Under the pieces are notes generated by a model. It did no database searches and was not told where the DNA came from. It saw only the letters and a list, made by a program, of their open reading frames with translations. Of a stretch of DNA of 64,000 nt, positions 1 through 64,000 are shown one piece after another. The position numbers were made by a program, and so were the translations under genes. The DNA comes from a virus (Duplodnaviria > Heunggongvirae > Uroviricota > Caudoviricetes). Each line of letters begins with the position of its first letter. The first letter of the stretch is position 1. The stretch lies in IMG/VR virus record IMGVR_UViG_3300042870_001966; one strand, written 5' to 3'.

Positions 1-254
1 GATACAAAAAATCTCTGTCGAAATGGGCAAAGGATTCAGTGAAAGGTGCAGTTAAATTCATTACTTCATTTGAAGATCAATTAGTTTATCAAGCAAAACG
101 CCGAGGTTGCAAAGGAGTTATATGCGGACACATACATAAACCTGAAAACCGAACGATTGATTCAATCCACTATCTTAACTGTGGAGATTGGATAGAAAAT
201 AACAGTTACATCATTTATGATAAAGGACATTTTAACCATTATAATTCCCTGTAA
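1..254 (+). CDS. calcineurin-like phosphoesterase, LpxH-like C-terminal fragment (5' truncated by window edge)
   Basis: Frame is open to position 1. GHIHKP and NCGDW motifs resemble the LpxH/MPP C-terminus. Confidence 0.5.
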   Translation, partial: YKKSLSKWAKDSVKGAVKFITSFEDQLVYQAKRRGCKGVICGHIHKPENRTIDSIHYLNCGDWIENNSYIIYDKGHFNHYNSL

Positions 255-921
255 GAACGAAGAGACTTACATAATTAAAACACTAGAATCAATTGAAAGA
301 CAGAAATATTCAGAGGGCTTACGAGTTATAATAGCTGATGCAAACTCAACTGACTCTACTCGGAGTTTAATCGAAGACTTTGCAACTGATAGTAAACTAT
401 GTGTTGAAATAATTGATGGAGGTCCAGTTGCAGTAGGCCGAAACACTGGAGCAGATTTAGTAACTACTGATTGGCTACTTTTCATAGATGCGGATACTCA
501 ATTACTAAATCATGAAACCTTATTTAATTGCGTCTACCATACCATCTTTGGAACTTACGATATAATAACGTGCACGGTTAAACCGGCTGAACCTAATGCT
601 AAAGTATGGATTGCACATAAGTTATTTAGAGTGACCCAAGCTATTTTACCGGAATCATTTTGCCCAGGAGTATTCTTCTTAATTAGAAAATCAACATACC
701 TGCAATTTGGTAAATTTGACGAGAGCGTGCAGCATTCAGAAGACTACTTATTATCTAGGAATATCAAAAAAGATAAGTTTTTAATATTACCAGACGGAGT
801 TACTCAAGACGATAGGCGTTTTAAAAAAATGGGTTACTTTGGAATGTTTAAATTTATATTCAATAATTACATTAATCGTAAAAACCTAGACCACTTTAGA
901 AAAAACATAAACTATTGGTGA
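217..921 (+). CDS. family 2 glycosyltransferase
   Basis: N-terminal IIIPCKNEE and DxD-type GT2 signature. Confidence 0.75.
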   Translation: MIKDILTIIIPCKNEETYIIKTLESIERQKYSEGLRVIIADANSTDSTRSLIEDFATDSKLCVEIIDGGPVAVGRNTGADLVTTDWLLFIDADTQLLNHETLFNCVYHTIFGTYDIITCTVKPAEPNAKVWIAHKLFRVTQAILPESFCPGVFFLIRKSTYLQFGKFDESVQHSEDYLLSRNIKKDKFLILPDGVTQDDRRFKKMGYFGMFKFIFNNYINRKNLDHFRKNINYW

Positions 922-943
922 TCAATTAAAGTACAATAACTAA

Positions 944-2086
944 ATGAATGTAAACCAAATAAAAACAGAAATTCTTTCAGGTTTAACTATTGCAATTGCT
1001 CTTGTACCTGAAGCAATTTCATTTGCTTTATTAGTCGGAGCTTCTCCTCAAATTGGATTATGGGCAGCAGTCTTCATGGCTCTGTCTACTGCAATATTCG
1101 GCGGAAGACCTGGTTTAATTAGTGGAGCGACTGGGGCAACTGCCGTAATTATGGCCGGCCTCGTATCAATTGCTGGAATTGAATCGCTTTTCCTTGGAGT
1201 AGTAGTTGCTGGAATTATTCAATTGATAATTTGGGCTTCAGGTGCATGGAAAATATTTAAAAAGATTCCGCCTTCTGCTATTTCAGGTTTCTTAATTGCA
1301 CTAGCGATTATGATTTTAGTAAGCCAGTTTAAATACTTAACTATCGGTAATCCATCTTCTACTGGCCTAATATTAACTATATCAACTATATTATTATGCG
1401 CAGCTGCAATGATATGGTCCTCACGGAAATTTAGTTTTCCTCCAGCGTTAGTGTCGATTACAGTTGGTTGCTTAATGGGAATTCCATTAGGCTTAGCGAC
1501 AGTCGGCGATCTATCGCCAGTAACCGCAAGCTTGCCAACGCTAGCTATCCCAACCTTTAGTTGGAGTCTGCTATTGACAGTCTTACCGTATTCATTCGGG
1601 ATGGCTGTGTCTGGCTTAACTGAATCTCTGTTGACTGTCGATACTGTGTCTCATAAATTAAATGAACACGGCGATAAAGCAAAAGAGACATTTGCTCAAG
1701 GGCTTGGTAATATAGTTAGCGGATTCTTTGGAACAATGGGAGGCTGCGTCCTAGTCGGACAGACTAATTTAAACGTAAATGCTGGAGCAAAGCATCGACT
1801 CTCTGGAATAGTTGCAGGGATTGGGCTCTCTCTAATTATTCTATTGTTTGGGAAATGGATTGAACAACTACCGCTAGTTGGATTAATTGGAGTAATGTTG
1901 GTAGTTGTATATCAAACTGGGGATTGGCAAAGCATAAAATCAGGAAATAAACTTAACTTATTGAGTATTATATTGACAGTTATTATTTCGTTAGCTACTC
2001 ATAACTTAGCAATCGGTGTAATCATCGGGTCAATTGTATTCTATTTTAGTAAATTAATATTAAAGCATGACACACGTAAAGAATAA
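944..2086 (+). CDS. SulP-family anion permease, transmembrane domain only (no STAS domain)
   Basis: ALVPEAISFALL(V/A)GASP SulP signature; polytopic membrane protein. Confidence 0.7.
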   Translation: MNVNQIKTEILSGLTIAIALVPEAISFALLVGASPQIGLWAAVFMALSTAIFGGRPGLISGATGATAVIMAGLVSIAGIESLFLGVVVAGIIQLIIWASGAWKIFKKIPPSAISGFLIALAIMILVSQFKYLTIGNPSSTGLILTISTILLCAAAMIWSSRKFSFPPALVSITVGCLMGIPLGLATVGDLSPVTASLPTLAIPTFSWSLLLTVLPYSFGMAVSGLTESLLTVDTVSHKLNEHGDKAKETFAQGLGNIVSGFFGTMGGCVLVGQTNLNVNAGAKHRLSGIVAGIGLSLIILLFGKWIEQLPLVGLIGVMLVVVYQTGDWQSIKSGNKLNLLSIILTVIISLATHNLAIGVIIGSIVFYFSKLILKHDTRKE

Positions 2087-3428
2087 AACAGTAACTGAAT
2101 ACTTAGATCAGGACTATGCGATGTACGGAATGTACACGTTAGAAAACCGGGCAATTCCTTCTGTAATAGATGGTTTCAAACCTACTCAGCGTAAAATCAT
2201 TTATATCTCAGATAAAGTCTGGAAATCAGGCAATGAAAAGCCATTAAAGATATTCCAGTTAGGTGGTAAGATCGCAGCAGATGCCCACTACCATCACGGT
2301 GACGGGTCTCTAAATGGTGCAATCATTGGGATGGCTCAGTCATTTAAGAATTCATTACCTCTTCTTGACGAGATAGGCCAGTTCGGATCTCTAAGATCTC
2401 CTGAAGCTGGTGCGGCTCGTTATATTTCAACTAAACTTACTGGAAATTTTAGACTTCTTTACAAGGATTTTGAATTGCTTGAGAATCAAGTCGAAGAAGG
2501 AAATACGATTGAACCTAAATTCTTCTTGCCAATTATCCCAACCGTTCTACTAAACGGAAGCTCAGGTATTGCAGTAGGATTTGCCACTAACATATTAAAT
2601 CGTAATCCATTAGACTTAGTAGACTCATGTCTTAAAGTATTAGATGGCAAGAAAATAGGCAAACTGCTTCCATGGTGGAGAGACTACATTGGCCCAGTCG
2701 AGTCAGTCGTTGGAACTAACCAGTACATTATGCGTGGAGTATACGAAGTTCTGAATACTACTACTGTCAAGATTACAGAGCTTCCGCCATCAATGACTTT
2801 TCAGAAATACGAAGTTCATTTGAATACTCTACAAGATAGAGGAATTATTGTTTCGTACGATGACAATTCTTCAAATGGAATCAACTACACTCTTAAATTT
2901 GCAAGAGCTACACTAGCTGACCTAATTGGAAAAGGCCGGCTCGACCAAACCCTTAAGATGATTGAGACTGAAACTGAGAACTTAACCTGCTTAAATGAAA
3001 AGGGCAAGCTTGCAATCTTTGAGGACATTACTCAAGTGGTAGATTACTTTGTAAACTTTAGATTAAGTTTCTATGATAAACGCAAAGCATTCTTAATCAA
3101 GAAGTACGGTGAAGAATTAATTTACTTATCGAACCGAGCTAAATTCATTAAGCTTATTATTGATGGTAAACTTAAAGTAAATAACGTTCCACGTAAAGAG
3201 ATCATTCTCTACCTGCAAACGGCAGACTTCGACGAAGTTAATGGATCGTATAACTACTTACTCAACATGCCAATCCACTCTCTGACTAAAGAAACTTACG
3301 AGCAATTATTGAAAGAAGTTGCTGATATTAAATCGCTATTAGTCGATATTAAAAAGAAGGATCCAACTGAGATGTATCGAGAAGATTTATTTGAGCTAAA
3401 GAAAAACCTAAAGTATTCTTCAAAGTAA
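2067..3428 (+). CDS. DNA topoisomerase II GyrA-like DNA-cleavage subunit (T4 gp52-like)
   Basis: RAIPSVIDGFKPTQRKI type IIA topoisomerase motif. Confidence 0.8.
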   Translation: MTHVKNKTVTEYLDQDYAMYGMYTLENRAIPSVIDGFKPTQRKIIYISDKVWKSGNEKPLKIFQLGGKIAADAHYHHGDGSLNGAIIGMAQSFKNSLPLLDEIGQFGSLRSPEAGAARYISTKLTGNFRLLYKDFELLENQVEEGNTIEPKFFLPIIPTVLLNGSSGIAVGFATNILNRNPLDLVDSCLKVLDGKKIGKLLPWWRDYIGPVESVVGTNQYIMRGVYEVLNTTTVKITELPPSMTFQKYEVHLNTLQDRGIIVSYDDNSSNGINYTLKFARATLADLIGKGRLDQTLKMIETETENLTCLNEKGKLAIFEDITQVVDYFVNFRLSFYDKRKAFLIKKYGEELIYLSNRAKFIKLIIDGKLKVNNVPRKEIILYLQTADFDEVNGSYNYLLNMPIHSLTKETYEQLLKEVADIKSLLVDIKKKDPTEMYREDLFELKKNLKYSSK

Positions 3429-3450
3429 AATAAAAATAAAGTAATCAACC

Positions 3451-4002
3451 ATGTTAAAATCATTTAGCCAATTCGTAACTGGATTATTTGAAAAGAAAGG
3501 AGACGCTCATAGTTATGGATGTGCAATGGTCTATTTCAATTTTCCAACAATGCCTGAACTGCATTCAAAAATAGATGAAGCAGATATCTACACAGAAGAG
3601 GGCGATCGTTCATACGGTCTTGAGGATGAACCTCATACAACTCTTTTATATGGACTTCATTCGGCAGATATTAATGACGCTAAGGTATTAGAGATATGTA
3701 AATCTAAACCAATCGGTCAACTGACTCTACATAATGCATCTCTATTTGAGAATGCTAAATACGATGTACTTAAGTTTGATGTAGAAAATCCAGTGTTGGC
3801 TGAGATTAATGCAGAACTTAGTAAGTTACCTCACACTACTGATTTCCCAGACTACCATCCACATGCAACAATCGGGTACCTAAAGCCTGGAACCGGCAAG
3901 AAATACGTTGACTTATTTAATGGTAATCGGCATGAAGTCGCTGCTCATAAAATAGTTTATTCAAAACCTGACGACAGTCGAATCGAAGAAGAATGGAATT
4001 AA
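3451..4002 (+). CDS. 2H phosphoesterase (LigT-like) with CTS-like N-terminus
   Basis: Two HxTx motifs (HTTL, HATI). N-terminus MLKSFSQFVTGLFE. Confidence 0.65.
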   Translation: MLKSFSQFVTGLFEKKGDAHSYGCAMVYFNFPTMPELHSKIDEADIYTEEGDRSYGLEDEPHTTLLYGLHSADINDAKVLEICKSKPIGQLTLHNASLFENAKYDVLKFDVENPVLAEINAELSKLPHTTDFPDYHPHATIGYLKPGTGKKYVDLFNGNRHEVAAHKIVYSKPDDSRIEEEWN

Positions 4003-4448
4003 TTAGTACATACATTTGCAAGCAAGGAGATATTGGTGTCCACAATAATATGTTTGGTGGAATTATCCTTTCTATTATTGACGATGCTGCTGCAAGTTAT
4101 GCATCTCAAATATGCGACACCCAACGAGTAGTAACCCTAAAAATTGACGAGCTGGTTTTTTCAAAGCCAGTAAAGGTCGGTAATATTATAAAAATATACG
4201 GATCAGTAAAGGCGTTTGGAACAACTTCAGTTACTCTATACATTGAAGTTCGTAAGCATAATGTTTACACTGGAGTTCAAACAGTAGTTACTCACACAAA
4301 TATAAAATTCGTTCGGATTGACGATGAGGGTAATTCCCTAGCAATTAGCGAAGGAGTCAAAGTTAGATACACTGATCGAGTTAAGGAATTCGGCAGAGCT
4401 CTACTTGATCCAGACGAAATGTCAACTCGTAAAAATAAAAACAAATAA
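3993..4448 (+). CDS. acyl-CoA thioesterase (hotdog fold)
   Basis: YciA-like hotdog pattern. Confidence 0.55.
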   Translation: MELISTYICKQGDIGVHNNMFGGIILSIIDDAAASYASQICDTQRVVTLKIDELVFSKPVKVGNIIKIYGSVKAFGTTSVTLYIEVRKHNVYTGVQTVVTHTNIKFVRIDDEGNSLAISEGVKVRYTDRVKEFGRALLDPDEMSTRKNKNK

Positions 4449-4626
4449 CATGATAACTCAAGAAATCTTAGACTCATTCGTTTATGAAACGCTTTCCGGA
4501 GAGTGGAACGTAACTGACCCTACTGAATTTGATCAGGTCCTAGTGGCAGGCCCATTTAAAACCAAAGAAGCAGCTGAAGCTGCTCTTATTGAATACGTTA
4601 AAGTAAATGAAATTACTTTCGAGTAA
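4405..4626 (+). CDS. hypothetical protein
   Basis: ORF only. Confidence 0.3.
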   Translation: MIQTKCQLVKIKTNNMITQEILDSFVYETLSGEWNVTDPTEFDQVLVAGPFKTKEAAEAALIEYVKVNEITFE

Positions 4627-5370
4627 TTAAAAGATATACTTTAAAAGAACTGACGCAGTTTCCTGAGAAGGATTAACTGAGTCTGTTATGTAATGAGGGT
4701 AACCTTGATAGCTATACGTATAAACTAATCCTATTTCTAAATTCTTTTTAATCTTAAGTGCGATTGTGTTTGTACTTCGCATGTTTAAATTATCTAGAAA
4801 AGAAACTTCTCTGCTTGAATAAATTGCTGGCTGAAATAGAGTAACTGACGAGATCTTAATCAATCCGCTTTCGTAATTTGCTCTAAGTCTAGATGATGCT
4901 CTTACTGTAAAGTTATTATTTGAAACCTTAATGCTGGACCAAAAATACTCTGGCAAAATTACTTCAGAGAAAACAATATCGAACTTCTTATTCTTGATAA
5001 TTGATACGCCTAATCCCAAACCAGCTGAGCTTCGAAGATCTATTTTTCTCATGTATGATCTCTCATCTTCAGTAAATCCAATAACTTTAAACTTACCTAT
5101 CTGTTTTGAAATATTTCCAGTCAAGTAGACTTCATTTTCGTACTGAGTCATTTCAGATTTTCCATACGCGGATTGCTTGCTCCAACGGTAAGTAGTATTT
5201 AGATTCCATTGATACGATCCAGTATCTCTTTTTAATTCAGCTTTCGTTGTAATACCAATTGCACTAAAGTTTCCCCTAGTTCCATCTCCTCCAACCGATA
5301 TTGATTTTTTAATTTGACTAAATACAGGTAATGAGACTGTCAGTAATAGTATCGTTAATATAAACTTCAT
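4627..5370 (-). CDS. secreted/outer-membrane beta-barrel-like protein
   Basis: Signal peptide ending VFSQ. Alternating C-terminal strand ending in Phe. Confidence 0.5.
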   Translation of the reverse strand: MKFILTILLLTVSLPVFSQIKKSISVGGDGTRGNFSAIGITTKAELKRDTGSYQWNLNTTYRWSKQSAYGKSEMTQYENEVYLTGNISKQIGKFKVIGFTEDERSYMRKIDLRSSAGLGLGVSIIKNKKFDIVFSEVILPEYFWSSIKVSNNNFTVRASSRLRANYESGLIKISSVTLFQPAIYSSREVSFLDNLNMRSTNTIALKIKKNLEIGLVYTYSYQGYPHYITDSVNPSQETASVLLKYIF

Positions 5371-5837
5371 TATTTGTTACGTGTATTTTTTAACTGTATT
5401 ATTTGGTTAACTGCATTTAGGAATAACCAGTCCTCGACATCAGTTAACTTACATAAAAAATTATATTCATGCATGTAACACATGAGCTCCTCTTCTCTTG
5501 CTGTAAACTTAATCAAGTTATTCCATAAGTACAGGTGATACGACTCATGCACCAATACGGCCGCTAAATTATTAATAGACGGACTAGTTACGTCCTTTGT
5601 ATTAATCACAATAGTATTGGGTGGAAGGTTAGTAGATCTATCGCCCATTATAAACTCAATTCGTTTACAATTCGTAATCAGAGTTTGGTAACTAACTGAG
5701 TCAGTATCTTTTACAAGTAAAATAGCCCTCTCGACTCTAGCCTTCCAGCCGTCTCCGACATCGTCTATTACTATTTGAGAAAATCCAAATACTGGAATCG
5801 TTAATATTAATACAATTAAGGCATTTTTAAAATACAT
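5370..5837 (-). CDS. secreted protein with HExxH motif
   Basis: Signal peptide; HESYH. Confidence 0.45.
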   Translation of the reverse strand: MYFKNALIVLILTIPVFGFSQIVIDDVGDGWKARVERAILLVKDTDSVSYQTLITNCKRIEFIMGDRSTNLPPNTIVINTKDVTSPSINNLAAVLVHESYHLYLWNNLIKFTAREEELMCYMHEYNFLCKLTDVEDWLFLNAVNQIIQLKNTRNK

Positions 5838-6289
5838 TGTTCAAGTGCTTTTTTGATAGAATTAGATACTGTCATTTTAGAAAACGGCATAGCACCCTCT
5901 TCCAATTCAATCATTACGGCTCTCACCTCAGTCTCAGACTCGCCAGTCCCTTCGTACTTTTGCCCGTTATAATAAATTCGAACAGCGACTTGTGTAACCT
6001 GCTCAGTCTTTTCTATTCCAGCAATACGTATGGTACTTTTAGGAATACCGAAATAATAGATCTCAATCTTAATTGGGGATCCTGCATCAGATAGACAGTA
6101 TTTAGAAGAAAGTAGGTCTTCTGCTATTTGCTTTACACCAAACCGAATATCACGGTTTCCTAATTCCCTAACCTTTGCGGTAGAATATACTGTGTCTATT
6201 TTAATACACATGTGAATTGGGCTAGTTTGCGAAAAAGCCAGCAGCTGTACCAATAGTAAAACTGCAAGCAATAAAATAAACTTCTTCAT
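5816..6289 (-). CDS. secreted protein
   Basis: Signal peptide MKKFILLLAVLLL..AFSQ. Confidence 0.45.
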   Translation of the reverse strand: MKKFILLLAVLLLVQLLAFSQTSPIHMCIKIDTVYSTAKVRELGNRDIRFGVKQIAEDLLSSKYCLSDAGSPIKIEIYYFGIPKSTIRIAGIEKTEQVTQVAVRIYYNGQKYEGTGESETEVRAVMIELEEGAMPFSKMTVSNSIKKALEQCILKMP

Positions 6290-6302
6290 CTTATAAAATT
6301 TA

Positions 6303-6584
6303 TTATTTTTTTAGTTCAATTATTGCATCCTCAACGTATTTATCACGTTGGTCTTGTAAGTATTGTATTCGATCGAGCATAATTTGTTTATCATCCTTTA
6401 CTGTTTGCTCAGTATAGGCTTTTTGTGCTTCATATAGTTTTTGCCAATACGCTACACGCTCTTCCATCATCACGCCTTGATACCAAATAACCGCTATCAT
6501 AAGTACGATGGTAAATGATTGTTCTTTTAGTTTAGAAAAGAAGGTATCCGTAAATCCTGAAGTAGGGTTTGTTTCTTCTGCCAT
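6303..6584 (-). CDS. small membrane protein
   Basis: One predicted TM helix. Confidence 0.4.
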   Translation of the reverse strand: MAEETNPTSGFTDTFFSKLKEQSFTIVLMIAVIWYQGVMMEERVAYWQKLYEAQKAYTEQTVKDDKQIMLDRIQYLQDQRDKYVEDAIIELKK

Positions 6585-6604
6585 ATTTAATTTGTTTTTT
6601 TTAT

Positions 6605-7783
6605 TTATTGTGTATAGCCAGTCCGTAACAGATAAAAGCTAGTAGTTCCTCCATTAGTTGGTGTTGAAATAATCATTGATTGAACTCCTGGTATACTGGA
6701 GCGTAGATCACTTGTCCCGGAATTAATAGTTGTCCATTGAGCTGGCGTAAATATCCGATACGACGGATATGCATTTATCCAATTTGGAAATCTACCTGAA
6801 ATTTTACCGAATATGCAATAGGAATCCGTTACATTAAACCGAGTATCTTGATTAACGTCCATTGTATAATACAATTTAGAGCTTGGCATCACCGAGTATA
6901 ATAACATTTGAATAGGGTATTGAGCAGCAGTTGATATTGGATTACTAATAGTCAGATTTTCTAATCTAATTTGGAAATCATGGGACGCGTCATCTAAATT
7001 AGGTACCATTGAATATAGACCCAACGAATTAGTGTAATATGTTCCCTTTATGCTGAATGTAGTTTCCGGTGAAGCTGGTGTAAATCTAACTGAATAATTA
7101 GTTGCGCTCCATTGAGATGCATTCTTTCCACCGACTGGAACAACCGTTGACGAAGAAGTTGATATTAGACCGGCGGTCGCGTTATTACTACCACATAAAG
7201 GTTTTGAGGCATAATTTATATCTATTAAATTCGACGTTTCATATAGAATGAACTGAAATGTGTGTAGATTTGTTCTACACCCATAATGCGGAACTGCATT
7301 AAAAGAGACAGTCAACGATCTATTGGGCGATGTTCCTGATGTTACGTATCTGATGTTAGCTGATCCAGGAAATAAGTCCTCCCAATCCGCTAAAATTGCG
7401 TTTAATGGAGACCCTGCATTTGGAATAAAGGCTGCAGTATATCCAGTTGTTTGGCCCGAGCTAAACCCGATCCATCCATTTGATCCAACGTAAAATTGAG
7501 TATACGTATTTCCAAAGTAGGTAAAACTAAATCCTATATTAAATGGTCCATGTGTAGCATCGTCCGATGATGGAATTACGGTACCGGTTGTATAACTAGG
7601 AGAAGTCGGATAAGTAGGAAAAGTTACTTCATATTGAACAATCCTTTTGCCGTATAGCAAGACTGGTATATTTTGTAAGCCTTGACCATTAGCTCCATAA
7701 ACATATCCTGAATAAGTAAATGGTTGAGCATACACCGACCCTATAATCAATGTAGCAATTAGTGTGATGATAAACTTTCTCAT
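6605..7783 (-). CDS. secreted protein
   Basis: Signal peptide ..VYAQ. S/T/Y-rich. Confidence 0.5.
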   Translation of the reverse strand: MRKFIITLIATLIIGSVYAQPFTYSGYVYGANGQGLQNIPVLLYGKRIVQYEVTFPTYPTSPSYTTGTVIPSSDDATHGPFNIGFSFTYFGNTYTQFYVGSNGWIGFSSGQTTGYTAAFIPNAGSPLNAILADWEDLFPGSANIRYVTSGTSPNRSLTVSFNAVPHYGCRTNLHTFQFILYETSNLIDINYASKPLCGSNNATAGLISTSSSTVVPVGGKNASQWSATNYSVRFTPASPETTFSIKGTYYTNSLGLYSMVPNLDDASHDFQIRLENLTISNPISTAAQYPIQMLLYSVMPSSKLYYTMDVNQDTRFNVTDSYCIFGKISGRFPNWINAYPSYRIFTPAQWTTINSGTSDLRSSIPGVQSMIISTPTNGGTTSFYLLRTGYTQ

Positions 7784-9450
7784 AATAGCATGCGAGTTCC
7801 CAGCATGATGGTATAGTTTAATGTGGATTCATTAATCGCCCAAGCTCCACCGGCGTTTATGTTAAGCTTAAATCGTTTAGTTATCCCGATATTAGTTCCC
7901 ATAATAGGTAAAACCACATGTGGTGATTTTAATAGAACATCATTATAGTAACTAACGTATGGGGCATACACGTACAAACATAACATTTTTACTGAAATTC
8001 TCTTAGAGATTTTCCAGTCATACATTCCTCCAGCAATAGCAGCAGTTCCTATAAAAGCAGTCCCTGATACTTGGCCGACTGAACCGGTTAGCATATAAAG
8101 AGCTTTTAGGTTTTTCGGCTTATTTAGAGTCCACATTTGACCTACTGCTAATGTTCCATAGACAGTCATTTGTCTTTCAAAACCAATAGTAAGCGATGTA
8201 GAGATTAAATCTATTCTTCGCTTATTCATGAATGCATAAAAGCCTGTAATATTTGGACCCTTTATAGCAGTCGTATAGTCTGCACTAATTCCGTGAGATC
8301 TCTTTCCGTCCCATCTCATTGATGAGTAACCTCCAGTGACCTTTCCTCCAACTGTAACATCTGAATTTTTAAAATTGAATCCAACGAAATCGCTGCTTGC
8401 TAAAATACTAGGTCGATTCCCATTTTTATTAGAGGCACCGGCTGCTCCTCCACCTGCGGAAGTTGATTCCTGTACTGAACCAACTGATCCGCCAATTAAG
8501 TTAGTTTTTCCACCTGCTTCTGTTTCAGAAGTTGGCGTTGACTGATTATTTGAGCCGCTTGTTCCAGAGCCAGCGGTCGTTCCAGACCCGCCTCCATTAA
8601 CATTGCCGCTATTTGAAGTTGATCCGCTAGCTTGAGATCCGGTAGTTCCGTTGCCGGTTGTTGATCCGCTTCCGGTAGTTGAGCCGGTCGTTGAACCGCT
8701 TCCGGTAGTTGAGCCGGTCGTTGAACCGCTTCCAGTGGTTGATCCACCTGCTTGAGACCCAGAGGTTCCATTGCCAGCTTGAGACCCAGCTGTTCCGTTA
8801 CCGGCAGTTGATCCTGGTTCTCCAGATCCTCCGCTGCTTGTCGAGCCAGTTTCGTTCGAACCTTGAGTCTGTGAGCCCTGTGTCGTAGAAGATCCACTAC
8901 TGCTAGTAGAGCTCCCATTGTTACTAGTGGTCCCAGAGTTAGAGCTACCACCAGTACTTCCATTAGATTGTGCATTTGTTGAAGTACTATTTTCTGCAGG
9001 TTTATCCGCCCCGCCTTTATTTTTGGAGTTACCCTTTGACTTGGAGGAATTTTGTACACTAGAGACAGTTCCGCCAATCATATTACTTGATCCGCCAGCC
9101 ATATCAGATAGAGCCGATAATGAGTTTACTATTCCTAGAAAACTAATTGCTGTATTTTGTGCTATATTAACTGAAGTAGGCATTCCTACTAAACTTGCAC
9201 ATGGGTTGTTATTACCAAAGGAAGAATAAACGCCTTGAGCCCATGTCTCAAAACCTCCATTGTAAAAATCCGTTGGTTGAAATGTATTTACTTGACCGTA
9301 ATAGGTTACTGTTATTCCGTTTGATGGAACTTGTATTGTTTTGTTTATTCCAGTACATGGATCAGTGTAATTGTAGGAAAAGGTTTGAGCCATTCCCAAT
9401 GACGATACTAAGATCCACGCAATAAGCAGTATAATTTTTTTAACATACAT
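7780..9450 (-). CDS. secreted protein with long Ser/Gly/Thr/Asn-rich tandem-repeat region
   Basis: Signal peptide ..GMAQ. GSTTGSGSTTG repeats encoded by a DNA tandem repeat. Confidence 0.55.
   Translation of the reverse strand: MYVKKIILLIAWILVSSLGMAQTFSYNYTDPCTGINKTIQVPSNGITVTYYGQVNTFQPTDFYNGGFETWAQGVYSSFGNNNPCASLVGMPTSVNIAQNTAISFLGIVNSLSALSDMAGGSSNMIGGTVSSVQNSSKSKGNSKNKGGADKPAENSTSTNAQSNGSTGGSSNSGTTSNNGSSTSSSGSSTTQGSQTQGSNETGSTSSGGSGEPGSTAGNGTAGSQAGNGTSGSQAGGSTTGSGSTTGSTTGSGSTTGSTTGSGSTTGNGTTGSQASGSTSNSGNVNGGGSGTTAGSGTSGSNNQSTPTSETEAGGKTNLIGGSVGSVQESTSAGGGAAGASNKNGNRPSILASSDFVGFNFKNSDVTVGGKVTGGYSSMRWDGKRSHGISADYTTAIKGPNITGFYAFMNKRRIDLISTSLTIGFERQMTVYGTLAVGQMWTLNKPKNLKALYMLTGSVGQVSGTAFIGTAAIAGGMYDWKISKRISVKMLCLYVYAPYVSYYNDVLLKSPHVVLPIMGTNIGITKRFKLNINAGGAWAINESTLNYTIMLGTRMLL
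8676..8741. repeat. direct tandem repeat (about 30-33 bp x2+) inside gene 7780..9450
   Basis: tccggtagttgagccggtcgttgaaccgct is repeated. It encodes GSTTGSGSTTG. Confidence 0.7.
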
Positions 9451-9464
9451 TTGCGTTTCATATT

Positions 9465-10184
9465 TTAATTTTTGAAGATATTCTTCTTAATCATTCTCAC
9501 CACTATCCTAGACGATGCTGTCTCTAACGCCTTTTTAGTTGTAATACCAATGGTAGATTGGTTAAATTTAATTTCACTATCGTCCACTCCATCTAAAATA
9601 GAAACGGTTTTAATAGTGGAAGCTTCGCCTAATCCTGAACCAACTAGAACTTCTCCAGTCTCAGCATCAACGAATTTTACCTGTAAACCCAGTCGAGTTG
9701 TTTGAGTTGTTTTAGACTCGCCGTTTATTCTAACGACTTCATCTTCTGATACAGAGAAATCGTAAACTTCAATATAGACAAAGTATTTTGCTAACTTGAT
9801 TTTACCACGGCCGTCTAGTTTATTCTCAGTGAATCCTTTATCAGACGCTTTAAATTGACTAATCATTCTCTCTTTAATTTCAAGTTTGTCTTCAGTAAAT
9901 ACAAAACGGTTTGTGTATTCCAAATATTCCAATACAATATTTGTTACACCAAGACCAACCCGTTTATCCTTTAACTCAGGATACATTTCGTAAAGCTCCT
10001 CATTAATTCCAATCTTTAATAATTGAATAGGAATTTTAATTGTGTCAGTATATTCCGGAACAGAGTCAATTGACATCTTCTTTTCAAAAGAAGCTCGGTA
10101 CTGCTCAGTCTTGATTGAACCAGGCTGAGCAATACATAAGCTTACTGAGAAAAGCATTATTAAGATAAGTGCTAATCTCTTCAT
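9465..10184 (-). CDS. secreted lipoprotein-like protein
   Basis: Signal peptide ..SLCIAQ. Confidence 0.5.
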   Translation of the reverse strand: MKRLALILIMLFSVSLCIAQPGSIKTEQYRASFEKKMSIDSVPEYTDTIKIPIQLLKIGINEELYEMYPELKDKRVGLGVTNIVLEYLEYTNRFVFTEDKLEIKERMISQFKASDKGFTENKLDGRGKIKLAKYFVYIEVYDFSVSEDEVVRINGESKTTQTTRLGLQVKFVDAETGEVLVGSGLGEASTIKTVSILDGVDDSEIKFNQSTIGITTKKALETASSRIVVRMIKKNIFKN

Positions 10185-10186
10185 GA

Positions 10187-10549
10187 TTATTCGGTTACGT
10201 TATTTGAAGTAGTATTAGAAAGAGATACTCCATCTTCTTCGTCAACCTTTTGAATTAACATTTTATCACGATCTTCTGAATTGAACCAGTAGTCAACTAC
10301 TTTATTTAGGTTACCAACAAAGGCTCCCAATAAAAGAAGTAGTAATTCTTTCCAATCTTCTGCGATTGTTACTCCAAAAAATACAGCTGAATTAATTCCA
10401 GCAATAATAAAGAAGAAAAGAAATAGAACGATTCCTGTAATTTTCCAACGGTTTGACTGCATTTGTTGTAGCATGTAGTAGAAGCGATTCTTGTCTTCAA
10501 CCTTTACGTATGCAGATTCACCGATTAATAATTTTTTCAAATTAGACAT
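10187..10549 (-). CDS. membrane protein
   Basis: Two hydrophobic helices. Confidence 0.45.
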   Translation of the reverse strand: MSNLKKLLIGESAYVKVEDKNRFYYMLQQMQSNRWKITGIVLFLFFFIIAGINSAVFFGVTIAEDWKELLLLLLGAFVGNLNKVVDYWFNSEDRDKMLIQKVDEEDGVSLSNTTSNNVTE

Positions 10550-10574
10550 TGTAGTAGTAGTTTATTTTTAGTTC

Positions 10575-10607
10575 TGAAAATAAAAAGGCGGACGTTAATC
10601 CGCCTTC
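10575..10607 (-). terminator. rho-independent terminator (minus strand)
   Basis: AAGGCGGA..TCCGCCTT hairpin with T-run on the minus strand. Confidence 0.6.
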
Positions 10608-10610
10608 TGA

Positions 10611-10952
10611 TTACCAAGGAGCGTCTTCAGACTCGCTCTTCTTCTTTTCCGCTGGTTTTTCAGCTGGAGCTTTCTCAACAACTCTCTCACGGATTACTGT
10701 GTTAGTTCCGCCTGATTGTTTTTGTTGATTTGTATTATTGTTTTCAAGATTAACGTTGATAACTGGTTGAGCTGCTGGTGCAACCTGTTCAGTTTTCGTT
10801 TCTTCTTTTTCATGGTCACCTCCGTTAAATAGAGTAGTTGTAAGCCATGTACCTCCAGCTAAAACTGCCGTAGAGATCGTACCGATCAGGGTCTTCTTAA
10901 GACCTGACCATGTTCCATCATTTGTTTCTGCTGCGTTTGTTTCCTCAGACAT
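10611..10952 (-). CDS. small membrane-anchored protein
   Basis: One TM segment. Terminator lies downstream. Confidence 0.4.
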   Translation of the reverse strand: MSEETNAAETNDGTWSGLKKTLIGTISTAVLAGGTWLTTTLFNGGDHEKEETKTEQVAPAAQPVINVNLENNNTNQQKQSGGTNTVIRERVVEKAPAEKPAEKKKSESEDAPW

Positions 10953-10959
10953 TGTTTGT

Positions 10960-12882
10960 TTATTTTTTTATGATTTTAGTAGAGTTAATTTGATCAACTG
11001 CCTGTAAAGAAGCAACGTATAATCCGCTAGTTAACTGATTAATATTGGAAGAGTATACGTATTTTCCAGCTGGCATGTCTTGATCAAGTATAACAAATTG
11101 TTCTGATCCGTTTAGGTCAACGATTACTAACTTAACCATTCCGCTATTCTTAACTGAGAAGTCAAAGCTTATCTCTCCAGTAGTTGGATTGGGAAATGCG
11201 GTAATTTCAAAGTTATCCAATTGACCAGAAGGTCCAGCCATTTTAGCAACGATTAAGATGCCGTTTGCTGCGGTGATTGATAAATCCCTAGATTGATTGT
11301 CTCCTGAGAATTTTCTAGAAGTATACAAAGGCGATGCCTCCCAATCAATTTGAGGTTTAAGTGCGATAAATCTCAATTTAAAAACTTCATAATTATCTGG
11401 AATCATGTAGCTTTTGTTAGCTGATGGATCGTAACCGGCCCATTCGATAATTCCGCCAGTTGGATTGAATGAAGACATCCACTGCATTGATTTAGCAGAG
11501 TTAGTAATGTCTTTAAATTCCAATAAGGTCTGATCGTATAACATTGCTAATTGAAGAGACGAAATATCCTTTCCTCCAGTTTTAACAGTAACCGGTATTT
11601 CTACTAGATTTCCTGAATTTACAGAAAGATTAGGAAGATTAACTTCAATTGAGCTCGTTGGAAAATCGTATTCAACTGTCATATCAATTACGTTTTCAGT
11701 TTGAGCTGGGGTTCCAGCCGGTGGATTGATCATTACTTCAATTGGCGTTAAACGAGCCATGTTGTAACCCGTACCGTTTGCATCTCCTGGAACAAGTACG
11801 TAATATTGAACTGAATCAGGTTGTCCTGGTAAAATGTCGTAGTAGAAGTTTGTTACTCCAGCATAAGTTGAAGTATAGTTAGTCGATGGAGATCCTGTGA
11901 TTGTTGTGTATTGGGCAGCAGTAAAGAACTTAACATCCTCAACGGCATTAGGCCATTCAGTGAATCTTCCAGCAATTCTACCAAATACTCCGTATGCATC
12001 AGTTATTGTTACGTTAGTTGAACCGTTAACATCTGCTGTATAGAAGTCGAATCCGGAAGGAGTCGCTGACCCTAACACCCATTGATTAATTAATTGAGCA
12101 TCTGCTGTTGATATAACGTTTCCTACCGTCATCGTATCACCTTTAATTGCAAGGCGTACATCATAATAAGTAGTATCAATAATTTCGCTAAATGCAAAAT
12201 TTCCACTTAGGTCAGTTACGTACGTATCATGAGTTCCCCAAGTACCTCCAGCTTTTACCTTTTTCTCAAGAGCTAAAGTTAAGTTCTTTGCTCCAGTTCC
12301 AGTAACGTTTGTAAATTTACCATGGAAGTCTAAAGTAGGCTGTTCCCATACACCGCCGTAGCTATGCTTGCTTAGAGTAGTATCTAAACCTGTCTGAGAT
12401 GCAGCGAGTGTAGTAAAAGAAGCTGCGCCACTAAACGTAAGAGCACTGATTGAGGGTAACGCATAAAACGATGCAGCTGCAACGTGAGTAAAGGTTATTT
12501 CAAAGGTTTCACCGTCCGCTAGAGTATAAGTACTGCTGTTTCCAGTATACACTAATGAAAGGGTTACGTAACCGGTAGCATTACTATCTACTGACTGTAA
12601 ATATAAGTTAGTAGGCGATCCAACTAGCGCAACTGATGCACTAGCAAATGCATCCTTATCGTAAAATATTCGAGTTTGAATACCTGTGTATTTTGAGATA
12701 GTTGCATTCTTTAGCGTGATTCTGGCTTTGGACTGACCTAGCGTACTTGTACCAACTTGATATGTCGTATCAATGATTGTCCAAATTCCTGCGCCTGGGG
12801 CAGGAGGTCCACTTTGAGCATAAACTCCAGTAGAGAGTGCGCACGTGACTAGTGCGAATAGAATAAAGATTATTTTTTTCAT
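10960..12882 (-). CDS. secreted protein with T9SS C-terminal sorting domain
   Basis: Signal peptide ..VYAQ. C-terminal FPNPTTGEISF...SGLYVASL...KIIKK matches the type-A T9SS C-terminal domain. Confidence 0.65.
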   Translation of the reverse strand: MKKIIFILFALVTCALSTGVYAQSGPPAPGAGIWTIIDTTYQVGTSTLGQSKARITLKNATISKYTGIQTRIFYDKDAFASASVALVGSPTNLYLQSVDSNATGYVTLSLVYTGNSSTYTLADGETFEITFTHVAAASFYALPSISALTFSGAASFTTLAASQTGLDTTLSKHSYGGVWEQPTLDFHGKFTNVTGTGAKNLTLALEKKVKAGGTWGTHDTYVTDLSGNFAFSEIIDTTYYDVRLAIKGDTMTVGNVISTADAQLINQWVLGSATPSGFDFYTADVNGSTNVTITDAYGVFGRIAGRFTEWPNAVEDVKFFTAAQYTTITGSPSTNYTSTYAGVTNFYYDILPGQPDSVQYYVLVPGDANGTGYNMARLTPIEVMINPPAGTPAQTENVIDMTVEYDFPTSSIEVNLPNLSVNSGNLVEIPVTVKTGGKDISSLQLAMLYDQTLLEFKDITNSAKSMQWMSSFNPTGGIIEWAGYDPSANKSYMIPDNYEVFKLRFIALKPQIDWEASPLYTSRKFSGDNQSRDLSITAANGILIVAKMAGPSGQLDNFEITAFPNPTTGEISFDFSVKNSGMVKLVIVDLNGSEQFVILDQDMPAGKYVYSSNINQLTSGLYVASLQAVDQINSTKIIKK

Positions 12883-12900
12883 CGAAGAACATTTGTTTTT

Positions 12901-13725
12901 TTATTTTAATAAAGCGTAATACTCGTTAAAGTGTTTAATACGGTCAGCCAAACCAATCGTTCCACCATTAACTCTCTTAGTTACCGCAGTTACAGCAGCA
13001 GTGTCTGCTCCTTTATCACAAATCGCCCATAAGCCATTAGACTGAAAAAAGAAAGCAGCCGATGCGAGTGGGTATTTTGTAGCGACTAGATCCGGATTAG
13101 CAACAGTATCCTCGCCGATAAATTTTGCAAAGTTTGTGTAATTCGATTTACCAGTCAATTGAATGTAACCGCGACCTCTGAATTTAAAACCTTCTTTCGA
13201 AGCTTCATCTCCATTACCCATTCTAGAAGCATACACTCTAGCAGCGATTTTTTCAGGTTGACGAGCATAAGACTCGTTTAAGTTACCAGGAAAATACTTT
13301 CCGAAGATCTTTTTAAGACCGTCAGCTGAATAGTTTAGATTCTCGTTAACTGCTTTGAATCCTCCACTTTCGTGTCCACATTGCGCAAGGAAGTGAGCTA
13401 ATCTTAAAGGATTAGTGATTCCGAATTTTGCAGCTGTGTCAGGAATTTGAGCGATTACTGCTGCTGGTACATGTCCAGCTAGTTTTTCAAGTTTAAAACT
13501 TGATGGTGGGATTGGCGTAGCTGCTGGAGCTGCAACTGGAGCTGCACCAAACATCTTAGCCCAAGTAGCATCTCCGACGATACCGTCAGGAGTAAGCCCG
13601 TTTGCTTGCTGCCATGCTTTGACAGCGGTTTCTGTTCCAGGTCCGAAGCTTCCATCTGCGCCTACTCCTAGGAGTGCTTGCATTTTGGCAACCTCTGGGC
13701 CATTAGATCCATTCTTTAATAGCAT
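12901..13725 (-). CDS. endolysin: PG_binding_1 domain plus GH19/chitinase-like lysozyme domain
   Basis: Peptidoglycan-binding repeat; LAQCGHESGGF catalytic region. Confidence 0.7.
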   Translation of the reverse strand: MLLKNGSNGPEVAKMQALLGVGADGSFGPGTETAVKAWQQANGLTPDGIVGDATWAKMFGAAPVAAPAATPIPPSSFKLEKLAGHVPAAVIAQIPDTAAKFGITNPLRLAHFLAQCGHESGGFKAVNENLNYSADGLKKIFGKYFPGNLNESYARQPEKIAARVYASRMGNGDEASKEGFKFRGRGYIQLTGKSNYTNFAKFIGEDTVANPDLVATKYPLASAAFFFQSNGLWAICDKGADTAAVTAVTKRVNGGTIGLADRIKHFNEYYALLK

Positions 13726-13774
13726 TTGAAAAGGGTTTTTTGTTATTTATCAATTACTGACCTAAAAAAGAGTC

Positions 13775-13803
13775 ATTAAAAAACCCCCAGTTTAAGCTGG
13801 GGG
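13775..13803 (-). terminator. rho-independent terminator (minus strand)
   Basis: CCCCCAG..CTGGGGG hairpin followed by A-run on plus (U-run on minus). Confidence 0.6.
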
Positions 13804-13825
13804 TTACTAGTAAACTCGTAAATTC

Positions 13826-14428
13826 TTAAACAATATCAGTTGATTCCAATAGAGTGTAAGTGAATGAATTTCCGTGGATTGCTTTAGCTAGATTTGCAAG
13901 TTTCATTAAGGCATTAAAGTCTGCAACCTTTTTAAATACTTGACAACCTTCGGACCAGTTTTCAACGTATTCAGATTGAGTTTTTGGGTTAGAGCGGTGA
14001 CCGTTAATTCCAAAGATTCCTTCTTGAATTGTTGTTTCGTCATACTTCATGTCTTTGTTTTTATCACGATAAACTTTAACTGGCTTAACCTGTCTTAGTG
14101 CTTCGTATTTGCCCTGGTGTAATCCAATCGCCCACATTCCACGATATTGTCCTGGAACTACTCGAGCAACTCCATTTGGATTGTGATATTCAAGCATAGC
14201 TTTCTTACCCGGATCAGTAGTTATTGGCCAGCAGTTAAATTGCCATACGCCGTTAACTTTATAAGAAGCAGTCATCCAATCGTCAAATAGATTAGTAACT
14301 TTATCTGCGATTGCCGCTGAGTTATTTCTAACCCCAACTAGATTTAGGTCATAGTCTTTGGCCCCTTCGAACCAAGCATAACCCTTTGCCTTAACTGCAG
14401 CCTCGATCATTTCTTTTGTGTAATTCAT
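13826..14428 (-). CDS. cell-wall enzyme, L,D-transpeptidase (YkuD)-like
   Basis: GINGHRS...SEGCQVF resembles His...SxGC catalytic pair. Confidence 0.4.
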   Translation of the reverse strand: MNYTKEMIEAAVKAKGYAWFEGAKDYDLNLVGVRNNSAAIADKVTNLFDDWMTASYKVNGVWQFNCWPITTDPGKKAMLEYHNPNGVARVVPGQYRGMWAIGLHQGKYEALRQVKPVKVYRDKNKDMKYDETTIQEGIFGINGHRSNPKTQSEYVENWSEGCQVFKKVADFNALMKLANLAKAIHGNSFTYTLLESTDIV

Positions 14429-14469
14429 AATATTTTCCTTTGTACTTTTTATTATTTAACTAACAGGCT

Positions 14470-14871
14470 ATGCTTAAAACTATGATAAATAACCTTACCG
14501 TGAGAGAATACATTAATAAGAAGAGTGCGAATCTTCTTTTGGGATGGTGTATTGAAAAGTATGGCCCAAGTAAGTACAACAATCTCAAAACGTTGAAGAT
14601 TCAGATTGATCCGAACCATATACATTTCGGAATGTATGAACCTTGTCAAAACACAATCATTTTAAATCCAAAAAGACACAGGTCGTTACTTTCTTGGTGC
14701 AGCACAGTAATCCATGAATACACCCATTTCAAACAGGACATGGAAAAATACGGAGAATACCGAACAAGTTACGAAAAACATCCATACGAGATAACGTGTA
14801 ATAAGAGAGGATATCGCGATCAACTTGAGGCCAGAAGATGGCTTATTCGGAAACTCTGCACAAATTCTTAG
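14470..14871 (+). CDS. hypothetical HExxH protein
   Basis: HEYTH motif. Confidence 0.4.
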   Translation: MLKTMINNLTVREYINKKSANLLLGWCIEKYGPSKYNNLKTLKIQIDPNHIHFGMYEPCQNTIILNPKRHRSLLSWCSTVIHEYTHFKQDMEKYGEYRTSYEKHPYEITCNKRGYRDQLEARRWLIRKLCTNS

Positions 14872-14912
14872 TATAATAATTCTCTAAATTAAAAACAAAA
14901 ATAACCAGAAAC

Positions 14913-15086
14913 ATGAAGAAATCAATTTTGCTTTTCGCTTTTGCACTAGTTGCAATGATCGCTATCACTAGCTGTTCTAACTCTGCTCCAGCTGACTCTA
15001 CTGTTACTGTTGCTGACTCAACTCTAGTTGACTCAACTTCAGTAACCACTGACTCAACTCTAGTTGACACAGTTACTGTAAAGTAA
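14913..15086 (+). CDS. small lipoprotein (57 aa)
   Basis: MKKSILLFAFALVAMIAITSC signal peptide plus lipobox. Not in ORF track because shorter than 60 aa. Terminator follows. Confidence 0.4.
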   Translation: MKKSILLFAFALVAMIAITSCSNSAPADSTVTVADSTLVDSTSVTTDSTLVDTVTVK

Positions 15087-15108
15087 TCAGAGAAACCTCT
15101 CGACTCTA

Positions 15109-15136
15109 AGTGCCTAGATTTCTAGGCATTTTTTGT
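15109..15136 (+). terminator. rho-independent terminator
   Basis: GCCTAGAtttCTAGGC followed by TTTTTTG. Confidence 0.6.
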
Positions 15137-15188
15137 TTAACTTGTTAAACCCTTTCGACTTTTATAGTAGAATAAATTAAACTGAAAT

Positions 15189-15434
15189 ATGGATCAAAAT
15201 GTCAGAGTCGGTCTTGAAAATTCAAGCCCAATCGTTTGCGAATCTTGCGGGAACGATACGTTTAAAGAAGCGAGCTACTTACGTAGAGTTTCTAAATTAT
15301 TAACAGGATCAGCTGAGGATATGATTGTCCCAGTTCCTACTTTTACCTGCTCAAAGTGCTCTCACGTAAATGAACAGTTTCAAGTAAAGGACGCTAAACC
15401 TCAATCAACTGACAAACCTAAAATTATCTCTTAA
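15189..15434 (+). CDS. zinc-ribbon protein
   Basis: CxxC...CxxC. Confidence 0.45.
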   Translation: MDQNVRVGLENSSPIVCESCGNDTFKEASYLRRVSKLLTGSAEDMIVPVPTFTCSKCSHVNEQFQVKDAKPQSTDKPKIIS

Positions 15435-15437
15435 CTT

Positions 15438-15716
15438 ATGTTAATTATAACAGACTATTGGGCTCCATGGTGCGGTCCTTGTAAAGTAATGATGCCAGCT
15501 ATTTCAGAATTATCGGAACGATTTAATGTACCTGATTCTCAAATTGAGATTAGAAAGGTAAACGTTGACGAAAATCCTGAACTTGCCAGTAAATTTGGAA
15601 TCAGGGGAATCCCTACTCTTATTTTTGTTAAAGACGATCAAGAAGTAAAGAGACTTAGTGGTCTTAGAACAAAGAATCAGATACTTGAAGAAATCGAAAC
15701 AATACAAAATTCATAA
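15438..15716 (+). CDS. trx: thioredoxin
   Basis: WCGPC active site. Confidence 0.85.
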   Translation: MLIITDYWAPWCGPCKVMMPAISELSERFNVPDSQIEIRKVNVDENPELASKFGIRGIPTLIFVKDDQEVKRLSGLRTKNQILEEIETIQNS

Positions 15717-16399
15717 TGGAAATTACATTTATAAGTGATACACATTGGATTGTATCTGATCCAGTTAATACAGAAGACCTAAATGATCTTCTGCCTGGAG
15801 GTCCTATCTTGGTCCACGCAGGTGATGTATCTGGGCGTGGAACTGAGCGTGAAATTAGAGTATTCCTTAAATGGTTTAGTTCACAACCCTATATGCATAA
15901 GATCCTAATTGCTGGAAACCACGACTTCTTTTTTGAGGTAGCAAAACCAGAGGAGGTTCAGGCTCTGCTTGCTGAGTATCCTGGAATTACCTACTTAAAT
16001 GATAGTGGCGTAACGATTGAGGGTATTAAATTCTGGGGAAGTCCAGTAACTCCATTCTTTCATAATTGGGCATTTAATCGATATGAAAATGAAATAGGTC
16101 CACATTGGGATCTTATTCCGGAAGGAATTGATGTTCTGATAACGCACGGGCCTCCTCATGGAATCTTGGATAAAACTATCAGAGAAGGTTGGAGCGTTGG
16201 TTGTAAAAGTCTAAAGGCTAAGGTTGATCAAATTAAACCCCAAGTTCATGTATTCGGCCACATACACGAAGAGATGGGCCAAGTAGAAATAGGCGGTACT
16301 ACATTTATTAATGCGTCAGTGGTCGATGAACGATATCGACTATGGCATAATCGCCCGCCAGTTATTAACGTTGAACCAAGATCAGAAAATTTAGTATAA
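15716..16399 (+). CDS. calcineurin-like metallophosphoesterase
   Basis: DTH...GDVSGRG...GNHD...HGPP...GHIHE motifs. Confidence 0.7.
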   Translation: MEITFISDTHWIVSDPVNTEDLNDLLPGGPILVHAGDVSGRGTEREIRVFLKWFSSQPYMHKILIAGNHDFFFEVAKPEEVQALLAEYPGITYLNDSGVTIEGIKFWGSPVTPFFHNWAFNRYENEIGPHWDLIPEGIDVLITHGPPHGILDKTIREGWSVGCKSLKAKVDQIKPQVHVFGHIHEEMGQVEIGGTTFINASVVDERYRLWHNRPPVINVEPRSENLV

Positions 16400-16403
16400 T
16401 AAC
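16393..16403 (+). promoter_or_regulatory. recurrent promoter-like motif AGTATAATAAC
   Basis: One of at least 9 copies of (A/G)GTATAATAAC, each 4-60 nt upstream of a start codon or tRNA. Confidence 0.45.
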
Positions 16404-16406
16404 TCT

Positions 16407-16625
16407 ATGGAAATAGAAACTAATAAACCACGAGTTGTTTGGAATCCTGGAATTTATTCAATCTTTGCACTGCTAACTGCGATGATCGGTTATCAGATTC
16501 ACAATAGCATTTTTTGGGCGATCATGGACTTCTTTTTCATGCCATTCGCTTGGATTAAATGGTTAATCATGCATGAAGTAAATATCACAATCATTAAGGA
16601 AACGTTTTCCTTTTTTCTAAAATAA
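16407..16625 (+). CDS. small membrane protein
   Basis: Two TM segments. Confidence 0.35.
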   Translation: MEIETNKPRVVWNPGIYSIFALLTAMIGYQIHNSIFWAIMDFFFMPFAWIKWLIMHEVNITIIKETFSFFLK

Positions 16626-16633
16626 AAATCAAT

Positions 16634-16897
16634 ATGAAAAAATTAGTAATTTTAACAGCGATCCTATTCTCATTCGCTTCATGTACTGAAAACTCGCGAG
16701 TTAAAAACTTCGGCGGTGAAGGCACTATCAATTTACCAAAGGGCAGAAAATTGGTAACTGTAACGTGGAAAGAGACTCAAATCTGGTATTTGACTCGGCC
16801 GATGGATTCAAGTGATGTTGCTCAAACCTATCAGTTCCATGAAGAATCGAGTTATGGCGTAATGGAAGGTACGTATAATATAATCGAGTCTAAGTAA
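16634..16897 (+). CDS. lipoprotein
   Basis: Signal peptide plus lipobox FASC. Confidence 0.45.
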   Translation: MKKLVILTAILFSFASCTENSRVKNFGGEGTINLPKGRKLVTVTWKETQIWYLTRPMDSSDVAQTYQFHEESSYGVMEGTYNIIESK

Positions 16898-16903
16898 CTC
16901 AAA

Positions 16904-16991
16904 GGAGGATTGGCAGAGTGGTCGATCGCGGCAGTCTTGAAAACTGTTGTACCGCAAGGTACCGTAGGTTCGAATCCTACATCCTCCGCCA
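16904..16991 (+). tRNA. tRNA-Ser(TGA), type II, CCA encoded
   Basis: Manual fold: acceptor GGAGGAT/ATCCTCC, anticodon loop CTTGAAA, long variable arm, T-loop TTCGAAT. Confidence 0.75.
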
Positions 16992-17007
16992 AAAAAATCA
17001 ATAAACA

Positions 17008-17196
17008 ATGGGACTATTCGGAGCAATCGCTAATATAGCAAGCGCAACAGTAAAAACAGCATTGTCACCAATCGCAGTCGTAAAGGATGCAGTTGACGTG
17101 GCAACCGGTGGCGAAGCTACCGCAACAAAGGATTTAATAAACTCGGTCGGCGAAGACTTATCTGACGCAGTCGATGAGGTAGTTGATCCTTATTAA
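17008..17196 (+). CDS. small hypothetical protein
   Basis: ORF after tRNA-Ser. Confidence 0.3.
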   Translation: MGLFGAIANIASATVKTALSPIAVVKDAVDVATGGEATATKDLINSVGEDLSDAVDEVVDPY

Positions 17197-17210
17197 AAAA
17201 ATAACAGTAT

Positions 17211-17909
17211 ATGTTAATTAAAAATCAAACGCCATACCTTGGCAAAATTCAGTTGAAGTTCGAGAGATTTCCTCACTACACTGGCAAAACTAAATTAAAT
17301 AAGATCCACTTGGATCTGGGATTTACTAAGTTAGTAAGCCGAATCCGACCTGAAAGAGATTTGGAAGGTTGGGCTGTAAATCCTGAATGTATTAAACAAA
17401 TTGAAGCAACTACTGGGCTAAAGGTAGGAGTTCATAAGTTCGGACCAGACGATGAGTACTCATTACCCAATTCATGCATGAATCCAGACGGAGTTTACGT
17501 TGGATCAATTGAAGAAGGTTGGTGGTACTACAACAATGGCCTCAGAGCAACAAAGGGATCTCATCCTCATACTGCATGGAGTAAGAAGGCAAAGCAGTGG
17601 ATTGGTTATTCTCACCGTGCTTCTTGTGCATTCGGAAAAGGCGATAAACTATTTGATGCTAAATGGAAACCTGCTGAACAAGACCTTCCTCAATACGAAA
17701 AGTTCTACGGCAAGCACCTGGACTCGTATTATAAAGAGTGCGAAGAATGGGCAAAGAGTACCTCTGACCATAAAGCGTCAGAAGAAGAAATGACCCTTGC
17801 TGGTTGGGCAGTAGATCATATTCCTTTTAGACTACGTGGTGCTAAGACAATTCATTCGTATGAAGATGCTTACAAGGCAGCAGTTAACTTTGCAAAATAC
17901 GTATCGTAA
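17211..17909 (+). CDS. hypothetical protein
   Basis: ORF only. Confidence 0.5.
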   Translation: MLIKNQTPYLGKIQLKFERFPHYTGKTKLNKIHLDLGFTKLVSRIRPERDLEGWAVNPECIKQIEATTGLKVGVHKFGPDDEYSLPNSCMNPDGVYVGSIEEGWWYYNNGLRATKGSHPHTAWSKKAKQWIGYSHRASCAFGKGDKLFDAKWKPAEQDLPQYEKFYGKHLDSYYKECEEWAKSTSDHKASEEEMTLAGWAVDHIPFRLRGAKTIHSYEDAYKAAVNFAKYVS

Positions 17910-18166
17910 TGGCAAAAGGCTCTATATTAAATGCACTAAAGAACGAGGCGGACATGAAACGTCTCGTTCTTGAGTTTACTGAGAAATTAGAACATGACCC
18001 GTACCAACCGGGGCTAGTTCATCCGGAAGTCTATCCGGACGATGTTCAGGAAGTACTTGAAGATCTACTGTGGATTAGGGGATTCGATGAAGCGACTATC
18101 AGAGTTAGAAAGAATCCAGATGGAGTATCTGTATCAGTAGAAGTTTTGGGCAGAACTAAGGGATAA
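17909..18166 (+). CDS. hypothetical protein
   Basis: ORF only. Confidence 0.45.
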   Translation: MAKGSILNALKNEADMKRLVLEFTEKLEHDPYQPGLVHPEVYPDDVQEVLEDLLWIRGFDEATIRVRKNPDGVSVSVEVLGRTKG

Positions 18167-18187
18167 ATAATAAAAATAAGATCCCTA

Positions 18188-18739
18188 ATGAAACTTAAGA
18201 GATTTTCACAATTTGTAAAAGAGAGCTTGATAACAGAATCTTCGTCAGTTATTGAAGTTGAAGAAAATATATTCTTAATAGACGAAATAATCTACATAAT
18301 TTGGCTTGTTACACTAGACGTATCTTTCGATTATGAGCCTGACGATAGCAGTGTCGGATTCGTTGGCGGCTATTCAGTTGATGATGTTGACTTTGATGGA
18401 GTAGACGGAGTGTATAAAGTAACTGATCCTTCAGTAATTTCGCAGGTTAAAGCCATGCTAGATTCCCCTGAAGCTGAAGAGTTAAAAAGCATGGGATTTG
18501 AAGGAGCTGATGAATATGCAGCAATTGGCGATTTAATATACGATGCAGAGCAAGAAGAAATTACAGGAGAAGAGCTCAAGGACTTCATTAATAAATTCAA
18601 AGCTCTTTACGATTCAAATACTCTAGTCGATTTAACTGGTACTTTCAAAAAAAGAACTGACTCTGCTCTCGATAGAGCGGTTGAGGATTTTGAACCTGAT
18701 GAGCCTGACTACGATGATTACGACGATGATCGTTATTAA
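18188..18739 (+). CDS. acidic protein with CTS-like N-terminus (MKLKRFSQFVKE)
   Basis: Shares N-terminal motif with 18766, 40926, 43623 and 63082. ATAAATAA lies upstream. Confidence 0.55.
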   Translation: MKLKRFSQFVKESLITESSSVIEVEENIFLIDEIIYIIWLVTLDVSFDYEPDDSSVGFVGGYSVDDVDFDGVDGVYKVTDPSVISQVKAMLDSPEAEELKSMGFEGADEYAAIGDLIYDAEQEEITGEELKDFINKFKALYDSNTLVDLTGTFKKRTDSALDRAVEDFEPDEPDYDDYDDDRY

Positions 18740-18765
18740 TAAATAAACAAAAATTACTTTTTAAA

Positions 18766-19329
18766 ATGAAACTTAAAAGATTCACACAATTTGTTAACGA
18801 AGCAAAGATTAACGAAGCTCAAATCAAAGATAAAACTATCGTTGCTAAGCTTGATAGAATTCACGAAATCAAAACTCGATTAAAAGAATTGACAGCTGAA
18901 ACAAAAGCTATCAATACTGAGCTTGGTGCATTTGATGCAACAATGAAGCCGATCTTTGATGCAATGAAAGTCCTAAATGATAAGCTTGCAACAACTGAAA
19001 AATACGTTATCAAGATTTCAAGATACGGCGGATCTTCTGAAAACCCATCTTATGCTAAAGCTGTAGAGCAGGCACTAGGGTTAGTCGATGCTGCTGCTCA
19101 AGCAATTATCAACGAATGTGTTAGACAAAACACAGCAATATCAAACGTAAAACACTCATACGATATTGAAAAACTAGATGAATCTAAATTAACTGATAAA
19201 GCTAAAGCGATCGTTGCTAGGTTGTCTGGTAAAATCACAGCAATCGTTGCCAAGTTAAAGTCTTTCTTTGAGTCTAAATTCTCTAAGATCGATCAAGCAA
19301 ACGAAAAACTTGCAGCAATGATAAAGTAA
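18766..19329 (+). CDS. coiled-coil protein with CTS-like N-terminus (MKLKRFTQFVNE)
   Basis: Paralogous N-terminus. Confidence 0.55.
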   Translation: MKLKRFTQFVNEAKINEAQIKDKTIVAKLDRIHEIKTRLKELTAETKAINTELGAFDATMKPIFDAMKVLNDKLATTEKYVIKISRYGGSSENPSYAKAVEQALGLVDAAAQAIINECVRQNTAISNVKHSYDIEKLDESKLTDKAKAIVARLSGKITAIVAKLKSFFESKFSKIDQANEKLAAMIK

Positions 19330-19362
19330 TTTTTAGTAAAGGGAAACCTTTTTTAAAAAGTT

Positions 19363-19373
19363 GGTATAATAAC
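19363..19373 (+). promoter_or_regulatory. GGTATAATAAC motif upstream of leader and tRNA array
   Basis: Same motif. Confidence 0.45.
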
Positions 19374-19562
19374 TAGATAAATAACTAGACAAAAAAATTA
19401 AACTCGTGCAAATAACTACGAACATATCAAAAAATACTCAAAACTGGAATCAGTATCCGGCAGGCACAGTTAATGTGATTGCAATGGAGACGATTAAAGA
19501 TTTTGGGGTATTGCGAGGTTCTAGTGGTATAAGTTAAGAAATTACATAACTAACAACAACGA

Positions 19563-19597
19563 ACCTCGAACCTAAAAAATTCGAGGTTTTTTGTTTT
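19563..19597 (+). terminator. rho-independent terminator upstream of tRNA array
   Basis: CCTCGAAcct..TTCGAGG followed by TTTTTTG. Confidence 0.6.
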
Positions 19598-19602
19598 AGC
19601 AT

Positions 19603-19678
19603 GGTGAGGTAGCTCAGATGGTAGAGCACAGGACTGAAAATCCTGGTGTCGGCGGTTCGATCCCGCCCCTCACCACCA
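19603..19678 (+). tRNA. tRNA-Phe(GAA)
   Basis: Cloverleaf fold; anticodon loop CTGAAAA; CCA encoded. Confidence 0.8.
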
Positions 19679-19756
19679 ACAAAAAAATGAATAAGAATAT
19701 GAAACGTAAACGCTAAAGGCCCAGTGACTCCCAGAGTTACAGGTCTAAATACACAG

Positions 19757-19830
19757 GTCTTCGTAGCTCAGTTGGTTAGAGCACCTCACTTTTAATGAGG
19801 GAGTCACAGGTTCGAGTCCTGTCGGGGACA
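19757..19830 (+). tRNA. tRNA-Lys(TTT)
   Basis: Anticodon loop CTTTTAA. Confidence 0.75.
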
Positions 19831-19836
19831 CTAAAC

Positions 19837-19913
19837 TGGAATATAGCTCAATTGGTTAGAGCATTCGCCTGATACGCGAAAGGTTATAGGTTCGATTCCT
19901 ATTATTCCAACCA
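19837..19913 (+). tRNA. tRNA-Ile(GAT)
   Basis: Anticodon loop CTGATAC; CCA encoded. Confidence 0.75.
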
Positions 19914-19918
19914 AACAT

Positions 19919-19996
19919 TGCGGGATGCGTAGAAAGCGGTTATCTCGTCAGTCTCATAAGCTGAAGTTCCCGGTTCGAGTCCGGGTCCCGCAACCA
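19919..19996 (+). tRNA. tRNA-Met or Ile2 (CAT), atypical D-arm
   Basis: Perfect acceptor TGCGGGA/TCCCGCA; anticodon loop CTCATAA; CCA encoded. Confidence 0.6.
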
Positions 19997-20005
19997 AAAG
20001 AATAC

Positions 20006-20076
20006 ACGGATGTGGTGCAATGGTAGCATGCGGGTCTCCAAAACCCTAGATGGGAGTTCGAATCTCTCCGACCGTG
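20006..20076 (+). tRNA. tRNA-Trp(CCA)
   Basis: Anticodon loop CTCCAAA. One acceptor mismatch. Confidence 0.6.
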
Positions 20077-20173
20077 CAAATCTTTCGAAAGAAAGTGACT
20101 AAATTAAACCTAATGTGGTATAGTAATCATATAAGTTTAACAAGAGTTCTTTGACTTATTGGAGATTGAAAAT

Positions 20174-20244
20174 TGTCCTGTGGTGTAATGGCAGCACGTC
20201 TGGTTTTGGTCCAGAAGATCGAGGTTCGAATCCTTGCGGGACAA
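20174..20244 (+). tRNA. tRNA-Gln(TTG)
   Basis: Anticodon loop TTTTGGT. Confidence 0.7.
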
Positions 20245-20249
20245 CATAT

Positions 20250-20321
<72 letters not shown>

Positions 20322-20326
20322 CTAAT

Positions 20327-20432
20327 GATTAGATGGGCGTAATGCGGGATGGTACCCAAGTCCCGAACTCGAAAGAGGTAAGGTTGTCTACTCCGTCTTG
20401 CACGGTATCCGGTTCGAGTCCGGCTCTAATCA
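20327..20432 (+). tRNA. tRNA-like element, 106 nt, anticodon undetermined
   Basis: Perfect 7-bp acceptor GATTAGA/TCTAATC. Canonical T-arm TCCGG-TTCGAGT-CCGGC. The internal 72 nt do not fold as a standard D/anticodon arm. Confidence 0.4.
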
Positions 20433-20541
20433 CCCGGATCCATGCACGTCGAGCGCAAACCAATCGCTCTTCAGGTAGATTTGCATGGATAAACAACCCG
20501 TCACGGTATACCCACAGGGTAGGAGTGAACTGGAGAGAAAT

Positions 20542-20613
20542 GGTCCTGTAGTTAATCGGCTATAACGCCGCCCTGTCACGGCGGTATGCCGGGTTCGATT
20601 CCCGGTGGGACCG
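20542..20613 (+). tRNA. tRNA-Asp(GTC)
   Basis: Anticodon stem CCGCC/GGCGG, loop CTGTCAC. Confidence 0.8.
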
Positions 20614-20802
20614 CGAAAGTATATCAACAGAAGTCCGACTTGCACGGATGAAAGGAACCTTGGCTCCATGGGATTAGCTACCCAACCGGAGAGATATAAA
20701 TGACCCAAGGTACTCTGTTCAGGTCCCTGCTCTACTGTGCACAGTATCAGGTTATGGGGAACAAACCATAAGTAAAAACCGGAGCACGGTATACTTTTAT
20801 TT

Positions 20803-20874
20803 GGCCCGTTAGTCTATCGGTTAGGACACGCCCCTTTCACGGGTGAGAGACGAGTTCGATTCTCGTACGGGCTA
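20803..20874 (+). tRNA. tRNA-Glu(TTC)
   Basis: Loop CTTTCAC. Confidence 0.75.
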
Positions 20875-21020
20875 CTAAGAACAACGGTCTCTCCGGCCAA
20901 TGTGATGTCGACAATCACGGTCGGATCAAGAGTTCACCACCCTCAGCCTGGGCCCAGAGAAAACTCTGATGAAGCTGTTAAGATTGGAGCGAGACGGGTA
21001 CTCCAACGTTGTTCTTAAAT

Positions 21021-21097
21021 GGGCTGTTAGCTCAGTTGGCTAGAGCACCGCACTTGCACTGCGGGGGTCGAGAGTTCGAGTCTCTCACGGTCCACCA
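21021..21097 (+). tRNA. tRNA-Ala(TGC)
   Basis: Loop CTTGCAC; CCA encoded. Confidence 0.8.
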
Positions 21098-21102
21098 ACA
21101 TT

Positions 21103-21176
21103 GCCTCCTTAGCTCAGTTGGCCAGAGCGCCTCACTTGTAATGAGGATGTCGGCGGTTCGAATCCGTCAGGAGGCT
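21103..21176 (+). tRNA. tRNA-Thr(TGT)
   Basis: Perfect acceptor GCCTCCT/AGGAGGC; loop CTTGTAA. Confidence 0.8.
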
Positions 21177-21355
21177 CACATCGTATTAGGGTCGTGCCGC
21201 ATTTTGCCACGATACGAAATAGACTTGAGAGGATCAGAGGCGGCCGTGACTACCTCAAGTCGAAGTTAGATAGTGTCTCGGTACGCTCTGGTTAGTCGCA
21301 AGACTTTCTAACGACGAGGTCCCGGTGGGCAGAACGCGTCTGATCCCACCCACTT

Positions 21356-21431
21356 GCGGGAGTAGCTCAGTTGGTAGAGCGCAACCTTGCCAAGGTTGAG
21401 GTCGCCGGTTCGAACCCGGCCTCCCGCTCCA
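21356..21431 (+). tRNA. tRNA-Gly(GCC)
   Basis: Loop TTGCCAA; CCA encoded. Confidence 0.8.
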
Positions 21432-21434
21432 TAA

Positions 21435-21507
21435 GCGGATGTCGTATAATGGCTTATTACTCCAGCCTTCCAAGCTGGAGATGCGAGTTCGATTCTCGCC
21501 ATCCGCT
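21435..21507 (+). tRNA. tRNA-Gly(TCC)
   Basis: Loop CTTCCAA. Confidence 0.75.
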
Positions 21508-21588
21508 CGACCGGTGGCTCCCTTAATGGTTCGAGGCCGACCTCAAACATCGGTGATACGTCATACAGGGGGCGAAAGCGTATCAAAC

Positions 21589-21661
21589 AGTCCTTTAGCT
21601 CAGTTGGTAGAGCATCTGTTTTACATGCAGAGGGTCGTAGGTTCGAATCCTACAGGGACTA
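21589..21661 (+). tRNA. tRNA-Val(TAC)
   Basis: Loop TTTACAT. Confidence 0.75.
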
Positions 21662-21950
21662 CTATGAGCAAGAGATACTCAGTAAGATTGGTCGCATTCT
21701 TTAAAAAAGCGATGGTAGTGAAAAAGTCCTCGACCTTAATGGGGGATCGATTCGGGTAAACGTGAGCAAGACTCTGCCGCGCCGACGTAGAGAGTTGACA
21801 GGTTTTTATGTGGTAAGACACTAATGAAAAAGACTTATTGGGGGAGGACCGTATAGTCTAAGACGTCAATAAGGGATATGGTTCTCGAAACAGTCAGAGA
21901 AACCCGTTAAAATCCAGTCTTCGTACAAGTCTCAGTATGGAGCAAATTAT

Positions 21951-22027
21951 CGAGATGTTGGGGAGTCCGGTTACCCCGCCTGCTTTGGGAGCAGGAGAAC
22001 TCGCAGGTTCGAATCCTGCCATCTCGA
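21951..22027 (+). tRNA. tRNA-Pro(TGG)
   Basis: Loop TTTGGGA; 7-nt variable region. Confidence 0.65.
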
Positions 22028-22135
22028 CAAAAGAACCTTAGTAGAGGCTGACTCCACCAGCTAGGACGTAACGTTCAAGCCTAGCTGAAAGCACGCGCTT
22101 GCGCTGAAATGGTGGTCGAGGTTCTTTTATTTTAT

Positions 22136-22210
22136 TGGGTGTTAGCTCAGCGGTAGAGCTCTCGACTGTTAATCGAGTGGTCCCAGGTTCGAATCCTGGA
22201 CACCCAGCCA
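22136..22210 (+). tRNA. tRNA-Asn(GTT)
   Basis: Loop CTGTTAA; CCA encoded. Confidence 0.8.
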
Positions 22211-22348
22211 AGGTTGATTAGGGAATGATTGTGTCAATAGTTCGAGAGTGAATGCTGACTGACATAATCGGAGTTTGCAGGCATTCACCAGAGTAATGCT
22301 AATCGTAAAATGAGATGTCCACTGAACCATCTTCTCATTTCCTTACCT

Positions 22349-22435
22349 GCCGTAGCGCTGAAGTTGGAGAGTCAGGACAGACTGTAAATCTGTTGTCGTA
22401 AGGCTGAGTAGGTTCGAATCCTACCTGCGGCACCA
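22349..22435 (+). tRNA. tRNA-Tyr(GTA), type II
   Basis: AGACTGTAAATCTG anticodon arm identical to E. coli Tyr; CCA encoded. Confidence 0.75.
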
Positions 22436-22486
22436 AGTAGTTTTGAGGTGGGCGAATTCTACTCTAAAAAAATAATCCCTCCACCA

Positions 22487-22560
22487 GGACCTTTAGCTCA
22501 GTTGGTTAGAGCAGCGCACTCATAATGCGAAGGTCTCAGGTTCGAGCCCTGAATGGTCCA
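22487..22560 (+). tRNA. tRNA-Met or Ile2 (CAT)
   Basis: Loop CTCATAA; one acceptor mismatch. Confidence 0.65.
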
Positions 22561-22644
22561 CAAATTTTTTAGATTTTTTATCATCCGATTAAACCTAAAT
22601 CGATTTTTAATAGTATAGTAATAGTGTATCTTAATTTAAAACAA

Positions 22645-23034
22645 ATGACAAATACAAATTTAACTAACACAGTAGAACGATTAATGGAATTGCCTCAAGC
22701 AATCCAAGAATTGCAAATGGAAATTTTAGACCTAAACACTGAGTCTAACAAGAGTACCGAATTAATCTCCAATATCCAGTCAAAAATCAAGGTTGAAATT
22801 AACTCTGAAGTTGATGCAAACGGAAAGAAAACTTTCTCTAATGCAGAGGCAAGAGATGCTGAATTCATTGAGCGTACAAAGTTCAATTCTGAATTAGCAG
22901 GCCTTCGATCAGAGCATGACGCTTTACAGAGAGAAATTCAAGAGAAGAAAATTCAAGTTGAGTGCTTATCAAATGAGCAACGCAATAGCCGTTCAATCCT
23001 GAACTTTTTTGCAGGAGAAAACGAGACAGTTTAA
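22645..23034 (+). CDS. coiled-coil hypothetical protein
   Basis: ORF track 22624 starts at GTG. Internal ATG at 22645 is more plausible. Confidence 0.45.
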   Translation: MTNTNLTNTVERLMELPQAIQELQMEILDLNTESNKSTELISNIQSKIKVEINSEVDANGKKTFSNAEARDAEFIERTKFNSELAGLRSEHDALQREIQEKKIQVECLSNEQRNSRSILNFFAGENETV

Positions 23035-23526
23035 AGACATTAACTTTTAGCACTTTAGTTAATAAAGTTTCGATGAGTACTTTTCGCGAAACTCCAAAAA
23101 GGCCAACATTTGTAACGTTTATGTTGTAAAGGGTGACACTACCTGCAGAGGCAAATCATCCAATAACGATACAAGCTATTTCATTTAGCGTCTTTATGAA
23201 GTAGTGGTTGCTGACCCCAACCAGCAAGACCAAAGCATGTAACTATGCGGGTAGAGTTTGGGACAAAGGCGTGAGGAACAGTAAAGGCAGCCATGACTAC
23301 TTGATTGGAAATGTTTTACCCAGTACAATAAACCTTGCCGGGATGGTTACTACGCTGCAACGTGTCTTGCGGATATGGCAAAGGGATACTATAGACTCTG
23401 ACTATATAAACATCGAATTGAAAGGTACTTAATTGCCGGAAGAGGAGATAAAAAGAGTGTAGCTGAACAGAGCAGCGATGACACAGCACTCTTTTGATTT
23501 TAAACCACCATTCATTAATAATTAAA

Positions 23527-23552
23527 ACCGGCGTCAGCCGGTTTTTTTATGT
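23527..23552 (+). terminator. rho-independent terminator
   Basis: CCGGCgtcaGCCGG followed by TTTTTTT. Confidence 0.65.
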
Positions 23553-23584
23553 GAGATAAATAATAACACAAAATAATTAATTGG

Positions 23585-24454
23585 ATGGCGACTACTCCAT
23601 TTGCATACAACCCATCGCAAGCTACAATCTCAGGAGCTACTAATTTAGTAAATCTTGCAATAGGCGAGTCTGCTCAAGACTATTCAGCTCAGCCAGGCGG
23701 AGTTACTTGGTGGATGGGACCTGAAGATACAACCGGTTACTTAATTTGTAGACCTGTACCTGCAGGTAATCAGCCAACTCAATTAGGCGCAATCGGAACA
23801 GTTCGATTTGCCAGAAGTGCAGCTAAAACCGATCAATCTTTTCTAGACCTGGCGAATTATTTAAAGAGGGACTTGGGAGGATCTCCTAATTTAGCTAGCG
23901 CATCGGCTGCTCTTACTTGGTTAAATTCAAATGGATTTTGGACTTCATGGGTTCAGCCTTACGTTGCAGGTTTATATAAAACTACATACTCTGGGTATTT
24001 TGCAGATAATGTCAGTTTCTTTGCAACCGCAACGCCTCAAACATTCGGAGCAAATCCAGCTACTTCAGTACAAACTACTGTAATTACTGAACCGGGAACA
24101 GACGATGGATCAGATTTTAGTTGCCAATGGTTAGGTTATTTCAAACCAGCTACTACTGAAACTTATACATTTTACACATCAAGTGATGATGCATCGTATA
24201 TGTGGATAGGTGCAAATGCTCAGACCGGTTTCACTACAACAAATGCAACGGTTAATAATGGTGGATTACATGGGCCGGTAGAAGCATCAGGTACAGCATC
24301 ATTAACGGCCGGCGCGTATTATCCGGTCCGAATTCAATTTGGCGAACGCGGTGGAGGTGATGTACTAACATTTAACTACTCAACTCCGACTATCACTAAA
24401 ACGACTAATGTAACCGGATTAGTTTTCTATAATTCATCTACTAATAACTTCTAA
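23585..24454 (+). CDS. PA14-domain protein (putative carbohydrate-binding/structural)
   Basis: GYFKP..YTFYTSSDDASYMWIG..PVRIQFGERGGG PA14 pattern. Confidence 0.5.
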   Translation: MATTPFAYNPSQATISGATNLVNLAIGESAQDYSAQPGGVTWWMGPEDTTGYLICRPVPAGNQPTQLGAIGTVRFARSAAKTDQSFLDLANYLKRDLGGSPNLASASAALTWLNSNGFWTSWVQPYVAGLYKTTYSGYFADNVSFFATATPQTFGANPATSVQTTVITEPGTDDGSDFSCQWLGYFKPATTETYTFYTSSDDASYMWIGANAQTGFTTTNATVNNGGLHGPVEASGTASLTAGAYYPVRIQFGERGGGDVLTFNYSTPTITKTTNVTGLVFYNSSTNNF

Positions 24455-24483
24455 TTGTCTATTCATATTGGTATATTAATACC

Positions 24484-25149
24484 ATGATGAATGAATTTCA
24501 AAAGTACGCAATGAGCGAGCACGGGGTGTCCTCATTGAAATTAGATTATTACGGTAAACAAGTTGAGTCATCGATGACTCCTTATATTTTAGAGGAACGT
24601 GAAATGCGAGTTACTCAAATGGATATTTTCTCCAGATTAATGAGGGATCGTATTCTATGGGTCGCTGGACCAGTAAACGACTACATGTCAACTATTGTAC
24701 AGGCTCAGTTAATGTTCCTAGATTCTGTTGATAATTCAGATATCACAATGCACGTTGACTCTCCAGGAGGATCGGTTAAGTCTGGTCTATCAATGGTCGA
24801 CGTAATGGACTATATCAAAGCCGATATCCGAACCGTAAATACTGGCATGGCCGCATCGATGGGATCAGTGCTATTGGGCGCAGGAACAAAAGGCAAACGT
24901 AGTTCCCTAAGACACTCAACCACAATGCTGCACCAATCGTCTGGCGGTTTTAGCGGCAATATTCAGGATGCTGAAGTTGACTGGGCTGAATGGCAAAAAG
25001 TCAATCATGAACTTTTCGTTCTACTTGGTAAATACTGTGGTAAGAAAGCTGACCAAGTAAAGAAGGATGCAACCAGAGATTTCTGGTTAAATGCTGAAGA
25101 GGCAGTTAAGTACGGAATTATAGATCAAGTAATCACAAAGAAACCTTAA
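24484..25149 (+). CDS. clpP: ClpP-family serine protease
   Basis: SPGGSV...GMAASMG...HQSSGG catalytic triad context. Confidence 0.8.
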   Translation: MMNEFQKYAMSEHGVSSLKLDYYGKQVESSMTPYILEEREMRVTQMDIFSRLMRDRILWVAGPVNDYMSTIVQAQLMFLDSVDNSDITMHVDSPGGSVKSGLSMVDVMDYIKADIRTVNTGMAASMGSVLLGAGTKGKRSSLRHSTTMLHQSSGGFSGNIQDAEVDWAEWQKVNHELFVLLGKYCGKKADQVKKDATRDFWLNAEEAVKYGIIDQVITKKP

Positions 25150-25150
25150 T

Positions 25151-25567
25151 ATGAATAGAGTCTTAATTCTCCTACGTGGAGTTCCTGGTGCAGGTAAATC
25201 AACTGTTGCCAATTCAATATGGAATGAGTATGCCGTTTGCGAAGCTGACAAGTATTTTCACAACAAGGAAACTGGTGCATACGAATTTGATGTTACTAAA
25301 CTGAAGGATGCACATGAATGGTGTAGATCCCAGGTCGAGACCAGAATGAAAGACAGTCTGGTGAATCCACAATTTTACCCAGAGATTGTTGTCTCAAACA
25401 CATTCACCCAAGAGTGGGAGATGCAGGCATACTTCGATCTTGCAAAACAATACGATTACCGAGTAGTTTCTCTAATCGTTGAGAACCGTCATGGTGGAGA
25501 GAACGTGCATGGAGTACCAGCAGATAAGGTACAAGCAATGAGGGATCGTTTCCAAATTAAATTATGA
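25151..25567 (+). CDS. P-loop kinase, polynucleotide kinase (Pnk) kinase-domain-like
   Basis: Walker A LLRGVPGAGKST. VVSNTF resembles the T4 Pnk IISDTN motif. Confidence 0.5.
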   Translation: MNRVLILLRGVPGAGKSTVANSIWNEYAVCEADKYFHNKETGAYEFDVTKLKDAHEWCRSQVETRMKDSLVNPQFYPEIVVSNTFTQEWEMQAYFDLAKQYDYRVVSLIVENRHGGENVHGVPADKVQAMRDRFQIKL

Positions 25568-25795
25568 TAAAAACCGAGTCCTTTCTGGAGTATAGGATTA
25601 CTTACTCATGTCCGTTGACTGGCATGACTGGTGTGTGCTTCTGTAAGTGGTATGAGAAACTTAATGAGGTAATTAATATTTTTAAAATACCAAGTGAGTT
25701 TAAGCTGGAAGGATTTGACGGACTCAATTGGAAACTTATTAACAATAGCGTGCCAATTTTGGTATAATAATATAAACCTTAAACATATAAAAGTT

Positions 25796-26131
25796 ATGGA
25801 CAAAAAACAAGTAATGCAAACGATCCTAGATAAATTAGGAAAGTTGAGCAAAAAATTGGGCAACTTAATGATTTTAGCATTAGCTCTAGTTGCAGGCTTC
25901 TTTATTGGTTATTACTACTGGATGGTAACAAATAAAACCGCAAAAACTGAATGGGAAAATATTAAACCCCTATCAGAAACATCGGTTGCAATCAATGAGC
26001 GAAATGAATTGCTTGTAATCGACCGAAAATCTGGAATCTATTCAATTTATCAGGATTCAATCGGTATCGTTATTTTTAACCTGTATGCCAATCGCATCTA
26101 CAAACAAGTGGCACCAGCTGCTCAACAATAA
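25796..26131 (+). CDS. membrane protein (holin/spanin-like position)
   Basis: Internal ATG follows the GGTATAATAAT motif. One TM helix. Lies upstream of the transglycosylase. Confidence 0.4.
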   Translation: MDKKQVMQTILDKLGKLSKKLGNLMILALALVAGFFIGYYYWMVTNKTAKTEWENIKPLSETSVAINERNELLVIDRKSGIYSIYQDSIGIVIFNLYANRIYKQVAPAAQQ

Positions 26132-26651
26132 AATCATGTTCTCCGTAAAATCTCTAGTTGTTCTAATATGCTTAGTAGTATTTGGCGCAACATGGGCTTA
26201 CGAAATGCGTGAAAGGAAATCGAATGAATTGCCGGATGGGGTAATGAATATTCAAGATGCCCCTCCGTCAATTCAATTATACGACTACTTAAAGAAATAC
26301 TCTGAACAATATGGAGTTCCTTTCAATATCGCGTATGGAGTGGCTCACAAAGAAACAGGTTATGATGGTCCATTTGATTGGAAATACAATCCACAATTAA
26401 CTTCATCAGCCGCAGCGTATGGTGCAATGCAGATACAGGTTCCAACTGGCCAATCTGCATGGAAAGACGTCAAGGTAACTAAACACATGCTGTTGACTGA
26501 TCTTGAATTCAATGTCGAAACATCAATGCGAGTTCTTTCTAAATTAAAGAAGAGATTTGGCAGATGGGATATTGCTCTTGGCTGTTATAACACTGGAAGA
26601 CCTTTGGTAAACTCATACGCAATCGCAATCATAAACACAAAGATAAATTAA
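26085..26651 (+). CDS. membrane-anchored lytic transglycosylase (SLT domain)
   Basis: N-terminal TM helix. AHKETGY...YGAMQIQ. Alternative start at 26136. Confidence 0.55.
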   Translation: MPIASTNKWHQLLNNKIMFSVKSLVVLICLVVFGATWAYEMRERKSNELPDGVMNIQDAPPSIQLYDYLKKYSEQYGVPFNIAYGVAHKETGYDGPFDWKYNPQLTSSAAAYGAMQIQVPTGQSAWKDVKVTKHMLLTDLEFNVETSMRVLSKLKKRFGRWDIALGCYNTGRPLVNSYAIAIINTKIN

Positions 26652-26653
26652 TA

Positions 26654-26926
26654 ATGGCAGACTTTTGTAATAAATGCGCAGACGAAATGTTCGGCGAAGA
26701 TGCTTCACCGGATATTCAAGTTGAATCAATTGCAACTGGCCTTGAACCGGGATATTACATGCCAGTTCTATGCGAAGGTTGCGTAATGAGAATGATCGTC
26801 AAAGAAGAAGACGGCACAGTTAAAATTGGATACGATCCGCTTGACGACAGTGACGAATTTGTATTTGAAACTCTTGAAGAGTACTTACGTAAAGACTCTT
26901 CCCTTAACCGTGAACCCCTCCGTTGA
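26654..26926 (+). CDS. small Cys-containing protein
   Basis: CNKC...CEGC. Terminator downstream. Confidence 0.4.
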   Translation: MADFCNKCADEMFGEDASPDIQVESIATGLEPGYYMPVLCEGCVMRMIVKEEDGTVKIGYDPLDDSDEFVFETLEEYLRKDSSLNREPLR

Positions 26927-26928
26927 TA

Positions 26929-26962
26929 GTATCGGCGGACCGACGGCCTCCGATTGGAGGCC
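26929..26962 (+). terminator. rho-independent terminator
   Basis: GGCCTCCgattGGAGGCC followed by a T-run. Confidence 0.65.
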
Positions 26963-26977
26963 GTTTATTTTTTCGAT

Positions 26978-26988
26978 AGTATAATAAC
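26978..26988 (+). promoter_or_regulatory. AGTATAATAAC motif
   Basis: Same motif. Sits after a terminator and before the ORF at 27001. Confidence 0.45.
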
Positions 26989-27000
26989 TAAAAATATAAA

Positions 27001-27255
27001 ATGACTGAGTTAGAAAAATTTCAAATAGTAAATTCTTGCGAAACTCCTAAGGAGTTAGCTGATACGCTAATAAAATTAGCAGATCCTGAAACTGGCAGAA
27101 TCCAAGGCAGACTTAAAAGCTTTGATGCAAAGAGAATGTCTATATGCATCGGCCCAGTAATCTACGAAGGAGCTCCTGCTAATTTATTAACAAGAGAGTT
27201 TGGGATTCGACAACAAGCTCTCTATATTAGGTACTGTATACAAAACGGAATATAA
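27001..27255 (+). CDS. hypothetical protein
   Basis: ORF after promoter motif. Confidence 0.4.
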   Translation: MTELEKFQIVNSCETPKELADTLIKLADPETGRIQGRLKSFDAKRMSICIGPVIYEGAPANLLTREFGIRQQALYIRYCIQNGI

Positions 27256-27509
27256 TGAAAGTATTAAGACCTGAAGTACAAGCTTGCCTAAAATCAGTCC
27301 TACCTGGCAAGCATGGAATAACTGACCTAATGGATGACATGATGATCTCCAGCTTTAACATAACTGACGATGAGTTTGATTTCATTTGCGAAAATGCAGA
27401 AGAGTCCGAATTAAACGCAATCGTTTTACCGGACGGCGCCTCGTTTTCTAAAAGACGAAAAGCGATCGAAATCCGAAATAAGTACCTTGAACTTTTTAAC
27501 AATCAATAA
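27255..27509 (+). CDS. hypothetical protein
   Basis: ORF only. Confidence 0.4.
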   Translation: MKVLRPEVQACLKSVLPGKHGITDLMDDMMISSFNITDDEFDFICENAEESELNAIVLPDGASFSKRRKAIEIRNKYLELFNNQ

Positions 27510-27511
27510 AA

Positions 27512-27898
27512 ATGAGAGACGTAAACATGGACGGCATTACACCAAATGAGTACATCTCAAAAGCTCTGGTGCAGTTACGTAATTTTAAACAGGCTGCTCT
27601 GCTTGAAAGATCTTTACTTACGACTAAACATGTTGTTAGTGAAGAACTTAAGTCAGCCAATCCGCAGTTAGATATTGATAAGATGGTAAGTGCTCAGCTG
27701 ATGCAGAAAGTCGCAAAGCACATGATTGACGAGTTTGAAGATCAGATAACAACAGAACCTCATCCAATCATTGGAGGCGAGACCTTATACACGTTTCAGG
27801 TAATGGTACTACCGACCGACGACTTAAAACATATTGTAGAATATTGCATTCGCCAAATCCCTGAGGAAATCTTGAGTAAAATAAAAAAAGGAGAATAA
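27512..27898 (+). CDS. hypothetical protein
   Basis: ORF only. Confidence 0.45.
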   Translation: MRDVNMDGITPNEYISKALVQLRNFKQAALLERSLLTTKHVVSEELKSANPQLDIDKMVSAQLMQKVAKHMIDEFEDQITTEPHPIIGGETLYTFQVMVLPTDDLKHIVEYCIRQIPEEILSKIKKGE

Positions 27899-27900
27899 CT

Positions 27901-28449
27901 ATGACAACTGTAGATAAAATTAAGAGCCTAATTTCAGCAATTTCAAAAAGAGGAATTGGCCATACTGAGCTAATGAGGCAAGGAACTAATCACTACGATC
28001 GACCCTTTGCTATTGTTGCAAATACAATGGACTCCGCAAAGCGATTGGCCGGCGAGTCTGACCTCGCTACACCAGTTACGATAAGTAATATTGATCACTT
28101 AATAGGATCAGATTTGCCAGTTGCAATAGATCATTACCAAGTTCAGCAATTACTACAGTCAGCTCTAATTGAGATTTCCGATAGAGATTTTAAATTACAG
28201 AGAGCAATGACCATCCAGGAAAAGATGATGACACTTGTTGAATTGTATCAGAAGAGAGCTCATGAAATTGAGTCAATTAGTTCAGATCTATTGGCATGTA
28301 ATTGGTGGGACGTTAAGAAGATTATCTCTACTGAACGTAAGCTTCATAAAGCAATCTTAAAATACAATACTGAATACGATGGTATTGCCCAAACGTTTGA
28401 CACCTTAACTAAAATAGCAAAACATACACATGAGACTACTAACTCTTAA
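27901..28449 (+). CDS. hypothetical protein
   Basis: ORF only. Confidence 0.45.
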   Translation: MTTVDKIKSLISAISKRGIGHTELMRQGTNHYDRPFAIVANTMDSAKRLAGESDLATPVTISNIDHLIGSDLPVAIDHYQVQQLLQSALIEISDRDFKLQRAMTIQEKMMTLVELYQKRAHEIESISSDLLACNWWDVKKIISTERKLHKAILKYNTEYDGIAQTFDTLTKIAKHTHETTNS

Positions 28450-29359
28450 TCTAGCAAATCCGGAAAACGAAGGACGAGACCACTTTGAAAGAAGTGCATT
28501 CGTTGATTTCAAAGTTTCAAAGTTTGCTGACGGTCAACAGTCATTAACTCTAACTGGCGATATGCGTGGAAACTTAAGTTACCTACACGAAGCTGATGTC
28601 GTAATAAAATCTAGACTAAATAACTTCAAGGATCTTGAGTTAATTATCTGTGCAAATCAGGCTCTTCGCGAATGTGGAGTCGCGACAGTTTCCCTGTATG
28701 TTCCCTATTTCTTGGGAGCACGTAGTGACCGTAAATTCTCAGAAGGTTCTTCAAATTACCTAAAGACCGTTATTTGCCCAATCATTAATTCTCAGAAATT
28801 TGAATCTGTGCAGGTTCTGGATCCTCACTCTGATGTATTGGAAGCCTGTCTCAATAATTTCCAAAAAGTATCTAATTACTTACTCGTTAAGTACGCGCTT
28901 ACTGATATTGATAACACGAATCAGGCAAGAGAGAATATTGTTCTTGTTTCTCCAGACGCAGGTGCTCTAAGGAAAATTTACAAAGTCGCTGACTGGTTTG
29001 ACTTAAATGAGGTGGTGACTGCGGTAAAGCACAGAGATCCAAAAACCAGTAAAATCACTCACACCGATATTTCCTTAAAACCATTAGTGCATGAGTACGG
29101 CAAGAAATTCGTTATCGTGGACGATATTTGCGATAGTGCTGGAACTTCAATTGAATTAGCAAAAGCAATCAAGGAGAGAACTCAAGATTCGAAAATATAC
29201 TTGATAGCGACCCATGGAATTTTCAGTTCAGGATTATTTGATCTTTCTGCATACTTCGAAAAAGTTTACTGTACAAATTCAGTACAGGATATTAAAGCTG
29301 ACGAGTACTCTGACTACACAGTTAGCGCAGATTTCGTAAAACAATTTAACTTATTTTAG
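28430..29359 (+). CDS. prs: ribose-phosphate pyrophosphokinase (PRPP synthetase)-like
   Basis: VPYFLGARSDRK resembles PYfgYaRQDRK. DDICDSAGT PRPP-binding loop. Confidence 0.6.
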   Translation: MRLLTLNLANPENEGRDHFERSAFVDFKVSKFADGQQSLTLTGDMRGNLSYLHEADVVIKSRLNNFKDLELIICANQALRECGVATVSLYVPYFLGARSDRKFSEGSSNYLKTVICPIINSQKFESVQVLDPHSDVLEACLNNFQKVSNYLLVKYALTDIDNTNQARENIVLVSPDAGALRKIYKVADWFDLNEVVTAVKHRDPKTSKITHTDISLKPLVHEYGKKFVIVDDICDSAGTSIELAKAIKERTQDSKIYLIATHGIFSSGLFDLSAYFEKVYCTNSVQDIKADEYSDYTVSADFVKQFNLF

Positions 29360-29381
29360 TAACATAAAAAACCCATAAATT

Positions 29382-29648
29382 ATGATAGGTATAACTACCC
29401 TCCTTATTACAACAGTGGCAGCCTTTGTTCTATTTGTTGTGCTAGGCTTGGCACTAGGCAACAGACGCGATAGAATTGCAGCAGAGCACTATATGAAATC
29501 GCTTGACGAATTTAAAAGAGCAAACAAAGAGGCGGAAGCCAACGGCGAACCTCTATTTTGTGAGTCTACTAAAAAGCCAAGCGAGAATCTTTATCGCGAA
29601 GTACTAACTACGACTCAGTCCCCATCGAGCACAGATGACAACGATTAG
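29382..29648 (+). CDS. membrane protein
   Basis: N-terminal TM helix. Confidence 0.4.
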   Translation: MIGITTLLITTVAAFVLFVVLGLALGNRRDRIAAEHYMKSLDEFKRANKEAEANGEPLFCESTKKPSENLYREVLTTTQSPSSTDDND

Positions 29649-29688
29649 TACGGTGCCCAGTTTAAAACTAGTCAACTATTAAAAATAA

Positions 29689-29716
29689 AAAGGAACCGAC
29701 TAGGTTCCTTTTTTGG
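29689..29716 (+). terminator. rho-independent terminator
   Basis: GGAACCgactaGGTTCC followed by TTTTTT. Confidence 0.65.
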
Positions 29717-29728
29717 TAAATTAGATTT

Positions 29729-30397
29729 ATGAAAATTACATTACAGCCTCATCAGCGAATATGGTTCACGTCAGATACTCACTACAAACACTCAAATATT
29801 TGTAGAGGAACGTCTAATTGGCCGGCCGAGAGTAAGACCAGAGATTTCGATACCCTGGATAAAATGAATGATACGATTGTTAACAATATCAATCACCTAG
29901 TCAGCGAAGACGATATTCTTTTCCACTTAGGAGACTGGTCGTTCGGAGGATTTGATAACATCCAGGAGTTCAGAGACAGGTTGCTCTGTAAGAACATTCA
30001 TTTGGTTCTAGGTAATCACGACCAGCACATCGAGAATGACAAGGGAGGAGTCAAGGCTCTATTTGCATCAGTGAATCATTACGTTAGACTGGAACTTACT
30101 GTTCCAAACGTGCCGAACGAAATAAATCCAGCGAAGACTATTAAGAAAACGTTTGTGCTATGTCATTACCCAATCGCAAGTTGGCACGATATGAACCGTG
30201 GAGTAATTCAATTACATGGTCACGTTCACTTAGGCCCACACAATAAATTACATGCAGGTAAAGCAATGGACGTTGGCATGGACGGCAACTTCATGGACCC
30301 ATATTCTCTTCAAGAAATCGCAAAGATTATGAGAGACCGTCCAGTTAAGTGTTTGGTTTTACCGAACGATCACCATGAAACAAACGAAGGAAGATGA
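29729..30397 (+). CDS. calcineurin-like metallophosphoesterase
   Basis: SDTHY...GDW...GNHD...HGHVH motifs. Confidence 0.7.
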   Translation: MKITLQPHQRIWFTSDTHYKHSNICRGTSNWPAESKTRDFDTLDKMNDTIVNNINHLVSEDDILFHLGDWSFGGFDNIQEFRDRLLCKNIHLVLGNHDQHIENDKGGVKALFASVNHYVRLELTVPNVPNEINPAKTIKKTFVLCHYPIASWHDMNRGVIQLHGHVHLGPHNKLHAGKAMDVGMDGNFMDPYSLQEIAKIMRDRPVKCLVLPNDHHETNEGR

Positions 30398-30831
30398 TAC
30401 AGAATACACACAATAAAATCGGCGAGGGTAATCGACTCCTTGCGCAATTCATGGGAGGCACAATTGTCTCTAGTGAAACCTACGAAATGCCACACGGCTC
30501 AAACGGCAAAGGCGTCTTTGAAAAATGGGGTGGACTCTCTGGAATTCCCAGTCACGATCAGGAATTGGCTGCACTTGGAATATTTAGATATGAAACCTCA
30601 TGGAGCTGGATTTTTCCAGTAATCGAAAAGATCGAGAGTCTTGGTTTCTGCGTCAGCATTCACCGTAGAGGAATTCAAATTATTAAGTACGACAAGGATC
30701 GAAGATTTGAAGCGACTGACCTAATTATCGATGAAGACTTCTTAGATGATTATTCTGGAGATGTTAAGCGAATTGCTGCATGGGACTGTTGCGTTTCTTT
30801 TGTTGACTGGTACACAAAGAGGAGCCAATAA
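30394..30831 (+). CDS. hypothetical protein
   Basis: ORF only. Confidence 0.45.
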   Translation: MIQNTHNKIGEGNRLLAQFMGGTIVSSETYEMPHGSNGKGVFEKWGGLSGIPSHDQELAALGIFRYETSWSWIFPVIEKIESLGFCVSIHRRGIQIIKYDKDRRFEATDLIIDEDFLDDYSGDVKRIAAWDCCVSFVDWYTKRSQ

Positions 30832-31217
30832 TGGAATTAACGGGACCCTCTAAACTAGTAGTCGCATCCAGTCCAATACACGGACTTGGAGTATTCGCAA
30901 CGCAATCTATTAGCCCAGGCGAGATTATTGAAGAATGTCATTTCATAACATTCGATGCGACATCAGATGATCCTATTTTTAATGATTATCGATTCATAGT
31001 CGGCCGTTCTGAGAAATTAGGCTGCGTAGAGTATGGCGTTCTTCTTGGATTCGGAGGAATCTACAATCACAGTGAAACTCCAAATATAAATTGGAGACAT
31101 GATACTGAAAAGAATTGTTTTACGTTCTTTGCACTAGTCGATATTAATCCAGGAGACGAATTGTGCTCGTATTACGGAGGGCCTGAATATTGGAAATCAA
31201 TTGGTATGGAAATTTAG
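30831..31217 (+). CDS. SET-domain protein (putative lysine methyltransferase)
   Basis: GLGVFA..GE.I, NHSETPN, GDELCSYYG SET motifs. Confidence 0.6.
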   Translation: MELTGPSKLVVASSPIHGLGVFATQSISPGEIIEECHFITFDATSDDPIFNDYRFIVGRSEKLGCVEYGVLLGFGGIYNHSETPNINWRHDTEKNCFTFFALVDINPGDELCSYYGGPEYWKSIGMEI

Positions 31218-31226
31218 TATAATAAC
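31216..31226 (+). promoter_or_regulatory. AGTATAATAAC motif
   Basis: Upstream of the flotillin gene. Confidence 0.45.
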
Positions 31227-31291
31227 AAAGTAGTTAGCTAATCGGGCTAATGTAATCTCTATATTTTAATAATTAATAAAAACAAAAAAAA

Positions 31292-32725
31292 ATGACAGAA
31301 ATCATCACATCATCACTTATGTACGGACTACCGGCCTTAATAGGGGTAATCGTATTTTTTTATGCACTATCTCTACGTCGAATCGTGCCAACTAACGTAG
31401 TCCACATCGTTCAACGAGGAGACAAAACTGTTTCCTATGGCGTAGGTAAAGGCTCTAACGTTTATTATGAGTGGCCGAAGTGGTTACCTAAAATCGGAGT
31501 TATGGTCAGATCATTGCCAGTATCTAACTTTGATATTGACTTAGCTAAATATTCAGCGTATGATAAGGACCGTGTCCCTTTCGTAGTTGACGTTAAGGCA
31601 TTCTTCCACATTGCTGATACAAATAAAGCTGCCGAGAAAGTAGAATCATTTGACGAGTTGAAAAAGCAGCTGGAAAATGTAGTTCAAGGAGCAGTTCGTT
31701 CTATTTTAGCAAAGTCTAAATTGGAGGAAATTATGGAAGAACGATCTATCTTTGGCGAAAAATTTACTGAAAGTGTTAAAGTTGATTTATCTAATTGGGG
31801 AGTTGAGCCTATTAAAAATATCGAGTTAATGGATGTTAGAGATACTGACGGTTCGAGCGTTATTCACCAGATTATGGCTAAGCGAATGTCTGCGATTGAT
31901 ATGGAATCCAGAACTGAAGTTGCTAAAAACACTAAATTGGCAGAGCAGGCGGAACTAACTGCTCAACAAGAAATTGATGTAACTAAAGCAGAAACTCAGA
32001 AAATTGCAGGAGAGGCGCAAGCTCAATCAATACAGGCAATCGGTATTGCCAAAGCAGAGGCTACAAAAAAGGCAGGTATTGCAGAACAAGAGTCAATATC
32101 AGATATCGCTCAAGCTGAACGAGCTACTGCTGAACAGCAAATGGAGGTCGTTAAAGTTAATGAGATTAAGCAGGCTGAAATTGATAAGGAAAAGGCAATT
32201 ATTGCAGCTGAGCAACAAAAACGCAAAACTGAAATTGACGCAGAGGCTAATAAATTTAGAATTGAGACTGAGGCTTCTGCTACACTTGAAGCACAGATCA
32301 AAAATGCAGAAGGTGTTAAAACTCTGGGCCAAGCAGAAGCAGATATTATTAAAGCAAAGGGTATATCGCAGGCTGAATCCAAGAAAGCAATGGAGCTTGC
32401 TGGAGTAACTGCCCAAACAACCCTAGCAAAAGAGATTGGCGAAAACAAATCTTACCAAGAATACTTGATCAAAATTAGAGAAGTTGAAGTAACTCAAGTA
32501 GTCGGAGTTGCACAATACGAATCGATGGCAAAAGCAATGGCTGGAGCTGACTTGAAACTATTGGTAAATAGTGGAGACGTACACTCAGGAATTGGCAAGT
32601 TAAGCGACCTATTCACAGCTAAAGGAGGTTCACAGATTAACGGGCTTCTTGAATCATTGAAACAGACACCTGAAGGTAAAGGCTTACTGGCTATGCTTAA
32701 CAAGCTTACACCAGGCGCAGAATAA
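31292..32725 (+). CDS. SPFH/band-7 (flotillin-like) membrane protein with long coiled coil
   Basis: N-terminal TM helix, SPFH core, QAE/KAE-rich heptads. Confidence 0.65.
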   Translation: MTEIITSSLMYGLPALIGVIVFFYALSLRRIVPTNVVHIVQRGDKTVSYGVGKGSNVYYEWPKWLPKIGVMVRSLPVSNFDIDLAKYSAYDKDRVPFVVDVKAFFHIADTNKAAEKVESFDELKKQLENVVQGAVRSILAKSKLEEIMEERSIFGEKFTESVKVDLSNWGVEPIKNIELMDVRDTDGSSVIHQIMAKRMSAIDMESRTEVAKNTKLAEQAELTAQQEIDVTKAETQKIAGEAQAQSIQAIGIAKAEATKKAGIAEQESISDIAQAERATAEQQMEVVKVNEIKQAEIDKEKAIIAAEQQKRKTEIDAEANKFRIETEASATLEAQIKNAEGVKTLGQAEADIIKAKGISQAESKKAMELAGVTAQTTLAKEIGENKSYQEYLIKIREVEVTQVVGVAQYESMAKAMAGADLKLLVNSGDVHSGIGKLSDLFTAKGGSQINGLLESLKQTPEGKGLLAMLNKLTPGAE

Positions 32726-32741
32726 TTTTTAATAAATTTAA

Positions 32742-32778
32742 GACAAAAAGTCTCTAGATTTGTCTAGAGACTTTTTTA
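32742..32778 (+). terminator. rho-independent terminator
   Basis: GTCTCTAGAtttgTCTAGAGAC followed by TTTTTT. Confidence 0.65.
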
Positions 32779-32806
32779 TTTTGGTATAATAGTAAAAAGA
32801 AATAAC

Positions 32807-33544
32807 ATGACAGCACCATTTGAATTTTACGAAGTAGGCGGAAAGGTAAGAGACGAGATCTTGGGACTTCAGTCCAAAGACGTTGATTACGTAGCCGTGC
32901 CGAAAGCAACTCTGCTTGAGGAATTTCCTGAGGCGGCTGATATGTTTGACTTGCTAGTTGACTACTTAACTCGTGAAAAATTCCAGATATTCCTGATCAC
33001 CAAAGAATGTTACACAATCAGAGCAAAATTTCCAGACGGACATAAGTACCAAGGAGTTGCTGATTTTGTAATGTCTAGAAAAGAGACTGGATACGTGCCG
33101 TTTACCAGAACTCCGATCATTAAGCCTGGAACCCTATTCGACGATTTACAGAGAAGAGACTTTACTCTTAATGCCCTGGCAAGAGAAGCGGACGGCTCGA
33201 TCATTGACTACTTTGATGGGCTGACTCACTTGAAGCTTGGGCTATTAGTAACGCCATTACCTTGCGAGGAAACGTTTCACGATGATCCTTTGAGAATCTT
33301 GAGAGCTATTAGATTTTCAATCACTAAAGGATTTACTATCCCTGAGGAAATGTCTCAAGTAATAAAGCACTACGATTACGAAGTTAAGATGTGTGTAGTA
33401 TCAGCTGAGAGAATCAGGGAAGAGCTCTTTAAGTGTTTCAAACATGACACTCATGCAACGATACTTAAGTTATCAGAGTACCCTTTCCTTATGGAATACA
33501 TTTTTAGAACACAAATCTGGTTAAAACCAACAATGGAAGAATAA
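32807..33544 (+). CDS. cca: CCA-adding tRNA nucleotidyltransferase (head/neck domains)
   Basis: GGKVRDEILG, DVDY, RRDFTLNA motifs. Confidence 0.75.
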   Translation: MTAPFEFYEVGGKVRDEILGLQSKDVDYVAVPKATLLEEFPEAADMFDLLVDYLTREKFQIFLITKECYTIRAKFPDGHKYQGVADFVMSRKETGYVPFTRTPIIKPGTLFDDLQRRDFTLNALAREADGSIIDYFDGLTHLKLGLLVTPLPCEETFHDDPLRILRAIRFSITKGFTIPEEMSQVIKHYDYEVKMCVVSAERIREELFKCFKHDTHATILKLSEYPFLMEYIFRTQIWLKPTMEE

Positions 33545-34098
33545 TGGAAGCAACAATAAATGGAAGAATAATGGAAGCAAAAATAAACTGGGTTCTAGAC
33601 CAACATAGAGACACGAATCACATGTACGATAAGTACTTGCCTTATGAATTTCATTTACGTATGGTCGTTGAAGTTGCAAAGAAATTTCAATCTTTAATTA
33701 CGTATGAGAAAGATTTTGAGCATGTACTACTTGGAGCATGGGGCCATGATCTTATTGAAGACACCAGAGTTTCATACAATGATGTTAAGCAGGCGCTTGG
33801 AGAAATGGCAGCAGATATTGTCTATGCGTGCTCAAACGAGAAAGGCAAGAGTCGTAATGATCGGGCTAACTACCGATACTACGATGGAATCAGAACAACG
33901 CCGTATGCGATATTCGTTAAGTTATGCGACCGAATTGCAAACGTGCAGTACTCAAAAATGTCTGGCAGCAGAATGTTCGAGATGTACAGAAAAGAAAATC
34001 CCGAATTCATGCAGCAATTAGGCTGGACGGCTGAAGAAAAATATCTTCATGAGTATGCCAATATGTTTGTATACTTAAGTAAATTATTCGAAGACTGA
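33544..34098 (+). CDS. HD-domain phosphohydrolase (stand-alone)
   Basis: H..GHDLIEDT...D motifs. Adjacent to the CCA enzyme, as in bacterial fused CCA enzymes. Confidence 0.65.
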   Translation: MEATINGRIMEAKINWVLDQHRDTNHMYDKYLPYEFHLRMVVEVAKKFQSLITYEKDFEHVLLGAWGHDLIEDTRVSYNDVKQALGEMAADIVYACSNEKGKSRNDRANYRYYDGIRTTPYAIFVKLCDRIANVQYSKMSGSRMFEMYRKENPEFMQQLGWTAEEKYLHEYANMFVYLSKLFED

Positions 34099-34117
34099 AA
34101 ATAAAAAAATTAATATA

Positions 34118-35320
34118 ATGGAAAATCAAAACAGCGTATGTTACATTGGAAAAGTAACAGAAATCAAGGCAATCGAAGGAGCTGACAATATTGAGTTAGC
34201 GATCATCGGTGGATGGAATTGTATTACTAAAAAAGGACTACACAAGGCGGACGAATTTGTTATCATTGCAACAACTGATGCAGTTATTCCGGAAGAGTTA
34301 TCCGAAAAATTGGGAGTAACCGGTTACCTGCGTAAGGGCAATCGAGTTAGAACAGTTAAGTTGAGAGGAGTTTACAGTGAGTGTCTAATCATTCCGCTTA
34401 ATGTGCTTGAAGGTTCAGAAGAAATGAAGATCGGAGTTAGTAAACAGCCTTGGGGCGATCAATTACAGTTGGGCCCTTATGACGATGCACTCGTTATTGA
34501 AGAAGGAGTTGACGTTAGTGAGATGCTTGGAATTTTCAAGTACGAACCGCCAGTTAGACAGGTCCAACTTGCTTCAGGTAAAAAGGTTCGTTATCAAGAC
34601 AATCCAAACTTTCATGTCTACTACAAGTTTCCTAACTTGAAAAATGTTAGTGGAATGTTTACTGAAGAGGATATTGTGCAAATCACGCGTAAGATCCACG
34701 GTACGAATGCACGATACGGTATAGTTAAGAAGAATCGCTTGTCCTTCATGGATAGGATTAAAAAATTCTTTGGATTCGCCGGAGAGCTCTTTGAGTACGA
34801 GTACGTTTATGGATCTCATAATGTCGAGAAGGGTTCTGATTCTCAAGGGTTCTATTCAACTGATGTCTGGAGAACAATTGCCGAGAAGTACGATATCAAG
34901 AACAGGTTGCTTACCTTAGCAAAAACTAAAAATAGGATTGGTGAACTTGGAGCTGGTATTGTAATTTACGGAGAAATTTACGGTGCAGGTATTCAAAAGA
35001 ATTACGAGTACGGTCTGACTGATATTGAATTCGTTGGATTCGATGCCACAGTAAACGGCAAATACGAGTCCACTATTTACACTGAATTCCTTTTCAAAGA
35101 AGCGCTAGAGTTACCTCACGTTGGAGTCCTATACACAGGACCGTGGTCACAAGAGACACAAGACCAGTTCGTCTTTGGTAATATGATCAAAGGAACTAAG
35201 GTGCCGCATGAAGGCATTGTTATTAAGCACATAAGCGGTGAGCGTAATCGAGTAGCAAAGGTAATTAATCCAGACTATTTGATTTACGGAGAAAAGCACG
35301 ATATTGGAGACTCACATTAA
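34118..35320 (+). CDS. ATP-dependent RNA ligase (Rnl2-like motifs) fused to N-terminal tRNA-binding OB (Myf/Trbp111-like) domain
   Basis: N-terminal GKV.EI..IEGADNIELA..GG tRNA_bind pattern. Ligase motifs KIHGTN (I), EGIVIK (IV), AKVIN (V). Confidence 0.65.
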   Translation: MENQNSVCYIGKVTEIKAIEGADNIELAIIGGWNCITKKGLHKADEFVIIATTDAVIPEELSEKLGVTGYLRKGNRVRTVKLRGVYSECLIIPLNVLEGSEEMKIGVSKQPWGDQLQLGPYDDALVIEEGVDVSEMLGIFKYEPPVRQVQLASGKKVRYQDNPNFHVYYKFPNLKNVSGMFTEEDIVQITRKIHGTNARYGIVKKNRLSFMDRIKKFFGFAGELFEYEYVYGSHNVEKGSDSQGFYSTDVWRTIAEKYDIKNRLLTLAKTKNRIGELGAGIVIYGEIYGAGIQKNYEYGLTDIEFVGFDATVNGKYESTIYTEFLFKEALELPHVGVLYTGPWSQETQDQFVFGNMIKGTKVPHEGIVIKHISGERNRVAKVINPDYLIYGEKHDIGDSH

Positions 35321-35334
35321 TAAAACAAATACAA

Positions 35335-35808
35335 ATGGAAGAAGAAAAATTACCGATCAGAATCTATTTAGATGACGTTCGAACACCAATTGAACAGGAC
35401 TGGATAGTTGTTAGATCATACCAGGAGTTCAAGGACAAGGTGATGGAAATTGGATTAAAGAACATTCACATGATCTCATTGGATCACGACTTGGGTGACT
35501 CAGCTATGTCAGAGTACTTCACGAATGTAAGTCCTAACTATAAGCTAGACTACACGAACATTACTGAAAAAACTGGAATGGATTGCACTAAGTGGTTGGT
35601 GAATCAGTTCTACGACGAGAATCCAAAGAGAATTGAGATGAGTCGTTTCGATAAGCGTAATGTGCCGATTCGGTTTCCAGCAGTCTACGTACACTCAGCG
35701 AATCCAATTGGATCAGCGAACATGATGGGTTACATTAATAACTTCTTCATGAATGAGGGAGAACCTCAAAACTGCGTGAGAGTTCAGATACCTCACACGG
35801 TAATGTAA
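35335..35808 (+). CDS. hypothetical protein
   Basis: ORF in the RNA-repair block. Confidence 0.45.
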   Translation: MEEEKLPIRIYLDDVRTPIEQDWIVVRSYQEFKDKVMEIGLKNIHMISLDHDLGDSAMSEYFTNVSPNYKLDYTNITEKTGMDCTKWLVNQFYDENPKRIEMSRFDKRNVPIRFPAVYVHSANPIGSANMMGYINNFFMNEGEPQNCVRVQIPHTVM

Positions 35809-35829
35809 TTATTAAAAATAGATTAACTA

Positions 35830-36372
35830 ATGAAAGTTGTACAAGAATTTCCTAACGGGCTTATATCAGTTTATCCATCCGTGTTTGGCGATGAAAGAGG
35901 ATTTTTTCTAGAATCGTTTAATCAGCTGAAATATTCTGAATTTCTTAATGAGCATTCATTTGTTCAGGATAATTTATCTAGATCCAAAAAAGGAGTCCTT
36001 CGTGGATTGCATTTTCAAGCTCCACCGTTTGATCAAGGAAAATTGGTTCAGGTAATTACAGGAAGCGTGTTGGATGTTGCGGTAGATATTCGTCGAGACT
36101 CTCCAAGCTACGGTAAATCCTTTCAAGTTGTATTAAATACGACTGATCGCAATCAACTTTGGATTCCACCAGGCTTTGCGCATGGCTTCGTTAGCCTAGA
36201 AGACGACACTATTTTTTCCTATAAATGCACAAACGGTTATTCAAAAGAACATGAAGGCTGTATATTATGGAATGATGCGGACTTAGCGATTGATTGGGAA
36301 ATTGAAAATCCTATCATTTCGGATAAAGATCAATTGGGAACCCCGTTTAAAGAGTTAATCAGCCCATTCTAA
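35830..36372 (+). CDS. rmlC: dTDP-4-dehydrorhamnose 3,5-epimerase (RmlC, cupin)
   Basis: LRGLHFQ and ERGFF motifs. Confidence 0.8.
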   Translation: MKVVQEFPNGLISVYPSVFGDERGFFLESFNQLKYSEFLNEHSFVQDNLSRSKKGVLRGLHFQAPPFDQGKLVQVITGSVLDVAVDIRRDSPSYGKSFQVVLNTTDRNQLWIPPGFAHGFVSLEDDTIFSYKCTNGYSKEHEGCILWNDADLAIDWEIENPIISDKDQLGTPFKELISPF

Positions 36373-36424
36373 CGAGAATTGCTGAAAATAAAAAATGACC
36401 TCAGGAAATTATTAATAGTTATTG

Positions 36425-36435
36425 GGTATAATAAC
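36425..36435 (+). promoter_or_regulatory. GGTATAATAAC motif upstream of tRNA-Leu
   Basis: Same motif. Confidence 0.45.
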
Positions 36436-36464
36436 TTTATAACAAAACAAACGTTCTTTAAGTT

Positions 36465-36545
36465 GCCCTCTTGGCGGAATTGGTAGACGCGCTAGACTTA
36501 GGATCTAGTCTTAGGGTGAGAGTTCGAGTCTCTCAGAGGGTACCA
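36465..36545 (+). tRNA. tRNA-Leu(TAG)
   Basis: Class-II D-arm TGGCGGAATTGGTAGACGC. Loop CTTAGGA. Short (9 nt) variable region. CCA encoded. Confidence 0.6.
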
Positions 36546-36697
36546 AACACATATCACAAATAAAAATGTGAGTTACTTTGAAATAGCCAATTATAAGCCA
36601 ACATAAAGCCGTTGGGTACAGAAGGAGTAATTAACCGGAGTATAGGCAACAATTGTGACACTGTAACAAATACCCATTTGAGTGGTATGTTTTAAAT

Positions 36698-36818
36698 AGT
36701 CAGGTGGCGGAATTGGTAGACGCTATGTGGTGCGGAACTCGCTTCGTTCACCACTCCCTTAGCGGGGAAAACAAAGGTAAGAGATGTGACCATGCAGGTT
36801 CGAATCCTGTCCTGACTA
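36698..36818 (+). ncRNA. 121-nt tRNA-like RNA (Leu-like acceptor/D/T arms with about 45-nt extra internal sequence)
   Basis: Acceptor AGTCAGG/CCTGACT. D-arm identical to the tRNA-Leu at 36465. T-arm GCAGG-TTCGAAT-CCTGT. Internal hairpins GTGGT..ACCAC and GAAC-TCGCTTC-GTTC. Confidence 0.4.
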
Positions 36819-36984
36819 CGATTGTTAACACGCTTGCTTCGTGTTGAAATTGTCAGATAACGTGCAACGATAGTTTAAAGACTGTAGAAAAAGAAACACT
36901 GACTGGAAGGATTCTTATGGACGCATAAGAAGTAAAAGTCCACAACTAAACCTACTTACAATTGGCAAGGTAAATTGAATTAAG

Positions 36985-37012
36985 GCGATCGATCTAACGG
37001 TCGCCTTTTTTA
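36985..37012 (+). terminator. rho-independent terminator
   Basis: GGCGAtcgatctaacggTCGCC followed by TTTTTT. Confidence 0.55.
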
Positions 37013-37025
37013 GTATATTAGACTT

Positions 37026-37769
37026 ATGAAAGTACTACACAAACAGGAGAATTCAAAGCTTATTAATTATGAGTTGTATGAAATCGCTCCAAAGATTTAT
37101 GCAGTCTTGGCAAAGGACTCTTTTGAGAGAGCGATGCTCTTTCTTAGAGCACAAGAGTATTATGAATCCCCTTTTCCTGAATTTAGAGGACAGGACTTTG
37201 ATATTTTTGTCTACATGAATCGTTACCGAAAAGAGAGATCAGCTAACTATTTTAGTTACACAGCGGACTGGAGCGGATACAATGTTCCTAGCGAATCTCT
37301 TGAAGCCTGTATGCGAGGAGTTTATCAGTATCATACTGACATAACTTCGTACGATCATGAAATGACAGAGGTTGTGTCTATTATTAGACAGTACCAGAAA
37401 AAAGGTAAGTTCTATCTACTTGGAGTCGATTCATTGGAATCAAGAGTAATGGATCATGAATTTGCTCACGGGCTATTCTATACAAATAAGGCGTATAAAA
37501 CCGAGATGATGGAGTTAGTATTATCTTTAAAGCGAGATCTATACGAACAGCTTGAAAGCTACTTGATTCAAATCGGCTACACAAGCCACGTAATCGCGGA
37601 TGAGATTCAGGCTTATATGGCGACAGGATTAACGGCAACGATGGCAAAGACCAGAGGCTCAGTTACGGCAGCTAAGAAATTCGAAAAGATATTTAAGAAA
37701 TACAAGAAACAATATGGCAAACACGATAATATCAATAACCCTAAACGACAAGCAGCAGAAAAAGTTTGA
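37026..37769 (+). CDS. hypothetical protein with HExxH motif
   Basis: HEFAH. Confidence 0.45.
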   Translation: MKVLHKQENSKLINYELYEIAPKIYAVLAKDSFERAMLFLRAQEYYESPFPEFRGQDFDIFVYMNRYRKERSANYFSYTADWSGYNVPSESLEACMRGVYQYHTDITSYDHEMTEVVSIIRQYQKKGKFYLLGVDSLESRVMDHEFAHGLFYTNKAYKTEMMELVLSLKRDLYEQLESYLIQIGYTSHVIADEIQAYMATGLTATMAKTRGSVTAAKKFEKIFKKYKKQYGKHDNINNPKRQAAEKV

Positions 37770-37903
37770 TGCTTGGGGTAAGCACCTAAAAGCCCTGTTT
37801 GGCGAATGGGGAAACTTAACCTGGACAGTATCATCATGTGGAATCGGAGACACAATCACTGTCACTAGCAGCAATGCACCAAAACATCCATTAGACTTAA
37901 CTG

Positions 37904-38212
37904 ATGTCGGTAGCTGGTAAGGAACGTTGCGACTGCGGAAAGATCGCAACTTGGTGTTACGGGCCAGGTTATAGAGATGGAGGTAATCCAAATTCATGTG
38001 ATGATTGTGTCTCTCGTGGATGTGATTGTAATCACAATTACGTTAGTGTAAACTCGTATCATCCACCACTAGACTCACCTAATTTACCGGAAGGCGAAGA
38101 GGGAGTTGACTGGAAGTGGATTAAAGCTGATAAAGTTTGGTGCTGGATTGATGAGCGCGGTAGAGAATATCCATGCTGTGAGTACGACTACATAATAGGA
38201 TCAGAAGATTAA
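37904..38212 (+). CDS. Cys-rich hypothetical protein
   Basis: Multiple CxC/CxxC pairs. Confidence 0.4.
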   Translation: MSVAGKERCDCGKIATWCYGPGYRDGGNPNSCDDCVSRGCDCNHNYVSVNSYHPPLDSPNLPEGEEGVDWKWIKADKVWCWIDERGREYPCCEYDYIIGSED

Positions 38213-38223
38213 TTAAACGAAAT

Positions 38224-38604
38224 ATGAGAATAGCAGTAATTGCACACGATAATAAAAAGGCGGACATGGTGGCATTCATCATGAAGCGTCTTGATTTTTT
38301 TAAGCAGCACGAGGTTGTTGCAACTGGTACGACCGGTACTCACATTGAGCATGCAGGTCTTGAGGTCGACCGAATGAAGTCTGGACCGCAAGGCGGAGAC
38401 GCTCAGATCGCAGCAGAGTTAGTCAACGGTAAAATAGATGGAGTTATCTTCTTTATTGATCCATTAACTGCACATCCGCATGAAGTTGACGTTCAAATGT
38501 TACTTAGATTGTGTAATGTGTATAATATTCCTATTGCAACGAACTATTCGACTGCAAGCTTGTTGATACAGGCAGTTTCTTCTAAAAATAACAACGATAA
38601 ATGA
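38224..38604 (+). CDS. mgsA: methylglyoxal synthase
   Basis: IALVAHD..K, ATGTTG, SGPxGGDxQ, IDxxIFFxDPL..PHxxDV..LLRL...IPxATN align along the whole MgsA length. Confidence 0.8.
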   Translation: MRIAVIAHDNKKADMVAFIMKRLDFFKQHEVVATGTTGTHIEHAGLEVDRMKSGPQGGDAQIAAELVNGKIDGVIFFIDPLTAHPHEVDVQMLLRLCNVYNIPIATNYSTASLLIQAVSSKNNNDK

Positions 38605-40337
38605 GTAAACTCACACGGGACTTTGAAGAGTTCATAAAAGGTAAACATCCGAGCATTGAGTTTAGACCTCAGCAAAAAGAAGCGATAATCGATATTATTT
38701 CAGCATACGAAGAAGACCATAATGGAATTTATCTACTTGATGCGCCGACTGGATCAGGCAAGTCAGTTATCGCAATGTTATTTGCTGATTTTCTTGCATT
38801 TAAGGGAAATCGCGGCTATATCTTAGCATCTGACCTCTCTCTTCATGAACAATACGTCAAAGATTTTAAAAAGTTGCAGGTATGGAATTGGGGTAATATA
38901 AAAGGTGTTGATAACTACCGATGCGTTGTGAACGACGAGAAATTTTCAGTCGGTGAGTGCAAGAGTAAAGGAACCTCTTATGAAAAGGCTGAATCTCTTC
39001 CGTGTTTCAAACAATGTGGCTACTTGACCTCAAGAAAAAAGGCAATCAAGTCGCCAGTCTCTCTGTTAACCTATCCATACGCCCTGATTCAACGAAATTA
39101 CGTTGAGCAAAATCAGCAAGGCAACGGTAAGGGCTCCCCATTTCCACAAAGAGATTTTGTAGTATGCGATGAGGCCCATAAGCTACTTGATATTGTACAG
39201 AGCCATTTCAGTCCAATCGTTTCGCATGAAATTGTTAAAAAGACTGAGAGCTTAATTGAAAGCACCGGCGATATTGGCCAAAAGATACCACAAGTGGACA
39301 CTGAACGATTAGCAAAAGTGATTGATATGATTTACGAACAGGAGGATCATGGCAACTTGCTTAAATTACTTAAGGAGGTTACTAGACTCTTGAGCATTGC
39401 AGTTCAGGCAACCTCTTCGCTTAGAGAAAATGCATCAATTGAATTTTTAGAGGGCAGCATTCCATCCGAATGGTTGGCTGTCTTTGGCATGGCGGACTGG
39501 TGTAAGGACGTTCACTGTAAACTAGAAGACTATTGTAAAATCATTGAACAAGTAGGTCTTGAGAAGCTCGTAAAGAATCCTGGCGAAAAGTCAATCACAT
39601 TCAACTGTATCGATGAGTACTACCTATTACAGAAACACTTCTTTACGAAATTTGGATTCAAGTTACTGATGACTGCTACAATGGGCAGTCCCAGCGATTT
39701 CATGAGAAATCACGGAATCAAGAAGGCTAAGTACTTTAAGATTGAAAGTCATTTCAATTGGGAGAAGTCACCTATCATTTTCTATCCAGGTAAAAAAATG
39801 TCAACCAGATTCCTACAAGAGAATCTACAATGGGCAATTGATTCAGTAACCAGAATAGTCAGGGAGAACTCTGAGCACTCCGGAATCATTCATTCAGGTT
39901 CTTATGAATTGAATACTAAGATCTGGACAGGTCTTCCCAAAGATGTTAAGAAACGCATTGTTCTCTATAAAGGATCTGAAGAGAAAGAGATCGCGCTAAA
40001 GATAATGAAGAAGAAGAAGGCAATGGTACTGATGGGTCCATCTATTCTTGAAGGCTTGAACATGGTTGACGACCAGAGTAGATTCCAAATCTTCTTAAAG
40101 GTTCCGTACCCTCATCTCGGCGACAAGTACGTTGCTGCTAAATTGGAATACAGCCAGCAATGGTACAATTGGAAGACCTCAATCGCTGTCCTGCAAGGAG
40201 TAGGCCGCTCAATACGTACACCTGAGGATTGGGCGGTGACTCATCTACTTGATGGATGTTTCGCAGACCTAATGAAATCCGCAGGTGATCAATTCCCACC
40301 TGACTTCAAAGCGAGATTGCGAATAGAGTATAAATAA
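38601..40337 (+). CDS. Rad3/DinG-like DNA helicase with Fe-S cluster
   Basis: Walker A APTGSGKS, DEAH-like VCDEAH, four-Cys cluster. Confidence 0.7.
   Translation: MSKLTRDFEEFIKGKHPSIEFRPQQKEAIIDIISAYEEDHNGIYLLDAPTGSGKSVIAMLFADFLAFKGNRGYILASDLSLHEQYVKDFKKLQVWNWGNIKGVDNYRCVVNDEKFSVGECKSKGTSYEKAESLPCFKQCGYLTSRKKAIKSPVSLLTYPYALIQRNYVEQNQQGNGKGSPFPQRDFVVCDEAHKLLDIVQSHFSPIVSHEIVKKTESLIESTGDIGQKIPQVDTERLAKVIDMIYEQEDHGNLLKLLKEVTRLLSIAVQATSSLRENASIEFLEGSIPSEWLAVFGMADWCKDVHCKLEDYCKIIEQVGLEKLVKNPGEKSITFNCIDEYYLLQKHFFTKFGFKLLMTATMGSPSDFMRNHGIKKAKYFKIESHFNWEKSPIIFYPGKKMSTRFLQENLQWAIDSVTRIVRENSEHSGIIHSGSYELNTKIWTGLPKDVKKRIVLYKGSEEKEIALKIMKKKKAMVLMGPSILEGLNMVDDQSRFQIFLKVPYPHLGDKYVAAKLEYSQQWYNWKTSIAVLQGVGRSIRTPEDWAVTHLLDGCFADLMKSAGDQFPPDFKARLRIEYK
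40329..40336 (+). promoter_or_regulatory. T4 late-promoter-like TATAAATA
   Basis: Exact TATAAATA 5 nt upstream of the ATG at 40342. Confidence 0.45.
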
Positions 40338-40341
40338 CTCT

Positions 40342-40926
40342 ATGAAACACCTTAAACTATACGAAGAATTTGATCTTGACAGATTCCTAGACAATCCAGA
40401 AAAGGAATTAGCTGATGACAATTCACCAGAGATCAATGTAGGAAATTACGTTGACTCATACCGAGGTAAAGGCCAAGTGCTTGATATCGATAGCGATTTT
40501 GCAAAAGTTGAATTACATAACTCAAAAGGCAATATTGTTAAAGTTCCAGTTTTTGCTCTAACTAAAATATCTCACGAAGACCTAACTTCAGCCAAGGTCG
40601 GAGATTCTCAAGCTGAACTTGCGGAGCTAGTGAGTCAGGCCAGACAGTACAATGATTACCTTGACTCAACTGAAGATTATGATAACGAAGATGAAGAGGA
40701 TGGAGTTTACTCAGCAAGTCAGGTAAATTTCGATACCCTACTAGCATATATTCAAGATACAACGATCGATGTTATCTCTATTAAAAATAACGATAGTGCA
40801 TACGATACCTATTCAGAATATCACGAACTGATTAATTTAGTCGGCTCAATCGCTGGAGCAATTCAGAGAGCAAGACCGGACTTAATGGATGAAGTTGATG
40901 CAGCACTAGACAATTTCCCAGGATAA
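40342..40926 (+). CDS. acidic hypothetical protein
   Basis: TATAAATA lies immediately upstream. Weak CTS-like N-terminus LKLYEEFD. Confidence 0.5.
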   Translation: MKHLKLYEEFDLDRFLDNPEKELADDNSPEINVGNYVDSYRGKGQVLDIDSDFAKVELHNSKGNIVKVPVFALTKISHEDLTSAKVGDSQAELAELVSQARQYNDYLDSTEDYDNEDEEDGVYSASQVNFDTLLAYIQDTTIDVISIKNNDSAYDTYSEYHELINLVGSIAGAIQRARPDLMDEVDAALDNFPG

Positions 40927-42257
40927 TGAGACTTAAACGATTTACACAATTCGTTAATGAAAATACTGATGATGCTGAAGAATTAGCAGCATTAGGTTTT
41001 AATTCAAAGATTGACACGGATGAAATTCAAGGATTAATGGCCGAATACAACCCAGAGGAGAAGACCGACACGACATTAGGTTTCGATTTGGGATTTGATA
41101 TGACAGCTGATGATTTAGGACTTGATCCAGAAAGAGCAGAGGCTGCTGAATTAGATAGCGTGTTCCTTGTTCAGTACTATGTTGATTTCGACTTTGAGAC
41201 AATGAAATCTAAAGTACAAGTGGCAGTCTTAAATTCTGGGATTGATTTTGACGGTGCAGGTAATGCGTATGAAGTTGATTTTAAACTGGATTCAGAAAAT
41301 CACGATTCTCAAGGAATCGCTGATGAGTTAACTCAGATTTTGCAGCGAATTGAATACGAAGGCATGTTTGTAGACATGGCAGTCGATATAGTAAATGACA
41401 TAATCGATAGACGTCTTGGAGAAGTATCAGAAAAGAAGAAACTTAAATGGCATGATTCTGATGAGCCTAACACAAAAGGAAAATTCATAATTGAGAACTT
41501 ATCTGATGAAGAAGCTGCAGAACTAAGAGCAATGGGTTTTGGTGGAGTTGACACTGATGCAATCGCAGAACTAGTCAATGGAGCAACTGCAGAAGATCAA
41601 ATCGTTATTGTTTCAGGCCAGTTCAATCAATCTATAGATGATTACGGAATAGATTCATCCGAATATCCGGATATAGAAAGAGACGTATGGACTGATTTTG
41701 AAGTCAGAATAAACTTTATCGATGAAACTGTTAAGTCGTCAGTTAGTGTCGCACAAAAAGATATCGGACTTTACGAAGATGCTGAACTTGAAGACTATGA
41801 ATGGTCTGACCTATTCCAAAATGGAGATCCAGTTTCAATGAAGTCTAATGAGATAGCTGAAGATATTGAACTCTTTATGAGTGCCGTAACTGGTTTCGAA
41901 GACTCGCTTGGAATGTACGACAAAATTCAAGATCTTTTAAATAAGGCAATTGAGGAACAGTATCACAGATGGGATGACGAAGAAGATGATGAAGCTGATG
42001 AAGATGAAATTTCAGAAAAGAAAAAACTTAAATGGCACGATTCTGATGCACCTGATGCAAATGGAAAATTCAGAGACCTTGGAGTTAATAAATTAGCGGA
42101 TTGGTTAATCAGAACAAGAGGTGGTAACATGCAAAAGATTACTGGATCGCTAAATCAACAAATTAATTTTAACAAGCGAAAAAATCCAAGTTATGCCAAG
42201 AAAATGGAGTCGACTCGGGAAGCAGTTAAAAGAAAATTAGCAAAAAGAAAAGAATAA
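40926..42257 (+). CDS. acidic protein with CTS-like N-terminus (MRLKRFTQFVNE) and internal duplication
   Basis: EKKKLKWHDSD(E/A)P..GKF occurs twice. Confidence 0.55.
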   Translation: MRLKRFTQFVNENTDDAEELAALGFNSKIDTDEIQGLMAEYNPEEKTDTTLGFDLGFDMTADDLGLDPERAEAAELDSVFLVQYYVDFDFETMKSKVQVAVLNSGIDFDGAGNAYEVDFKLDSENHDSQGIADELTQILQRIEYEGMFVDMAVDIVNDIIDRRLGEVSEKKKLKWHDSDEPNTKGKFIIENLSDEEAAELRAMGFGGVDTDAIAELVNGATAEDQIVIVSGQFNQSIDDYGIDSSEYPDIERDVWTDFEVRINFIDETVKSSVSVAQKDIGLYEDAELEDYEWSDLFQNGDPVSMKSNEIAEDIELFMSAVTGFEDSLGMYDKIQDLLNKAIEEQYHRWDDEEDDEADEDEISEKKKLKWHDSDAPDANGKFRDLGVNKLADWLIRTRGGNMQKITGSLNQQINFNKRKNPSYAKKMESTREAVKRKLAKRKE

Positions 42258-42393
42258 ATAAAACCAATTAGAAATATTGTAGTATATTATTAACATGAAA
42301 ACATTATCCTTACATTCACTTTGTTTACGTTCGTTGAGATTAAGTCTCGATGTGTCTAGGCCGTGATGTAAGATAAGAAAACTTCTACTGAAA

Positions 42394-42427
42394 AGGCTTA
42401 GACTAACGTTTAAGCCTTTTTTGTTTT
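42394..42427 (+). terminator. rho-independent terminator preceding tRNA cluster
   Basis: GGCTTAgactaacgttTAAGCC followed by a T-run. Confidence 0.6.
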
Positions 42428-42428
42428 T

Positions 42429-42498
42429 GGTCAGTTTGGTCGTGGAGGCCGTCAGGTCTGCAAAATCTGAGGAGTTGGTTCGATTCCAACATTGACCT
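42429..42498 (+). tRNA. tRNA-Cys(GCA)
   Basis: Loop CTGCAAA. Confidence 0.65.
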
Positions 42499-42506
42499 CA
42501 AAAACT

Positions 42507-42590
42507 GGAAGAGTAATTCAGCTGGCGCTGGACCTAGTCTTGAAAACTAGTGGTACCTTCGGGTATGGGGATCGATACCTCACTCTTCCG
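42507..42590 (+). tRNA. tRNA-Ser(TGA)-like, type II, non-canonical T-loop ATCGATA
   Basis: 8-bp acceptor. Anticodon arm CTAGT-CTTGAAA-ACTAG. Variable-arm hairpin with TTCG loop. Confidence 0.5.
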
Positions 42591-42605
42591 CTCGTTCTTT
42601 TACAT

Positions 42606-42683
42606 GGTAGACGTAGCTCAGTTGGTTAGAGCGCCTGATTGTGGTTCAGGAGGTCGTCGGTTCGATCCCGATCGTTTACCCCA
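42606..42683 (+). tRNA. tRNA-His(GTG) with encoded G-1
   Basis: Loop TTGTGGT. G-1 pairs with C73. CCA encoded. Confidence 0.75.
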
Positions 42684-42686
42684 ACT

Positions 42687-42762
42687 GCCTCTGTGGGTAA
42701 ACTGGTAAAGCCGCTTGACTTAGGATCAAGAGATTTTGTGGGTTCGAATCCCACCAGAGGTA
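42687..42762 (+). tRNA. tRNA-Leu(TAG)-like, type-I length (7-nt variable region)
   Basis: Anticodon arm CTTGA-CTTAGGA-TCAAG; T-arm GTGGG-TTCGAAT-CCCAC. Confidence 0.55.
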
Positions 42763-42769
42763 CAAAAAT

Positions 42770-42850
42770 GCTCCCGTGGTGAAACTGGTAAACACGCTCG
42801 GCTTAAGATCGAGTGCGCAATGCTTGTGGGTTCGAGTCCCACCGGGAGTA
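42770..42850 (+). tRNA. tRNA-Leu(TAA), type II
   Basis: Loop CTTAAGA; 12-nt variable region. Confidence 0.7.
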
Positions 42851-42855
42851 CTAAT

Positions 42856-42943
42856 GGAGAGTGAAGCAACAAGGTGTTGTCGCCGCCTGCTAAGCGAGCG
42901 GTTCCCGAAAGGGAATGGGGATCGAGACCTCCACTCTCCGCCA
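42856..42943 (+). tRNA. tRNA-Ser(GCT)-like, type II, non-canonical T-loop ATCGAGA
   Basis: Acceptor GGAGAGT/ACTCTCC plus CCA. Bulged anticodon stem, loop CTGCTAA. Variable-arm hairpin TTCCC-GAAA-GGGAA. Confidence 0.5.
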
Positions 42944-42944
42944 T

Positions 42945-43018
42945 AGTCCAGTAGCTCAGTGGAATAGAGCAACCGCCTTCTAAGCGGTAGGTCGCAGGTT
43001 CGAGTCCTGCCTGGATTA
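42945..43018 (+). tRNA. tRNA-Arg(TCT)
   Basis: Loop CTTCTAA. Confidence 0.75.
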
Positions 43019-43042
43019 CAAATTATTTAGTACAATATAGCT

Positions 43043-43273
43043 ATGGAAGAAATAACAAACGCAGAAAGAGAATTCATGTTCTATAAGATTGGAACAGCTG
43101 GATCGTTTCACACAGCCTTGATTCAGACAATTATGAAGGCTGATATTCGTAATCAGGCTAAGCTTGCACTAGGTTTTCCCGAAGATGTTCAAGTGGTTCA
43201 ACGTTTTCAAAACGAAAGTGGCTACTGGGAAGGTCTGCAAGAGCGCTGGAAAGCTGCACATAACCGAAACTAA
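43043..43273 (+). CDS. hypothetical protein
   Basis: ORF between tRNAs. Confidence 0.4.
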   Translation: MEEITNAEREFMFYKIGTAGSFHTALIQTIMKADIRNQAKLALGFPEDVQVVQRFQNESGYWEGLQERWKAAHNRN

Positions 43274-43282
43274 TTAGTACCT

Positions 43283-43355
43283 GCCCCGGTAGTTCAATGG
43301 ATCAGAACACACGGCTACGGACCGTGAGATGGGGGTTCGAATCCCTCCTGGGGTA
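43283..43355 (+). tRNA. tRNA-Arg(ACG)
   Basis: Loop CTACGGA. Confidence 0.7.
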
Positions 43356-43370
43356 CTTAACTTAATCAAC

Positions 43371-43583
43371 ATGGCAAATTTAAAAAAGGGTAATATCATA
43401 GTCTTTTCTAGAAAGGACAAACCTAATGAAACTATAATTAAGGGCTCAAGCGATCCAATTAATGGAATGGTCACTACCGACAAGCAGGAATACTCAGTAG
43501 ATTTCCTTAATCGATGGGTCCATTTTGGTTTCTGTAGAGTATTTAAACCTGCAGATCTGCCTTCAGAATACGTAGGGAAGTAG
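43371..43583 (+). CDS. small hypothetical protein
   Basis: Internal ATG chosen because the ORF track start overlaps tRNA-Arg. Confidence 0.3.
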   Translation: MANLKKGNIIVFSRKDKPNETIIKGSSDPINGMVTTDKQEYSVDFLNRWVHFGFCRVFKPADLPSEYVGK

Positions 43584-43591
43584 TCGAGTCG

Positions 43592-43599
43592 TATAAATA
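43592..43599 (+). promoter_or_regulatory. T4 late-promoter-like TATAAATA
   Basis: Exact TATAAATA 24 nt upstream of the CTS-family gene at 43623. Confidence 0.45.
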
Positions 43600-43622
43600 A
43601 ACTTCAAATAGAATGATTAATT

Positions 43623-44519
43623 TTGAAGTTACTTAAATTTACACAATTCATAACTGAAGCCCGAATCTCTTCTCACGGAGAGGGTCGTATAGATCAACGA
43701 ATCTATAATCTAGAGTCAATTAACTTACCTAAGCCAGCGAGACAATTTATTCGAGAAGCTGGATTTGAAATAAACGAAGTCTACTCTCAACTCATTGATG
43801 CTATTAAATCTGAATTTAAAAAGAGCCAAGACCATATTGAGAGAACTCAATTTCCATCAGGCCATAAAGCCCTACCAGTAGTTGCACCATTCTTAAAGAT
43901 AGAGGGTACCTCTTATCCAGTAACAATGTCTGTAAAATCATTTAGTGGAGAGATTGAAAAAATTCACATCGGCGAGCGAGTTTTCGCCTATATTTCAGAT
44001 GATGTTCTTACAACAATCAAGGTGCTCCCTCACAGAATGTCTCATAAAGATATTCAAATGGATTTGGAAAATCATCTTTCTAGAAAGGGTAAAACTGGAT
44101 CAGTTACCGTATATGAATTACCAGAAGAGACAGTAAATAGCGTATTTGAACTTACAGAAGACGGTCAAGTAATCCCAGAAAGAAGAGCTGCCTATACTCC
44201 AGCAGTTATTAGCGGAGAACAACAATACTCAGTCGCAGCTGGTAGAAAAATTAAGGTGTTTATTCCATTCCTAAAAGAGTTCACTGAATGCACAATTGAT
44301 GGTGTCCTAAACCGTGATTCTTTTAGAGAAGACCGATTCTTGAAATTGGGAATTATTTTACCGGATGGCAGAAAGATTGCCAAAACTCTAAATCCTGGAG
44401 ATACAGTCGAGCTCCCAATTGGAGAAAATGGGGACTGGGTAAAGACAAAAATCGCAGATTCACTTTACGTATACGATAAGAGAACTGCTGAACCTATTTC
44501 ACTTAAAGCAATCGCTTAA
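43623..44519 (+). CDS. protein with CTS-like N-terminus (TTG start; MKLLKFTQFITE)
   Basis: TATAAATA lies 24 nt upstream. Confidence 0.5.
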   Translation: MKLLKFTQFITEARISSHGEGRIDQRIYNLESINLPKPARQFIREAGFEINEVYSQLIDAIKSEFKKSQDHIERTQFPSGHKALPVVAPFLKIEGTSYPVTMSVKSFSGEIEKIHIGERVFAYISDDVLTTIKVLPHRMSHKDIQMDLENHLSRKGKTGSVTVYELPEETVNSVFELTEDGQVIPERRAAYTPAVISGEQQYSVAAGRKIKVFIPFLKEFTECTIDGVLNRDSFREDRFLKLGIILPDGRKIAKTLNPGDTVELPIGENGDWVKTKIADSLYVYDKRTAEPISLKAIA

Positions 44520-44658
44520 TCTTCTCGAGAAACTTTCTAAATTTTCTGAGTTAAATATTACTGGAACATAGAGCCTCGCTCTGTTCGTCTAGGGTTTACG
44601 AGCCCTTGAGTAATCGCGAAAGGTTACAAATAGATGAGCAAAAAATAACATAACTACT

Positions 44659-45465
44659 ATGTACCAACAAACAATCACAACTGGTGGTTCAACTGCAGTA
44701 TTTAATACTTTCAGCAGCCAACCCCAACCTACTGCCCACATAACAAAGGGCAGGGGAAGACTAAAGACCTACGGTCAGTCAGTCTATCTAAAAGACAGTT
44801 CACATTTTGAAATTGAACTGCACAATCCAAAAACAACACCAGTTCTTGCAAAAATCTGGATAAATGGGAAACTGTTATCGAATGCAGGAATTATCGTGAA
44901 ACCAGGCCAGAGAGTCTATCTTGAAAGATTTATGGATGTTGCTAAAAAATTCAAGTTTGAAACTTACGACGTTGATACGTCAACTGGAACTGTTCGAGCA
45001 ATCGCCGATAACGGCAAGGTCGAAGTACAGTTCTATGATGAATCGTCTTATCAGCTAAACGGCAATTCAGGTACGAATATTTGGCAACAGCCATTTACGT
45101 ACACGACTCACCAGTGGCCAGGTCATACGCTAACTTCTAATATTGGAGGTTCAGCTAATGCATTTTACTGCGCAAGTTCGCTAGGTCCACAAGGTTCAAA
45201 CGGCCCTCAAGGTCCAGCCGGAATACCGGGGTCGATGGAAACGGGTCGAATTGAAAAGGGCGAAAGCTCTAGTCAAAACTTCGAATATGCAGACGGCCAA
45301 TACAATTCATGGAGCTGTACAACCGTCAGGTGGCAGATTCTACCGGAAAGTAAAAAACCTGTTGAAATGGGAGAAATTCGCTCTTATTGCACAGGTTGCG
45401 GTACTCGCCACAAAAAATCAAGTTGGAAATTCTGCCCTAATTGCGGAACCTCCATAACTGAGTAA
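44659..45465 (+). CDS. protein with short collagen-like GPQG repeats and C-terminal zinc ribbon
   Basis: GPQGSNGPQGPAGIPG; CTGCG...CPNCG. Confidence 0.5.
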   Translation: MYQQTITTGGSTAVFNTFSSQPQPTAHITKGRGRLKTYGQSVYLKDSSHFEIELHNPKTTPVLAKIWINGKLLSNAGIIVKPGQRVYLERFMDVAKKFKFETYDVDTSTGTVRAIADNGKVEVQFYDESSYQLNGNSGTNIWQQPFTYTTHQWPGHTLTSNIGGSANAFYCASSLGPQGSNGPQGPAGIPGSMETGRIEKGESSSQNFEYADGQYNSWSCTTVRWQILPESKKPVEMGEIRSYCTGCGTRHKKSSWKFCPNCGTSITE

Positions 45466-45533
45466 CATTAGTCCTGAGCGGGGCTCTAAATGTTCCAGTT
45501 ATACAGATAAATAAACTCAAATTATTCAAACAA

Positions 45534-45830
45534 ATGCATAATAATAAAATTTTAAGTTTCGAAGAATTCGTTCAACAAGGAACAGGCGAAATGGGTCAGG
45601 AAATGGGCCACGAAATGGACCATACTGCTGAAATGCCACAGGGCGGAGAAGATCAAGCACTATTACCAGCACCAGCTGAAGAAGTAGAAGGCGGAGAAAC
45701 TGAACACAACGTTCCAAACCACATGCAAGATGATTCAGAAGAAGGAACTTCTGACAATGAACCTAATATTGAAGTTGAAACATCAGCTAACGATATTGAA
45801 GCACACACCGACGAAAACGGCGGATTCTAA
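45534..45830 (+). CDS. acidic His/Glu/Met-rich protein
   Basis: Weak CTS-like LSFEEFV. Confidence 0.4.
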   Translation: MHNNKILSFEEFVQQGTGEMGQEMGHEMDHTAEMPQGGEDQALLPAPAEEVEGGETEHNVPNHMQDDSEEGTSDNEPNIEVETSANDIEAHTDENGGF

Positions 45831-45851
45831 AAAACTTTTCTTGCTAATCAA

Positions 45852-46244
45852 ATGAGCGGTAGAACTAGAAATAACCAAGATGTCGATACTATGATGAACG
45901 ACATACTTGATGCGCTCGACGTAATCAAGGCCAAATTGCCAAATGGCGAACTTAAGATAATTCAAGAGAGAATGGAAGGTTTAGAATCTTCCCAAGAGGA
46001 CATGCACGAAGATCTGAGACAGATCAAAAAGCAGCTGCTTGATCCTGAAGACGGTATTGTCGTTAGAGTAAATAAGAACACTGAATTTCGTAAAAGGAAG
46101 GAAGAGGAGGCTAGAATTTATCAAGTAATATTGGATGAACATAAGGAGCTTATGTCATGGAAATCTACTGTAACTAAAATACTATGGATTATAGTAACGG
46201 CAGTTGTCGGAATTGCAGTGGGTATGATTTTTAAGTCAAATTAA
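45852..46244 (+). CDS. coiled-coil protein with C-terminal TM helix
   Basis: Terminator follows. Confidence 0.45.
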   Translation: MSGRTRNNQDVDTMMNDILDALDVIKAKLPNGELKIIQERMEGLESSQEDMHEDLRQIKKQLLDPEDGIVVRVNKNTEFRKRKEEEARIYQVILDEHKELMSWKSTVTKILWIIVTAVVGIAVGMIFKSN

Positions 46245-46254
46245 CGATTCATCA

Positions 46255-46300
46255 TTTTTTTTTTTTGAAGTCTCACTTTTGTGGGACTTTTTTTGTTTTT
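46255..46300 (+). terminator. rho-independent terminator
   Basis: T-run, GTCTCAC..GTGGGAC hairpin, T-run. Confidence 0.5.
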
Positions 46301-46337
46301 ATTAGTATATTATAAGTAATAAACAAAAAATATACTT

Positions 46338-46610
46338 ATGGCAACATTCGAAGTAGACGTAGACGTTTCTGATATCTTATCGGAATTATCATCTCGTGAA
46401 AAGCGAGAAATGTACGAAGATTTAAAAGAAGAACTTGAAGAGGACGATGTTTCAAAAAATCCTGAGGATCTATTTAACAGCGGCACCTCCTACATGGAAC
46501 AGGAAATTGGAAAGGCTTTGGCTTGGATGTGGGAATACCGCAATATGCTGACGACCTCTCAAAGAAACCGAATCCTAGCAATCACAAAAGAAAACTTCGT
46601 TGAGCAATGA
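46338..46610 (+). CDS. hypothetical protein
   Basis: ORF only. Confidence 0.4.
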   Translation: MATFEVDVDVSDILSELSSREKREMYEDLKEELEEDDVSKNPEDLFNSGTSYMEQEIGKALAWMWEYRNMLTTSQRNRILAITKENFVEQ

Positions 46611-46852
46611 AATACTACACTAGTCTCTTAATCGTGGCTTTGTTGGTAACAAGCTGCGGTTATAACAAACCGGAACCAATTCGAATTGAAAAGTACAAGG
46701 TGGTACGTACCTTTAAAAAGACCCCAATATCAATTCACGATGAAATGTCTCCACGATATAGAGCAGTATTGACGAATGGAGATACGGTTGCATGCAGAGA
46801 ACACTGCAAGGCTGGAGACACAATAACATTTGAATATTATGGGACTAGATAA
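46607..46852 (+). CDS. lipoprotein
   Basis: LLVTSCG lipobox. Confidence 0.4.
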   Translation: MKYYTSLLIVALLVTSCGYNKPEPIRIEKYKVVRTFKKTPISIHDEMSPRYRAVLTNGDTVACREHCKAGDTITFEYYGTR

Positions 46853-47051
46853 AATAGACTACAAAGAAGACTTGTATGAGGCAGTGCTTATTAAGCAAGC
46901 ATACGACTTCATGAGTTCAGGCAAAGAAAATATAATAGTCTTTTTTGAAGAGAATTGCAACGGCCCAATTTTCCAGGAAATGGTAAGATTAAATGGAGCA
47001 AAGAGCGTTATCAACGACTTAGTAGACACAATTAACAATTTAAACTCGTAA
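46830..47051 (+). CDS. hypothetical protein
   Basis: ORF only. Confidence 0.35.
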   Translation: MNIMGLDKIDYKEDLYEAVLIKQAYDFMSSGKENIIVFFEENCNGPIFQEMVRLNGAKSVINDLVDTINNLNS

Positions 47052-47053
47052 AC

Positions 47054-47395
47054 ATGAAAAATTTATTTTTATCGATGGTATGTGCAATTATCACCATCTC
47101 AGCAAGTGCACAAATGCCGATAATAACGGCAGAAAATTCAAAGACCGTATTTGTTGATAAACCTGGAAAATGGTTAATCTATCAAACTGGAGAAATTGTA
47201 GAATTACCTGAATCAGCGGATGCTCGCAAAATATTGGTAGAGTGCGCAGATCAAGGCTGTTTTGGCTGGGTTGTTGAAAACTTGGAAGGTCAACAGTGCT
47301 ACGTAACGATTACTGACGAAGGTGTTAAATTTCGCCACTCAAGAAAACCTATCGCTTCAAAGAAGGCTGACGGTTTAACGACCTCAGTTAATTAA
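47054..47395 (+). CDS. secreted protein
   Basis: Signal peptide ..SASAQ. Confidence 0.4.
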   Translation: MKNLFLSMVCAIITISASAQMPIITAENSKTVFVDKPGKWLIYQTGEIVELPESADARKILVECADQGCFGWVVENLEGQQCYVTITDEGVKFRHSRKPIASKKADGLTTSVN

Positions 47396-47413
47396 AAAAA
47401 AAATCCATTAATT

Positions 47414-47662
47414 ATGGCCGCAAGAAGTAACCAACCTGGGGATATTATTGTCTGGATAGAAAATATTATTGCATCATGCACGCATCCCATGCAGGAAAGT
47501 GTTGCTAGAAAGTTAATTGATCTATTTGACAAAAAGCTCGAAAGAACAAAGTATCCAACCAGTTTAAGAATACTTATTTACCGTAACCTTAGAGATAAGA
47601 TTGACGATAAAATGTACGACCGAATACAAAAAAATCTAGAAAACAATGCCGACTTTAATTAA
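47414..47662 (+). CDS. hypothetical protein
   Basis: ORF only. Confidence 0.35.
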   Translation: MAARSNQPGDIIVWIENIIASCTHPMQESVARKLIDLFDKKLERTKYPTSLRILIYRNLRDKIDDKMYDRIQKNLENNADFN

Positions 47663-47942
47663 AATACACCCAGACGGACGAGAAGAGTTCAAAGAACGAG
47701 GAGCTCGAGTTGAAGCAATCGCATGGAACGAAGATCGTACCTACAAAGAGGTAGTTGACTCAATTCCAGTAGTTGGATGCTCTCTCCTAGTTGGATCAGT
47801 TACTGCCAGATCCTATTCAGCTCAAGACTATTGGTTGACTACTGTAGTAACTGAAATTCTAGAAGAGCGCAAAGACTCGGACGGCAGGTTTGAGTTTGTA
47901 AAATTTAAAACAGAAAATTCAGTATATGAGCTCAGAGGATAA
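47646..47942 (+). CDS. hypothetical protein
   Basis: ORF only. Confidence 0.35.
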   Translation: MPTLIKIHPDGREEFKERGARVEAIAWNEDRTYKEVVDSIPVVGCSLLVGSVTARSYSAQDYWLTTVVTEILEERKDSDGRFEFVKFKTENSVYELRG

Positions 47943-48183
47943 AACCGTCCAGGACATTACTCACGGAATAGTTGCAGTAAGACGAGACGATAAAAAGAAT
48001 GAAATGTACGTTCTGCATTTTTGTGGGTTCTTTGAAGAGCCTAGCGCTGCAGACTACGACCACCTACGAAAAGAATTAGAAGAGGATCCTGAATTTGGAT
48101 TAACTGATCAGGAATTTGAATTAATCGCAGCGACTCCTCAAATGCTGGAGTACGTCAAAAATGATGCAAATCAAGGTAACTAA
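47926..48183 (+). CDS. hypothetical protein
   Basis: ORF only. Confidence 0.35.
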   Translation: MSSEDKTVQDITHGIVAVRRDDKKNEMYVLHFCGFFEEPSAADYDHLRKELEEDPEFGLTDQEFELIAATPQMLEYVKNDANQGN

Positions 48184-48755
48184 TGAAGGTAATTTTTTTA
48201 GACCATGATGGAGTTATTTGCCTAGCTACTGAATGGGGAAGTCGATTTAAGAAGACTAAAAGGTCTAAGACTGCGATGCAAATTAATACTAAAGACAATC
48301 CAGTTGAGTTTAGATTTGACAACTTTAATCAGAAAGCAGTTTCAATACTTAACGATATTATAAAGCAGACTGATGCTGAAATTGTAGTAAGTTCAGATTG
48401 GACACGTTGGGCGACCGTTGAAGAAATGGGCGAGTATTATGAATCAAAGGGCATCTGTAAAAAGCCGATCGCATTTACCCCAGACCTAAAGGACTGTACT
48501 GTGCATGGAAGTATTTTTATCTGGTCACCGGATTGGGATCTTGAACAAGTAAGATCTATTGAAATTAAGCAGTACTTACACGATCATCCTGAAATAACTC
48601 ATTGGGTTGCAATTGACGACTTAAACATGGGTAAAAGCGGCGAGAGTTGGAAAGATGTGTGGGCCTTAGATAATTTCGTACTTACACCAAAGCGAATGGA
48701 AGGCATTAAGCAGTCTGGAATAAAGGATAAAATCTTAAAATTTTTAAAGGATTAA
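48183..48755 (+). CDS. HAD-family phosphatase, Pnk 3'-phosphatase-domain-like
   Basis: VIFLDHDGVI (DxDG nucleophile motif) and WVAIDD motif resemble T4 Pnk VIFDVDGTL / LAIDD. Confidence 0.5.
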   Translation: MKVIFLDHDGVICLATEWGSRFKKTKRSKTAMQINTKDNPVEFRFDNFNQKAVSILNDIIKQTDAEIVVSSDWTRWATVEEMGEYYESKGICKKPIAFTPDLKDCTVHGSIFIWSPDWDLEQVRSIEIKQYLHDHPEITHWVAIDDLNMGKSGESWKDVWALDNFVLTPKRMEGIKQSGIKDKILKFLKD

Positions 48756-48780
48756 GAGTACAATATAAAAAACAAATACT

Positions 48781-49029
48781 ATGTCAGAAAACACAAATGC
48801 CGAACTTGGATTAATCCAAACAATAGCTAGAACTGGTGCAATCGAAACAGTTCAAGCCCTAGCACTTGCTCAACAAATGGGAATGGTCAATTCACAAGAA
48901 GAATTAACTGAATTAATTGCAGCAGGAATGGAGACGATCCTTGAAGAATACGTTCAACAAATAGAAAACCAATCTAAAATTATCCTAAATGAAGCTGGAA
49001 GTATTCGAGAAGGTAATAAACCAAATTAA
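48781..49029 (+). CDS. hypothetical protein
   Basis: ORF only. Confidence 0.3.
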   Translation: MSENTNAELGLIQTIARTGAIETVQALALAQQMGMVNSQEELTELIAAGMETILEEYVQQIENQSKIILNEAGSIREGNKPN

Positions 49030-49372
49030 AGAACAAGACGAAAAAATCAGTGCCCTGTACAAAATGGGAGTTGATTTAATCGAGTTTAGCGATTCATATT
49101 CGTCATTACGGTCTCTACTGCTTAGAGCCTATTATGGAGAAGAAGGCGAAGACTGGATTTCGTGGTTTCTTTATGAAAGAGACAGTTCAGTAGGAGCCGA
49201 TCCTAATCAAGCATGGGACAAAGATGGAACACCTATTTGTTACGATATTCCAAGTTTATGGAAATGTGTTGAGGAGAGTCGATGTTCAACTGATTTTGTT
49301 GAATATGAGCTTCCTAAATCAAGAGCGACCGCTGATGATTTGTTAAATCATATAGTAAACGGACTAGGTTAA
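48989..49372 (+). CDS. hypothetical protein
   Basis: ORF only. Confidence 0.4.
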   Translation: MKLEVFEKVINQIKEQDEKISALYKMGVDLIEFSDSYSSLRSLLLRAYYGEEGEDWISWFLYERDSSVGADPNQAWDKDGTPICYDIPSLWKCVEESRCSTDFVEYELPKSRATADDLLNHIVNGLG

Positions 49373-49395
49373 TAAATTAGTAGTATAATAATCTT

Positions 49396-49839
49396 ATGAA
49401 AACACACAATTCAGATAGAGTCGGTGCTATTAAACATAGAGCTAAGCGCATTTTTCAAAGAGTCGGTATTAAAATGACCCGATTATTTAATCCACTTGAT
49501 GTAATAAGAGCTGAAGAAAATTCATCGGATCGAGATGCCTCAATTCTTTTTAGAAAGATGATTTTACAAAAGGACAGCGAATTACTAATAAGTCCAATTA
49601 GCAACCGATACTTTGTAAAAAATGATGCAAATAACATCCTATTAATCTTAGAAGAATACGAATTAGTTATTATTAATCATGTATTTGGATACAACATTAA
49701 ACTTTCACAAAAGGCTTACCGTCAATTATACACAGCTTTCGTAAATGAAGTGGAGGACCGTAGAAAGCAGATGGAAAGAACTTTTAGTAAAAATGTAAAG
49801 CACTCATTACAAACGTTAATTCAAAGATTAGATGACTAA
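49396..49839 (+). CDS. hypothetical protein
   Basis: Promoter motif upstream. Confidence 0.4.
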   Translation: MKTHNSDRVGAIKHRAKRIFQRVGIKMTRLFNPLDVIRAEENSSDRDASILFRKMILQKDSELLISPISNRYFVKNDANNILLILEEYELVIINHVFGYNIKLSQKAYRQLYTAFVNEVEDRRKQMERTFSKNVKHSLQTLIQRLDD

Positions 49840-50098
49840 ATACACAAAACTATCACTACTTGGACTATCTCCAGTTATTACGATCATACTAATGGTTGCT
49901 ATTGGAACTGTATTAGCTAGATCAAGAAACTCTAAAGAAGTTCCATTCGCGAGCTCTTCTAAAATTGACACAGTTTACGTTGAAAAGCGAGTTGAGGTTG
50001 AAGTAAAGCCTGACACCGTATATTTTATTAAACCTTGTAAAAAATCACATTGCGATACAGAATCAGTTAAACCCCCAAAAATAGACTCAATACAATAA
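49832..50098 (+). CDS. membrane protein
   Basis: N-terminal TM helix. Confidence 0.35.
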   Translation: MTKYTKLSLLGLSPVITIILMVAIGTVLARSRNSKEVPFASSSKIDTVYVEKRVEVEVKPDTVYFIKPCKKSHCDTESVKPPKIDSIQ

Positions 50099-50721
50099 TG
50101 GAAGTAAAATTCGCAGATACATTCGGAGATAGCTTAAAGCGTCTCAGGTGGCATGAAAGTAAAATTTATAAATTCTACTCGTTTTTTCGGTACGATATCG
50201 GGCGTTTCGTTAAAAACGTTTGGCGTTTTAAAAAGGCACTAAACGGTCATTACTGGTGGGACCATCATGGCTCTCTACAGTTCATGGAGATTGCGTTAAC
50301 TCACATAGCTGACAATCTTGAGAAGCGAGGTCTTGAAGTAGACGGGCCTAGGCTAAAGAAGGTTGCTAAGATGCGTAGAGCAGTTGAACTTATTAAGAAT
50401 TACAATCAAGATAATTATATTGAAATGGCTGAGGCTGAACTGGGCGAAATTATTCATCATGAATGGGAGTTCGAAGCGGTTCCAGACAAACCTGGATATT
50501 CTCAATTAGTCGACAACGATACTCCAGAGGAAAAAGAGCACAATCGTAAAGTTTTCAATAGAGCACGTGAAATCGAAGATACTGAATGGTCTGAACTATG
50601 GGCCATCTTACAAGGGCAAAACCGAACTCAATTTACCATGTTTGCAGACAAGTCAACTGACAAAGATTCAGCTTGGGACAATTGGTTTGATGGATCAGGT
50701 ATGAAAGGTTGGTGGGATTAA
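50098..50721 (+). CDS. hypothetical protein
   Basis: ORF only. Confidence 0.45.
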   Translation: MEVKFADTFGDSLKRLRWHESKIYKFYSFFRYDIGRFVKNVWRFKKALNGHYWWDHHGSLQFMEIALTHIADNLEKRGLEVDGPRLKKVAKMRRAVELIKNYNQDNYIEMAEAELGEIIHHEWEFEAVPDKPGYSQLVDNDTPEEKEHNRKVFNRAREIEDTEWSELWAILQGQNRTQFTMFADKSTDKDSAWDNWFDGSGMKGWWD

Positions 50722-50732
50722 CACTTAAAAAG

Positions 50733-50743
50733 AGTATAATAAC
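50733..50743 (+). promoter_or_regulatory. AGTATAATAAC motif upstream of Clp ATPase
   Basis: Same motif. Confidence 0.45.
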
Positions 50744-50748
50744 TGTAT

Positions 50749-52731
50749 ATGGCAAAACAAAACAACAAAACCGGAAAAACTCCAATGCTCGATTCGTTCG
50801 GGAAAGATCTTACTCAATTAGCTATTGAGGGAAAGTTAGATCCAGTCGTTGGTAGGGAAAAAGAAATAAAGCGTTGCAGTCAAATACTCGCACGTAGAAA
50901 AAAGAACAATCCTCTCTTGATTGGAGAGCCTGGAGTTGGTAAAACTGCCATCGTCGAAGGTCTTGCAAAAATGATCATTGACAAAACTTGTCCACGAGTT
51001 CTATTCGATAAAAAGATCGTTACTCTTGAGCTTGCGAATTTAGTAGCAGGTACAAAGTACAGAGGTCAATTCGAAGAGCGAATGGAACAAATAATTGACG
51101 AAGTTCAACAAAATCCGCATGTTATCCTATTCATAGATGAGATTCATACCCTAATTGGAGCTGGCTCAGCTAGCGGATCATTGGATGCGGCGAATATCCT
51201 GAAACCTGCACTTTCTCGTGGACAGATTCAGTGTATTGGTGCAACAACGCTTGACGAATTTAGAGGATCTATTGAAAAAGATGGTGCCCTGAATCGTAGA
51301 TTTCAGCAAGTGATGGTAGATCCATCTACGCCAGAACAAGCTCGCCAGATCATCCAGAATATACGCCAGAAGTACGAAGACCATCACTCAGTAAGATACA
51401 CTGACGAAGCACTTGATGCTTGCGTTACCTACAGTGATCGATACTTACAGGACAGATTTCTACCGGATAAAGCGATTGACTTAATGGACGAAGCTGGCTC
51501 AGCAGTTCACATAAACGGAGTAGTTGTACCTGAAGAAATTAAGTCACTTGAGGTAAAATTAGTTGAGGTAAGCGAACGCAAACAAAAGGCAGTAGATGGA
51601 CAACAGTACGAAGCGGCTGCTAAATTGAGAGACGAAGCACTTAAGGTAATGTCAGAAATTGACGAAGAAAAATCAAAATGGGAAGAATCATTAAAGGTGA
51701 ATCGCCTAAATGTTTCAGAAGAAGATATCGCATCAGTAGTTGCCGCAATTACTGGAATTCCAATTACTAGACTCAAAGGTTCTGAGCTTGAAAGACTTGC
51801 TAATATGGCAAGCTGGTTAAAGGATCGAGTAATCGGTCAGCCTGAAGCAGTGGTCAAATTAACAAAAGCAATCCAGCGATCAAGAGCAGGGCTTAAGTCT
51901 AAAAATAGACCAATTGGGACTTTCATGTTCCTCGGCCCAACTGGTGTTGGTAAAACCGAATTGGCAAAGCAGCTTGCAAAATTCATGTTCGACTCAGAGG
52001 ACTCGTTAATCAGAATAGACATGACTGAGTTTGGAGAAAAATTTACGTCGACTAAATTAATAGGAGCTCCTCCAGGATACGTTGGATACGATGAAGGTGG
52101 TCAGCTTACTGAGAGAGTTAAGCGTAAACCCTATTCAGTAGTTCTATTGGACGAGGTCGAAAAAGCTCATCCTGATATTTTTCACACTCTACTTCAAGTA
52201 TTGGATGAAGGCCATTTAACTGATGGGCTTGGTCGTAAAATAGATTTTAAAAATACTGTGATTATTATGACTTCTAATTTGGGAGTTAAGGAATTGCAAG
52301 ATTTTGGAGGAGGTATTGGATTCTCGTCAGCTGTTGATCAATTTGAAAAGCAGAAAGAGATCGCAGCAAGCGTTCTAAAGAAGGCTGTTAGTAAGCAGTT
52401 TGCACCAGAGTTTATCAATCGACTAGATGATATTATTATCTTCGAGACTCTTAAGAAAGAAGATATTACTAAGATCGTTGAAATTGAACTTTTAGACCTG
52501 TATGCTAGAGTTAAGGAAAATGGATACACTGTTGAGTTGACTAAACAGGCAAAAGAATTCTTAATTGAAAATGGCTATGACCCTAAATTTGGAGCTCGTC
52601 CACTAAAGAGAGTTATTCAAAATCACGTAGAAGATCTTATAGCAGAGGCCTTTATCGACGGAAAGATTAAAGATGGTGATAAATTGGTGATTACTCATAA
52701 AGCCAAAGAAGAAAACTTATCATTTAAGTAA
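50749..52731 (+). CDS. ClpA/ClpC-like AAA+ ATPase (two nucleotide-binding domains, no N-domain)
   Basis: GEPGVGKTAIVEGLA (D1) and GPTGVGKTELAKQLA (D2) Walker A motifs. Confidence 0.8.
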   Translation: MAKQNNKTGKTPMLDSFGKDLTQLAIEGKLDPVVGREKEIKRCSQILARRKKNNPLLIGEPGVGKTAIVEGLAKMIIDKTCPRVLFDKKIVTLELANLVAGTKYRGQFEERMEQIIDEVQQNPHVILFIDEIHTLIGAGSASGSLDAANILKPALSRGQIQCIGATTLDEFRGSIEKDGALNRRFQQVMVDPSTPEQARQIIQNIRQKYEDHHSVRYTDEALDACVTYSDRYLQDRFLPDKAIDLMDEAGSAVHINGVVVPEEIKSLEVKLVEVSERKQKAVDGQQYEAAAKLRDEALKVMSEIDEEKSKWEESLKVNRLNVSEEDIASVVAAITGIPITRLKGSELERLANMASWLKDRVIGQPEAVVKLTKAIQRSRAGLKSKNRPIGTFMFLGPTGVGKTELAKQLAKFMFDSEDSLIRIDMTEFGEKFTSTKLIGAPPGYVGYDEGGQLTERVKRKPYSVVLLDEVEKAHPDIFHTLLQVLDEGHLTDGLGRKIDFKNTVIIMTSNLGVKELQDFGGGIGFSSAVDQFEKQKEIAASVLKKAVSKQFAPEFINRLDDIIIFETLKKEDITKIVEIELLDLYARVKENGYTVELTKQAKEFLIENGYDPKFGARPLKRVIQNHVEDLIAEAFIDGKIKDGDKLVITHKAKEENLSFK

Positions 52732-52768
52732 ACGTCTGCAGATAAATAATCAAAAATAACCATACATA

Positions 52769-53737
52769 ATGGGAAGATTTGGTAAAAACAGAGTGCCTAA
52801 TTTCATGAAAGGTAAAGAAGATGCAATTGGCGCTAATCCAAGAGTAGCTGATGAAAATTTGGATGAAATGCATCCAGTAGAAATAGTTTCATTGGGAGAT
52901 CATGGAGACGACCATGCAATGATCGTTATTAGAAGTAAATCAGGTGAAGAGCTTGAGCTTAGATTCGACTATGACGGTAACGGCATGCTAACGGCAATGC
53001 ACGGAGATCATGAGTACTCTATTCCAGTAGAACTTGAAGTTGTATCTGATGAAATTGACGAAAAACTTAAAGGTAAACAAAAGAACTTAGATAAGAATCG
53101 AAATGGAAAAATTGATTCAGGCGATTTTAAATTACTTAATAAGTCGAAAGAGGATACTGAAGGTAAAGCTTCTAACACATTTGAAAATTTCGTTAATGAG
53201 TGTTGGTCACCAATGACCGAAGGCTACAGCCCAGCAATGTCAGAAGAAGCACAGAATGCAGTTAAATCAGTATGCGAAGAAATTCTAATTAAAGAGGCTC
53301 AAATGTGCGATGAAGACGCAGATCCTAACCATACATACGAGAATTACTTAAATGAAGTTGGCTCGTACATGAGTAAGTGTATGATGGAAGCAGCGGCTGA
53401 GGTTGATGTGGAAGAGCCGATTAACGAAAGAGCTATTCAATATCCAAAGGCTGGAGGAAAATGGGTAACACCAGATGCGAGTAAATACGTAGTATATGTA
53501 GGAAAAACCCCATATAAAGTAACGGTGAAGTCTCCGATCTACAGCGGCCCTATCATTATTCAACACATAGACGGTCCAAAAGAAGGTTGGATGGGAAATT
53601 ACTATACGGTAACTGATAGTAAAGGACAAACTAAAGACTTTGATGAAAGCGAAATTGCTGCACTTGTTAAAAAAGAAGGAAGTAATGTTATTGAACTAGG
53701 CGGAGCATTAGGCAAAGCTATTTTTACTAAAGCTTAA
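52769..53737 (+). CDS. acidic hypothetical protein
   Basis: ATAAATAA upstream. Confidence 0.5.
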   Translation: MGRFGKNRVPNFMKGKEDAIGANPRVADENLDEMHPVEIVSLGDHGDDHAMIVIRSKSGEELELRFDYDGNGMLTAMHGDHEYSIPVELEVVSDEIDEKLKGKQKNLDKNRNGKIDSGDFKLLNKSKEDTEGKASNTFENFVNECWSPMTEGYSPAMSEEAQNAVKSVCEEILIKEAQMCDEDADPNHTYENYLNEVGSYMSKCMMEAAAEVDVEEPINERAIQYPKAGGKWVTPDASKYVVYVGKTPYKVTVKSPIYSGPIIIQHIDGPKEGWMGNYYTVTDSKGQTKDFDESEIAALVKKEGSNVIELGGALGKAIFTKA

Positions 53738-53759
53738 ATTCATAATTAAATATAAAACT

Positions 53760-53787
53760 AAAGCTCGGAACATTCCGAGCTTTTTTA
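53760..53787 (+). terminator. rho-independent terminator
   Basis: AAGCTCGGAacaTTCCGAGCTT followed by TTTTTT. Confidence 0.65.
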
Positions 53788-53817
53788 TTTAGGTTAGGCC
53801 GTGAATAAATAATCAAT

Positions 53818-54075
53818 ATGGACAATCCACATAATAATAAAATGTCATCTGGTGAAATTACTGTACCAGCCAGTTCATTTCAACAAAGAACTGATATGAA
53901 TATTCAACCTACTCCAGTAAATGTGGCTGTGGGTGGGCTTCCTCAGCACTGGTTGAATACAGCGCCGTATTCTAAGCGAGATATGACAACTAATTCGACT
54001 CCATCCAGAATCGGCTCAAATCCTAGAGTTTATAAAGTCCTACGATTTAACGAGTATATGGAATCTAATAAATAA
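53818..54075 (+). CDS. hypothetical protein
   Basis: ORF after terminator. Confidence 0.35.
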   Translation: MDNPHNNKMSSGEITVPASSFQQRTDMNIQPTPVNVAVGGLPQHWLNTAPYSKRDMTTNSTPSRIGSNPRVYKVLRFNEYMESNK

Positions 54076-54090
54076 TAAAAAGTAACTACT

Positions 54091-54456
54091 ATGAGTAACA
54101 AAATTTTAAACTTCGACGATTTTCATAAAGGGTCTAACTTAAGCGATCCCAAGAAACATGCAACGGCCTCAAAACCTGATCAAGTTAAGAAAGAAAAAAC
54201 AATTGATCAAGTTAAGAGTGCTGATCTATCTCAAGTTAAGGTAACTGAGCCTGATTACACGAAAGTATCTAAAACTCCTATTCAAGAGAGCTCAGCTGAT
54301 ACTCAAGCACAGATCGATATAATTAATCAGACCAAAGCACTTAGGGACCAAGTCGCAGCTGCTGCAACTGATGCAGAAAAGATTCAGCTATTGACTAAAA
54401 TCAAGCAGATTGAACAACAAGCTGAGCAGAAAGCAAAGGCTACTAAGACTGCATAA
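54091..54456 (+). CDS. hypothetical protein (weak CTS-like N-terminus ILNFDDF)
   Basis: ORF only. Confidence 0.4.
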   Translation: MSNKILNFDDFHKGSNLSDPKKHATASKPDQVKKEKTIDQVKSADLSQVKVTEPDYTKVSKTPIQESSADTQAQIDIINQTKALRDQVAAAATDAEKIQLLTKIKQIEQQAEQKAKATKTA

Positions 54457-54470
54457 AATTACTTAACGAA

Positions 54471-55211
54471 ATGACGTTAGACGAGTTAATATTAGACATC
54501 CAGGATGAATTAACGTTTGCAAAAGCGCTACCTTATTCTATTCCAGAACCAGAGATTAAACGTATCATCACTAATTCTGAGAGATATTTTTATGATAACT
54601 GGAAACATGCAGTTGAACCGCGATATTTACTGATTCCTCAAGAAGTTTTTACGTCTACTGGATTTAAGCAGCACAGAACGATTCAGTTACCTGAGTGCGT
54701 AGGTTTCGTTCATGATGTTAAGCAGCCCAATTCTTCAGGCTCAATGTTTGGAACAATGGATGCGGATTTTGCGGATAATAAGTTCATTGGGTCAGAGGTA
54801 TTTTTAACACCATTCATTGGGGAATCTATTATGTACAGAACGATTATCTTCTCGTTTCTTGACCTAGTTAAAGGCTTTACCATTGACACTTTTGCATACG
54901 ACTACAATAAGAATACTCGAAAACTAACAATACTCGGAAGAACCCCTAGACAAAACGGTATTGTTCTAACGATCGCTAAGAAAATCCCAGCTGATGATCT
55001 GTATAATGATGAATTGTTTCAAAGATACGTAAGAGCAAAGGCTAAATTGAGACTTGGTGATCTGTTAACGACATTCGATTATAATCTTCCAGGCGGAATC
55101 AAACCTAACTACACAAATCTAGTCACTAAAGCTGAAAATGAGCTTACTCAAGTACTTGAAATGATGAAAGGCGAAAATACTCCAGACTTCTTGTACTTTG
55201 CAAGATGGTAA
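54471..55211 (+). CDS. hypothetical protein
   Basis: ORF only. Confidence 0.5.
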   Translation: MTLDELILDIQDELTFAKALPYSIPEPEIKRIITNSERYFYDNWKHAVEPRYLLIPQEVFTSTGFKQHRTIQLPECVGFVHDVKQPNSSGSMFGTMDADFADNKFIGSEVFLTPFIGESIMYRTIIFSFLDLVKGFTIDTFAYDYNKNTRKLTILGRTPRQNGIVLTIAKKIPADDLYNDELFQRYVRAKAKLRLGDLLTTFDYNLPGGIKPNYTNLVTKAENELTQVLEMMKGENTPDFLYFARW

Positions 55212-55218
55212 TTAAGAC

Positions 55219-55608
55219 ATGGCAACACAACCAGTAGGAAAAGACCTATACTTACGAGCACCAGGCGATCCAAACTACCAAGAAGGTATTTATGAATCAA
55301 ATGACTCAATTGAAAATGCTCTTCAACAAATTAGAATGACGCTACTTACTAGAGCAGGTGAAGTTCTTGGGGAAGATATTGGATTCAATGCCGAAAAGTA
55401 TCTTTTTGAATTTGAGCAATCAGACATTAGCGCTATGGAAAAGGAGGCAAACGATCAAATTAATGAATATGTTTTATTCAGTCGACCTTACTCAATTGCA
55501 GCTAATGCATTTAAAATGGACGATATATCTGATCCATATAAAGTAGGATTAGGCTTGGACATTAAGATAGACGGACAGTCTGCGTTTGCTACAATGTTTG
55601 ACCTTTAA
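55219..55608 (+). CDS. hypothetical protein
   Basis: ORF only. Confidence 0.45.
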   Translation: MATQPVGKDLYLRAPGDPNYQEGIYESNDSIENALQQIRMTLLTRAGEVLGEDIGFNAEKYLFEFEQSDISAMEKEANDQINEYVLFSRPYSIAANAFKMDDISDPYKVGLGLDIKIDGQSAFATMFDL

Positions 55609-56512
55609 GCCAATCTTCTAATTTAATTAACGGGTTCCAATCAAGATACGATTTAGCGGCAGTGACGTCAGCTAAACTAATCTTCGGCTCTAATCTAAAA
55701 CCTACATTTACCGTTTTTCCGCCAACCATTTCAGCGATTTGATTTACGCTGATATTTTCTCCACTTCCTATATTAATAATTCGGTGATACTTATCTGAAG
55801 CGTTAGCGAGCGCATTGTATGCTGGTGAGTGTAATGCAGCAATATTTGCTCTAACTACATCTGATACGTGAATAAAATCTCTTCGCTGTTCTCCGTCATT
55901 TGTGATTGGTAAAGGTTTGCCAGCCTTAGCTTTTTCTAAAAATATTGGAATGACTGAGCGGTATGAACTGTCAGGATTTGAATTTGGACCGTAAACATTG
56001 AAATATCTAAGGCACGTCGTTTTTATTCTGTAAATTGAAGAATATAATTTGCAATAATTTTCCCCAATCTGTTTAGTTAACGCATAGGTTGAAATTGGAT
56101 CAAGCGGTACAGATTCATTAGTTGGAAATAACTCAGTGTTTCCGTATACTGCACTAGTTGAGCTAAACACTAATTCCGATACACCAGCGATTCGACACGC
56201 TTCAAGCACGTTTGAGGTTCCTATTACATTTACTAAATTATATAGAGTAGGTGATTCTAATGACTCCTGGACAGAAGTTAATGCGGCTAAATGGAATACG
56301 CATTCTGAACCTTTAATGATGGCGGCGATCTTCTTGGGATCCCCTGTAATATCGTAGACTCTTAGGTCAATCGCTAAGTTTTTAATGTTGCTTTTCTTAC
56401 CGGTCGATAGATTATCGATTACGGTTACTCGGAACCCTTGCTCTACGAGTGATTTAACAAGGTGAGATCCGATAAATCCGGCCCCACCTATTACTGTTAC
56501 TTTACGATTCAT
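55589..56512 (-). CDS. NAD-dependent epimerase/dehydratase (GalE-like)
   Basis: GGAGFIGSHL Rossmann motif. YALTK catalytic YxxxK. Confidence 0.8.
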   Translation of the reverse strand: MNRKVTVIGGAGFIGSHLVKSLVEQGFRVTVIDNLSTGKKSNIKNLAIDLRVYDITGDPKKIAAIIKGSECVFHLAALTSVQESLESPTLYNLVNVIGTSNVLEACRIAGVSELVFSSTSAVYGNTELFPTNESVPLDPISTYALTKQIGENYCKLYSSIYRIKTTCLRYFNVYGPNSNPDSSYRSVIPIFLEKAKAGKPLPITNDGEQRRDFIHVSDVVRANIAALHSPAYNALANASDKYHRIINIGSGENISVNQIAEMVGGKTVNVGFRLEPKISLADVTAAKSYLDWNPLIKLEDWLKGQTL

Positions 56513-56524
56513 GTATACCTAAAA

Positions 56525-58207
56525 TTAAAGTTGTCCTGGTGTTCCTACTTCAGATGAGGTTTCTCCACCAGCCGGTTCTTCTCCAGCTGGGGCAGCAGGC
56601 GCTCCACCAGCAGCAGCGGCTCCACCAGCAGCGGCGCCACCGTCAGCTTTAGCATCATTGTCTTGAGTTGCTTGGTAGCTTCGGTTTTTAGCAATATCCT
56701 CGTCACTTAATTTCAAGTATTCTTTAATTAAGTATTCGGTTGAGAAGTAAGGTTTAGCATCATCATTCACTACCGCTTTCATTGCATTAAGGGTAGCAAG
56801 ACGTTTATTAAGTAATTCCTGAGTTTTAATCTCCTCGAATACATTATCATTGTGCCATAGCATACCTACTGCATTTGAGAAACGGTGATCCGTTTTTAAA
56901 TCCTTAATATCTAAGCACATTTGCAAATACAGAGGTTTGGTGATTAACTCTTTGAAGGCTGATCTTAATCTCTTGATGAATTTATTGTAGCGAATCTCCT
57001 CTCTTGAAATACCTTCCGCATTCATAGTGTATGCACCTTGACCTTCTGACCAACGTGAATATGGAAGTTTAGAGTCAAGCTTTAGTTTATCTTGAAAGTA
57101 TTTTAATAATTCAGAGCCTGATAAATTTGGGCCTGGATATTCAAGTGCTTCAATATCGATTTTCTCGCCTCTATCGTTTACTGGAAGAACGTAGTTTTTA
57201 TAGAAAAGAATATTAGGTTTTCCATCAACCATTAATTCTCCAGAGCTACCATCGAATGTTATATCTTCTTTTAAGGTATTGGTAAACTCACGAACATCTT
57301 CTTTGGCTTTTTGCATTGATTTTGTTCCAACTGGTACGCTTGTTTTTAAACGAATTGGCGCATTCATTGTATGCCAAATAATCTTAGAGTGTTCAATTAA
57401 ACGAAGTAGGTTAAATGAACGAAGTAGTCTCTCTACGAAACTAACTCGCTTGGTTCTAAATTCATTTGAATATGAAATGTAGATAATTTGTGAATCAGTT
57501 AAGGTACGATTCATCTTATTAATGGGATCACGTTGAGACCATTGCAGATAAATTTTTCCGCCTGAATCTTTTTTTACTTCAGGATAAAGAGTAGATGGAT
57601 CTAATTCCTTAAATCCAATAATATCTTTTGGATTTGAGATATTGTCGTAAATGATTTCAAATGCCAAGTGACCTTCAATTAACCATTGGTAAAAGTACTG
57701 CCATGCTGAAATTCCTCTGTCGAAACTCCATGCACTATAGATCTTTGCAAAATTTTCTTGGTACTTCTCAATTACTTTTTCTTGATAGTTAAGACGTTGG
57801 TCTTTATTCTTTCCTCGGTAATTAATTTCTCCAACTAGGTCATTTGGATAACAGAATCGATTATCTTCATCGTATACAATTGCATCATCTGCAATAGTTT
57901 CAATAACGAATTCAATTTCGCCATTTGATGCAAGATCCCTAAGTCTCTCTCTTTTCTGAACATAGTCTAATTGAAAGAACGCGATTGACTTGTTCTTTAA
58001 TGAGGATGTCGTATCGGATAGAGCAAGAGTAGCCTTCATCAGATCATCTCCCATTGCGTTGTTGAAACCCGTTAACTGACCTTCAATGTAACCTATCGCT
58101 TGTGAGTTCTTCACAAGAAGGTCATCGTATTTCATACCAAATCGACTTAGTGCGGTTAAGCTTGATCTAAGCCCTTTCATTGGGTTACTGTCTAAAAATC
58201 CTGCCAT
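56525..58207 (-). CDS. portal vertex protein (T4 gp20-like)
   Basis: DDAIVYDED resembles T4 gp20 SDAIVYEDD. Size about 560 aa. Confidence 0.65.
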   Translation of the reverse strand: MAGFLDSNPMKGLRSSLTALSRFGMKYDDLLVKNSQAIGYIEGQLTGFNNAMGDDLMKATLALSDTTSSLKNKSIAFFQLDYVQKRERLRDLASNGEIEFVIETIADDAIVYDEDNRFCYPNDLVGEINYRGKNKDQRLNYQEKVIEKYQENFAKIYSAWSFDRGISAWQYFYQWLIEGHLAFEIIYDNISNPKDIIGFKELDPSTLYPEVKKDSGGKIYLQWSQRDPINKMNRTLTDSQIIYISYSNEFRTKRVSFVERLLRSFNLLRLIEHSKIIWHTMNAPIRLKTSVPVGTKSMQKAKEDVREFTNTLKEDITFDGSSGELMVDGKPNILFYKNYVLPVNDRGEKIDIEALEYPGPNLSGSELLKYFQDKLKLDSKLPYSRWSEGQGAYTMNAEGISREEIRYNKFIKRLRSAFKELITKPLYLQMCLDIKDLKTDHRFSNAVGMLWHNDNVFEEIKTQELLNKRLATLNAMKAVVNDDAKPYFSTEYLIKEYLKLSDEDIAKNRSYQATQDNDAKADGGAAAGGAAAAGGAPAAPAGEEPAGGETSSEVGTPGQL

Positions 58208-58215
58208 TTAATTGT

Positions 58216-58881
58216 TTATTTTATTTCAAATAGAGAGAAACTTGATCTAGCCGATATTGTCCTGTCAGTTGAATAGTTCGCTAAGTGTAAGTTAGGAACA
58301 GTATCCCAGTCGATAAGGGTTAAGTTTCGCATCTTTTCTCTATTGTATTTATTCACCAGAAGATTGAATTTAATGTCCGGCATTCCAAGTAGGGTCTTTA
58401 TAAATGTCGTATCGACCGTAAAAAATGGAGCAACTGCTCGTTCCCTGATTCGTTTATTAAATTCCATTAGGTTGCCGTCTTCAAAACAGTTAGCTAATGG
58501 AGTACTCATTTTATTTAAGTATGTCCGAATAAACCGTTTTCTTAGAGGTTGGGACATTAATTTAACATTTAGGCCCAATCCATCAGGGCTTAATGCTAGA
58601 AATATGGGGCGGTTATCATAATACGGCTTCTTTACTCGATATTTTGCAGCAAGGGCCACATCTTTTACGGAAGGATATTTAAGTAATTCGTATTCGTCCC
58701 AAGTTGGAACCTGATCTGGCCCAATTGGTTCAAGTTCAGTATGAGTATAAAAATGACCAGGAATCAGAATAGTACGGTCTCCACCACGAGTCATATTTAT
58801 GAATACGTGATTTGGGTTTGGACTAAAGTCCGGGTCTGTTCCGTTTTGATAAAAGTCTTGTATAGTTTCTAATTGCGTCAT
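58216..58881 (-). CDS. hypothetical protein
   Basis: ORF only. Confidence 0.5.
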   Translation of the reverse strand: MTQLETIQDFYQNGTDPDFSPNPNHVFINMTRGGDRTILIPGHFYTHTELEPIGPDQVPTWDEYELLKYPSVKDVALAAKYRVKKPYYDNRPIFLALSPDGLGLNVKLMSQPLRKRFIRTYLNKMSTPLANCFEDGNLMEFNKRIRERAVAPFFTVDTTFIKTLLGMPDIKFNLLVNKYNREKMRNLTLIDWDTVPNLHLANYSTDRTISARSSFSLFEIK

Positions 58882-58890
58882 TTATATCTT

Positions 58891-59397
58891 TTATATTGAT
58901 TTGAACAGAAAGTTTTCGGTTATTATCCCAAATTTTAAACCTCTTACTGAAGCGAACTCTTTAGCTGCTTCAAATTTTGCCTGATTTACAATGTATTGCT
59001 TGGCTGCATATACATAACTTGCAGTTTGCTTGTCAGTCATTCTTGCTGGGGCAGTAGGTGGTTTGGTATACTTGTCAGGCTTTACCTCAATTAACCAAGA
59101 CTGCTCCTTTCCTGAGCTATCTTTGGTTACGATATAAAAATCAACATAATATGTGTGTCCGCGTTTATCAAGAGGAGAATAGTAAGGAATTCCTACTGGT
59201 TCGCTTGAGTATTTAATAACAGTCGGGCTGTGATCACACCATTTTAGGAATTTGAATTCCCAGCTTGATCTGAATATTATTTGCGAAGTATCGCCAACGT
59301 ACTTCTCAGGGAACGCTGGTTTAAAGTATCCCTGACGGATTGTTCCAGCTCGCGGTTTTAAGAAAGTCTTGATGCTCTTCTGCTCTTTCGGTTTCAT
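58891..59397 (-). CDS. PD-(D/E)xK nuclease-like protein
   Basis: YVDFYI...LIEVKP pattern. Confidence 0.4.
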   Translation of the reverse strand: MKPKEQKSIKTFLKPRAGTIRQGYFKPAFPEKYVGDTSQIIFRSSWEFKFLKWCDHSPTVIKYSSEPVGIPYYSPLDKRGHTYYVDFYIVTKDSSGKEQSWLIEVKPDKYTKPPTAPARMTDKQTASYVYAAKQYIVNQAKFEAAKEFASVRGLKFGIITENFLFKSI

Positions 59398-59405
59398 ATA
59401 GTTAT

Positions 59406-60530
59406 TTATAGGTACGCCATGTCAAACACGGAATCGCTAAAATAACTATTGATCCATTCATTAAAGCTTTCAATTGAAGTATTTGAATTTCTGTCATGCA
59501 TGTAACAGAAAAGGTCATTAATATCTTTGACTTTTTGTAGAGCCATCATATCTTCAGTAGAACTAAATTTTCTCTTTAGGTCACCGATTGCTTTATTCCA
59601 CAAAAACACAGAGTATCCTTGCTGGATAAAATTCATCATTTGAGTCTTGCCTGCCTTATCTCGGTCAAATATAACTTGAGTAGCACCCTTTGACCCTAGA
59701 TTAGAGAAAATACTTCTGGCTTTAGATGCACCAGAGGTTGCAATCGCGTTAGTTATGAACATTGAATCGAATTGACCCTCAGTCATTCTGATTGGCTTGC
59801 TGAAGTCAACGTTCAAGATATTGAAGTAGTTATTAAGAAAGTTCGCATCTTCCACCAGATCCTTCGAGAGTCCTATCTGAGAGAAGATATGAATAATATC
59901 GGAATATGACTTGATTATGTACTTACGTTCGGAATTTGGATCGAGACTTCTAATTGAGAATCCTAGTATTTTACCGGATCTTCTATCGAAATTAAAAATA
60001 TAGACTTTATTATCGGATGAATCAGTATAGAGACAATCTCCGAAATCTTCAATTAAGTTGATCGCTCGGCCCTTTATGTACTGATACGCTCTAGATTCTT
60101 CTGAAACCATATCAAGTCTCTTTAACGAGAACCTATTGATTACTTCAGTTATTGTAACAAGACTTGATGTATCGGATGTTAAGAATCTAATTAATTGATT
60201 CTCTGTCTTTTTGGGTTTTGCAACTGGTGAGTATTCTGTATCTAGGATAAAGCTTGGAAGCATGATTCCATGTTCCTTACTCATTCTGGCAACAAATTCT
60301 CCCATGGTCATATATGCCATACAACCATCATTAAAACATTTATAAGCCCCAGTATCTAAATAGAGGTTACCACGCTTCTTTGAAACCTTCTTGTCCGAGT
60401 CTCCGCAAATTGGACACGCGAAATTTAGCTTACGGCCAGTCTCTCCATCAATTTTTTGTTTCTCAGGAACATCGTGGAATCTCTTACGTAATAAGGTTTC
60501 AATGAATGCGGTTATTTCCTCAATTCTCAT
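59406..60530 (-). CDS. DNA primase (zinc-ribbon plus TOPRIM; gp61/DnaG-like)
   Basis: CPICGDS...C..C zinc ribbon. FDRDKAG DxD motif. Confidence 0.6.
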   Translation of the reverse strand: MRIEEITAFIETLLRKRFHDVPEKQKIDGETGRKLNFACPICGDSDKKVSKKRGNLYLDTGAYKCFNDGCMAYMTMGEFVARMSKEHGIMLPSFILDTEYSPVAKPKKTENQLIRFLTSDTSSLVTITEVINRFSLKRLDMVSEESRAYQYIKGRAINLIEDFGDCLYTDSSDNKVYIFNFDRRSGKILGFSIRSLDPNSERKYIIKSYSDIIHIFSQIGLSKDLVEDANFLNNYFNILNVDFSKPIRMTEGQFDSMFITNAIATSGASKARSIFSNLGSKGATQVIFDRDKAGKTQMMNFIQQGYSVFLWNKAIGDLKRKFSSTEDMMALQKVKDINDLFCYMHDRNSNTSIESFNEWINSYFSDSVFDMAYL

Positions 60531-62145
60531 CAGTTATAGTTACCTTCTTTACAGGTTTTGGTTTAGTTGCGTTTTTGTAAGCTTTGTCAAGATCGTATCC
60601 CATTTTGTAGTAATCCTTTCCGGTTTTAACAGCTTTTTCGTACTTGTCAGTTTGCAACCATGAACCACCAGACGGAGTATTGATTATTTCGCTCCAGCCA
60701 TTCGATCTTAAGTATTCTTGCATCACTTCAACTGGAATTGCAAATGGATCTTCTACTTCAATTCCTAATTTCTTTGCTACTCGATCGCGATACTTAGTAA
60801 GTTCGTGTTTTGGAACGATTACTGTATTTAGGCCAAATTTAGAAATTGCTGAAATGTAAACTGGGAATAAATTCGCAGGTACCGGCTTGTCTGGATTACC
60901 AATGTATTCTTGGCAGCTTTCCGGAATTTCAGAATAGGCTAGAGTTTTTGAGTCAACTGCATACAGTGGGAAAGTTTCTTCGTTTGTGAATTCTTTGCTA
61001 CGGCTTCTTGATTTAACAAGTTCAACTTTACGAACAAGGGCTGAAGTTAATTCCGGATAACCCATTGCAACTAATAATTTATTAATTGGCTCAATGATTA
61101 ATCGGAAGAACTGTTGATCTCTATCCATAGGCACTGCGAATTCTTCTGGATAAGAGCCTGGAGCGTACGCAAAAATATCAAATTCATACTCATTCGGCGA
61201 AGCATAGTAAAATTTAATCTTTGAACCGCTTCGTATCAATGCATACTTTTGATTTTTGGTTTTCTTTATCACGTGATTGTGATATGCAGCAGCTCTACCG
61301 TAAATCGGCATTCCTTTCTCCATTACTAATGGATTTAGGCTCTTTAGGTAATCTTCGTAAACTCGAACTGAGAAGTTAAAAGCAATCTCATCGACCGTTA
61401 GCGAATTACACTCGTCTTTTAGAGCCTGTAATTTCGGAATCAAGTCTTCTTCAAGATCCAAGTTATACCCGATTCCTAAAAGATATGAATACAGCTTTTG
61501 TAAGTGCTGTCTTGCCCAAATTGGATAGGAAGCTTGAATTGCTTCAAGACCCTTAATGATTAATGATTCTTTATCAAGTAGTCGTTCGTGCTTATTATCT
61601 TTATATGATACGCTTAAGATGTATTTCTTCTTAGCGAGCCAGATTCCTGAACTAGAAAGATTTTCAAGCTCAAAATTTTGGCGATTGTCTGTGTTGAAAT
61701 GAACTGCGTATTTCTCAAAAGCTTGTTCAAAATAATCCTTTAATCGGTTTCGGTTAATTGCCAAACAGAACTCAAGAGACTCTTTATTATCTAAGTCTAA
61801 TCCTTCTACTGACTGAATTGCATAATCAAAACAGACATACACAGAGTCAGTATCTGTGTAAATTGCAGCTTCTTTTTCAATTTGAGAAACTTTTTTGTCT
61901 GAAATTCCTAAAATTTCATGAAGTTCAGTATCTAGGTGCCACTTGTGCTGAAAGTAGTGATTTACTGCCCGGATTGAGAATTTAATTAAATCTTGACCTT
62001 GTAGAGTAATAGATTTAGCTATTTCGTTATTATGAAAATAGAAATATCGGTTACCGAAGGCACCATAGAATGAGTTAATTAAGATTTTAATTGCATTCTG
62101 CTTTAAATCTAGTGATTTAATTTGCTGTTCTAACTGTTTTGACAT
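60520..62145 (-). CDS. family-B DNA polymerase, C-terminal fragment (motifs B, C and thumb only)
   Basis: KILINSFYGAFG (motif B) 20 aa after Met. YTDTDSV (motif C). No exonuclease or motif A. Confidence 0.8.
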   Translation of the reverse strand: MSKQLEQQIKSLDLKQNAIKILINSFYGAFGNRYFYFHNNEIAKSITLQGQDLIKFSIRAVNHYFQHKWHLDTELHEILGISDKKVSQIEKEAAIYTDTDSVYVCFDYAIQSVEGLDLDNKESLEFCLAINRNRLKDYFEQAFEKYAVHFNTDNRQNFELENLSSSGIWLAKKKYILSVSYKDNKHERLLDKESLIIKGLEAIQASYPIWARQHLQKLYSYLLGIGYNLDLEEDLIPKLQALKDECNSLTVDEIAFNFSVRVYEDYLKSLNPLVMEKGMPIYGRAAAYHNHVIKKTKNQKYALIRSGSKIKFYYASPNEYEFDIFAYAPGSYPEEFAVPMDRDQQFFRLIIEPINKLLVAMGYPELTSALVRKVELVKSRSRSKEFTNEETFPLYAVDSKTLAYSEIPESCQEYIGNPDKPVPANLFPVYISAISKFGLNTVIVPKHELTKYRDRVAKKLGIEVEDPFAIPVEVMQEYLRSNGWSEIINTPSGGSWLQTDKYEKAVKTGKDYYKMGYDLDKAYKNATKPKPVKKVTITDEN

Positions 62146-62216
62146 ATACGAGTATTGTACTTGTGAATATTCATTTGGGTTTAATTTACCAAATAAATAA
62201 CTAAAAAGTTGAAAAC

Positions 62217-62819
62217 ATGGTAAACACTGATCGCTCTGTAATTAATAGAGCTTATCCATTTTTAAGCAATTTTCCATTTGATAAAGACTTTGATATTCAA
62301 ATATCAACTTCTCCAGTCGCTGCTGTGATGTTCGATGACGATTTTGAAACAAGCAGATCATCAACTCCGTATGTTATCAATTTTAGACACACCGGATCTC
62401 CAATCAACGCAAGTATCTCAATTGTAAAGGATGAACTTATTTGGATCGGTGAAATTGCTGAATCCATCACAAAACTTGACAGGATAGCTAAGCGAATTGA
62501 CCGAGGTATTAAAACCAAGGATCTTTTAGTAAAACGCGACATGTCTTTAGAAGCGGATGAATGGATGACTCTTGTTTCAGATCGCAAGAGCTCTCTTAGC
62601 CAGGAAACGTTTAACGAAGTGCTGGCAGGTCTAGTAGGAAATAGGTCAGTTAACCAAACTGTGACACTAATAAATAATTTGAATAAGCTTTACACTAAAA
62701 CTGGTCTGGTTAAATTATCAAAGGCAGAATGTGACGTGATTTTCACGTTTCTTCATTTTAGACTGATTTATGCAAAGCTAATACTTGGCATTGTAATTGC
62801 CTCAAAAATATCAATCTAA
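62217..62819 (+). CDS. hypothetical protein
   Basis: Divergent from polymerase fragment. Confidence 0.45.
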   Translation: MVNTDRSVINRAYPFLSNFPFDKDFDIQISTSPVAAVMFDDDFETSRSSTPYVINFRHTGSPINASISIVKDELIWIGEIAESITKLDRIAKRIDRGIKTKDLLVKRDMSLEADEWMTLVSDRKSSLSQETFNEVLAGLVGNRSVNQTVTLINNLNKLYTKTGLVKLSKAECDVIFTFLHFRLIYAKLILGIVIASKISI

Positions 62820-63092
62820 ATGGAACAATTGGATTCATTCATTGAGTATCTGTATACGGTAGAAGAGAACTTAACTCAACTAACGACAGATCAAGTAAAA
62901 AAGCTACAGTCAATTCAAACTAAAGTAAGTGAATTAGTTAATAAAATTCAAACGCCTCAACCGGCCCAGCCTCAAAGCCAACCCCAAGTTCAAGTACGAT
63001 CAATGGAATTACAGTTAGCTGAAAATAAGGTTCAAAGCTTCTCAAACTACATGGAGTTAAAAGAAACAACTAAAGCAAAGAATGCTAGGTAA
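62820..63092 (+). CDS. hypothetical protein
   Basis: ORF only. Confidence 0.4.
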   Translation: MEQLDSFIEYLYTVEENLTQLTTDQVKKLQSIQTKVSELVNKIQTPQPAQPQSQPQVQVRSMELQLAENKVQSFSNYMELKETTKAKNAR

Positions 63093-63882
63093 AAGACTCC
63101 ATACATTTTCACAATTTATTCTAGAAAGAGGTGATTGGAATTACGCAAATCACTATGCTCAATACCTAAATAAGTTCACAGAAGATTCTGTTATATTGGA
63201 TCTACTTAAAGACTTTGATAAACAGGTTAATGAATTGGAGGATACTTACTGGTATAATAGAGAAAGTCGAAATTTTAGAAACGACCATTATGCACTAGAC
63301 ATGAAAATCCACTCATACCCAGATGTACAGAAATGGGCAGCACTAAAAGGATATTCAGCTGAGGAAATTGAAGAAGATGAGTCGTCATTAGAATCAGCAA
63401 TGTGGGATCAGTGGGGTAGATTCATGGAAGAGACTTACGAAGTTAATTCAGAAGACTATATGAATACGTATGACTGGTTAACTAAAGTTGGAGTAGGGGG
63501 CCAAAGCGGAGGCTGGCTATTACTAGCAATGGAGGACAGTCATTCTGACTTGGAAAGAATTCTAGAAGATAAATTCGATATGTACTTAGAAGAAGTAGCA
63601 GACGCAAATGCTGGATCAATTCAGTTACTAAAACAAATCATTGAAAATCCAGAAGAGACTGCTGAGCTCATTGAGTTTGGAATAATTGATGAAGAGACTG
63701 CTGCTAAAGCAGAGGAGATTATTGAAGCTCGAGATGAAGTTGAAAACTGGTTACGTGAAAAACTGAATGAATTGTATCAAATAGAAAGGGATCTTGATGC
63801 AATTAAAGATGATATTAATAGATTTAGACAGACTGCATTAGCTGATTTTTACGTATGGACCTCTGATTCAGAAGACTATTAA
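63082..63882 (+). CDS. acidic protein with CTS-like N-terminus (..RLHTFSQFILE)
   Basis: Paralogous N-terminal motif. Confidence 0.5.
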   Translation: MLGKRLHTFSQFILERGDWNYANHYAQYLNKFTEDSVILDLLKDFDKQVNELEDTYWYNRESRNFRNDHYALDMKIHSYPDVQKWAALKGYSAEEIEEDESSLESAMWDQWGRFMEETYEVNSEDYMNTYDWLTKVGVGGQSGGWLLLAMEDSHSDLERILEDKFDMYLEEVADANAGSIQLLKQIIENPEETAELIEFGIIDEETAAKAEEIIEARDEVENWLREKLNELYQIERDLDAIKDDINRFRQTALADFYVWTSDSEDY

Positions 63883-64000
63883 TTAACGAATCTATTTAAG
63901 TCAAATTTGTGTTTTGACACAATGAATTTCTGACTCTTATAAATTTTCTCTCTAGCATGACCGTGCTTAACGATGTAGCCATTAAGATCGTCTATTAGAT

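Follow-up and report, generated by a model that had tools for sequence, protein, structure and literature searches.

The window, that is, the whole 64-kb stretch of DNA analysed, belongs to a large phage, with genes for a portal, DNA polymerase, primase, helicase, split topoisomerase II and RNA ligase, and with 26 tRNAs. Near its start, on the plus strand, an ATG-to-TAA open reading frame (944..2086, stop included) encodes a 380-residue SulP/SLC26 transporter without a STAS domain. Directly upstream, after a gap of 22 nt, lies a GT2 glycosyltransferase gene (217..921, +; PF00535, E 2.4e-21), preceded by a calcineurin-type metallophosphoesterase gene that is cut by the start of the window, leaving its 3' end (1..254, +; partial ORF 39-254). 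According to the ORF coordinates, the 3' end of the SulP gene overlaps by 20 nt (2067..2086, +) the start of the gene for the topoisomerase II A subunit, which is GyrA-like and of the T4 gp52 type (2067..3428, +; PF00521, E 1.1e-82; phrog_551, E 3.6e-143). A comparable overlap or abutment was found in loci L001, L003, L005, L007, L010 and L013, and in locus L006 a GyrB-like topoisomerase II gene is located upstream of the SulP gene. The SulP gene occupies a variable slot between the two topoisomerase II subunit genes. The initial annotation had placed it in a block with a GT2 glycosyltransferase and an LpxH-like phosphoesterase. The former is confirmed and a phosphoesterase is indeed present, being whole in L006 (236 aa, 4601-5311; PF00149, E 1e-11), but LpxH, its top NCBIfam model, scores 47.5 bits where the cut-off is 134, and the enzyme can be called LpxH-like only in a weak sense. 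The split topoisomerase II operon, rather than the GT2/phosphoesterase pair, is the most relevant context. The phage group carrying the gene probably infects Bacteroidota, the indirect host clues being a T9SS sorting domain, a distant similarity to the Lak-phage portal and, in a relative, a SusC-like gene. A scan of positions 1-4700 for promoters (sigma-70) and terminators gave chance-level results, with a sigma-70 model that is unsuited to Bacteroidota-type promoters.

The assignment to a polytopic protein of the SulP family, already made in the initial annotation, is well supported. The protein matches PF00916 (Sulfate_transp) with 137 bits (cut-off 23.2; E 9.4e-40), and its best match in the PDB is SLC26Dg of Deinococcus geothermalis (phmmer, E 1.6e-62, query 8-365 against chain 23-382), a match that strengthens to 4e-83 with the clade profile as query; the value for the cyanobacterial transporter BicA was E 8e-28 (phmmer, PDB). 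The ORF reads as a real gene and, by virtue of its membrane domain, as a true member of the SulP/SLC26 family (TC 2.A.53), with an atypical architecture.

The AlphaFold2 model of the phage protein (pLDDT 87.3, pTM 0.86) has 14 TM helices and superposes on the membrane domain of SLC26Dg (5iof_A) with TM-scores of 0.87/0.88 and an rmsd of 2.8 Å over 375 columns at 35% identity; TM-scores for the majority of the remaining solved SLC26 structures listed are 0.80-0.86 (Foldseek). TM topology and completeness of the core had been suggested as checks, with the loss of the TM3/TM10 half-helices as the mark of a pseudogene fragment. Both half-helices are present in the model, and the 14-TM, 7+7 inverted-repeat core is predicted to be complete, with all the pocket residues in place.

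The functional elements can be followed along the chain. In TM1, the pocket motif P-E23-A-I-S-F27 (1007..1024, +) matches PEAIAF of SLC26Dg and Q112/Y116 of AtSULTR4;1, with no variation of E23 and F27 across the phage clade. The TM3 element GGRPGLISGATGATAVIMAGLVSIA (1100..1174, +), which has 13 invariant positions in A1 and aligns to a 21-residue segment of SLC26Dg, consists of a short beta-strand at residues 60-61 followed by a half-helix at 64-77 (DSSP of the model). The TM10 element GGCVLVGQTNLNVN (1739..1780, +) is modelled as a beta-strand at residues 268-269 and a half-helix at 271-279. Its Q273, invariant in the clade, sits at the position of Arg393 of AtSULTR4;1, and the Arg/Lys present at the start of TM10 in eukaryotic-type sulfate transporters (SULTR, SLC26A1/2) is not found in the phage protein. 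At the entry to TM10 the viral lineage carries the motif VLV, whereas cellular homologues have AMI. In TM8, E227 (codon 1622..1624, +), which aligns to the known SLC26 acidic position, is the candidate cation (H+)-coupling residue. Its counterparts are the Glu of GLLES in SLC26Dg, Glu347 of AtSULTR4;1 and the Asp of CIDAL in BicA, and it is kept in 16/16 phage sequences, in 14/14 sequences of the giant-virus branch and in 50/51 of the nearest other sequences. Such an acidic residue close to the substrate site is typical of the cation-coupled prokaryotic and plant SulP symporters (SLC26Dg, SULTR and BicA type) and has a role in H+/Na+ coupling (PMC8298490). The pocket formed by E23, F27, E227 and G272-Q273-T274 agrees with E-F-E-GQS of SLC26Dg; E23, F27, S60, G61, E227, G272 and Q273 are clade-invariant and common to the nearest cellular homologues and SLC26Dg.

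Towards the C-terminus, the loop between TM12 and TM13 (1916..1960, +) has a 3-residue deletion after residue 332, common to the phage and giant-virus branches and visible as a gap in the alignment to SLC26Dg. The deleted columns are filled in 0% of phage sequences and 7-21% of those of the giant-virus branch; among the 75 sequences that do not belong to the viral clade the figure is 96%. The chain ends with TM14 (2006..2083, +), whose GxxxG motif (G358-G362, both glycines invariant in the clade) is followed by a short basic tail, KHDTRKE, with neither linker nor STAS. TM14 is the membrane dimer interface of SLC26 proteins and has a GxxxG-like motif there (PMC6497670), and the invariant motif is consistent with homodimerisation of the phage protein through this helix.

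The absence of the regulatory STAS domain, as first annotated, holds. No match to PF01740 or PF13466 was obtained with Pfam, and the protein stops about 8-10 residues past TM14. A custom STAS HMM, trained on 75 cellular homologue tails, was run on six-frame ORFs of the window and of the viral loci; it found no separate STAS gene in the 64-kb window or in the viral loci examined (best E-value 0.14), and two cellular sequences taken as positive controls scored 210-217 bits. A split-gene STAS within the 64-kb window is ruled out by this search. Without its STAS, SLC26Dg keeps its fold and still forms dimers (PMC6497670), and engineered STAS deletion lowers transport in both SLC26Dg and AtSULTR4;1 (PMC6497670, PMC8298490). 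The earlier proposal that a deregulated permease boosts precursor supply during infection was an extrapolation, and since engineered deletions reduce activity, it is not a given that deregulation means more uptake.

The description of the protein as truncated is misleading, since this is not a host gene that was recently clipped: the lineage is stable, has a dN/dS of ~0.11 and shows at most 42-44% identity to any cellular protein found. The best 120 relatives (59-94% identity) have PF00916 alone and measure 371-386 aa save for one truncated entry, the STAS-less viral lineage spanning ~371-391 aa. All of the 11 viral-contig ORFs are 371-415 aa long, and the 80 cellular ORFs examined reach 457-554 aa, every one with a C-terminal tail of 92-144 residues; a STAS was detected in 4/4 cellular ORFs scanned for it. 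Of 185,579 prokaryotic species genomes none carries a member of the clade, the best match there having 42% identity, and there are no Bacteroidota proteins among the best 80 cellular matches. All the metagenome contigs on which the STAS-less SulP lineage was seen are either of virus type (jumbo phages, giant viruses) or unassigned.

Public resources hold little that resembles it. Positions 1-12000 of the window had no megablast match among GenBank phages; tblastn against the same phages returned only matches of up to 38% identity, in unannotated or mixed records resembling cellular contamination. PHROGs has no family matching the protein, and BFVD has no phage match, its sole SLC26-like entry being a 707-aa STAS-containing Megaviridae protein with 14% identity. 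Single-protein pattern scans yielded only the identical contig and one relative from IMG/VR and nothing from the genome collection, further relatives being recovered by alignment search. No viral or phage SulP is reported in the literature searched, and polytopic secondary transporters appear to be rare in phages.

A scan anchored on the topoisomerase II A subunit found the SulP gene in 4/74 related phage loci. Because of this sparse occurrence, the gene is regarded as accessory, and it is an auxiliary-type phage gene with viral genes on both sides, in line with the initial annotation; cellular SulP homologues have 35-42% identity. The same count rules out a core, vertically inherited partner of topoisomerase II A. 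The identities of the two neighbouring proteins are incongruent between pairs of phages (92% for SulP vs 82% for the A subunit, and 73 vs 88%). For unsaturated pairs, dN/dS was 0.107 (dS 0.36) and 0.113 (dS 0.47), values that point to a gene maintained under purifying selection.

In the phylogeny, the phage clade and the STAS-less proteins of giant-virus contigs group together with a bootstrap of 100, and of 56/60 with Dayhoff-6 recoding, which served as the test for compositional attraction behind this grouping. The two branches have three features in common: the loss of STAS, the 3-residue loop deletion and the VLV at TM10. The giant-virus-contig branch is placed, on sequence grounds, as the sister of the phage SulP clade. 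P0133 and P0162 were left out of the classification by context, their contigs being too short. Two proteins of bacterial-type contigs, P0130 (398 aa) and P0298 (399 aa), also have PF00916 only, and the tree places them apart from the viral clade. They therefore represent independent STAS losses, and their architecture shows that cells, too, tolerate the loss.

Among characterised homologues, SLC26Dg is the closest (5da0, 5iof, dimer model 8zzv), and of the solved structures it gives the best match in both sequence and fold. Its 7+7 TM architecture is that of the phage protein, with which it shares P-E-A-I-x-F in TM1, G-L-x-E-S in TM8 and G-Q-S/T in TM10, and 5iof, an engineered SLC26Dg without STAS, has essentially the architecture that is natural to the virus protein. 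The native SLC26Dg differs in having a C-terminal STAS, whose removal compromises transport (PMC6497670), and the viral protein departs from it by the VLV for AMI replacement and by the shorter TM12-TM13 loop. BicA, a cyanobacterial Na+-dependent bicarbonate transporter (6ki1), shares family and fold with the phage protein (Foldseek TM-score 0.81-0.83) and also has an acidic residue at the coupling position in TM8. However, this residue is Asp instead of Glu, TM1 reads P-M-A-L-A-F and TM10 A-T-M-G-T, and BicA possesses a STAS; the score of the phage protein with the BicA equivalog model (NCBIfam NF050096) is 117.8 bits, below the cut-off of 880. The SulP membrane domain is also common to DauA/YchM, the C4-dicarboxylate transporter of E. 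coli, which has a STAS. The viral protein, which scores 94.2 bits with the DauA model (NF008660; cut-off 614), is not a DauA equivalog.

These comparisons do not favour the 'sulfate or bicarbonate' of the initial annotation over other anions, given a pocket like that of SLC26Dg, no Arg/Lys in TM10 and BicA and DauA scores far below their cut-offs. SLC26Dg is an H+-dependent fumarate transporter, and no residue pattern predicts the substrate of SLC26 proteins (PMC8298490). Because the pocket is of the SLC26Dg (fumarate/H+) type, the C4-dicarboxylate-like class is ranked first; with low confidence, a small anion of this kind, organic or inorganic, may be slightly ahead of sulfate and bicarbonate. 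The surroundings give no further indication. The Pfam census of the window revealed no companion genes for sulfur assimilation, carbonic anhydrase or C4 metabolism, and around 80 cellular homologues the conserved neighbours (glyoxalase, a cNMP-binding protein, aceE/aceF and RNase E) are specific to particular lineages and hint at no substrate.

We consider it fairly probable, and the best explanation of these data, that the gene encodes a complete and functional SLC26/SulP secondary anion transporter that works without STAS as a cation-coupled importer in the infected host. The gene would be co-transcribed with the topoisomerase II and replication genes, as suggested by the 20-nt overlap and by the absence of any promoter or terminator signal above chance in positions 1-4700. 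The product would be inserted in the host cytoplasmic membrane during infection, with 14 predicted TM helices and both termini in the cytoplasm. According to the elevator mechanism of the family, the core (TM1-4 and 8-11) would carry the anion past the gate (TM5-7 and 12-14), and import would be coupled to a cation, most likely H+ through the invariant Glu227, the direction of transport being that of the homologues. Since host inputs acting through STAS cannot reach the viral protein, uptake may be set by the phage expression programme.

A different activity of the same protein seems unlikely: an uncoupled anion leak, a channel or an exporter that alters membrane potential, cytoplasmic pH or osmotic state, possibly for lysis timing, superinfection exclusion or the disposal of an anion that is toxic or a by-product. 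Some SLC26 proteins are channel-like, SLC26A9 being a known chloride channel (PMC8298490), coupled transport is lowered by engineered STAS loss, and the VLV found throughout the lineage at the entry to TM10 could alter gating. Nevertheless, uncoupled transporters of the SLC26A9 type lack the acidic residue in TM8 (PMC8298490), while the viral lineage conserves this Glu and the whole pocket exactly as in cellular symporter-type homologues, and the AlphaFold2 model shows no sign of an open pore. It is more improbable still that the viral protomer acts on the host, forming heterodimers with host SLC26 proteins through TM14 and so poisoning or unlocking them. SLC26 dimers do form through TM14 independently of STAS, with functional interaction between protomers (PMC6497670), and G358 and G362 are invariant, but a mere dimerisation decoy does not need the full substrate pocket that is so strongly conserved, and the cellular SulP proteins found reach at most 42% identity, with Bacteroidota missing from the best 80 matches. 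Finally, although the protein falls ~120-140 residues short of the cellular homologues nearest to it, the reading that a captured host gene is decaying here as a fragment or pseudogene, or that mis-assembly joined host DNA to a viral contig, is effectively refuted by the dN/dS of ~0.11, the complete 14-TM model, its superposition on 5iof and the uniform length of the relatives. Against it, too, several independent assemblies have the same gene flanked by phage genes, with the topoisomerase II A overlap conserved, and no close relative exists in any cellular genome searched.

Several nutrient transporters are encoded by giant viruses, including the ammonium transporter AmT, phosphate permeases, TauE/SafE and Fe2+/Mn2+ transporters (PMC7136201, PMC7162819). 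The logic is the same, a polytopic transporter encoded by the virus that is presumed to change how the infected cell takes up nutrients, but those surveys contain no SulP/SLC26 protein, and the present gene is found in a bacteriophage. A conserved transporter lineage confined to virus-type or unassigned contigs would extend 'virocell nutrient acquisition' from giant viruses to jumbo phages, and it would illustrate concretely how bacterial and eukaryotic viruses share genes. More tentatively, we suggest as a possibility that jumbo phages and eukaryotic giant viruses have exchanged a single virus-adapted minimal SLC26 lineage, kept in both because widely different hosts, once infected, run into one and the same anion bottleneck, and fully efficient without STAS and outside host control; if true, it would be the natural minimal form of the SLC26 family. 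With regard to the role of STAS, engineered deletions impair transport, yet a membrane-only version of ~380 aa has apparently long been kept in nature. This viral version would be an attractive minimal model for studying the structure and mechanism of SLC26 transporters.

The ORF at 944-2086 (+) runs from ATG to TAA and encodes 380 aa. It matches PF00916 (Sulfate_transp; 137 bits, E 9.4e-40), with no second Pfam domain found, and its residues 8-365 align end to end with residues 23-382 of the SLC26Dg membrane domain chain (E 1.6e-62; E 4e-83 for the clade profile). Together, the Pfam match and the SLC26Dg alignment bear out the SulP assignment made in the initial annotation. No matching PHROGs family was found, and the NCBIfam models all scored below threshold (generic sulP, 125 bits against a cut-off of 380; BicA, 118 against 880; DauA, 94 against 614). 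The AlphaFold2 model, built from 38 relatives, has 14 TM helices (pLDDT 87.3, pTM 0.86). In structural alignment it superposed on the SLC26Dg membrane domain (5iof; TM-score 0.87/0.88, rmsd 2.8 Å, 375 columns), and most other solved SLC26 structures gave 0.80-0.86. The beta-strand and half-helix hallmarks of the family were modelled at residues 60-77 (TM3) and 268-279 (TM10). The possibility of a pseudogene fragment lacking these half-helices was thus dismissed, and the transport core is complete in the model. Two SulP pairs with unsaturated dS gave dN/dS values of 0.107 and 0.113.

Several pocket positions are invariant, or almost so, across the clade. E23 and F27 in TM1 correspond to the Glu and Phe of 'PEAIAF' in SLC26Dg and to Q112/Y116 in AtSULTR4;1; E227 in TM8 corresponds to the Glu of 'GLLES', to Glu347 and to the Asp of 'CIDAL' in BicA; and G272-Q273-T274 in TM10 corresponds to G-Q-S in SLC26Dg and to S392-R393-S394 in AtSULTR4;1. 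Given this mapping and conservation, the pocket of the phage protein is SLC26Dg-like. Eukaryotic sulfate transporters typically carry an Arg or Lys in the pocket, whereas the phage SulP has no such residue. The phage SulP is an intact SLC26 membrane domain under selection, with its pocket and coupling residue conserved.

The protein ends in a short basic tail directly after TM14. An HMM made from the C-terminal tails of 75 cellular homologues, which scored 210-217 bits on two cellular controls, had no match among the six-frame ORFs of the window and 17 viral loci (best E 0.14), so the proposed absence of a STAS domain holds. Pfam detected STAS in 4/4 cellular examples and in none of six viral ones. 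The top 80 of 220 cellular relatives are all ORFs of 457-554 aa that extend 92-144 residues past the match, and the viral-contig ORFs measure 371-415 aa (11/11). STAS loss is not exclusive to viruses, given that two other short SulPs lie on bacterial-type contigs, elsewhere in the tree.

A search of 5.8 billion proteins returned 7450 matches, the best 120 of which share 59-94% identity, carry PF00916 alone and span 371-386 aa, bar one truncated entry of 311 aa. Among 50%-cluster representatives this whole group is one entry (513 bits), and the next falls to 267 bits and 44% identity. Every context examined was a viral-type contig, including IMG/VR contigs of 12-180 kb and three metagenome contigs (171, 170 and 217 kb); the protein of the 171-kb contig is also found on one that is up to 263 kb long. 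The window itself matches the end of IMGVR_UViG_3300042567_002119 at 100%. Among 185,579 bacterial and archaeal genomes, one representative per species, 220 relatives turned up, none above 42% identity; the best came from Halothiobacillus, Cellvibrionaceae, Vibrio and others, and no Bacteroidota were among the top 80.

STAS-less SulPs with 31-44% identity were found on giant-virus-type contigs. One (P0126) neighbours an intein-containing Rpb1, PCNA and DUF5856, another (P0121) lies near a K+ channel, a photolyase, NDC10_II and DUF5872, and a third adjoins Rpb2 (L019, one of the IMG/VR 'GVMAG' contigs L018-L021). In a neighbour-joining tree of 105 sequences and 378 columns, built by distance methods only, the 16 phage taxa form a clade (bootstrap 100). 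Together with 14 giant-virus-branch proteins, 8 of them without verified context, they form a 30-taxon clade (bootstrap 100; all members <=430 aa) nested among STAS-bearing cellular proteins, in a sampling where eukaryotic cellular sequences are sparse. This grouping holds under Dayhoff-6 recoding, where the 30-taxon clade keeps 56/60 support and the phage clade 60/60. It is also backed by a shared 3-residue deletion after residue 332, whose columns are filled in 0% of phage and 7-21% of giant-virus-branch sequences but in 96% of the 75 that lie outside the viral clade, and by the TM10-entry motif, GGC-VLV-GQ in the viral clade and GGC-AMI-GQ in cellular proteins.

Upstream of SulP lies a GT2 glycosyltransferase (217-921), as had been annotated, and the window opens with a partial ORF, the 3' part of a gene for a 236-aa calcineurin-type metallophosphoesterase, for which the earlier LpxH-like label holds only weakly (47.5 bits; cut-off 134). 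The last 20 nt of SulP are shared with the downstream topo II A-subunit gene. With the help of locus L006, the order in this phage reads GyrB-like topo II subunit (611 aa), orf127, metallophosphoesterase, GT2, SulP and GyrA-like subunit; in the 171-kb relative, SulP is the sole gene between the two subunit genes. Inside the SulP/topo II block, promoter and terminator signals did not rise above chance. The topo II-A gene abuts SulP in L001, L003-L005, L007, L010, L011 and L013, lies ~2 kb away in L017, and was not seen to abut it in L008, L009 and L016. With topo II-A as the anchor, only four of 74 loci from related phages, at 60-89% topo II-A identity, had SulP within 6 kb, and most SulP-free loci had the GyrB-like gene directly upstream of topo II-A. 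SulP and topo II-A also disagree in their identity to the window (92 vs 82% in L003; 73 vs 88% in L010). Core synteny was rejected on these grounds, which indicate instead an accessory gene of patchy occurrence that occupies a variable slot inside a block of phage replication genes, in agreement with the proposed auxiliary gene. SulP has probably been exchanged among related phages.

The spacer between the GyrB-like and GyrA-like genes differs widely from one related phage to another (L107-L186), from direct abutment to ~0.5 kb or up to four genes, and appears to be an accessory-gene hot spot (SulP, GT2, metallophosphoesterase, orf127). In L007 (IMGVR_UViG_3300042549_009448, 7124-9880), topo II-A is broken at 'HHGD|S' by an intein-like sequence that starts CLDPNTEILL, ends IVTHN|S and is itself split into ORFs around a 324-aa ORF (7687-8658). 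It resembles an intein, either split or degenerate, that holds a free-standing insert; L127 and L179 share the break after residue 79. In L004, an assembly of a 92%-identical relative, topo II-A appears as two ORFs of 290 and 154 aa (1663-3037), probably through a frameshift or assembly error; it is intact in the sibling contigs L003 and L005.

The window clearly belongs to a large phage, encoding a portal, DNA polymerase, primase, helicase, RNA ligase, Lon-like protease and topoisomerase II; no near-identical GenBank phage was found. Its portal is closest to those of uncultured huge phages (41.7%), followed by Prevotella Lak phages (34.5%), and a T9SS sorting domain is encoded within the window. 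A few kb upstream of SulP, the 171-kb contig (L001, with P0031) encodes an 828-aa SusC-like TonB-dependent outer-membrane receptor (2225-4711; CarboxypepD_reg, Plug and TonB_dep_Rec), so that a transporter-type gene other than SulP is also carried by a phage. Taken together, portal similarity, the T9SS domain and the SusC-like gene tentatively point to a Bacteroidota host.

Among other genes, secreted-type proteins with Cohesin and T9SS C-terminal sorting (Por_Secre_tail) domains lie at 10960-12882 (-) and 6605-7783 (-). They fall in a minus-strand block (4627-13725) of mostly signal-peptide-bearing proteins, including a DUF481 protein (4627-5370) and a 556-aa Ser/Gly/Thr-rich low-complexity protein (7780-9450). 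The 26 tRNA genes (16904-22561, 36465-36545, 42429-43356) include arrays of 18 (19603-22561) and 6 (42429-43356), the first of which accounts for the local GC peak (0.506 at 20-22 kb). Candidate counter-defence genes are a 2H-phosphoesterase/Acb1-like gene directly downstream of topo II-A (3451-4002; 25 bits, below cut-off) and a Tad6 (anti-Thoeris) homologue (17211-17909; Pfam E 5.5e-22), placed at 17217-17906 through similarity to an L001 gene. The Lon-like ATP-dependent protease (50749-52731) matches phrog_4871 (E 1e-250). The Pfam census adds PA14/GLEYA domains, ClpP, a SET-domain protein, a TnsA-like endonuclease, a PRPP-synthetase-like protein (~28430-29359), a CCA/polyA-polymerase-type nucleotidyltransferase (32807-33544) and the dTDP-sugar enzymes RmlC-like epimerase and NAD-dependent epimerase/dehydratase.

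The SLC26 family and its fold are already well known. The literature searches yielded no account of SulP in a phage or giant virus; SulP is missing from the transporters that two major giant-virus surveys name (ammonium, phosphate, TauE/SafE and iron), and BFVD holds no phage match, only one distant STAS-bearing Megaviridae SLC26-like protein. The virus-associated STAS-less lineage and its presence in jumbo phages are new, as is its apparent link to giant viruses. The closest characterised homologue, SLC26Dg, is described as a H+-dependent fumarate transporter (PMC8298490), and its membrane domain without STAS keeps its fold and TM14 dimerisation but transports more poorly (PMC6497670). Neither the 64-kb window, where no sulfur-assimilation or carbon-concentrating companion genes were found, nor the neighbourhoods of cellular homologues gave a clue to the substrate. 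The phage SulP would insert into the host inner membrane and may act as a H+-coupled, elevator-type anion importer, whose activity would be governed by phage expression and not by host signals through STAS.

Follow-up and report, generated by a model that had tools for sequence, protein, structure and literature searches.

A 12-base signal, TTRGTATAATAAY, is found 16 times ahead of genes or tRNA clusters in the 64,000-nt window, i.e., the whole stretch of DNA analyzed here, and these 16 sites are very probably (roughly 80%) promoters from which a large T4-like Bacteroidota phage transcribes its prereplicative (early/middle) genes. As far as can be judged from the sequence, RGTATAAT is a real promoter class, and apparently an unusual one, with an E. 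coli-type TATAAT rather than the box of the host phylum and with messages that would often start at the ATG. The promoter reading is supported by the position and strand of the sites, by the terminators and tRNA genes around them, by the A/T at the predicted start, and by the conservation of both motif and spacing. The analysis demonstrates the motif itself, with its enrichment, location and conservation, and its difference from a late-type motif; initiation at the sites, their timing class and the sigma factor involved are deduced from these findings.

The recurrent 11-mer of the original prediction is real: RGTATAATAAC has seven exact matches, all on the plus strand (6895, 16393, 19363, 26978, 31216, 36425 and 50733), against 0.10 expected from shuffles, and seven was reached in none of 100 shuffles. 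The copy at 6895 is intragenic, antisense within gene 6605-7783(-), and is thus not a gene-upstream copy. One-mismatch copies occur at 14870, 25761 and 49382 (GTATAATAAT), and the copy at 32783 reads GGTATAATAGT. The wider core GTATAnTA has 24 matches, 22 of them on the plus strand and 16 intergenic. These 16 intergenic sites, confined to 14.8-50.8 kb of the window, all lie on the plus strand, as had been stated for the copies first listed, and in the orientation of the downstream unit; their consensus is T T R G TATAAT A A Y, with TATAnT in 16/16 and TATAAT in 10/16. Permuted 8-mers of the same composition show no comparable concentration in co-oriented intergenic DNA. Furthermore, a matrix scan, as originally suggested, was run with the 16 sites and gave 19 matches scoring 11 bits or more, where 40 Markov-2 simulations gave 4.0 (maximum 9), a comparison that is partly circular, the matrix having been trained on the same sites that it re-finds. 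Among the positions first reported, 25771 is an end coordinate (the site starts at 25761), 20126 is really 20117, and three sites had been overlooked (14870, 24470 with GGTATATTAAT, and 37012 with AGTATATTAGA). The 16 sites are the following:

14870..14880, plus strand: AGTATAATAAT (18.4 bits), overlapping the TAG stop of gene 14470-14871; ATG at 14913, 31 nt on.
16393..16403, plus strand: AGTATAATAAC, overlapping the TAA stop of the phosphoesterase gene 15716-16399; ATG at 16407 exactly at the predicted +1 (leaderless), opening the gene of a 72-aa membrane protein.
19363..19373, plus strand: GGTATAATAAC, 230 nt before the tRNA cluster 19603-20077 (tRNA-Phe first); a late-type ATAAATAAC (19377) 3 nt further on would make these tandem promoters.
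20117..20127, plus strand: GGTATAGTAAT (15.7 bits), between tRNA-Trp and tRNA-Gln (20174), 46 nt before the latter.
22612..22622, plus strand: AGTATAGTAAT, past the last tRNA of the cluster and ahead of gene 22645-23034.
24470..24480, plus strand: GGTATATTAAT; ATG of a ClpP-like protease at 24484, exactly at the predicted +1.
25761..25771, plus strand: GGTATAATAAT, overlapping the TAA stop of gene 25564-25767; next ATG at 25796.
26978..26988, plus strand: AGTATAATAAC, 13 nt past the terminator 26942-26965; ATG at 27001.
31216..31226, plus strand: AGTATAATAAC, overlapping the TAG stop of gene 30831-31217; the SPFH/Band-7 gene 31292-32725 follows 65 nt on.
32783..32793, plus strand: GGTATAATAGT, 7 nt past the terminator 32745-32776, heading the operon 32807-35320 (tRNA nucleotidyltransferase, HD hydrolase, RNA ligase).
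36425..36435, plus strand: GGTATAATAAC; tRNA-Leu 36465-36545 starts 29 nt on.
37012..37022, plus strand: AGTATATTAGA, 5 nt past the terminator 36982-37007; ATG at 37026 exactly at the predicted +1.
42281..42291, plus strand: AGTATATTATT, with a late-type ATAAATAA upstream at 42254 and a tRNA cluster downstream; the predicted transcript 42295-42428, highly structured and closed by a terminator, holds just one ORF of 23 codons.
46304..46314, plus strand: AGTATATTATA, 14 nt past the terminator 46267-46290; ATG at 46338.
49382..49392, plus strand: AGTATAATAAT; ATG at 49396 exactly at the predicted +1, opening the gene of a 147-aa protein.
50733..50743, plus strand: AGTATAATAAC, between the stop of gene 50098-50721 and a ClpB-like gene; ATG at 50749, at the predicted +3, i.e., a 2-nt leader.

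The phage has a T4-type portal, a family B DNA polymerase, a topoisomerase II and 26 tRNAs; one phage protein carries a T9SS sorting domain, Shine-Dalgarno sequences are absent before 85 of the 91 genes, and the nearest public relatives are Bacteroidota megaphages and PTm1. An identical portal protein is recorded in 77 blocks of the assembly collection. We infer a large, T4-like phage infecting a member of Bacteroidota, the host being placed at phylum level only. In this phylum, leaderless mRNAs amount to about 5.5% of the total (PMC9723704), and an A-rich upstream sequence replaces Shine-Dalgarno pairing (PMC6847099).

The geometry of the sites points to a defined start. Position 13 after the invariant G, the predicted +1, is A in 13/16 sites (p 9e-5), and at position 14 T is found in 12/16 (p 2e-4); with a box at -12..-5, the geometry mapped in Flavobacterium (PMC9723704), offset 13 is +1. 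An ATG stands exactly at position 13 in 5/16 sites, for which the window-wide ATG frequency of 0.0175 gives, by simple arithmetic, a probability of about 6e-6, so that the nearly leaderless transcripts originally foreseen were, if anything, understated. Among the GTATATT[AT] sites of relatives, an ATG at offset 13 is found in 28/357, against 4-6 at neighboring offsets. The distance to the next start codon or tRNA, first given as 4-60 nt, is 3-65 nt for most sites, the exceptions being 19363 (230 nt to tRNA-Phe) and 42281 (about 139 nt to tRNA-Cys).

The genes served are of particular kinds. What follows the RGTATAAT sites are tRNAs, genes for tRNA repair, genes of ClpP-like and ClpB-like proteins, and small genes; none of the 16 stands before an identified structural gene. 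Five lie within or adjoin tRNA clusters (19363, 20117, 36425, 42281 and 22612); a tRNA is the next downstream feature, 29-230 nt on, at 19363, 20117 and 36425, and the 23-codon ORF and a terminator come between 42281 and tRNA-Cys. A separate motif, nATAAATAA, which resembles the T4 late promoter, is present on both strands, is more abundant than RGTATAAT, and precedes the endolysin gene, a head-closure gene and a gene cluster with a gp13-like neck gene. Since nATAAATAA marks these genes, RGTATAAT would belong to the prereplicative class, and the early/middle label attached to it from the outset is supported by this division.

The alternative that takes RGTATAAT itself as a T4-type late promoter, a variant of TATAAATA read by a gp55-like minimal sigma together with gp33 and the sliding clamp, is unlikely. 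T4 late promoters consist of a single element with no -35, an architecture shared by the sites described here. In addition, TATAATAA is one base off TATAAATA, site 40329 reads AGTATAAATAACTCTATG against AGTATAATAACTCTATG at 16393, and all T4-like jumbo phages have been reported to encode minimal sigma factors (PMC7824862). Nevertheless, the role of the TATAAATA-like box is taken in the window by the commoner nATAAATAA, without the RG prefix, while the tRNA, tRNA-repair and chaperone genes behind RGTATAAT speak against a late class, and the tandem pairs of both motif types (19363/19377 and 42254/42281) are sensible only if the two classes differ.

Strong terminators lie directly upstream of 4/16 sites (26978, 32783, 37012 and 46304), forming terminator and motif composites at 26942-26988, 32745-32793, 36982-37022 and 46267-46314; the claim that the motif often follows a terminator holds for these four. 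Such composites of a terminator and a conserved promoter (PeSLs) mediate gene shuffling in T4-like phages (PMC2839356, PMC4122927) and, along with the high information content over about 12 bp that is typical of regulator sites, they lend something to the idea that the motif mainly serves a DNA-binding phage regulator as its operator, or acts as a recombination cassette, its likeness to a promoter being fortuitous. This is quite improbable, considering that the motif is non-palindromic, that its orientation and its distance to the conserved A/T, and often to the ATG, are fixed, and that a PeSL role would add to a promoter function, not replace it.

Orthologous sites of relatives (65-95% protein identity) retain both the motif and its spacing, while the sequences around them have changed. 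At 16393, L103, L104 and L106 retain the motif with a leader of 3 nt; at 24470, motif and spacing are identical in L048, L103 and L105; at 37012, L048 has GGTATAATATA with unchanged spacing; and at the place equivalent to 22612, where the flanks are unalignable, relatives carry GGTATAATAAC/A. Among 13 close relatives, GTATAAT is kept at the 50733 site in 11 (as GTATAATA) and one has GTATATTA, all 12 retained copies being at the same distance from the ATG, and L001 is without the motif. More copies occur in the same genome outside the window, e.g., before a GyrB-like topoisomerase subunit (L107, 6313). In more distant relatives, equivalent or orthologous sites, among them that before the orthologues of the 32783 operon, which has GTATATTT(G/A), carry TTTGG-N19-(c)GTATATTT(G/A), which, to judge from its sequence, is the canonical Bacteroidota sigmaA promoter.

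These full -33/-7 DNA promoters at the same places also weigh against the proposal that the motif works in RNA, either as a site of processing or as a signal for translation or re-initiation. Frequent overlap with the upstream stop codon, with the next ATG 3-5 nt on, would suit such a signal, as would the use of A-rich upstream sequence by Bacteroidota (PMC6847099). Yet copies stand 29-230 nt before tRNA genes with no ORF between, the ATG may be as near as 3 nt or as far as 65 nt, and others directly follow strong intrinsic terminators, beyond the reach of upstream transcripts; because the motif comes after strong terminators and ahead of tRNA genes, it is not a translation signal, and we give an RNA-level role very little credit. 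Finally, a chance or compositional origin, suggested by AT-rich intergenic DNA in which TAATAA provides stop codons in two frames, is rejected as next to impossible on the enrichment of the exact 11-mer, the bias of the core to one strand, the behavior of the permuted 8-mers, and the invariant G, rare in such a context and kept in relatives.

With regard to the upstream region of these putative promoters, the original view that there is no -35 element stands insofar as neither TTGACA nor TTTG is found upstream of the 16 sites; what it overlooked is a candidate degenerate GGA box. In 8/16 sites a GG[AG] begins 20-26 nt ahead of the invariant G(-13), against a background of 12% (p ~3e-4), a post-hoc observation on 16 sites, with the box displaced by about 2 bp relative to the Bacteroidota -33 box, whose TTTG stands some 19-20 bp before the -7 box. 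A scan with -35/-10 consensus pairs gave no enrichment (43 and 48 matches against 48.7 and 52.2 expected), and in place of TGn at -15/-14 the 16 sites read T(-15) R(-14) G(-13).

Each site would thus represent a single extended -10-type element, T(-15) R(-14) G(-13) TATAAT(-12..-7) A A Y(-4), accompanied near -35 by no more than a degenerate GGA box. TATAAT would be melted by the host core RNA polymerase together with a factor of the sigma-70 family, and the first transcribed base would be the conserved A that stands seven bases after the last T of the hexamer. The sites would restart transcription past terminators and drive tRNA clusters, tRNA-repair genes, chaperone and protease genes and many small genes; at about one third of them the message would begin at, or within 2 nt of, the AUG, and such leaderless mRNA would fit a host phylum in which translation does without Shine-Dalgarno pairing.

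Which sigma factor would read the motif is a more delicate matter, a point linked to a mismatch that had been overlooked: the TATAAT box resembles the E. coli-type box and is not the TAnnTTTG (-12..-5) of the presumed host phylum (PMC9723704). No gene-proximal TAnnTTTG is found in the window or its flanks, and the 16 sites read TATA(A/T/G)TA(A), with TA and T(-7) retained and TTTG in the downstream half of the box at 0/16. Since the box mismatches the downstream half recognized by Bacteroidota sigmaA and has neither TGn nor a -35 hexamer, it fits no characterized holoenzyme exactly. The odds appear about even between host sigmaA and a phage-encoded or phage-remodeled factor. Several or many relatives encode sigmaA-like factors; the window yielded no sigma, gp55, gp33, MotA or AsiA gene (PHROGs; tblastn with T4 gp55), and there was no sigma-70 or gp55 homologue in ~88 kb of this clade. 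It is conceivable, at somewhat worse than even chances, that this clade of Bacteroidota jumbo phages switched its prereplicative promoters from TAnnTTTG to TATAATAAY, read by a phage-encoded or phage-remodeled host sigma; the former could be a diverged sigmaA-like copy, as in the relatives, or a second gp55-like factor. Were this true, the phage transcription program would be orthogonal to that of the host and would make leaderless mRNAs directly, in a phylum where they are rare.

If the sites are real promoters, they offer a transcription-unit map for phages of 200-300 kb that form a widespread and uncultured group, in which the two motifs would sort prereplicative from late genes. TATAATAAY in close relatives against TAnnTTTG in distant ones, together with the sigmaA-like genes, would constitute a natural experiment in promoter/sigma co-evolution and might supply orthogonal promoter/sigma pairs for Bacteroidota, a phylum with limited genetic tools. 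Moreover, with so many starts falling exactly on the AUG, leaderless translation would become testable in a phylum without Shine-Dalgarno pairing.

Among known systems, the Bacteroidota sigmaA promoter (-33 TTTG/-7 TAnnTTTG) has the same geometry, with a box at -12..-5, TA at -12/-11, T at -7 and a start 5 nt past the box (PMC9723704); the sigmaA-type promoters of the relatives share with the phage motif a TTnG extension just upstream of TA, and half of the window sites may retain a degenerate GGA(A) box upstream. The phage motif differs in that -8, -6 and -5 are A, A and A, not T, T and G, the substituted bases being conserved, and in its weak and more distant upstream box, that of the relatives (TTTGG) being clear. 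T4 early and middle promoters likewise serve the prereplicative genes and tRNAs of a T4-like phage with a near-perfect TATAAT, and in the middle ones the -35 hexamer is dispensable (PMC2988021); T4 early promoters, however, combine UP, -35, TGn and -10 elements, the middle ones carry a MotA box (TGCTT) 12 bp upstream of the -10, and the conserved G of the phage motif is at -13, not -14. The logo of the sites contains no MotA box, (a/t)(a/t)(a/t)TGCTTtA centered at -30, and MotA/AsiA PHROG matches are absent from the window. As in the extended -10 (TGn) promoters of E. coli and Gram-positive bacteria, a strong -10 with adjacent upstream bases would offset the missing -35 (PMC2988021), but T-R-G abuts TATAAT here, in contrast to T-G-n-TATAAT, and A A Y is additionally conserved at -6..-4. 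The T4 late promoter TATAAATA (gp55/gp33/gp45) is also single-element, AT-rich and -10-like, whereas the window has its own late-type nATAAATAA before late genes and RGTATAAT is a separate class. The PeSL cassettes of T4-like phages, stem-loop terminators joined to a conserved early promoter and flanking small variable genes (PMC2839356, PMC4122927), are alike in arrangement, with a stem-loop at only 4/16 sites. Lastly, in the leaderless promoters of lambda cI, Deinococcus and Actinobacteria, the -10 lies at such a distance that the A of the AUG becomes +1 (PMC4007540), as would be the case at 5/16 of the present sites, in a phage of a phylum with about 5.5% of leaderless mRNAs (PMC9723704).

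Judged from its sequence and setting, RGTATAAT (short for the 11-mer RGTATAATAAC) is a real and conserved promoter class, a variant of a known element rather than a new kind. The promoter reading put forward in the original prediction is supported by the placement of the sites, the bases at the predicted start and the conservation in relatives, and it can be sharpened. In the window, seven exact copies of the 11-mer occur, all on the plus strand, where 0.10 would be expected, and the wider core GTATAnTA has 24 matches, 22 of them on the plus strand. Sixteen core matches are intergenic and co-oriented with a gene, lying between 14.8 and 50.8 kb at about one per 2.3 kb. The position-weight-matrix scan that had been proposed as a check was run on the window with a matrix derived from the same 16 sites that were later counted; it returned 19 matches of at least 11 bits versus 4.0 (maximum 9) in simulated sequence, and no convincing match upstream of the minus-strand genes of the window. 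Ranking of k-mers under a maximal-order Markov model was uninformative, and comparing upstream regions against coding sequence succeeded. Related loci totalling 1.9 Mb contain 102 copies of [AG]GTATAATAA, 74 of which are both intergenic and co-oriented; permuted control words show no comparable concentration there.

The sites originally listed needed some correction. All but one of the nine near-identical copies stand at their coordinates, 25771 being the end of a site that starts at 25761; among the four degenerate copies placed approximately, three hold and one, 20126, misses the start of its site (20117) by 9 nt. The GTATAnTA scan adds 14870, 24470 and 37012, and an exact copy at 6895, antisense within a minus-strand gene, had been omitted. 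This last belongs to a pair of GTATAATA words, 32 nt apart at 6864-6905 (plus strand), both antisense within the minus-strand gene 6605-7783, which could represent an antisense promoter or chance. The sole minus-strand matrix match, TTGGGATAATAAC at 58916-58928 (13.1 bits), lies 47 nt upstream of the gene preceding the portal gene and is perhaps a weak variant of the motif.

Bases at the 16 sites, aligned on the invariant G (position 0)
Position -2: T, 14/16
Position -1: R, 16/16
Position 0: G, 16/16
Positions +1 to +4: TATA, 16/16
Position +5: A, T or G (10, 4 and 2 sites)
Positions +6 and +7: TA, 16/16
Position +8: A, 12/16
Position +9: Y, 14/16

When TATAAT is set at -12 to -7, the predicted start falls at position +13 from the invariant G, where A is found in 13 of the 16 sites (p ~9e-5), followed by T in 12 (p ~2e-4). 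An ATG begins exactly there in five sites (16407, 24484, 37026, 42295 and 49396), and ORFs of 72-247 codons open at four of these; given a window-wide ATG frequency of 0.0175, the probability of at least 5/16 at one fixed offset is ~6e-6 by our own arithmetic. The ATG of the ClpB-like gene lies at +15, so that the predicted leaderless share is 5/16, or 6/16 when its 2-nt leader is included, in agreement with the nearly leaderless transcripts that had been anticipated. The absence of an evident -35 element nearly holds: neither TTGACA nor TTTG occurs upstream of the 16 sites, an E. coli-type -35/-10 scan of the window gave no enrichment, and GG[AG] at 20-26 nt upstream of the invariant G (8/16 sites versus a background of 12%) is a weak signal noticed post hoc.

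The claim that the sites often follow a terminator holds for four of the 16, directly preceded by strong intrinsic terminators at 26942-26965, 32745-32776, 36982-37007 and 46267-46290. Five sites lie within or adjoin tRNA clusters: tRNA genes follow 19363, 20117 and 36425 directly, 42281 is ~139 nt upstream of tRNA-Cys, and 22612 comes after the last tRNA of its cluster; a purely translational signal is therefore ruled out.

Several further RNA features were observed near these clusters. The predicted transcript 42295-42428 (plus strand), running from a GTATATTA site to a terminator at 42390-42421, carries an ORF of only 23 codons and has a very stable predicted fold (-41.8 kcal/mol, z = -6.2); lying directly before a tRNA cluster, it is a candidate small RNA. 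Within that cluster, a tRNA-like gene at 42507-42589 (plus strand) was missed by ARAGORN and scores 47.9 bits as tRNA-Sec in Rfam (threshold 47). Its anticodon loop CUUGAAA gives the anticodon UGA (serine codon UCA), and because its acceptor stem is long it may be a Sec-shaped "allo-tRNA"-like gene. Between tRNA-Leu and a strong terminator, ~465 nt (36546-37010) contain neither an ORF nor an Rfam match, and a tRNA-like T-arm sequence, GGATTCGAACC, lies on the minus strand near 36772-36820. An Rfam scan of the window returned tRNAs only.

Relatives with 65-95% protein identity retain both the motif and its spacing from the ATG at orthologous sites, while the flanking non-coding sequence is altered. 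Upstream of the ClpB-like gene, GTATAAT is retained as GTATAATA in 11 of 13 close relatives and appears as GTATATTA in one, at the same spacing, and it is lost in the locus L001. The ClpP-like gene retains GGTATATTAATACC-ATG, homologues of gene 22645 are preceded by GGTATAATAAC in otherwise unalignable DNA, and the L048 homologue of gene 37026 shows GGTATAATATA with the leaderless spacing preserved, preceded by a tRNA and not a terminator. In L107, a locus of the same genome outside the window, copies occur at 3262, 14 nt upstream of a gene start, and at 6313, before a GyrB-like topoisomerase subunit; a further copy, beyond the window's right end, is conserved among relatives of 70-95% identity.

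The textbook sigmaA promoter of Bacteroidota has TTTG at -33 and TAnnTTTG at -7. In relatives with a 62-71% identical RNA ligase, another box stands at the equivalent places, among them the orthologue of the tRNA nucleotidyltransferase operon: TTTGG-N19-(c)GTATATTT(G/A), which reads as this sigmaA promoter with TTCG added just upstream. Here, too, the ATG that first follows the box peaks sharply at offset 13 (28/357 sites versus 4-6 at neighbouring offsets), in line with mapped flavobacterial promoters, whose box lies at -12 to -5 (PMC9723704). The peak and the equivalent positions together argue that the window motif corresponds, in position and in function, to bona fide host-type promoters. 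Yet other boxes occur in further branches of the family, such as ATATATA, 4 nt and then ATG (L140, L199, L202). Near-identical promoter cassettes of ~40 nt, in many copies per 20 kb and in versions that differ by clade, were observed in L051 (TTAGGAAAT-N-CTTATCTTTAaGTATA, e.g., at 948, 2453, 7955 and 11703) and L205 (GGTTATATTTACTTATAACTTAAAAAC, e.g., at 16402, 16789 and 17465).

The source of the window is a large T4-like phage. Besides 26 tRNA genes and a T4-type portal gene (56525-58207, minus strand), it encodes a family B DNA polymerase fragment, primase, topoisomerase II, a ClpB-like ATPase, RNA ligase, tRNA nucleotidyltransferase and a ClpP-like protease. By portal protein, its closest public relatives are uncultured megaphages, Prevotella Lak phages and Tenacibaculum phage PTm1, and IMG/VR holds many relatives on contigs of up to 294 kb; an identical portal protein is encoded on contigs of 0.2-1 Mb. 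DNA similarity of the window to known phages is confined to one tRNA, and three proteins of its right end are absent from the records. A protein encoded at 10960-12882 (minus strand) combines a cohesin-like domain with a type IX secretion (T9SS) C-terminal sorting domain, the presence of which suggests export via the T9SS of the host. This domain, the lack of a Shine-Dalgarno sequence in 85 of 91 window genes, the portal kinship, and the canonical Bacteroidota promoters and sigmaA-like genes of relatives point to a Bacteroidota host, at the phylum level only; the epimerase gene, compared against species genomes, matched with no more than 45% identity and in mixed phyla.

A second motif bears on timing. 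In close relatives, nATAAATAA is the most enriched upstream word (110 upstream regions versus 4 expected); it is more enriched upstream of genes than RGTATAAT, lacks the RG prefix and occurs on both strands. The 15 sites of the window lie 5-22 nt upstream of start codons, some with leaderless spacing (40330, 59403).

Sites of nATAAATAA in the window and genes that they precede
Plus-strand sites: 18163, 18739, 19377, 23556, 40330, 42254, 43593, 45507, 52742, 53805, 54068, 62193
Minus-strand sites: 6602, 13744, 59403
12901-13725, minus strand: endolysin
58891-59397, minus strand: gp4-like head-closure gene
Cluster containing a gp13-like neck gene

The motif resembles the T4 late promoter, TATAAATA, and fits the relaxed form of it known from T4-like cyanophages. 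Since this separate motif precedes late genes, RGTATAAT precedes tRNA, tRNA-repair, protease/chaperone and small genes, and the two stand in tandem at 19363/19377 and 42254/42281, RGTATAAT was assigned to a putative prereplicative class, as the early/middle label had proposed.

As to the factor that reads RGTATAAT, the odds are roughly even between the sigmaA of the host and a factor encoded or remodelled by the phage. For the former speak the ancestrally host-type character of the promoter class, judged from relatives, the TTnG extension common to the window motif and the relatives' host-type box, and the putative GGA remnant of a -33 box that persists upstream of window sites; moreover, host specificity might differ from the phylum consensus. 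However, the downstream half of the box is A-T-A-A where this consensus has T-T-T-G, TTTG occurs in 0/16 sites with the substituted bases themselves conserved, and ~78 kb of this genome yielded no host-type promoter (gene-proximal TAnnTTTG is absent from the window, L107 and L264), all of which weighs against an unmodified host sigmaA. As for phage-encoded factors, every T4-like jumbo phage is reported to encode sigma factors (PMC7824862). Among related viral contigs, many encode full-length proteins of the sigma-70 superfamily (NCBIfam) that resemble Bacteroidota sigmaA, two of them with two copies each.

Sigma-70-family genes in relatives
L110, 8020-8898
L111, 10001-10903
L140, 10001-10879
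L201/L222
L204/L214

These proteins presumably share with Bacteroidota sigmaA the N-terminus MRQLKI... and the motif FKFISYAVWWIR. The neighbourhood of the sigma gene is conserved in L140-type relatives and includes an adjacent homologue of window gene 50098-50721. GTATAAT sites, some of them leaderless, accompany the WYIRKDM subfamily (L111, L119-L121), and across ~100 sigma-bearing loci the link between sigma subfamily and motif type is no more than suggestive. PHROGs gave no sigma, gp55, gp33, MotA or AsiA gene in the window; tblastn with E. coli RpoD, T4 gp55 and eight phage sigmaA-like proteins found no match in the window and close-relative loci (~88 kb of the clade); and IMG/VR pattern scans for sigma genes recovered many relatives, with none of this clade's contigs among the matches listed. 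A dedicated sigma factor, if found, would raise the significance of the class; if the host's own -10 is of the TATAAT type, the motif would be ordinary.

No paper on this motif or on promoters of these phages was found in the literature. The motif works like extended -10 promoters and T4 prereplicative promoters. None of the named families is matched in its defining features: TGn and the -35 element of the E. coli type, TTTG of the Bacteroidota sigmaA type and the MotA box of the T4 middle type are missing, and it neither is TATAAATA nor precedes late genes, as the T4 late type does. The four sites behind terminators resemble the terminator-promoter composites called PeSL cassettes in T4-like phages (PMC2839356, PMC4122927). 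Finally, leaderless mRNAs make up ~5.5% in Flavobacterium (PMC9723704), whereas 5/16 of the window motif sites are predicted to give leaderless transcripts.

Follow-up and report, generated by a model that had tools for sequence, protein, structure and literature searches.

At least five otherwise unrelated proteins, and probably six to nine, encoded in a 64-kb stretch of DNA from an uncultivated huge phage (the whole stretch analysed here, hereafter the window) begin with nearly the same 12-15 residues, which we consider likely to be a capsid targeting sequence of the T4 type, a cleavable N-terminal propeptide, in greatly expanded use. The shared peptide, or tag, is strictly N-terminal, under selection at the peptide level, attached to unrelated cargos, variable between lineages and linked to T4-type head modules, and its bearers may be proteins carried within the capsid. 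We infer that the tag binds the scaffolding core, is cleaved and directs packaging, that some cargos are injected, and that the tagged genes are expressed late. The phage has a T4-type portal, and its host is probably a member of the Bacteroidota.

A shared N-terminal peptide opens unrelated proteins

The consensus M-x-L-x-[KRT]-F-[ST]-Q-F-[VI]-x-E opens five plus-strand open reading frames in the window, starting at 18188, 18766, 40926, 43623 and 63082, and a sixth copy at 3451, off register (FSQFVTGLFE), is the weakest core member. Neither F6 nor F9, an aromatic position followed by a Phe three residues on, varies among the window copies or in their orthologs, while [VI]10-x-E12 is present in 5/6 window copies (3451 has L-F-E), with the Glu invariant in orthologs. 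Three weaker versions listed in the initial annotation, at 40342, 45534 and 54091, keep the aromatic-x-x-F pair and lack [IV]-x-E, so that they resemble the tag in the first respect only. The shared N-termini themselves are real, as all nine that had been quoted translate as written.

We found that F[ST]QF[VI] occurs six times in the window (stop-to-stop ORFs of at least 50 aa, six frames), in all cases (6/6) on the plus strand and inside the first 17 residues of the ORF, with zero internal occurrences in the same set of ORFs. Moreover, a position matrix (PSSM) trained solely on the tags of other phages in IMG/VR, with the Met column omitted, placed the N-termini of 18766, 40926, 43623, 18188 and 63082 as the top five of 67,418 window 11-mers (scores of 32.8 to 14.3), the next-best score of 11.0 falling in a spurious ORF. 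In the window, its relatives and the databases alike, the tag occupies the extreme N-terminus, ~10-20 residues directly after Met1. A look-alike at 38601 (DFEEFIKG) is probably not a tag and was rejected because it forms the N-terminus of a DinG/ResIII-type helicase.

When the tags were removed, BLASTP among the cargos returned only a short EELxxMGF motif, common to 18188 and 40926; the cargo parts are essentially unrelated, and the earlier description of these proteins as a paralogous family does not hold. Their description as mostly acidic applies to 4/6 (pI 4.05 to 5.19) and fails for 43623, which is neutral, and for 18766, which is basic.

Tagged genes of the window

Two of the tagged genes form a pair. 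The first (18188..18739, + strand; 183 aa, pI 4.05) carries its tag, MKLKRFSQFVKE, in codons 1-12 (18188-18223), followed by a second possible cleavage site, SLITE; orthologs in three relatives (L001, L071 and L027) retain the tag, with a cargo only 32-33% identical in L071 and L027. The second (18766..19329, + strand; 187 aa, pI 9.5), which has the top PSSM score of 32.8, begins with MKLKRFTQFVNE (18766-18801), then AKINE, and its product is predicted to be helical or coiled coil; F6, F9 and E12 are kept in its orthologs (P0001, P0005-P0007, P0029, L027 and L071). Two genes 5' of this pair lies a homolog of the type I Thoeris inhibitor Tad6 (17211..17909, + strand; Pfam PF25188 at 78.8 bits, cut-off 27), a gene order that is repeated in relatives.

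The third tagged gene (40926..42257, + strand; 443 aa, pI 4.26; tag MRLKRFTQFVNE at 40926-40961) encodes an internally duplicated acidic protein, and the stop codon of the weak-copy gene 40342-40926 overlaps its start codon. Relatives encode a one-repeat form (P0036, 246 aa), and in L049/L032 the same slot is taken by a different tagged cargo of 195 aa. The fourth (43623..44519, + strand; 298 aa, pI 6.7) starts at a TTG codon that places its tag, (M)KLLKFTQFITE (43623-43658), in the same register as the others; the tag is followed by ARIS, as in T4 IPII (EFIAE-ARV), and the ortholog in L049/L032 has the variant tag MNILNFNDFLLLE-A.

The fifth gene (63082..63882, + strand; 266 aa, pI 4.24; tag MLGKRLHTFSQFILE at 63082-63126) is the last of an apparent operon spanning 62217-63882. 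Across 14 homologs with overall identities of 40-98%, M1, L2, G3, L6, F9, F12, I13 and E15 are invariant, and tag conservation is in general far above cargo conservation in orthologs. The only segment with a pLDDT below 50 in the AlphaFold model of this protein (pLDDT 82.9) comprises residues 1-15, exactly the tag, which the model thus predicts to be an exposed, unstructured N-terminal peptide. A tblastn search of 50,697 phage records returned no match for 18766 or for the 63082 family.

The atypical copy (3451..4002, + strand; 183 aa) begins with MLKSFSQFVTGLFE (3451-3492), in which the Glu is displaced by three residues. Judged from its sequence, the cargo is possibly an Acb1-like 2H phosphoesterase: it carries both HxT motifs, matches the Pfam families 2_5_RNA_ligase2 (25.3 bits) and Acb1 (25.0 bits) just below the cut-off of 27, and matches PHROG 755 with an E-value of 2e-10, and its sole PDB sequence match is Acb1 (7T26), at an E-value of 0.66. 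No ATAAATAA octamer (see below) lies upstream of 3451, and the lack of both the exact register and this promoter motif counts against a capsid targeting sequence.

Among the weak copies, 40342..40926 (+ strand; 194 aa, pI 4.1) begins with MKHLKLYEEFDLD and has D-L-D instead of [IV]-x-E; its ortholog in L049 begins with MKYIKIFEDFDLD, near the dialect of the relative LR756500.1 described below. In T4, an Asp at position 10 of the targeting sequence blocks processing and not targeting (PMC9026906). The second (45534..45830, + strand; 98 aa, pI 4.05, low complexity) begins with MHNNKILSFEEFVQQ, with ATAAATAA 19 nt upstream, and its ortholog in L032 begins with METSHSKILSFEEFTQS. The third (54091..54456, + strand; 121 aa, pI 9.05) begins with MSNKILNFDDFHKG, lies directly 5' of an adaptor-like gene (54471-55211) and is syntenic with LR756500 320199-320726 (MKYLLDLNDYNEID), which is located upstream of the 54471 ortholog.

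Head genes and a promoter-like octamer

The window encodes a portal protein of the gp20 family (56525..58207, - strand), identified by Pfam Portal_T4 (223.8 bits), by a PHROG portal assignment and by tblastn with T4 gp20 (E 2e-14), which confirms the T4-like portal reported in the initial annotation. No homolog of gp21 (the prohead protease) or of gp23 was found within the 64-kb window. The portal operon starts at a copy of the octamer ATAAATAA (59402-59409) and passes through a gp4-like head-closure gene (58891-59397; PHROG).

The same octamer, which resembles a late promoter, lies upstream of the tagged pair (18163..18170, + strand) and ahead of further tagged genes or operons (18739-18746, 40330-40337, 43593-43600, 45507-45514, 54068-54075 and 62193-62200). 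It was found 17 times in the window against 7.7 expected, a count reached in 0/100 shuffles, and 13/17 copies sit 4-22 nt 5' of a start codon. Furthermore, it occurs no more than 40 nt upstream of 5/8 tagged ORFs versus 7/90 other ORFs (Fisher p = 5e-4), and it also precedes the lysin gene and the head-closure/portal operon, a distribution consistent with a putative late promoter. The exact TATAAATA motif, which had been counted among the T4-like features of this phage, is not enriched in the window (3 found vs 5.7 expected); the enriched motif to be counted in its place is ATAAATAA.

Tag families in relatives and environmental phages

The portal of the window phage is 42% identical to that of its closest complete relative, LR756500.1 (462 kb), and contigs of close relatives in IMG/VR, such as those of L037 and L039, have portals 88-92% identical to it. 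In LR756500.1 a portal, a gp21-type protease (Peptidase_S77, 42.6 bits) and a Gp23 capsid protein (118 bits) are mutually adjacent, and a gp55-like late sigma factor is encoded. The protease gene spans 226725-228623, and its product is a protease-scaffold fusion whose C-terminal part resembles a scaffold. Finding the S77 protease solely in a relative at this portal distance, with neither gp21 nor gp23 in the window, counts against a targeting sequence in the window phage. At least 22 LR756500.1 proteins start with MKYIKEYEEF[ILV]xE or, more loosely, MKYI.EYEEF[ILV]xE, a tag more T4-like than that of the window, and the strict motif was counted 19 times within the first 12 residues of proteins vs 2 times in 134,730 internal positions. 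Five LRR proteins and a PNK3P phosphatase are among the tagged cargos. In both phages, tagged genes fill the slot that separates the helicase from the w44659 ortholog, with different cargos and with each phage using its own tag dialect. In related giant phages, the number of tagged proteins is about twenty or more per phage.

We searched IMG/VR at the DNA level for KFxQFINE, without requiring an ATG, and obtained 98 matches, with a Met located 1-5 codons upstream in at least 54/98 (roughly 65-70 by inspection); the N-terminal matches head at least 24 unrelated cargo clusters. A stringent DNA pattern for the tag gave zero IMG/VR matches, and relaxed patterns did match. An exhaustive HMM search of 1.84 billion proteins returned 17 matches at E <= 1e-3, 16/17 of them starting at residue 1-2; given this threshold, the search confirms the position of the tag and not its prevalence. 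Word-indexed profile searches with the tag alone yielded just 7 and 9 short ortholog fragments, this type of search requiring several shared 5-mers and being ill suited to a 12-residue motif.

Tag-bearing T4-like contigs contain S77 and Gp23, and in several the tag lies in the head module itself. For example, the gene order in L009 is gp20, a tagged 147-aa protein, a 98-aa ORF, gp21, gp22 and gp23, which puts the tagged protein where gp67/gp68 would lie, between gp20 and gp21. In L110, a tagged ADP-ribosyltransferase of the Alt family (PF03496) directly follows gp20, and in L142 and L077 the motif is internal to the protein just upstream of gp21. The tagged cargos of other phages further include an AAA_33/zeta-like kinase (Pfam) and a HAD-like motif (by eye). 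Some of these cargos resemble ordinary cytoplasmic enzymes, an observation that counts against head loading.

Comparison with T4 and other loading systems

The T4 internal proteins' capsid targeting sequence is the subject of reported work by Mullaney and Black from 1996. It is carried by IPI, IPII and IPIII (reviewed in PMC3012670 and PMC9026906), as MKTYQEFIAE/A in IPII and IPIII and MKTFKEF...ITE/A in IPI, the slash marking cleavage. Mutagenesis of IPIII found that Y4 and F7 control targeting and that I8 and E10 control processing and cleavage (PMC9026906), and the spacing of these four residues equals that of F6, F9, [VI]10 and E12 in the window tag. This mapping of the invariant residues onto four functional residues of IPIII supports the initial annotation in its central proposal, a T4-like targeting sequence on many unrelated cargos; the likeness extends over ~5 positions, and pairwise alignment carries no statistical significance. 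The terminal [IV]-x-E followed by a small residue also agrees with the rule by which gp21-type proteases cleave (PMC5694885; PMC9026906).

Both sequences have the layout of an N-terminal propeptide of ~10-19 residues (M-K-...-aromatic-x-[QE]-F-[IV]-x-E, then a small residue), and both precede unrelated, fast-evolving cargos in phages with a gp20-type portal. Moreover, the genes cluster near tRNA and anti-defence genes in both cases, the order being 57B/Acb1, ipI, tRNA genes ... ipIII, ipII in T4 and Tad6 ... tag, tag, tRNA genes in the window. The window tag differs from that of T4 in being two residues longer and in having Q in place of E before the Phe. The cargos differ as well: as had been claimed, those of the window are unrelated to T4 IPI-III, with no significant BLASTP match beyond the tag and no Pfam or PHROG match to the T4 internal-protein family, and they are mostly acidic, whereas the T4 internal proteins are described as basic (PMC9026906); cargos in relatives include LRR proteins and enzymes. 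The strong acidity of most window cargos counts against a shared targeting function with T4.

Further parallels involve other T4 head proteins. The tagged PF03496 enzyme beside gp20, found in a phage other than that of the window (L110), recalls T4 Alt, a member of the same Pfam family that enters the head by means of an N-terminal propeptide, undergoes gp21 cleavage and is injected. A likeness to the core proteins gp67 and gp68 is suggested by the tagged protein in the L009 slot and by gp67-like acidic tails in 18188, 40926 and 40342; homology to gp67/gp68 was not found in the tagged proteins beyond low-complexity acidic runs. A BLAST match between gp67 and 40926 (E 1e-6, composition correction off) was attributed to such runs and rejected.

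Short terminal peptides that send diverse cargos into an HK97-fold shell are also known from encapsulins, in which they are usually C-terminal, uncleaved and non-viral, and the analogy is functional only. Among giant phages, phiKZ, 201phi2-1 and SPN3US have a gp21-related protease that cuts after Glu and process many internal or ejection proteins, including the paralogs gp53 and gp54 with an identical 15-residue N-terminus (PMC5694885). Their propeptides, in contrast to the tag, are mostly longer than 100 residues, with an A/S-x-E cleavage motif (PMC5694885), and they lack a genome-wide short consensus tag and belong to a Chimalliviridae-like lineage, not to the clade of the window phage. Among the papers covered by a full-text literature search, the sole giant-phage mention of a capsid targeting sequence concerned the phiKZ-like SPN3US, with none for huge phages of the Lak or Mahaphage type.

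A model for tag function and its alternatives

Combining these results, we propose the following model for a T4-type targeting sequence. The tagged genes would be transcribed late, alongside the head genes, and the tag, as a short amphipathic N-terminal peptide, would bind the scaffolding core of the assembling prohead through the position-6 aromatic residue and Phe 9, the counterparts of T4 IPIII Y4 and F7. Any cargo fused behind the tag would become trapped in the shell, where a prohead protease of the gp21 family (Peptidase_S77) would cut after the invariant Glu of [VI]-x-E, whose residues correspond to T4 I8 and E10, and thereby release the mature protein within the head. Some cargos might then exit with the DNA at infection, like T4 IPI and Alt, and the anti-restriction role put forward in the initial annotation would be no more than a candidate function for them. 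The very acidic, low-complexity members might instead belong to the prohead core, as gp67/gp68 do, and undergo degradation or expulsion, not injection.

An unlikely alternative is that the tag is a docking peptide for another partner, such as a chaperone, another virion substructure (neck, tail or baseplate) or an intracellular compartment, and that its likeness to the T4 sequence is convergent. The peptide is what is observed, and not its partner; 54091 adjoins an adaptor-like gene; and in LR756502.1 the tagged genes adjoin very large ORFs that may be structural. Against this, the tag is tied by its genomic context to genes for the portal, the protease and the scaffold in particular, its terminal residues agree with the gp21-type cleavage rule, and an enzyme of the Alt family bears it.

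We regard as quite improbable a reading in which the tag serves the phage's own Clp machinery as a degron or recognition signal and gives its bearers a timed, short life. The window does encode both a full-length ClpP (24484..25149, + strand; Pfam CLP_protease, 196 bits) and a Clp ATPase (50749-52731; AAA_2, ClpB_D2-small and ClpB/ClpA models) that is ClpB/ClpA-like and lacks an N-domain. This machinery could use an N-terminal recognition tag, which counts against the targeting reading; such motifs have precedents among ClpXP and ClpAP substrates, and the tag of 63082 is modelled as exposed and unstructured. A degron, however, predicts neither the invariant [IV]-x-E nor the match to the mapped T4 residues, and the manufacture of late, highly conserved proteins merely for destruction is hard to explain. 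Moreover, LR756500.1 has its large tag family with no match to the window Clp ATPase and a ClpP-like match of just 26% identity, and T4-like contigs hold tagged genes inside the gp20-gp21-gp23 head module.

Conservation at the level of nucleotides or translation, through a regulatory operator, an element that enhances translation or a recombination cassette extending over the start codon, has very little probability and is largely refuted by the codon alignment. All tag codons are A/T-rich, and a conserved octamer lies 5' of many tagged genes. Differences between the copies, however, concentrate at synonymous sites (TTT/TTC, AAG/AAA, AGA/CGA, GTA/GTT, GAG/GAA and, for Ser, TCA/AGC), and therefore selection acts on the peptide; the DNA 5' of the tagged genes shows no conservation beyond the short promoter-like octamer, outside which it cannot be aligned, and phages of 21-43% GC use varied codons for the identical peptide. 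The tag is a peptide motif and not a DNA repeat, and a nucleotide-level repeat, raised at the outset as an observation that would overturn the targeting interpretation, is not borne out.

Finally, the idea that the tag arose by chance, or reflects the composition of an A/T-rich genome in which K, F, N, I, Q and E occur frequently, is refuted by the six N-terminal versus zero internal occurrences in six frames, the large distance separating the top PSSM scores from the background, the 19 N-terminal versus 2 internal copies in LR756500.1 and the near-uniform N-terminal start of the profile matches.

Implications

In T4, the capsid targeting sequence is a classic mechanism known on just a handful of proteins, three of them internal proteins. 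Here the same logic extends to 6-9 proteins in a single 64-kb window, to 22 or more in a complete relative of 462 kb and, across environmental contigs, to no fewer than 24 unrelated cargos, in keeping with the earlier suggestion of a family larger than that of T4. We tentatively extend this to a general proposal, namely that huge phages of the T4 superfamily fill their oversized heads with dozens of proteins through a short, lineage-tuned N-terminal tag and deliver them with the DNA as an anti-defence arsenal, with LRR binders, ADP-ribosyltransferases, 2H phosphodiesterases and polynucleotide phosphatases among the cargos. If true, the injected proteome of uncultivated megaphages would be readable from sequence by a tag search.

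If the tag does load heads, it would explain part of the purpose of the orphan genes of huge phages and provide a one-line sequence rule for predicting the packaged or injected proteins of unculturable phages. It would also point to candidate first-strike anti-defence effectors encoded beside known inhibitors such as Tad6, among them the 2H enzyme resembling Acb1, the LRR proteins, the ADP-ribosyltransferase of the Alt type and possibly acidic proteins that mimic DNA, and would provide engineered phages with new orthogonal tags for delivering proteins.

A shared N-terminal tag on unrelated proteins

Translation of the window confirmed, as given, all nine N-termini cited in the initial annotation: those of the core genes starting at 18188, 18766, 40926, 43623 and 63082, of the atypical gene at 3451, and of three weaker copies at 40342, 45534 and 54091. 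Genes 18188-18739 and 18766-19329 lie in tandem on the + strand, and a TTG start brings 43623 into the same register as the other tagged genes. Six-frame translation of the window into stop-to-stop ORFs (minimum 50 aa) gave six occurrences of F[ST]QF[VI], all on the + strand and none deeper than residue 17 of its ORF, so that no copy is internal. When 67,418 window 11-mers were scored with a position matrix built solely from other phages' tags (Met column omitted), the top five scores (32.8 to 14.3) were the N-termini of 18766, 40926, 43623, 18188 and 63082, with a sixth score of 11.0 and a background mean of -28.9. These ORF-position counts and matrix scores refute chance as the origin of the tag. 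A looser pattern, enriched about 8-fold within the first 20 residues, caught the three weak copies; it also caught 38601, which encodes a DinG/ResIII helicase and is probably not a member.

In a codon alignment the tag copies differ mainly by synonymous changes (TTT/TTC, AAG/AAA, AGA/CGA, GTA/GTT, GAG/GAA), with tag serines encoded by TCA in some copies and AGC in others, largely refuting a nucleotide-level explanation; the DNA upstream of the copies did not align. Once trimmed of the tag, the proteins are mutually unrelated by BLASTP, except for a short EELxxMGF in 18188 and 40926, and we therefore no longer regard them as the paralogous family first proposed: the tag is all that they have in common. 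The isoelectric points of six tagged proteins are 4.05, 9.48, 4.26, 6.68, 4.24 and 5.19. The likeness of the acidic low-complexity members 18188, 40926, 40342 and 45534 to gp67-like core proteins is confined to composition; more speculatively, they could equally be DNA mimics. The cargo of 3451 is a predicted 2H phosphoesterase with weak affinity to Acb1. Gene 40926-42257 (+) is internally duplicated (SEKKKLKWHDSD.P...GKF and EEL..[ML]GF, twice each), and its relatives include a 246-aa form with one repeat (P0036) and a 434-aa form (P0032).

Phages closely related to the window phage, with portals 88-92% identical, retain the tags on cargos that have diverged. An 18188 ortholog carries the tag MKLKRFTEFVNE despite 32-33% overall identity, and the tag residues are invariant in the 63082 family, most homologs of which are 40-54% identical overall to the window protein. 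One relative has gained two additional tagged genes (L027), and in another a new 195-aa tagged cargo has been swapped in after the 40342 ortholog (L049). The AlphaFold model of 63082 (pLDDT 82.9) is confident throughout, save for residues 1-15, which form the tag through its Glu.

Correspondence with the T4 capsid targeting sequence

In the T4T record, internal proteins IPII and IPIII start MKTYQEFIAE/A and IPI starts MKTFKEFTSTTTPVSTITE/A. The first 10 residues of T4 IPIII are enough for incorporation, with residues 4 and 7 mainly governing targeting and residues 8 and 10 processing; changing position 10 to Asp blocks processing and leaves targeting intact (review of Black's work, PMC9026906). 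The window consensus, M-K-L-K-R-F6-[ST]-Q-F9-[VI]10-x-E12, presents the aromatic, Phe, Ile/Val and Glu residues of the capsid targeting sequence (CTS) at identical spacing, and F6, F9, [VI]10 and E12 are the tag residues invariant across orthologs. The weak copies 40342, 45534 and 54091 keep the two "targeting" residues and lack the "processing" ones; read from its sequence, 40342 (…YEEFDLD) mirrors the T4 Asp-10 phenotype. Pairwise alignment of the window tag with the T4 CTS gave similarity without statistical significance; the argument for a likeness is drawn from the functions of individual positions instead of an E-value.

Breadth of the tag and its head-module context

Searching IMG/VR with a degenerate DNA pattern that encodes M-x-[LIVFM]-x-[KR]-F-x-Q-F-[VIM]-x-E yielded 46 loci, nearly all at true ORF starts. 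With ATG not demanded, KFxQFINE gave 98 IMG/VR matches, at least 54 of which (roughly 65-70 by inspection) have a Met 1-5 codons upstream, and the N-terminal matches fall into 24 unrelated cargo clusters. Genes in common with the window, LR756500 or T4 head genes were present at 94 of 140 loci. Of the 17 significant matches from a profile search run exhaustively on 1.84 billion proteins, 16 started at residue 1-2. Among the tagged cargos of five loci (L029, L014, L129, L066, L054), Pfam identified RimK ATP-grasp plus zinc-protease domains and an AAA_33/zeta-toxin-like kinase; others, lacking a Pfam match, looked by eye cytidylyltransferase-like (HxGH), Pol-beta-type nucleotidyltransferase-like and HAD-like.

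In the T4-like contig L009, a gene for a tagged protein of 147 aa (MAIKKFSQFVEE-A) comes after gp20 and is followed by a 98-aa ORF, gp21, gp22 and gp23, such that the tagged gene occupies the place of the T4 prohead core genes 67 and 68. At locus L110, a tagged ADP-ribosyltransferase (PF03496, 69.5 bits) overlaps the end of gp20; it belongs to the same Pfam family as T4 Alt (124 bits), which is annotated as located in the capsid and as entering the host with the DNA. At two further loci (L142, L077), the protein directly upstream of gp21 has the motif internally (…WETKFNQFINE-AGEK).

In LR756500.1, the closest complete relative of the window phage, head genes stand side by side: after the portal (228664-230346) come first a Peptidase_S77-domain protein of 632 aa (42.6 bits) and next a Gp23 capsid protein (118 bits), with a gp55-like late sigma factor nearby. 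The protease start, …KKSLLIIE-R, echoes the LIE-9 site near the T4 gp21 N-terminus. At least 22 LR756500.1 proteins start MKYI[KQL]EYEEF[ILV]xE, which is nearer to T4 YQEFIAE than the window tag is; the strict form Y.[ED]F[ILVM].E has 19 matches within residues 1-12 but just two among 134,730 internal positions, and a mis-called start accounts for one of the two. About 11 of the tagged genes form a tandem array (312960-323395), and the cargos include five leucine-rich-repeat (LRR) proteins, a PNK3P/HAD phosphatase and a DUF5661 protein. Nine of the 22 (for example 13446-14282, 124308-125087 and 198758-199531) have a common C-terminal motif, ..KYEHLxNADDFGFFDN, which may be a second signal or the mark of a true paralog subfamily; from their sequences, the five LRR proteins appear to be, for the most part, among the proteins bearing this motif. 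A tandem set starting MSRIRKYKEFITE-S is present in a second huge phage, LR756502.1 (642 kb).

Between the helicase (window 38601, LR756500.1 125331-127070) and the ortholog of window gene 44659, both the window phage and LR756500.1 have tagged genes, with different cargos and each phage's own tag dialect; the tag therefore follows the phage, not the cargo. Whereas protease and capsid genes lie downstream of the portal in LR756500, an epimerase-like gene for nucleotide sugars (55589-56512, -) does so in the window, so the head module is broken up in the window lineage, as it is in relatives L037 and L039.

Gene content and expression of the window phage

No nucleotide-level relative of the window was found among 50,697 phage records. 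Its portal matches Portal_T4 (223.8 bits), in agreement with the T4-like portal of the initial annotation, and is closest to those of uncultured huge phages, LR756500.1 (462 kb, 42% identity) and LR7565xx/LR745206 (634-735 kb), and of Lak Prevotella megaphages. The window also encodes a gp4-like head-closure protein, a topoisomerase II subunit, and a primase (59406-60530, -) whose gene overlaps the end of a PolB-type ORF (60520-62145, -); as the latter aligns with the family profile (856 positions) only C-terminally, over positions 500-838, the polymerase appears split. Further genes encode a family 2 glycosyltransferase (217-921), a sulfate-permease-family transporter (944-2086), a PRPP-synthetase-like protein (28430-29359), an SPFH/Band 7 protein (31292-32725) and an RNA ligase with a PHA02142 OB domain (34118-35320). 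A 640-aa protein (10960-12882, -) has a cohesin domain and, at its C-terminus, a sorting domain for type IX secretion (Por_Secre_tail, 32 bits); together with its neighbours (4627-10184, -; including a DUF481 gene, 4627-5370, -) it forms a gene run with Bacteroidota-style signal peptides, suggesting that the host belongs to the Bacteroidota and that its type IX system would secrete phage-encoded proteins.

The 26 tRNA genes are clustered (16904-16991, 19603-22561, 36465-36545, 42429-43356). Tagged genes flank both main clusters, 18188 and 18766 preceding the first, 40926 preceding and 43623 following the second; T4 (L003) has a like arrangement, in the order 57B (Acb1), ipI, the tRNA cluster and, beyond it, ipIII and ipII. 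Two genes upstream of the 18188/18766 pair is a homolog of Tad6, a type I Thoeris inhibitor (17211-17909, +; Pfam 78.8 bits, cut-off 27), an order conserved in relative L071 and the P0002 contig.

The octamer ATAAATAA occurs 17 times in the window versus 7.7 expected (0/100 shuffles reach 17). For 13 copies the distance to the start codon downstream is 4-22 nt, which would leave several mRNAs with almost no leader. Promoter-like copies are at 6601, 13743, 18163, 18739, 19377, 23556, 40330, 42254, 43593, 45507, 52742, 53805, 54068, 59402 and 62193. They precede 18188, 18766, 40342 (whose stop overlaps the 40926 start), 43623, 45534, 54091 and 62217 (in the operon ending with 63082), as well as the endolysin gene (12901-13725), the operon of the head-closure gene, a 221-aa gene and the portal, and genes 23585, 52769, 53818 and 6303. 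Within 40 nt upstream, the octamer was found for 5 of 8 tagged window ORFs versus 7 of the 90 untagged ones (Fisher p = 5e-4), and in the IMG/VR loci ATAAATA was found upstream of 13/56 tagged versus 96/1093 other ORFs (p = 0.0014). From its resemblance to TATAAATA and the genes it precedes, we infer that the octamer is a T4-like late promoter; the exact TATAAATA motifs reported initially are not enriched in the window. Two of the tRNA clusters, too, have copies upstream, at a distance of some 170-220 nt. Gene 23585-24454 (+), between an octamer and clpP, encodes a PA14/GLEYA-domain protein with two or three diverged copies in relatives L027 and L071.

A model for the tag

These sequence comparisons are best explained if the tag is a T4-type capsid-targeting propeptide, which we consider probable; a gp21-family protease would cleave it after the Glu. 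In the main rival reading, the tag would be a degron recognised by the phage's own Clp system. The window encodes a full-length ClpP (24484-25149, +; 196 bits), which shares 74-95% identity with that of several relatives, and a ClpB/ClpA-like double-AAA+ ATPase of 660 aa (50749-52731, +) whose N-domain is apparently absent. However, LR756500 has the tag family with no match to the window Clp ATPase and with a weak ClpP-like match, and tagged genes occur in head-module context, which weakens the degron reading. Alternatively, the tag may be a docking peptide for another partner.

Both the CTS as a concept and the occurrence of CTS-like sequences among T-even relatives are already known (PMC3012670, PMC9026906), and phiKZ-like giant phages have long propeptides of another type (PMC5694885). 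Within the set of papers searched in full text, the CTS is mentioned in just one on a giant phage, the phiKZ-like SPN3US, and in none on Lak or Mahaphage-type huge phages. On the capsid-targeting reading, individual cargos may be injected effectors or expelled core components; what is new here is the tag dialect and a cargo repertoire that is much larger and enzymatically diverse.
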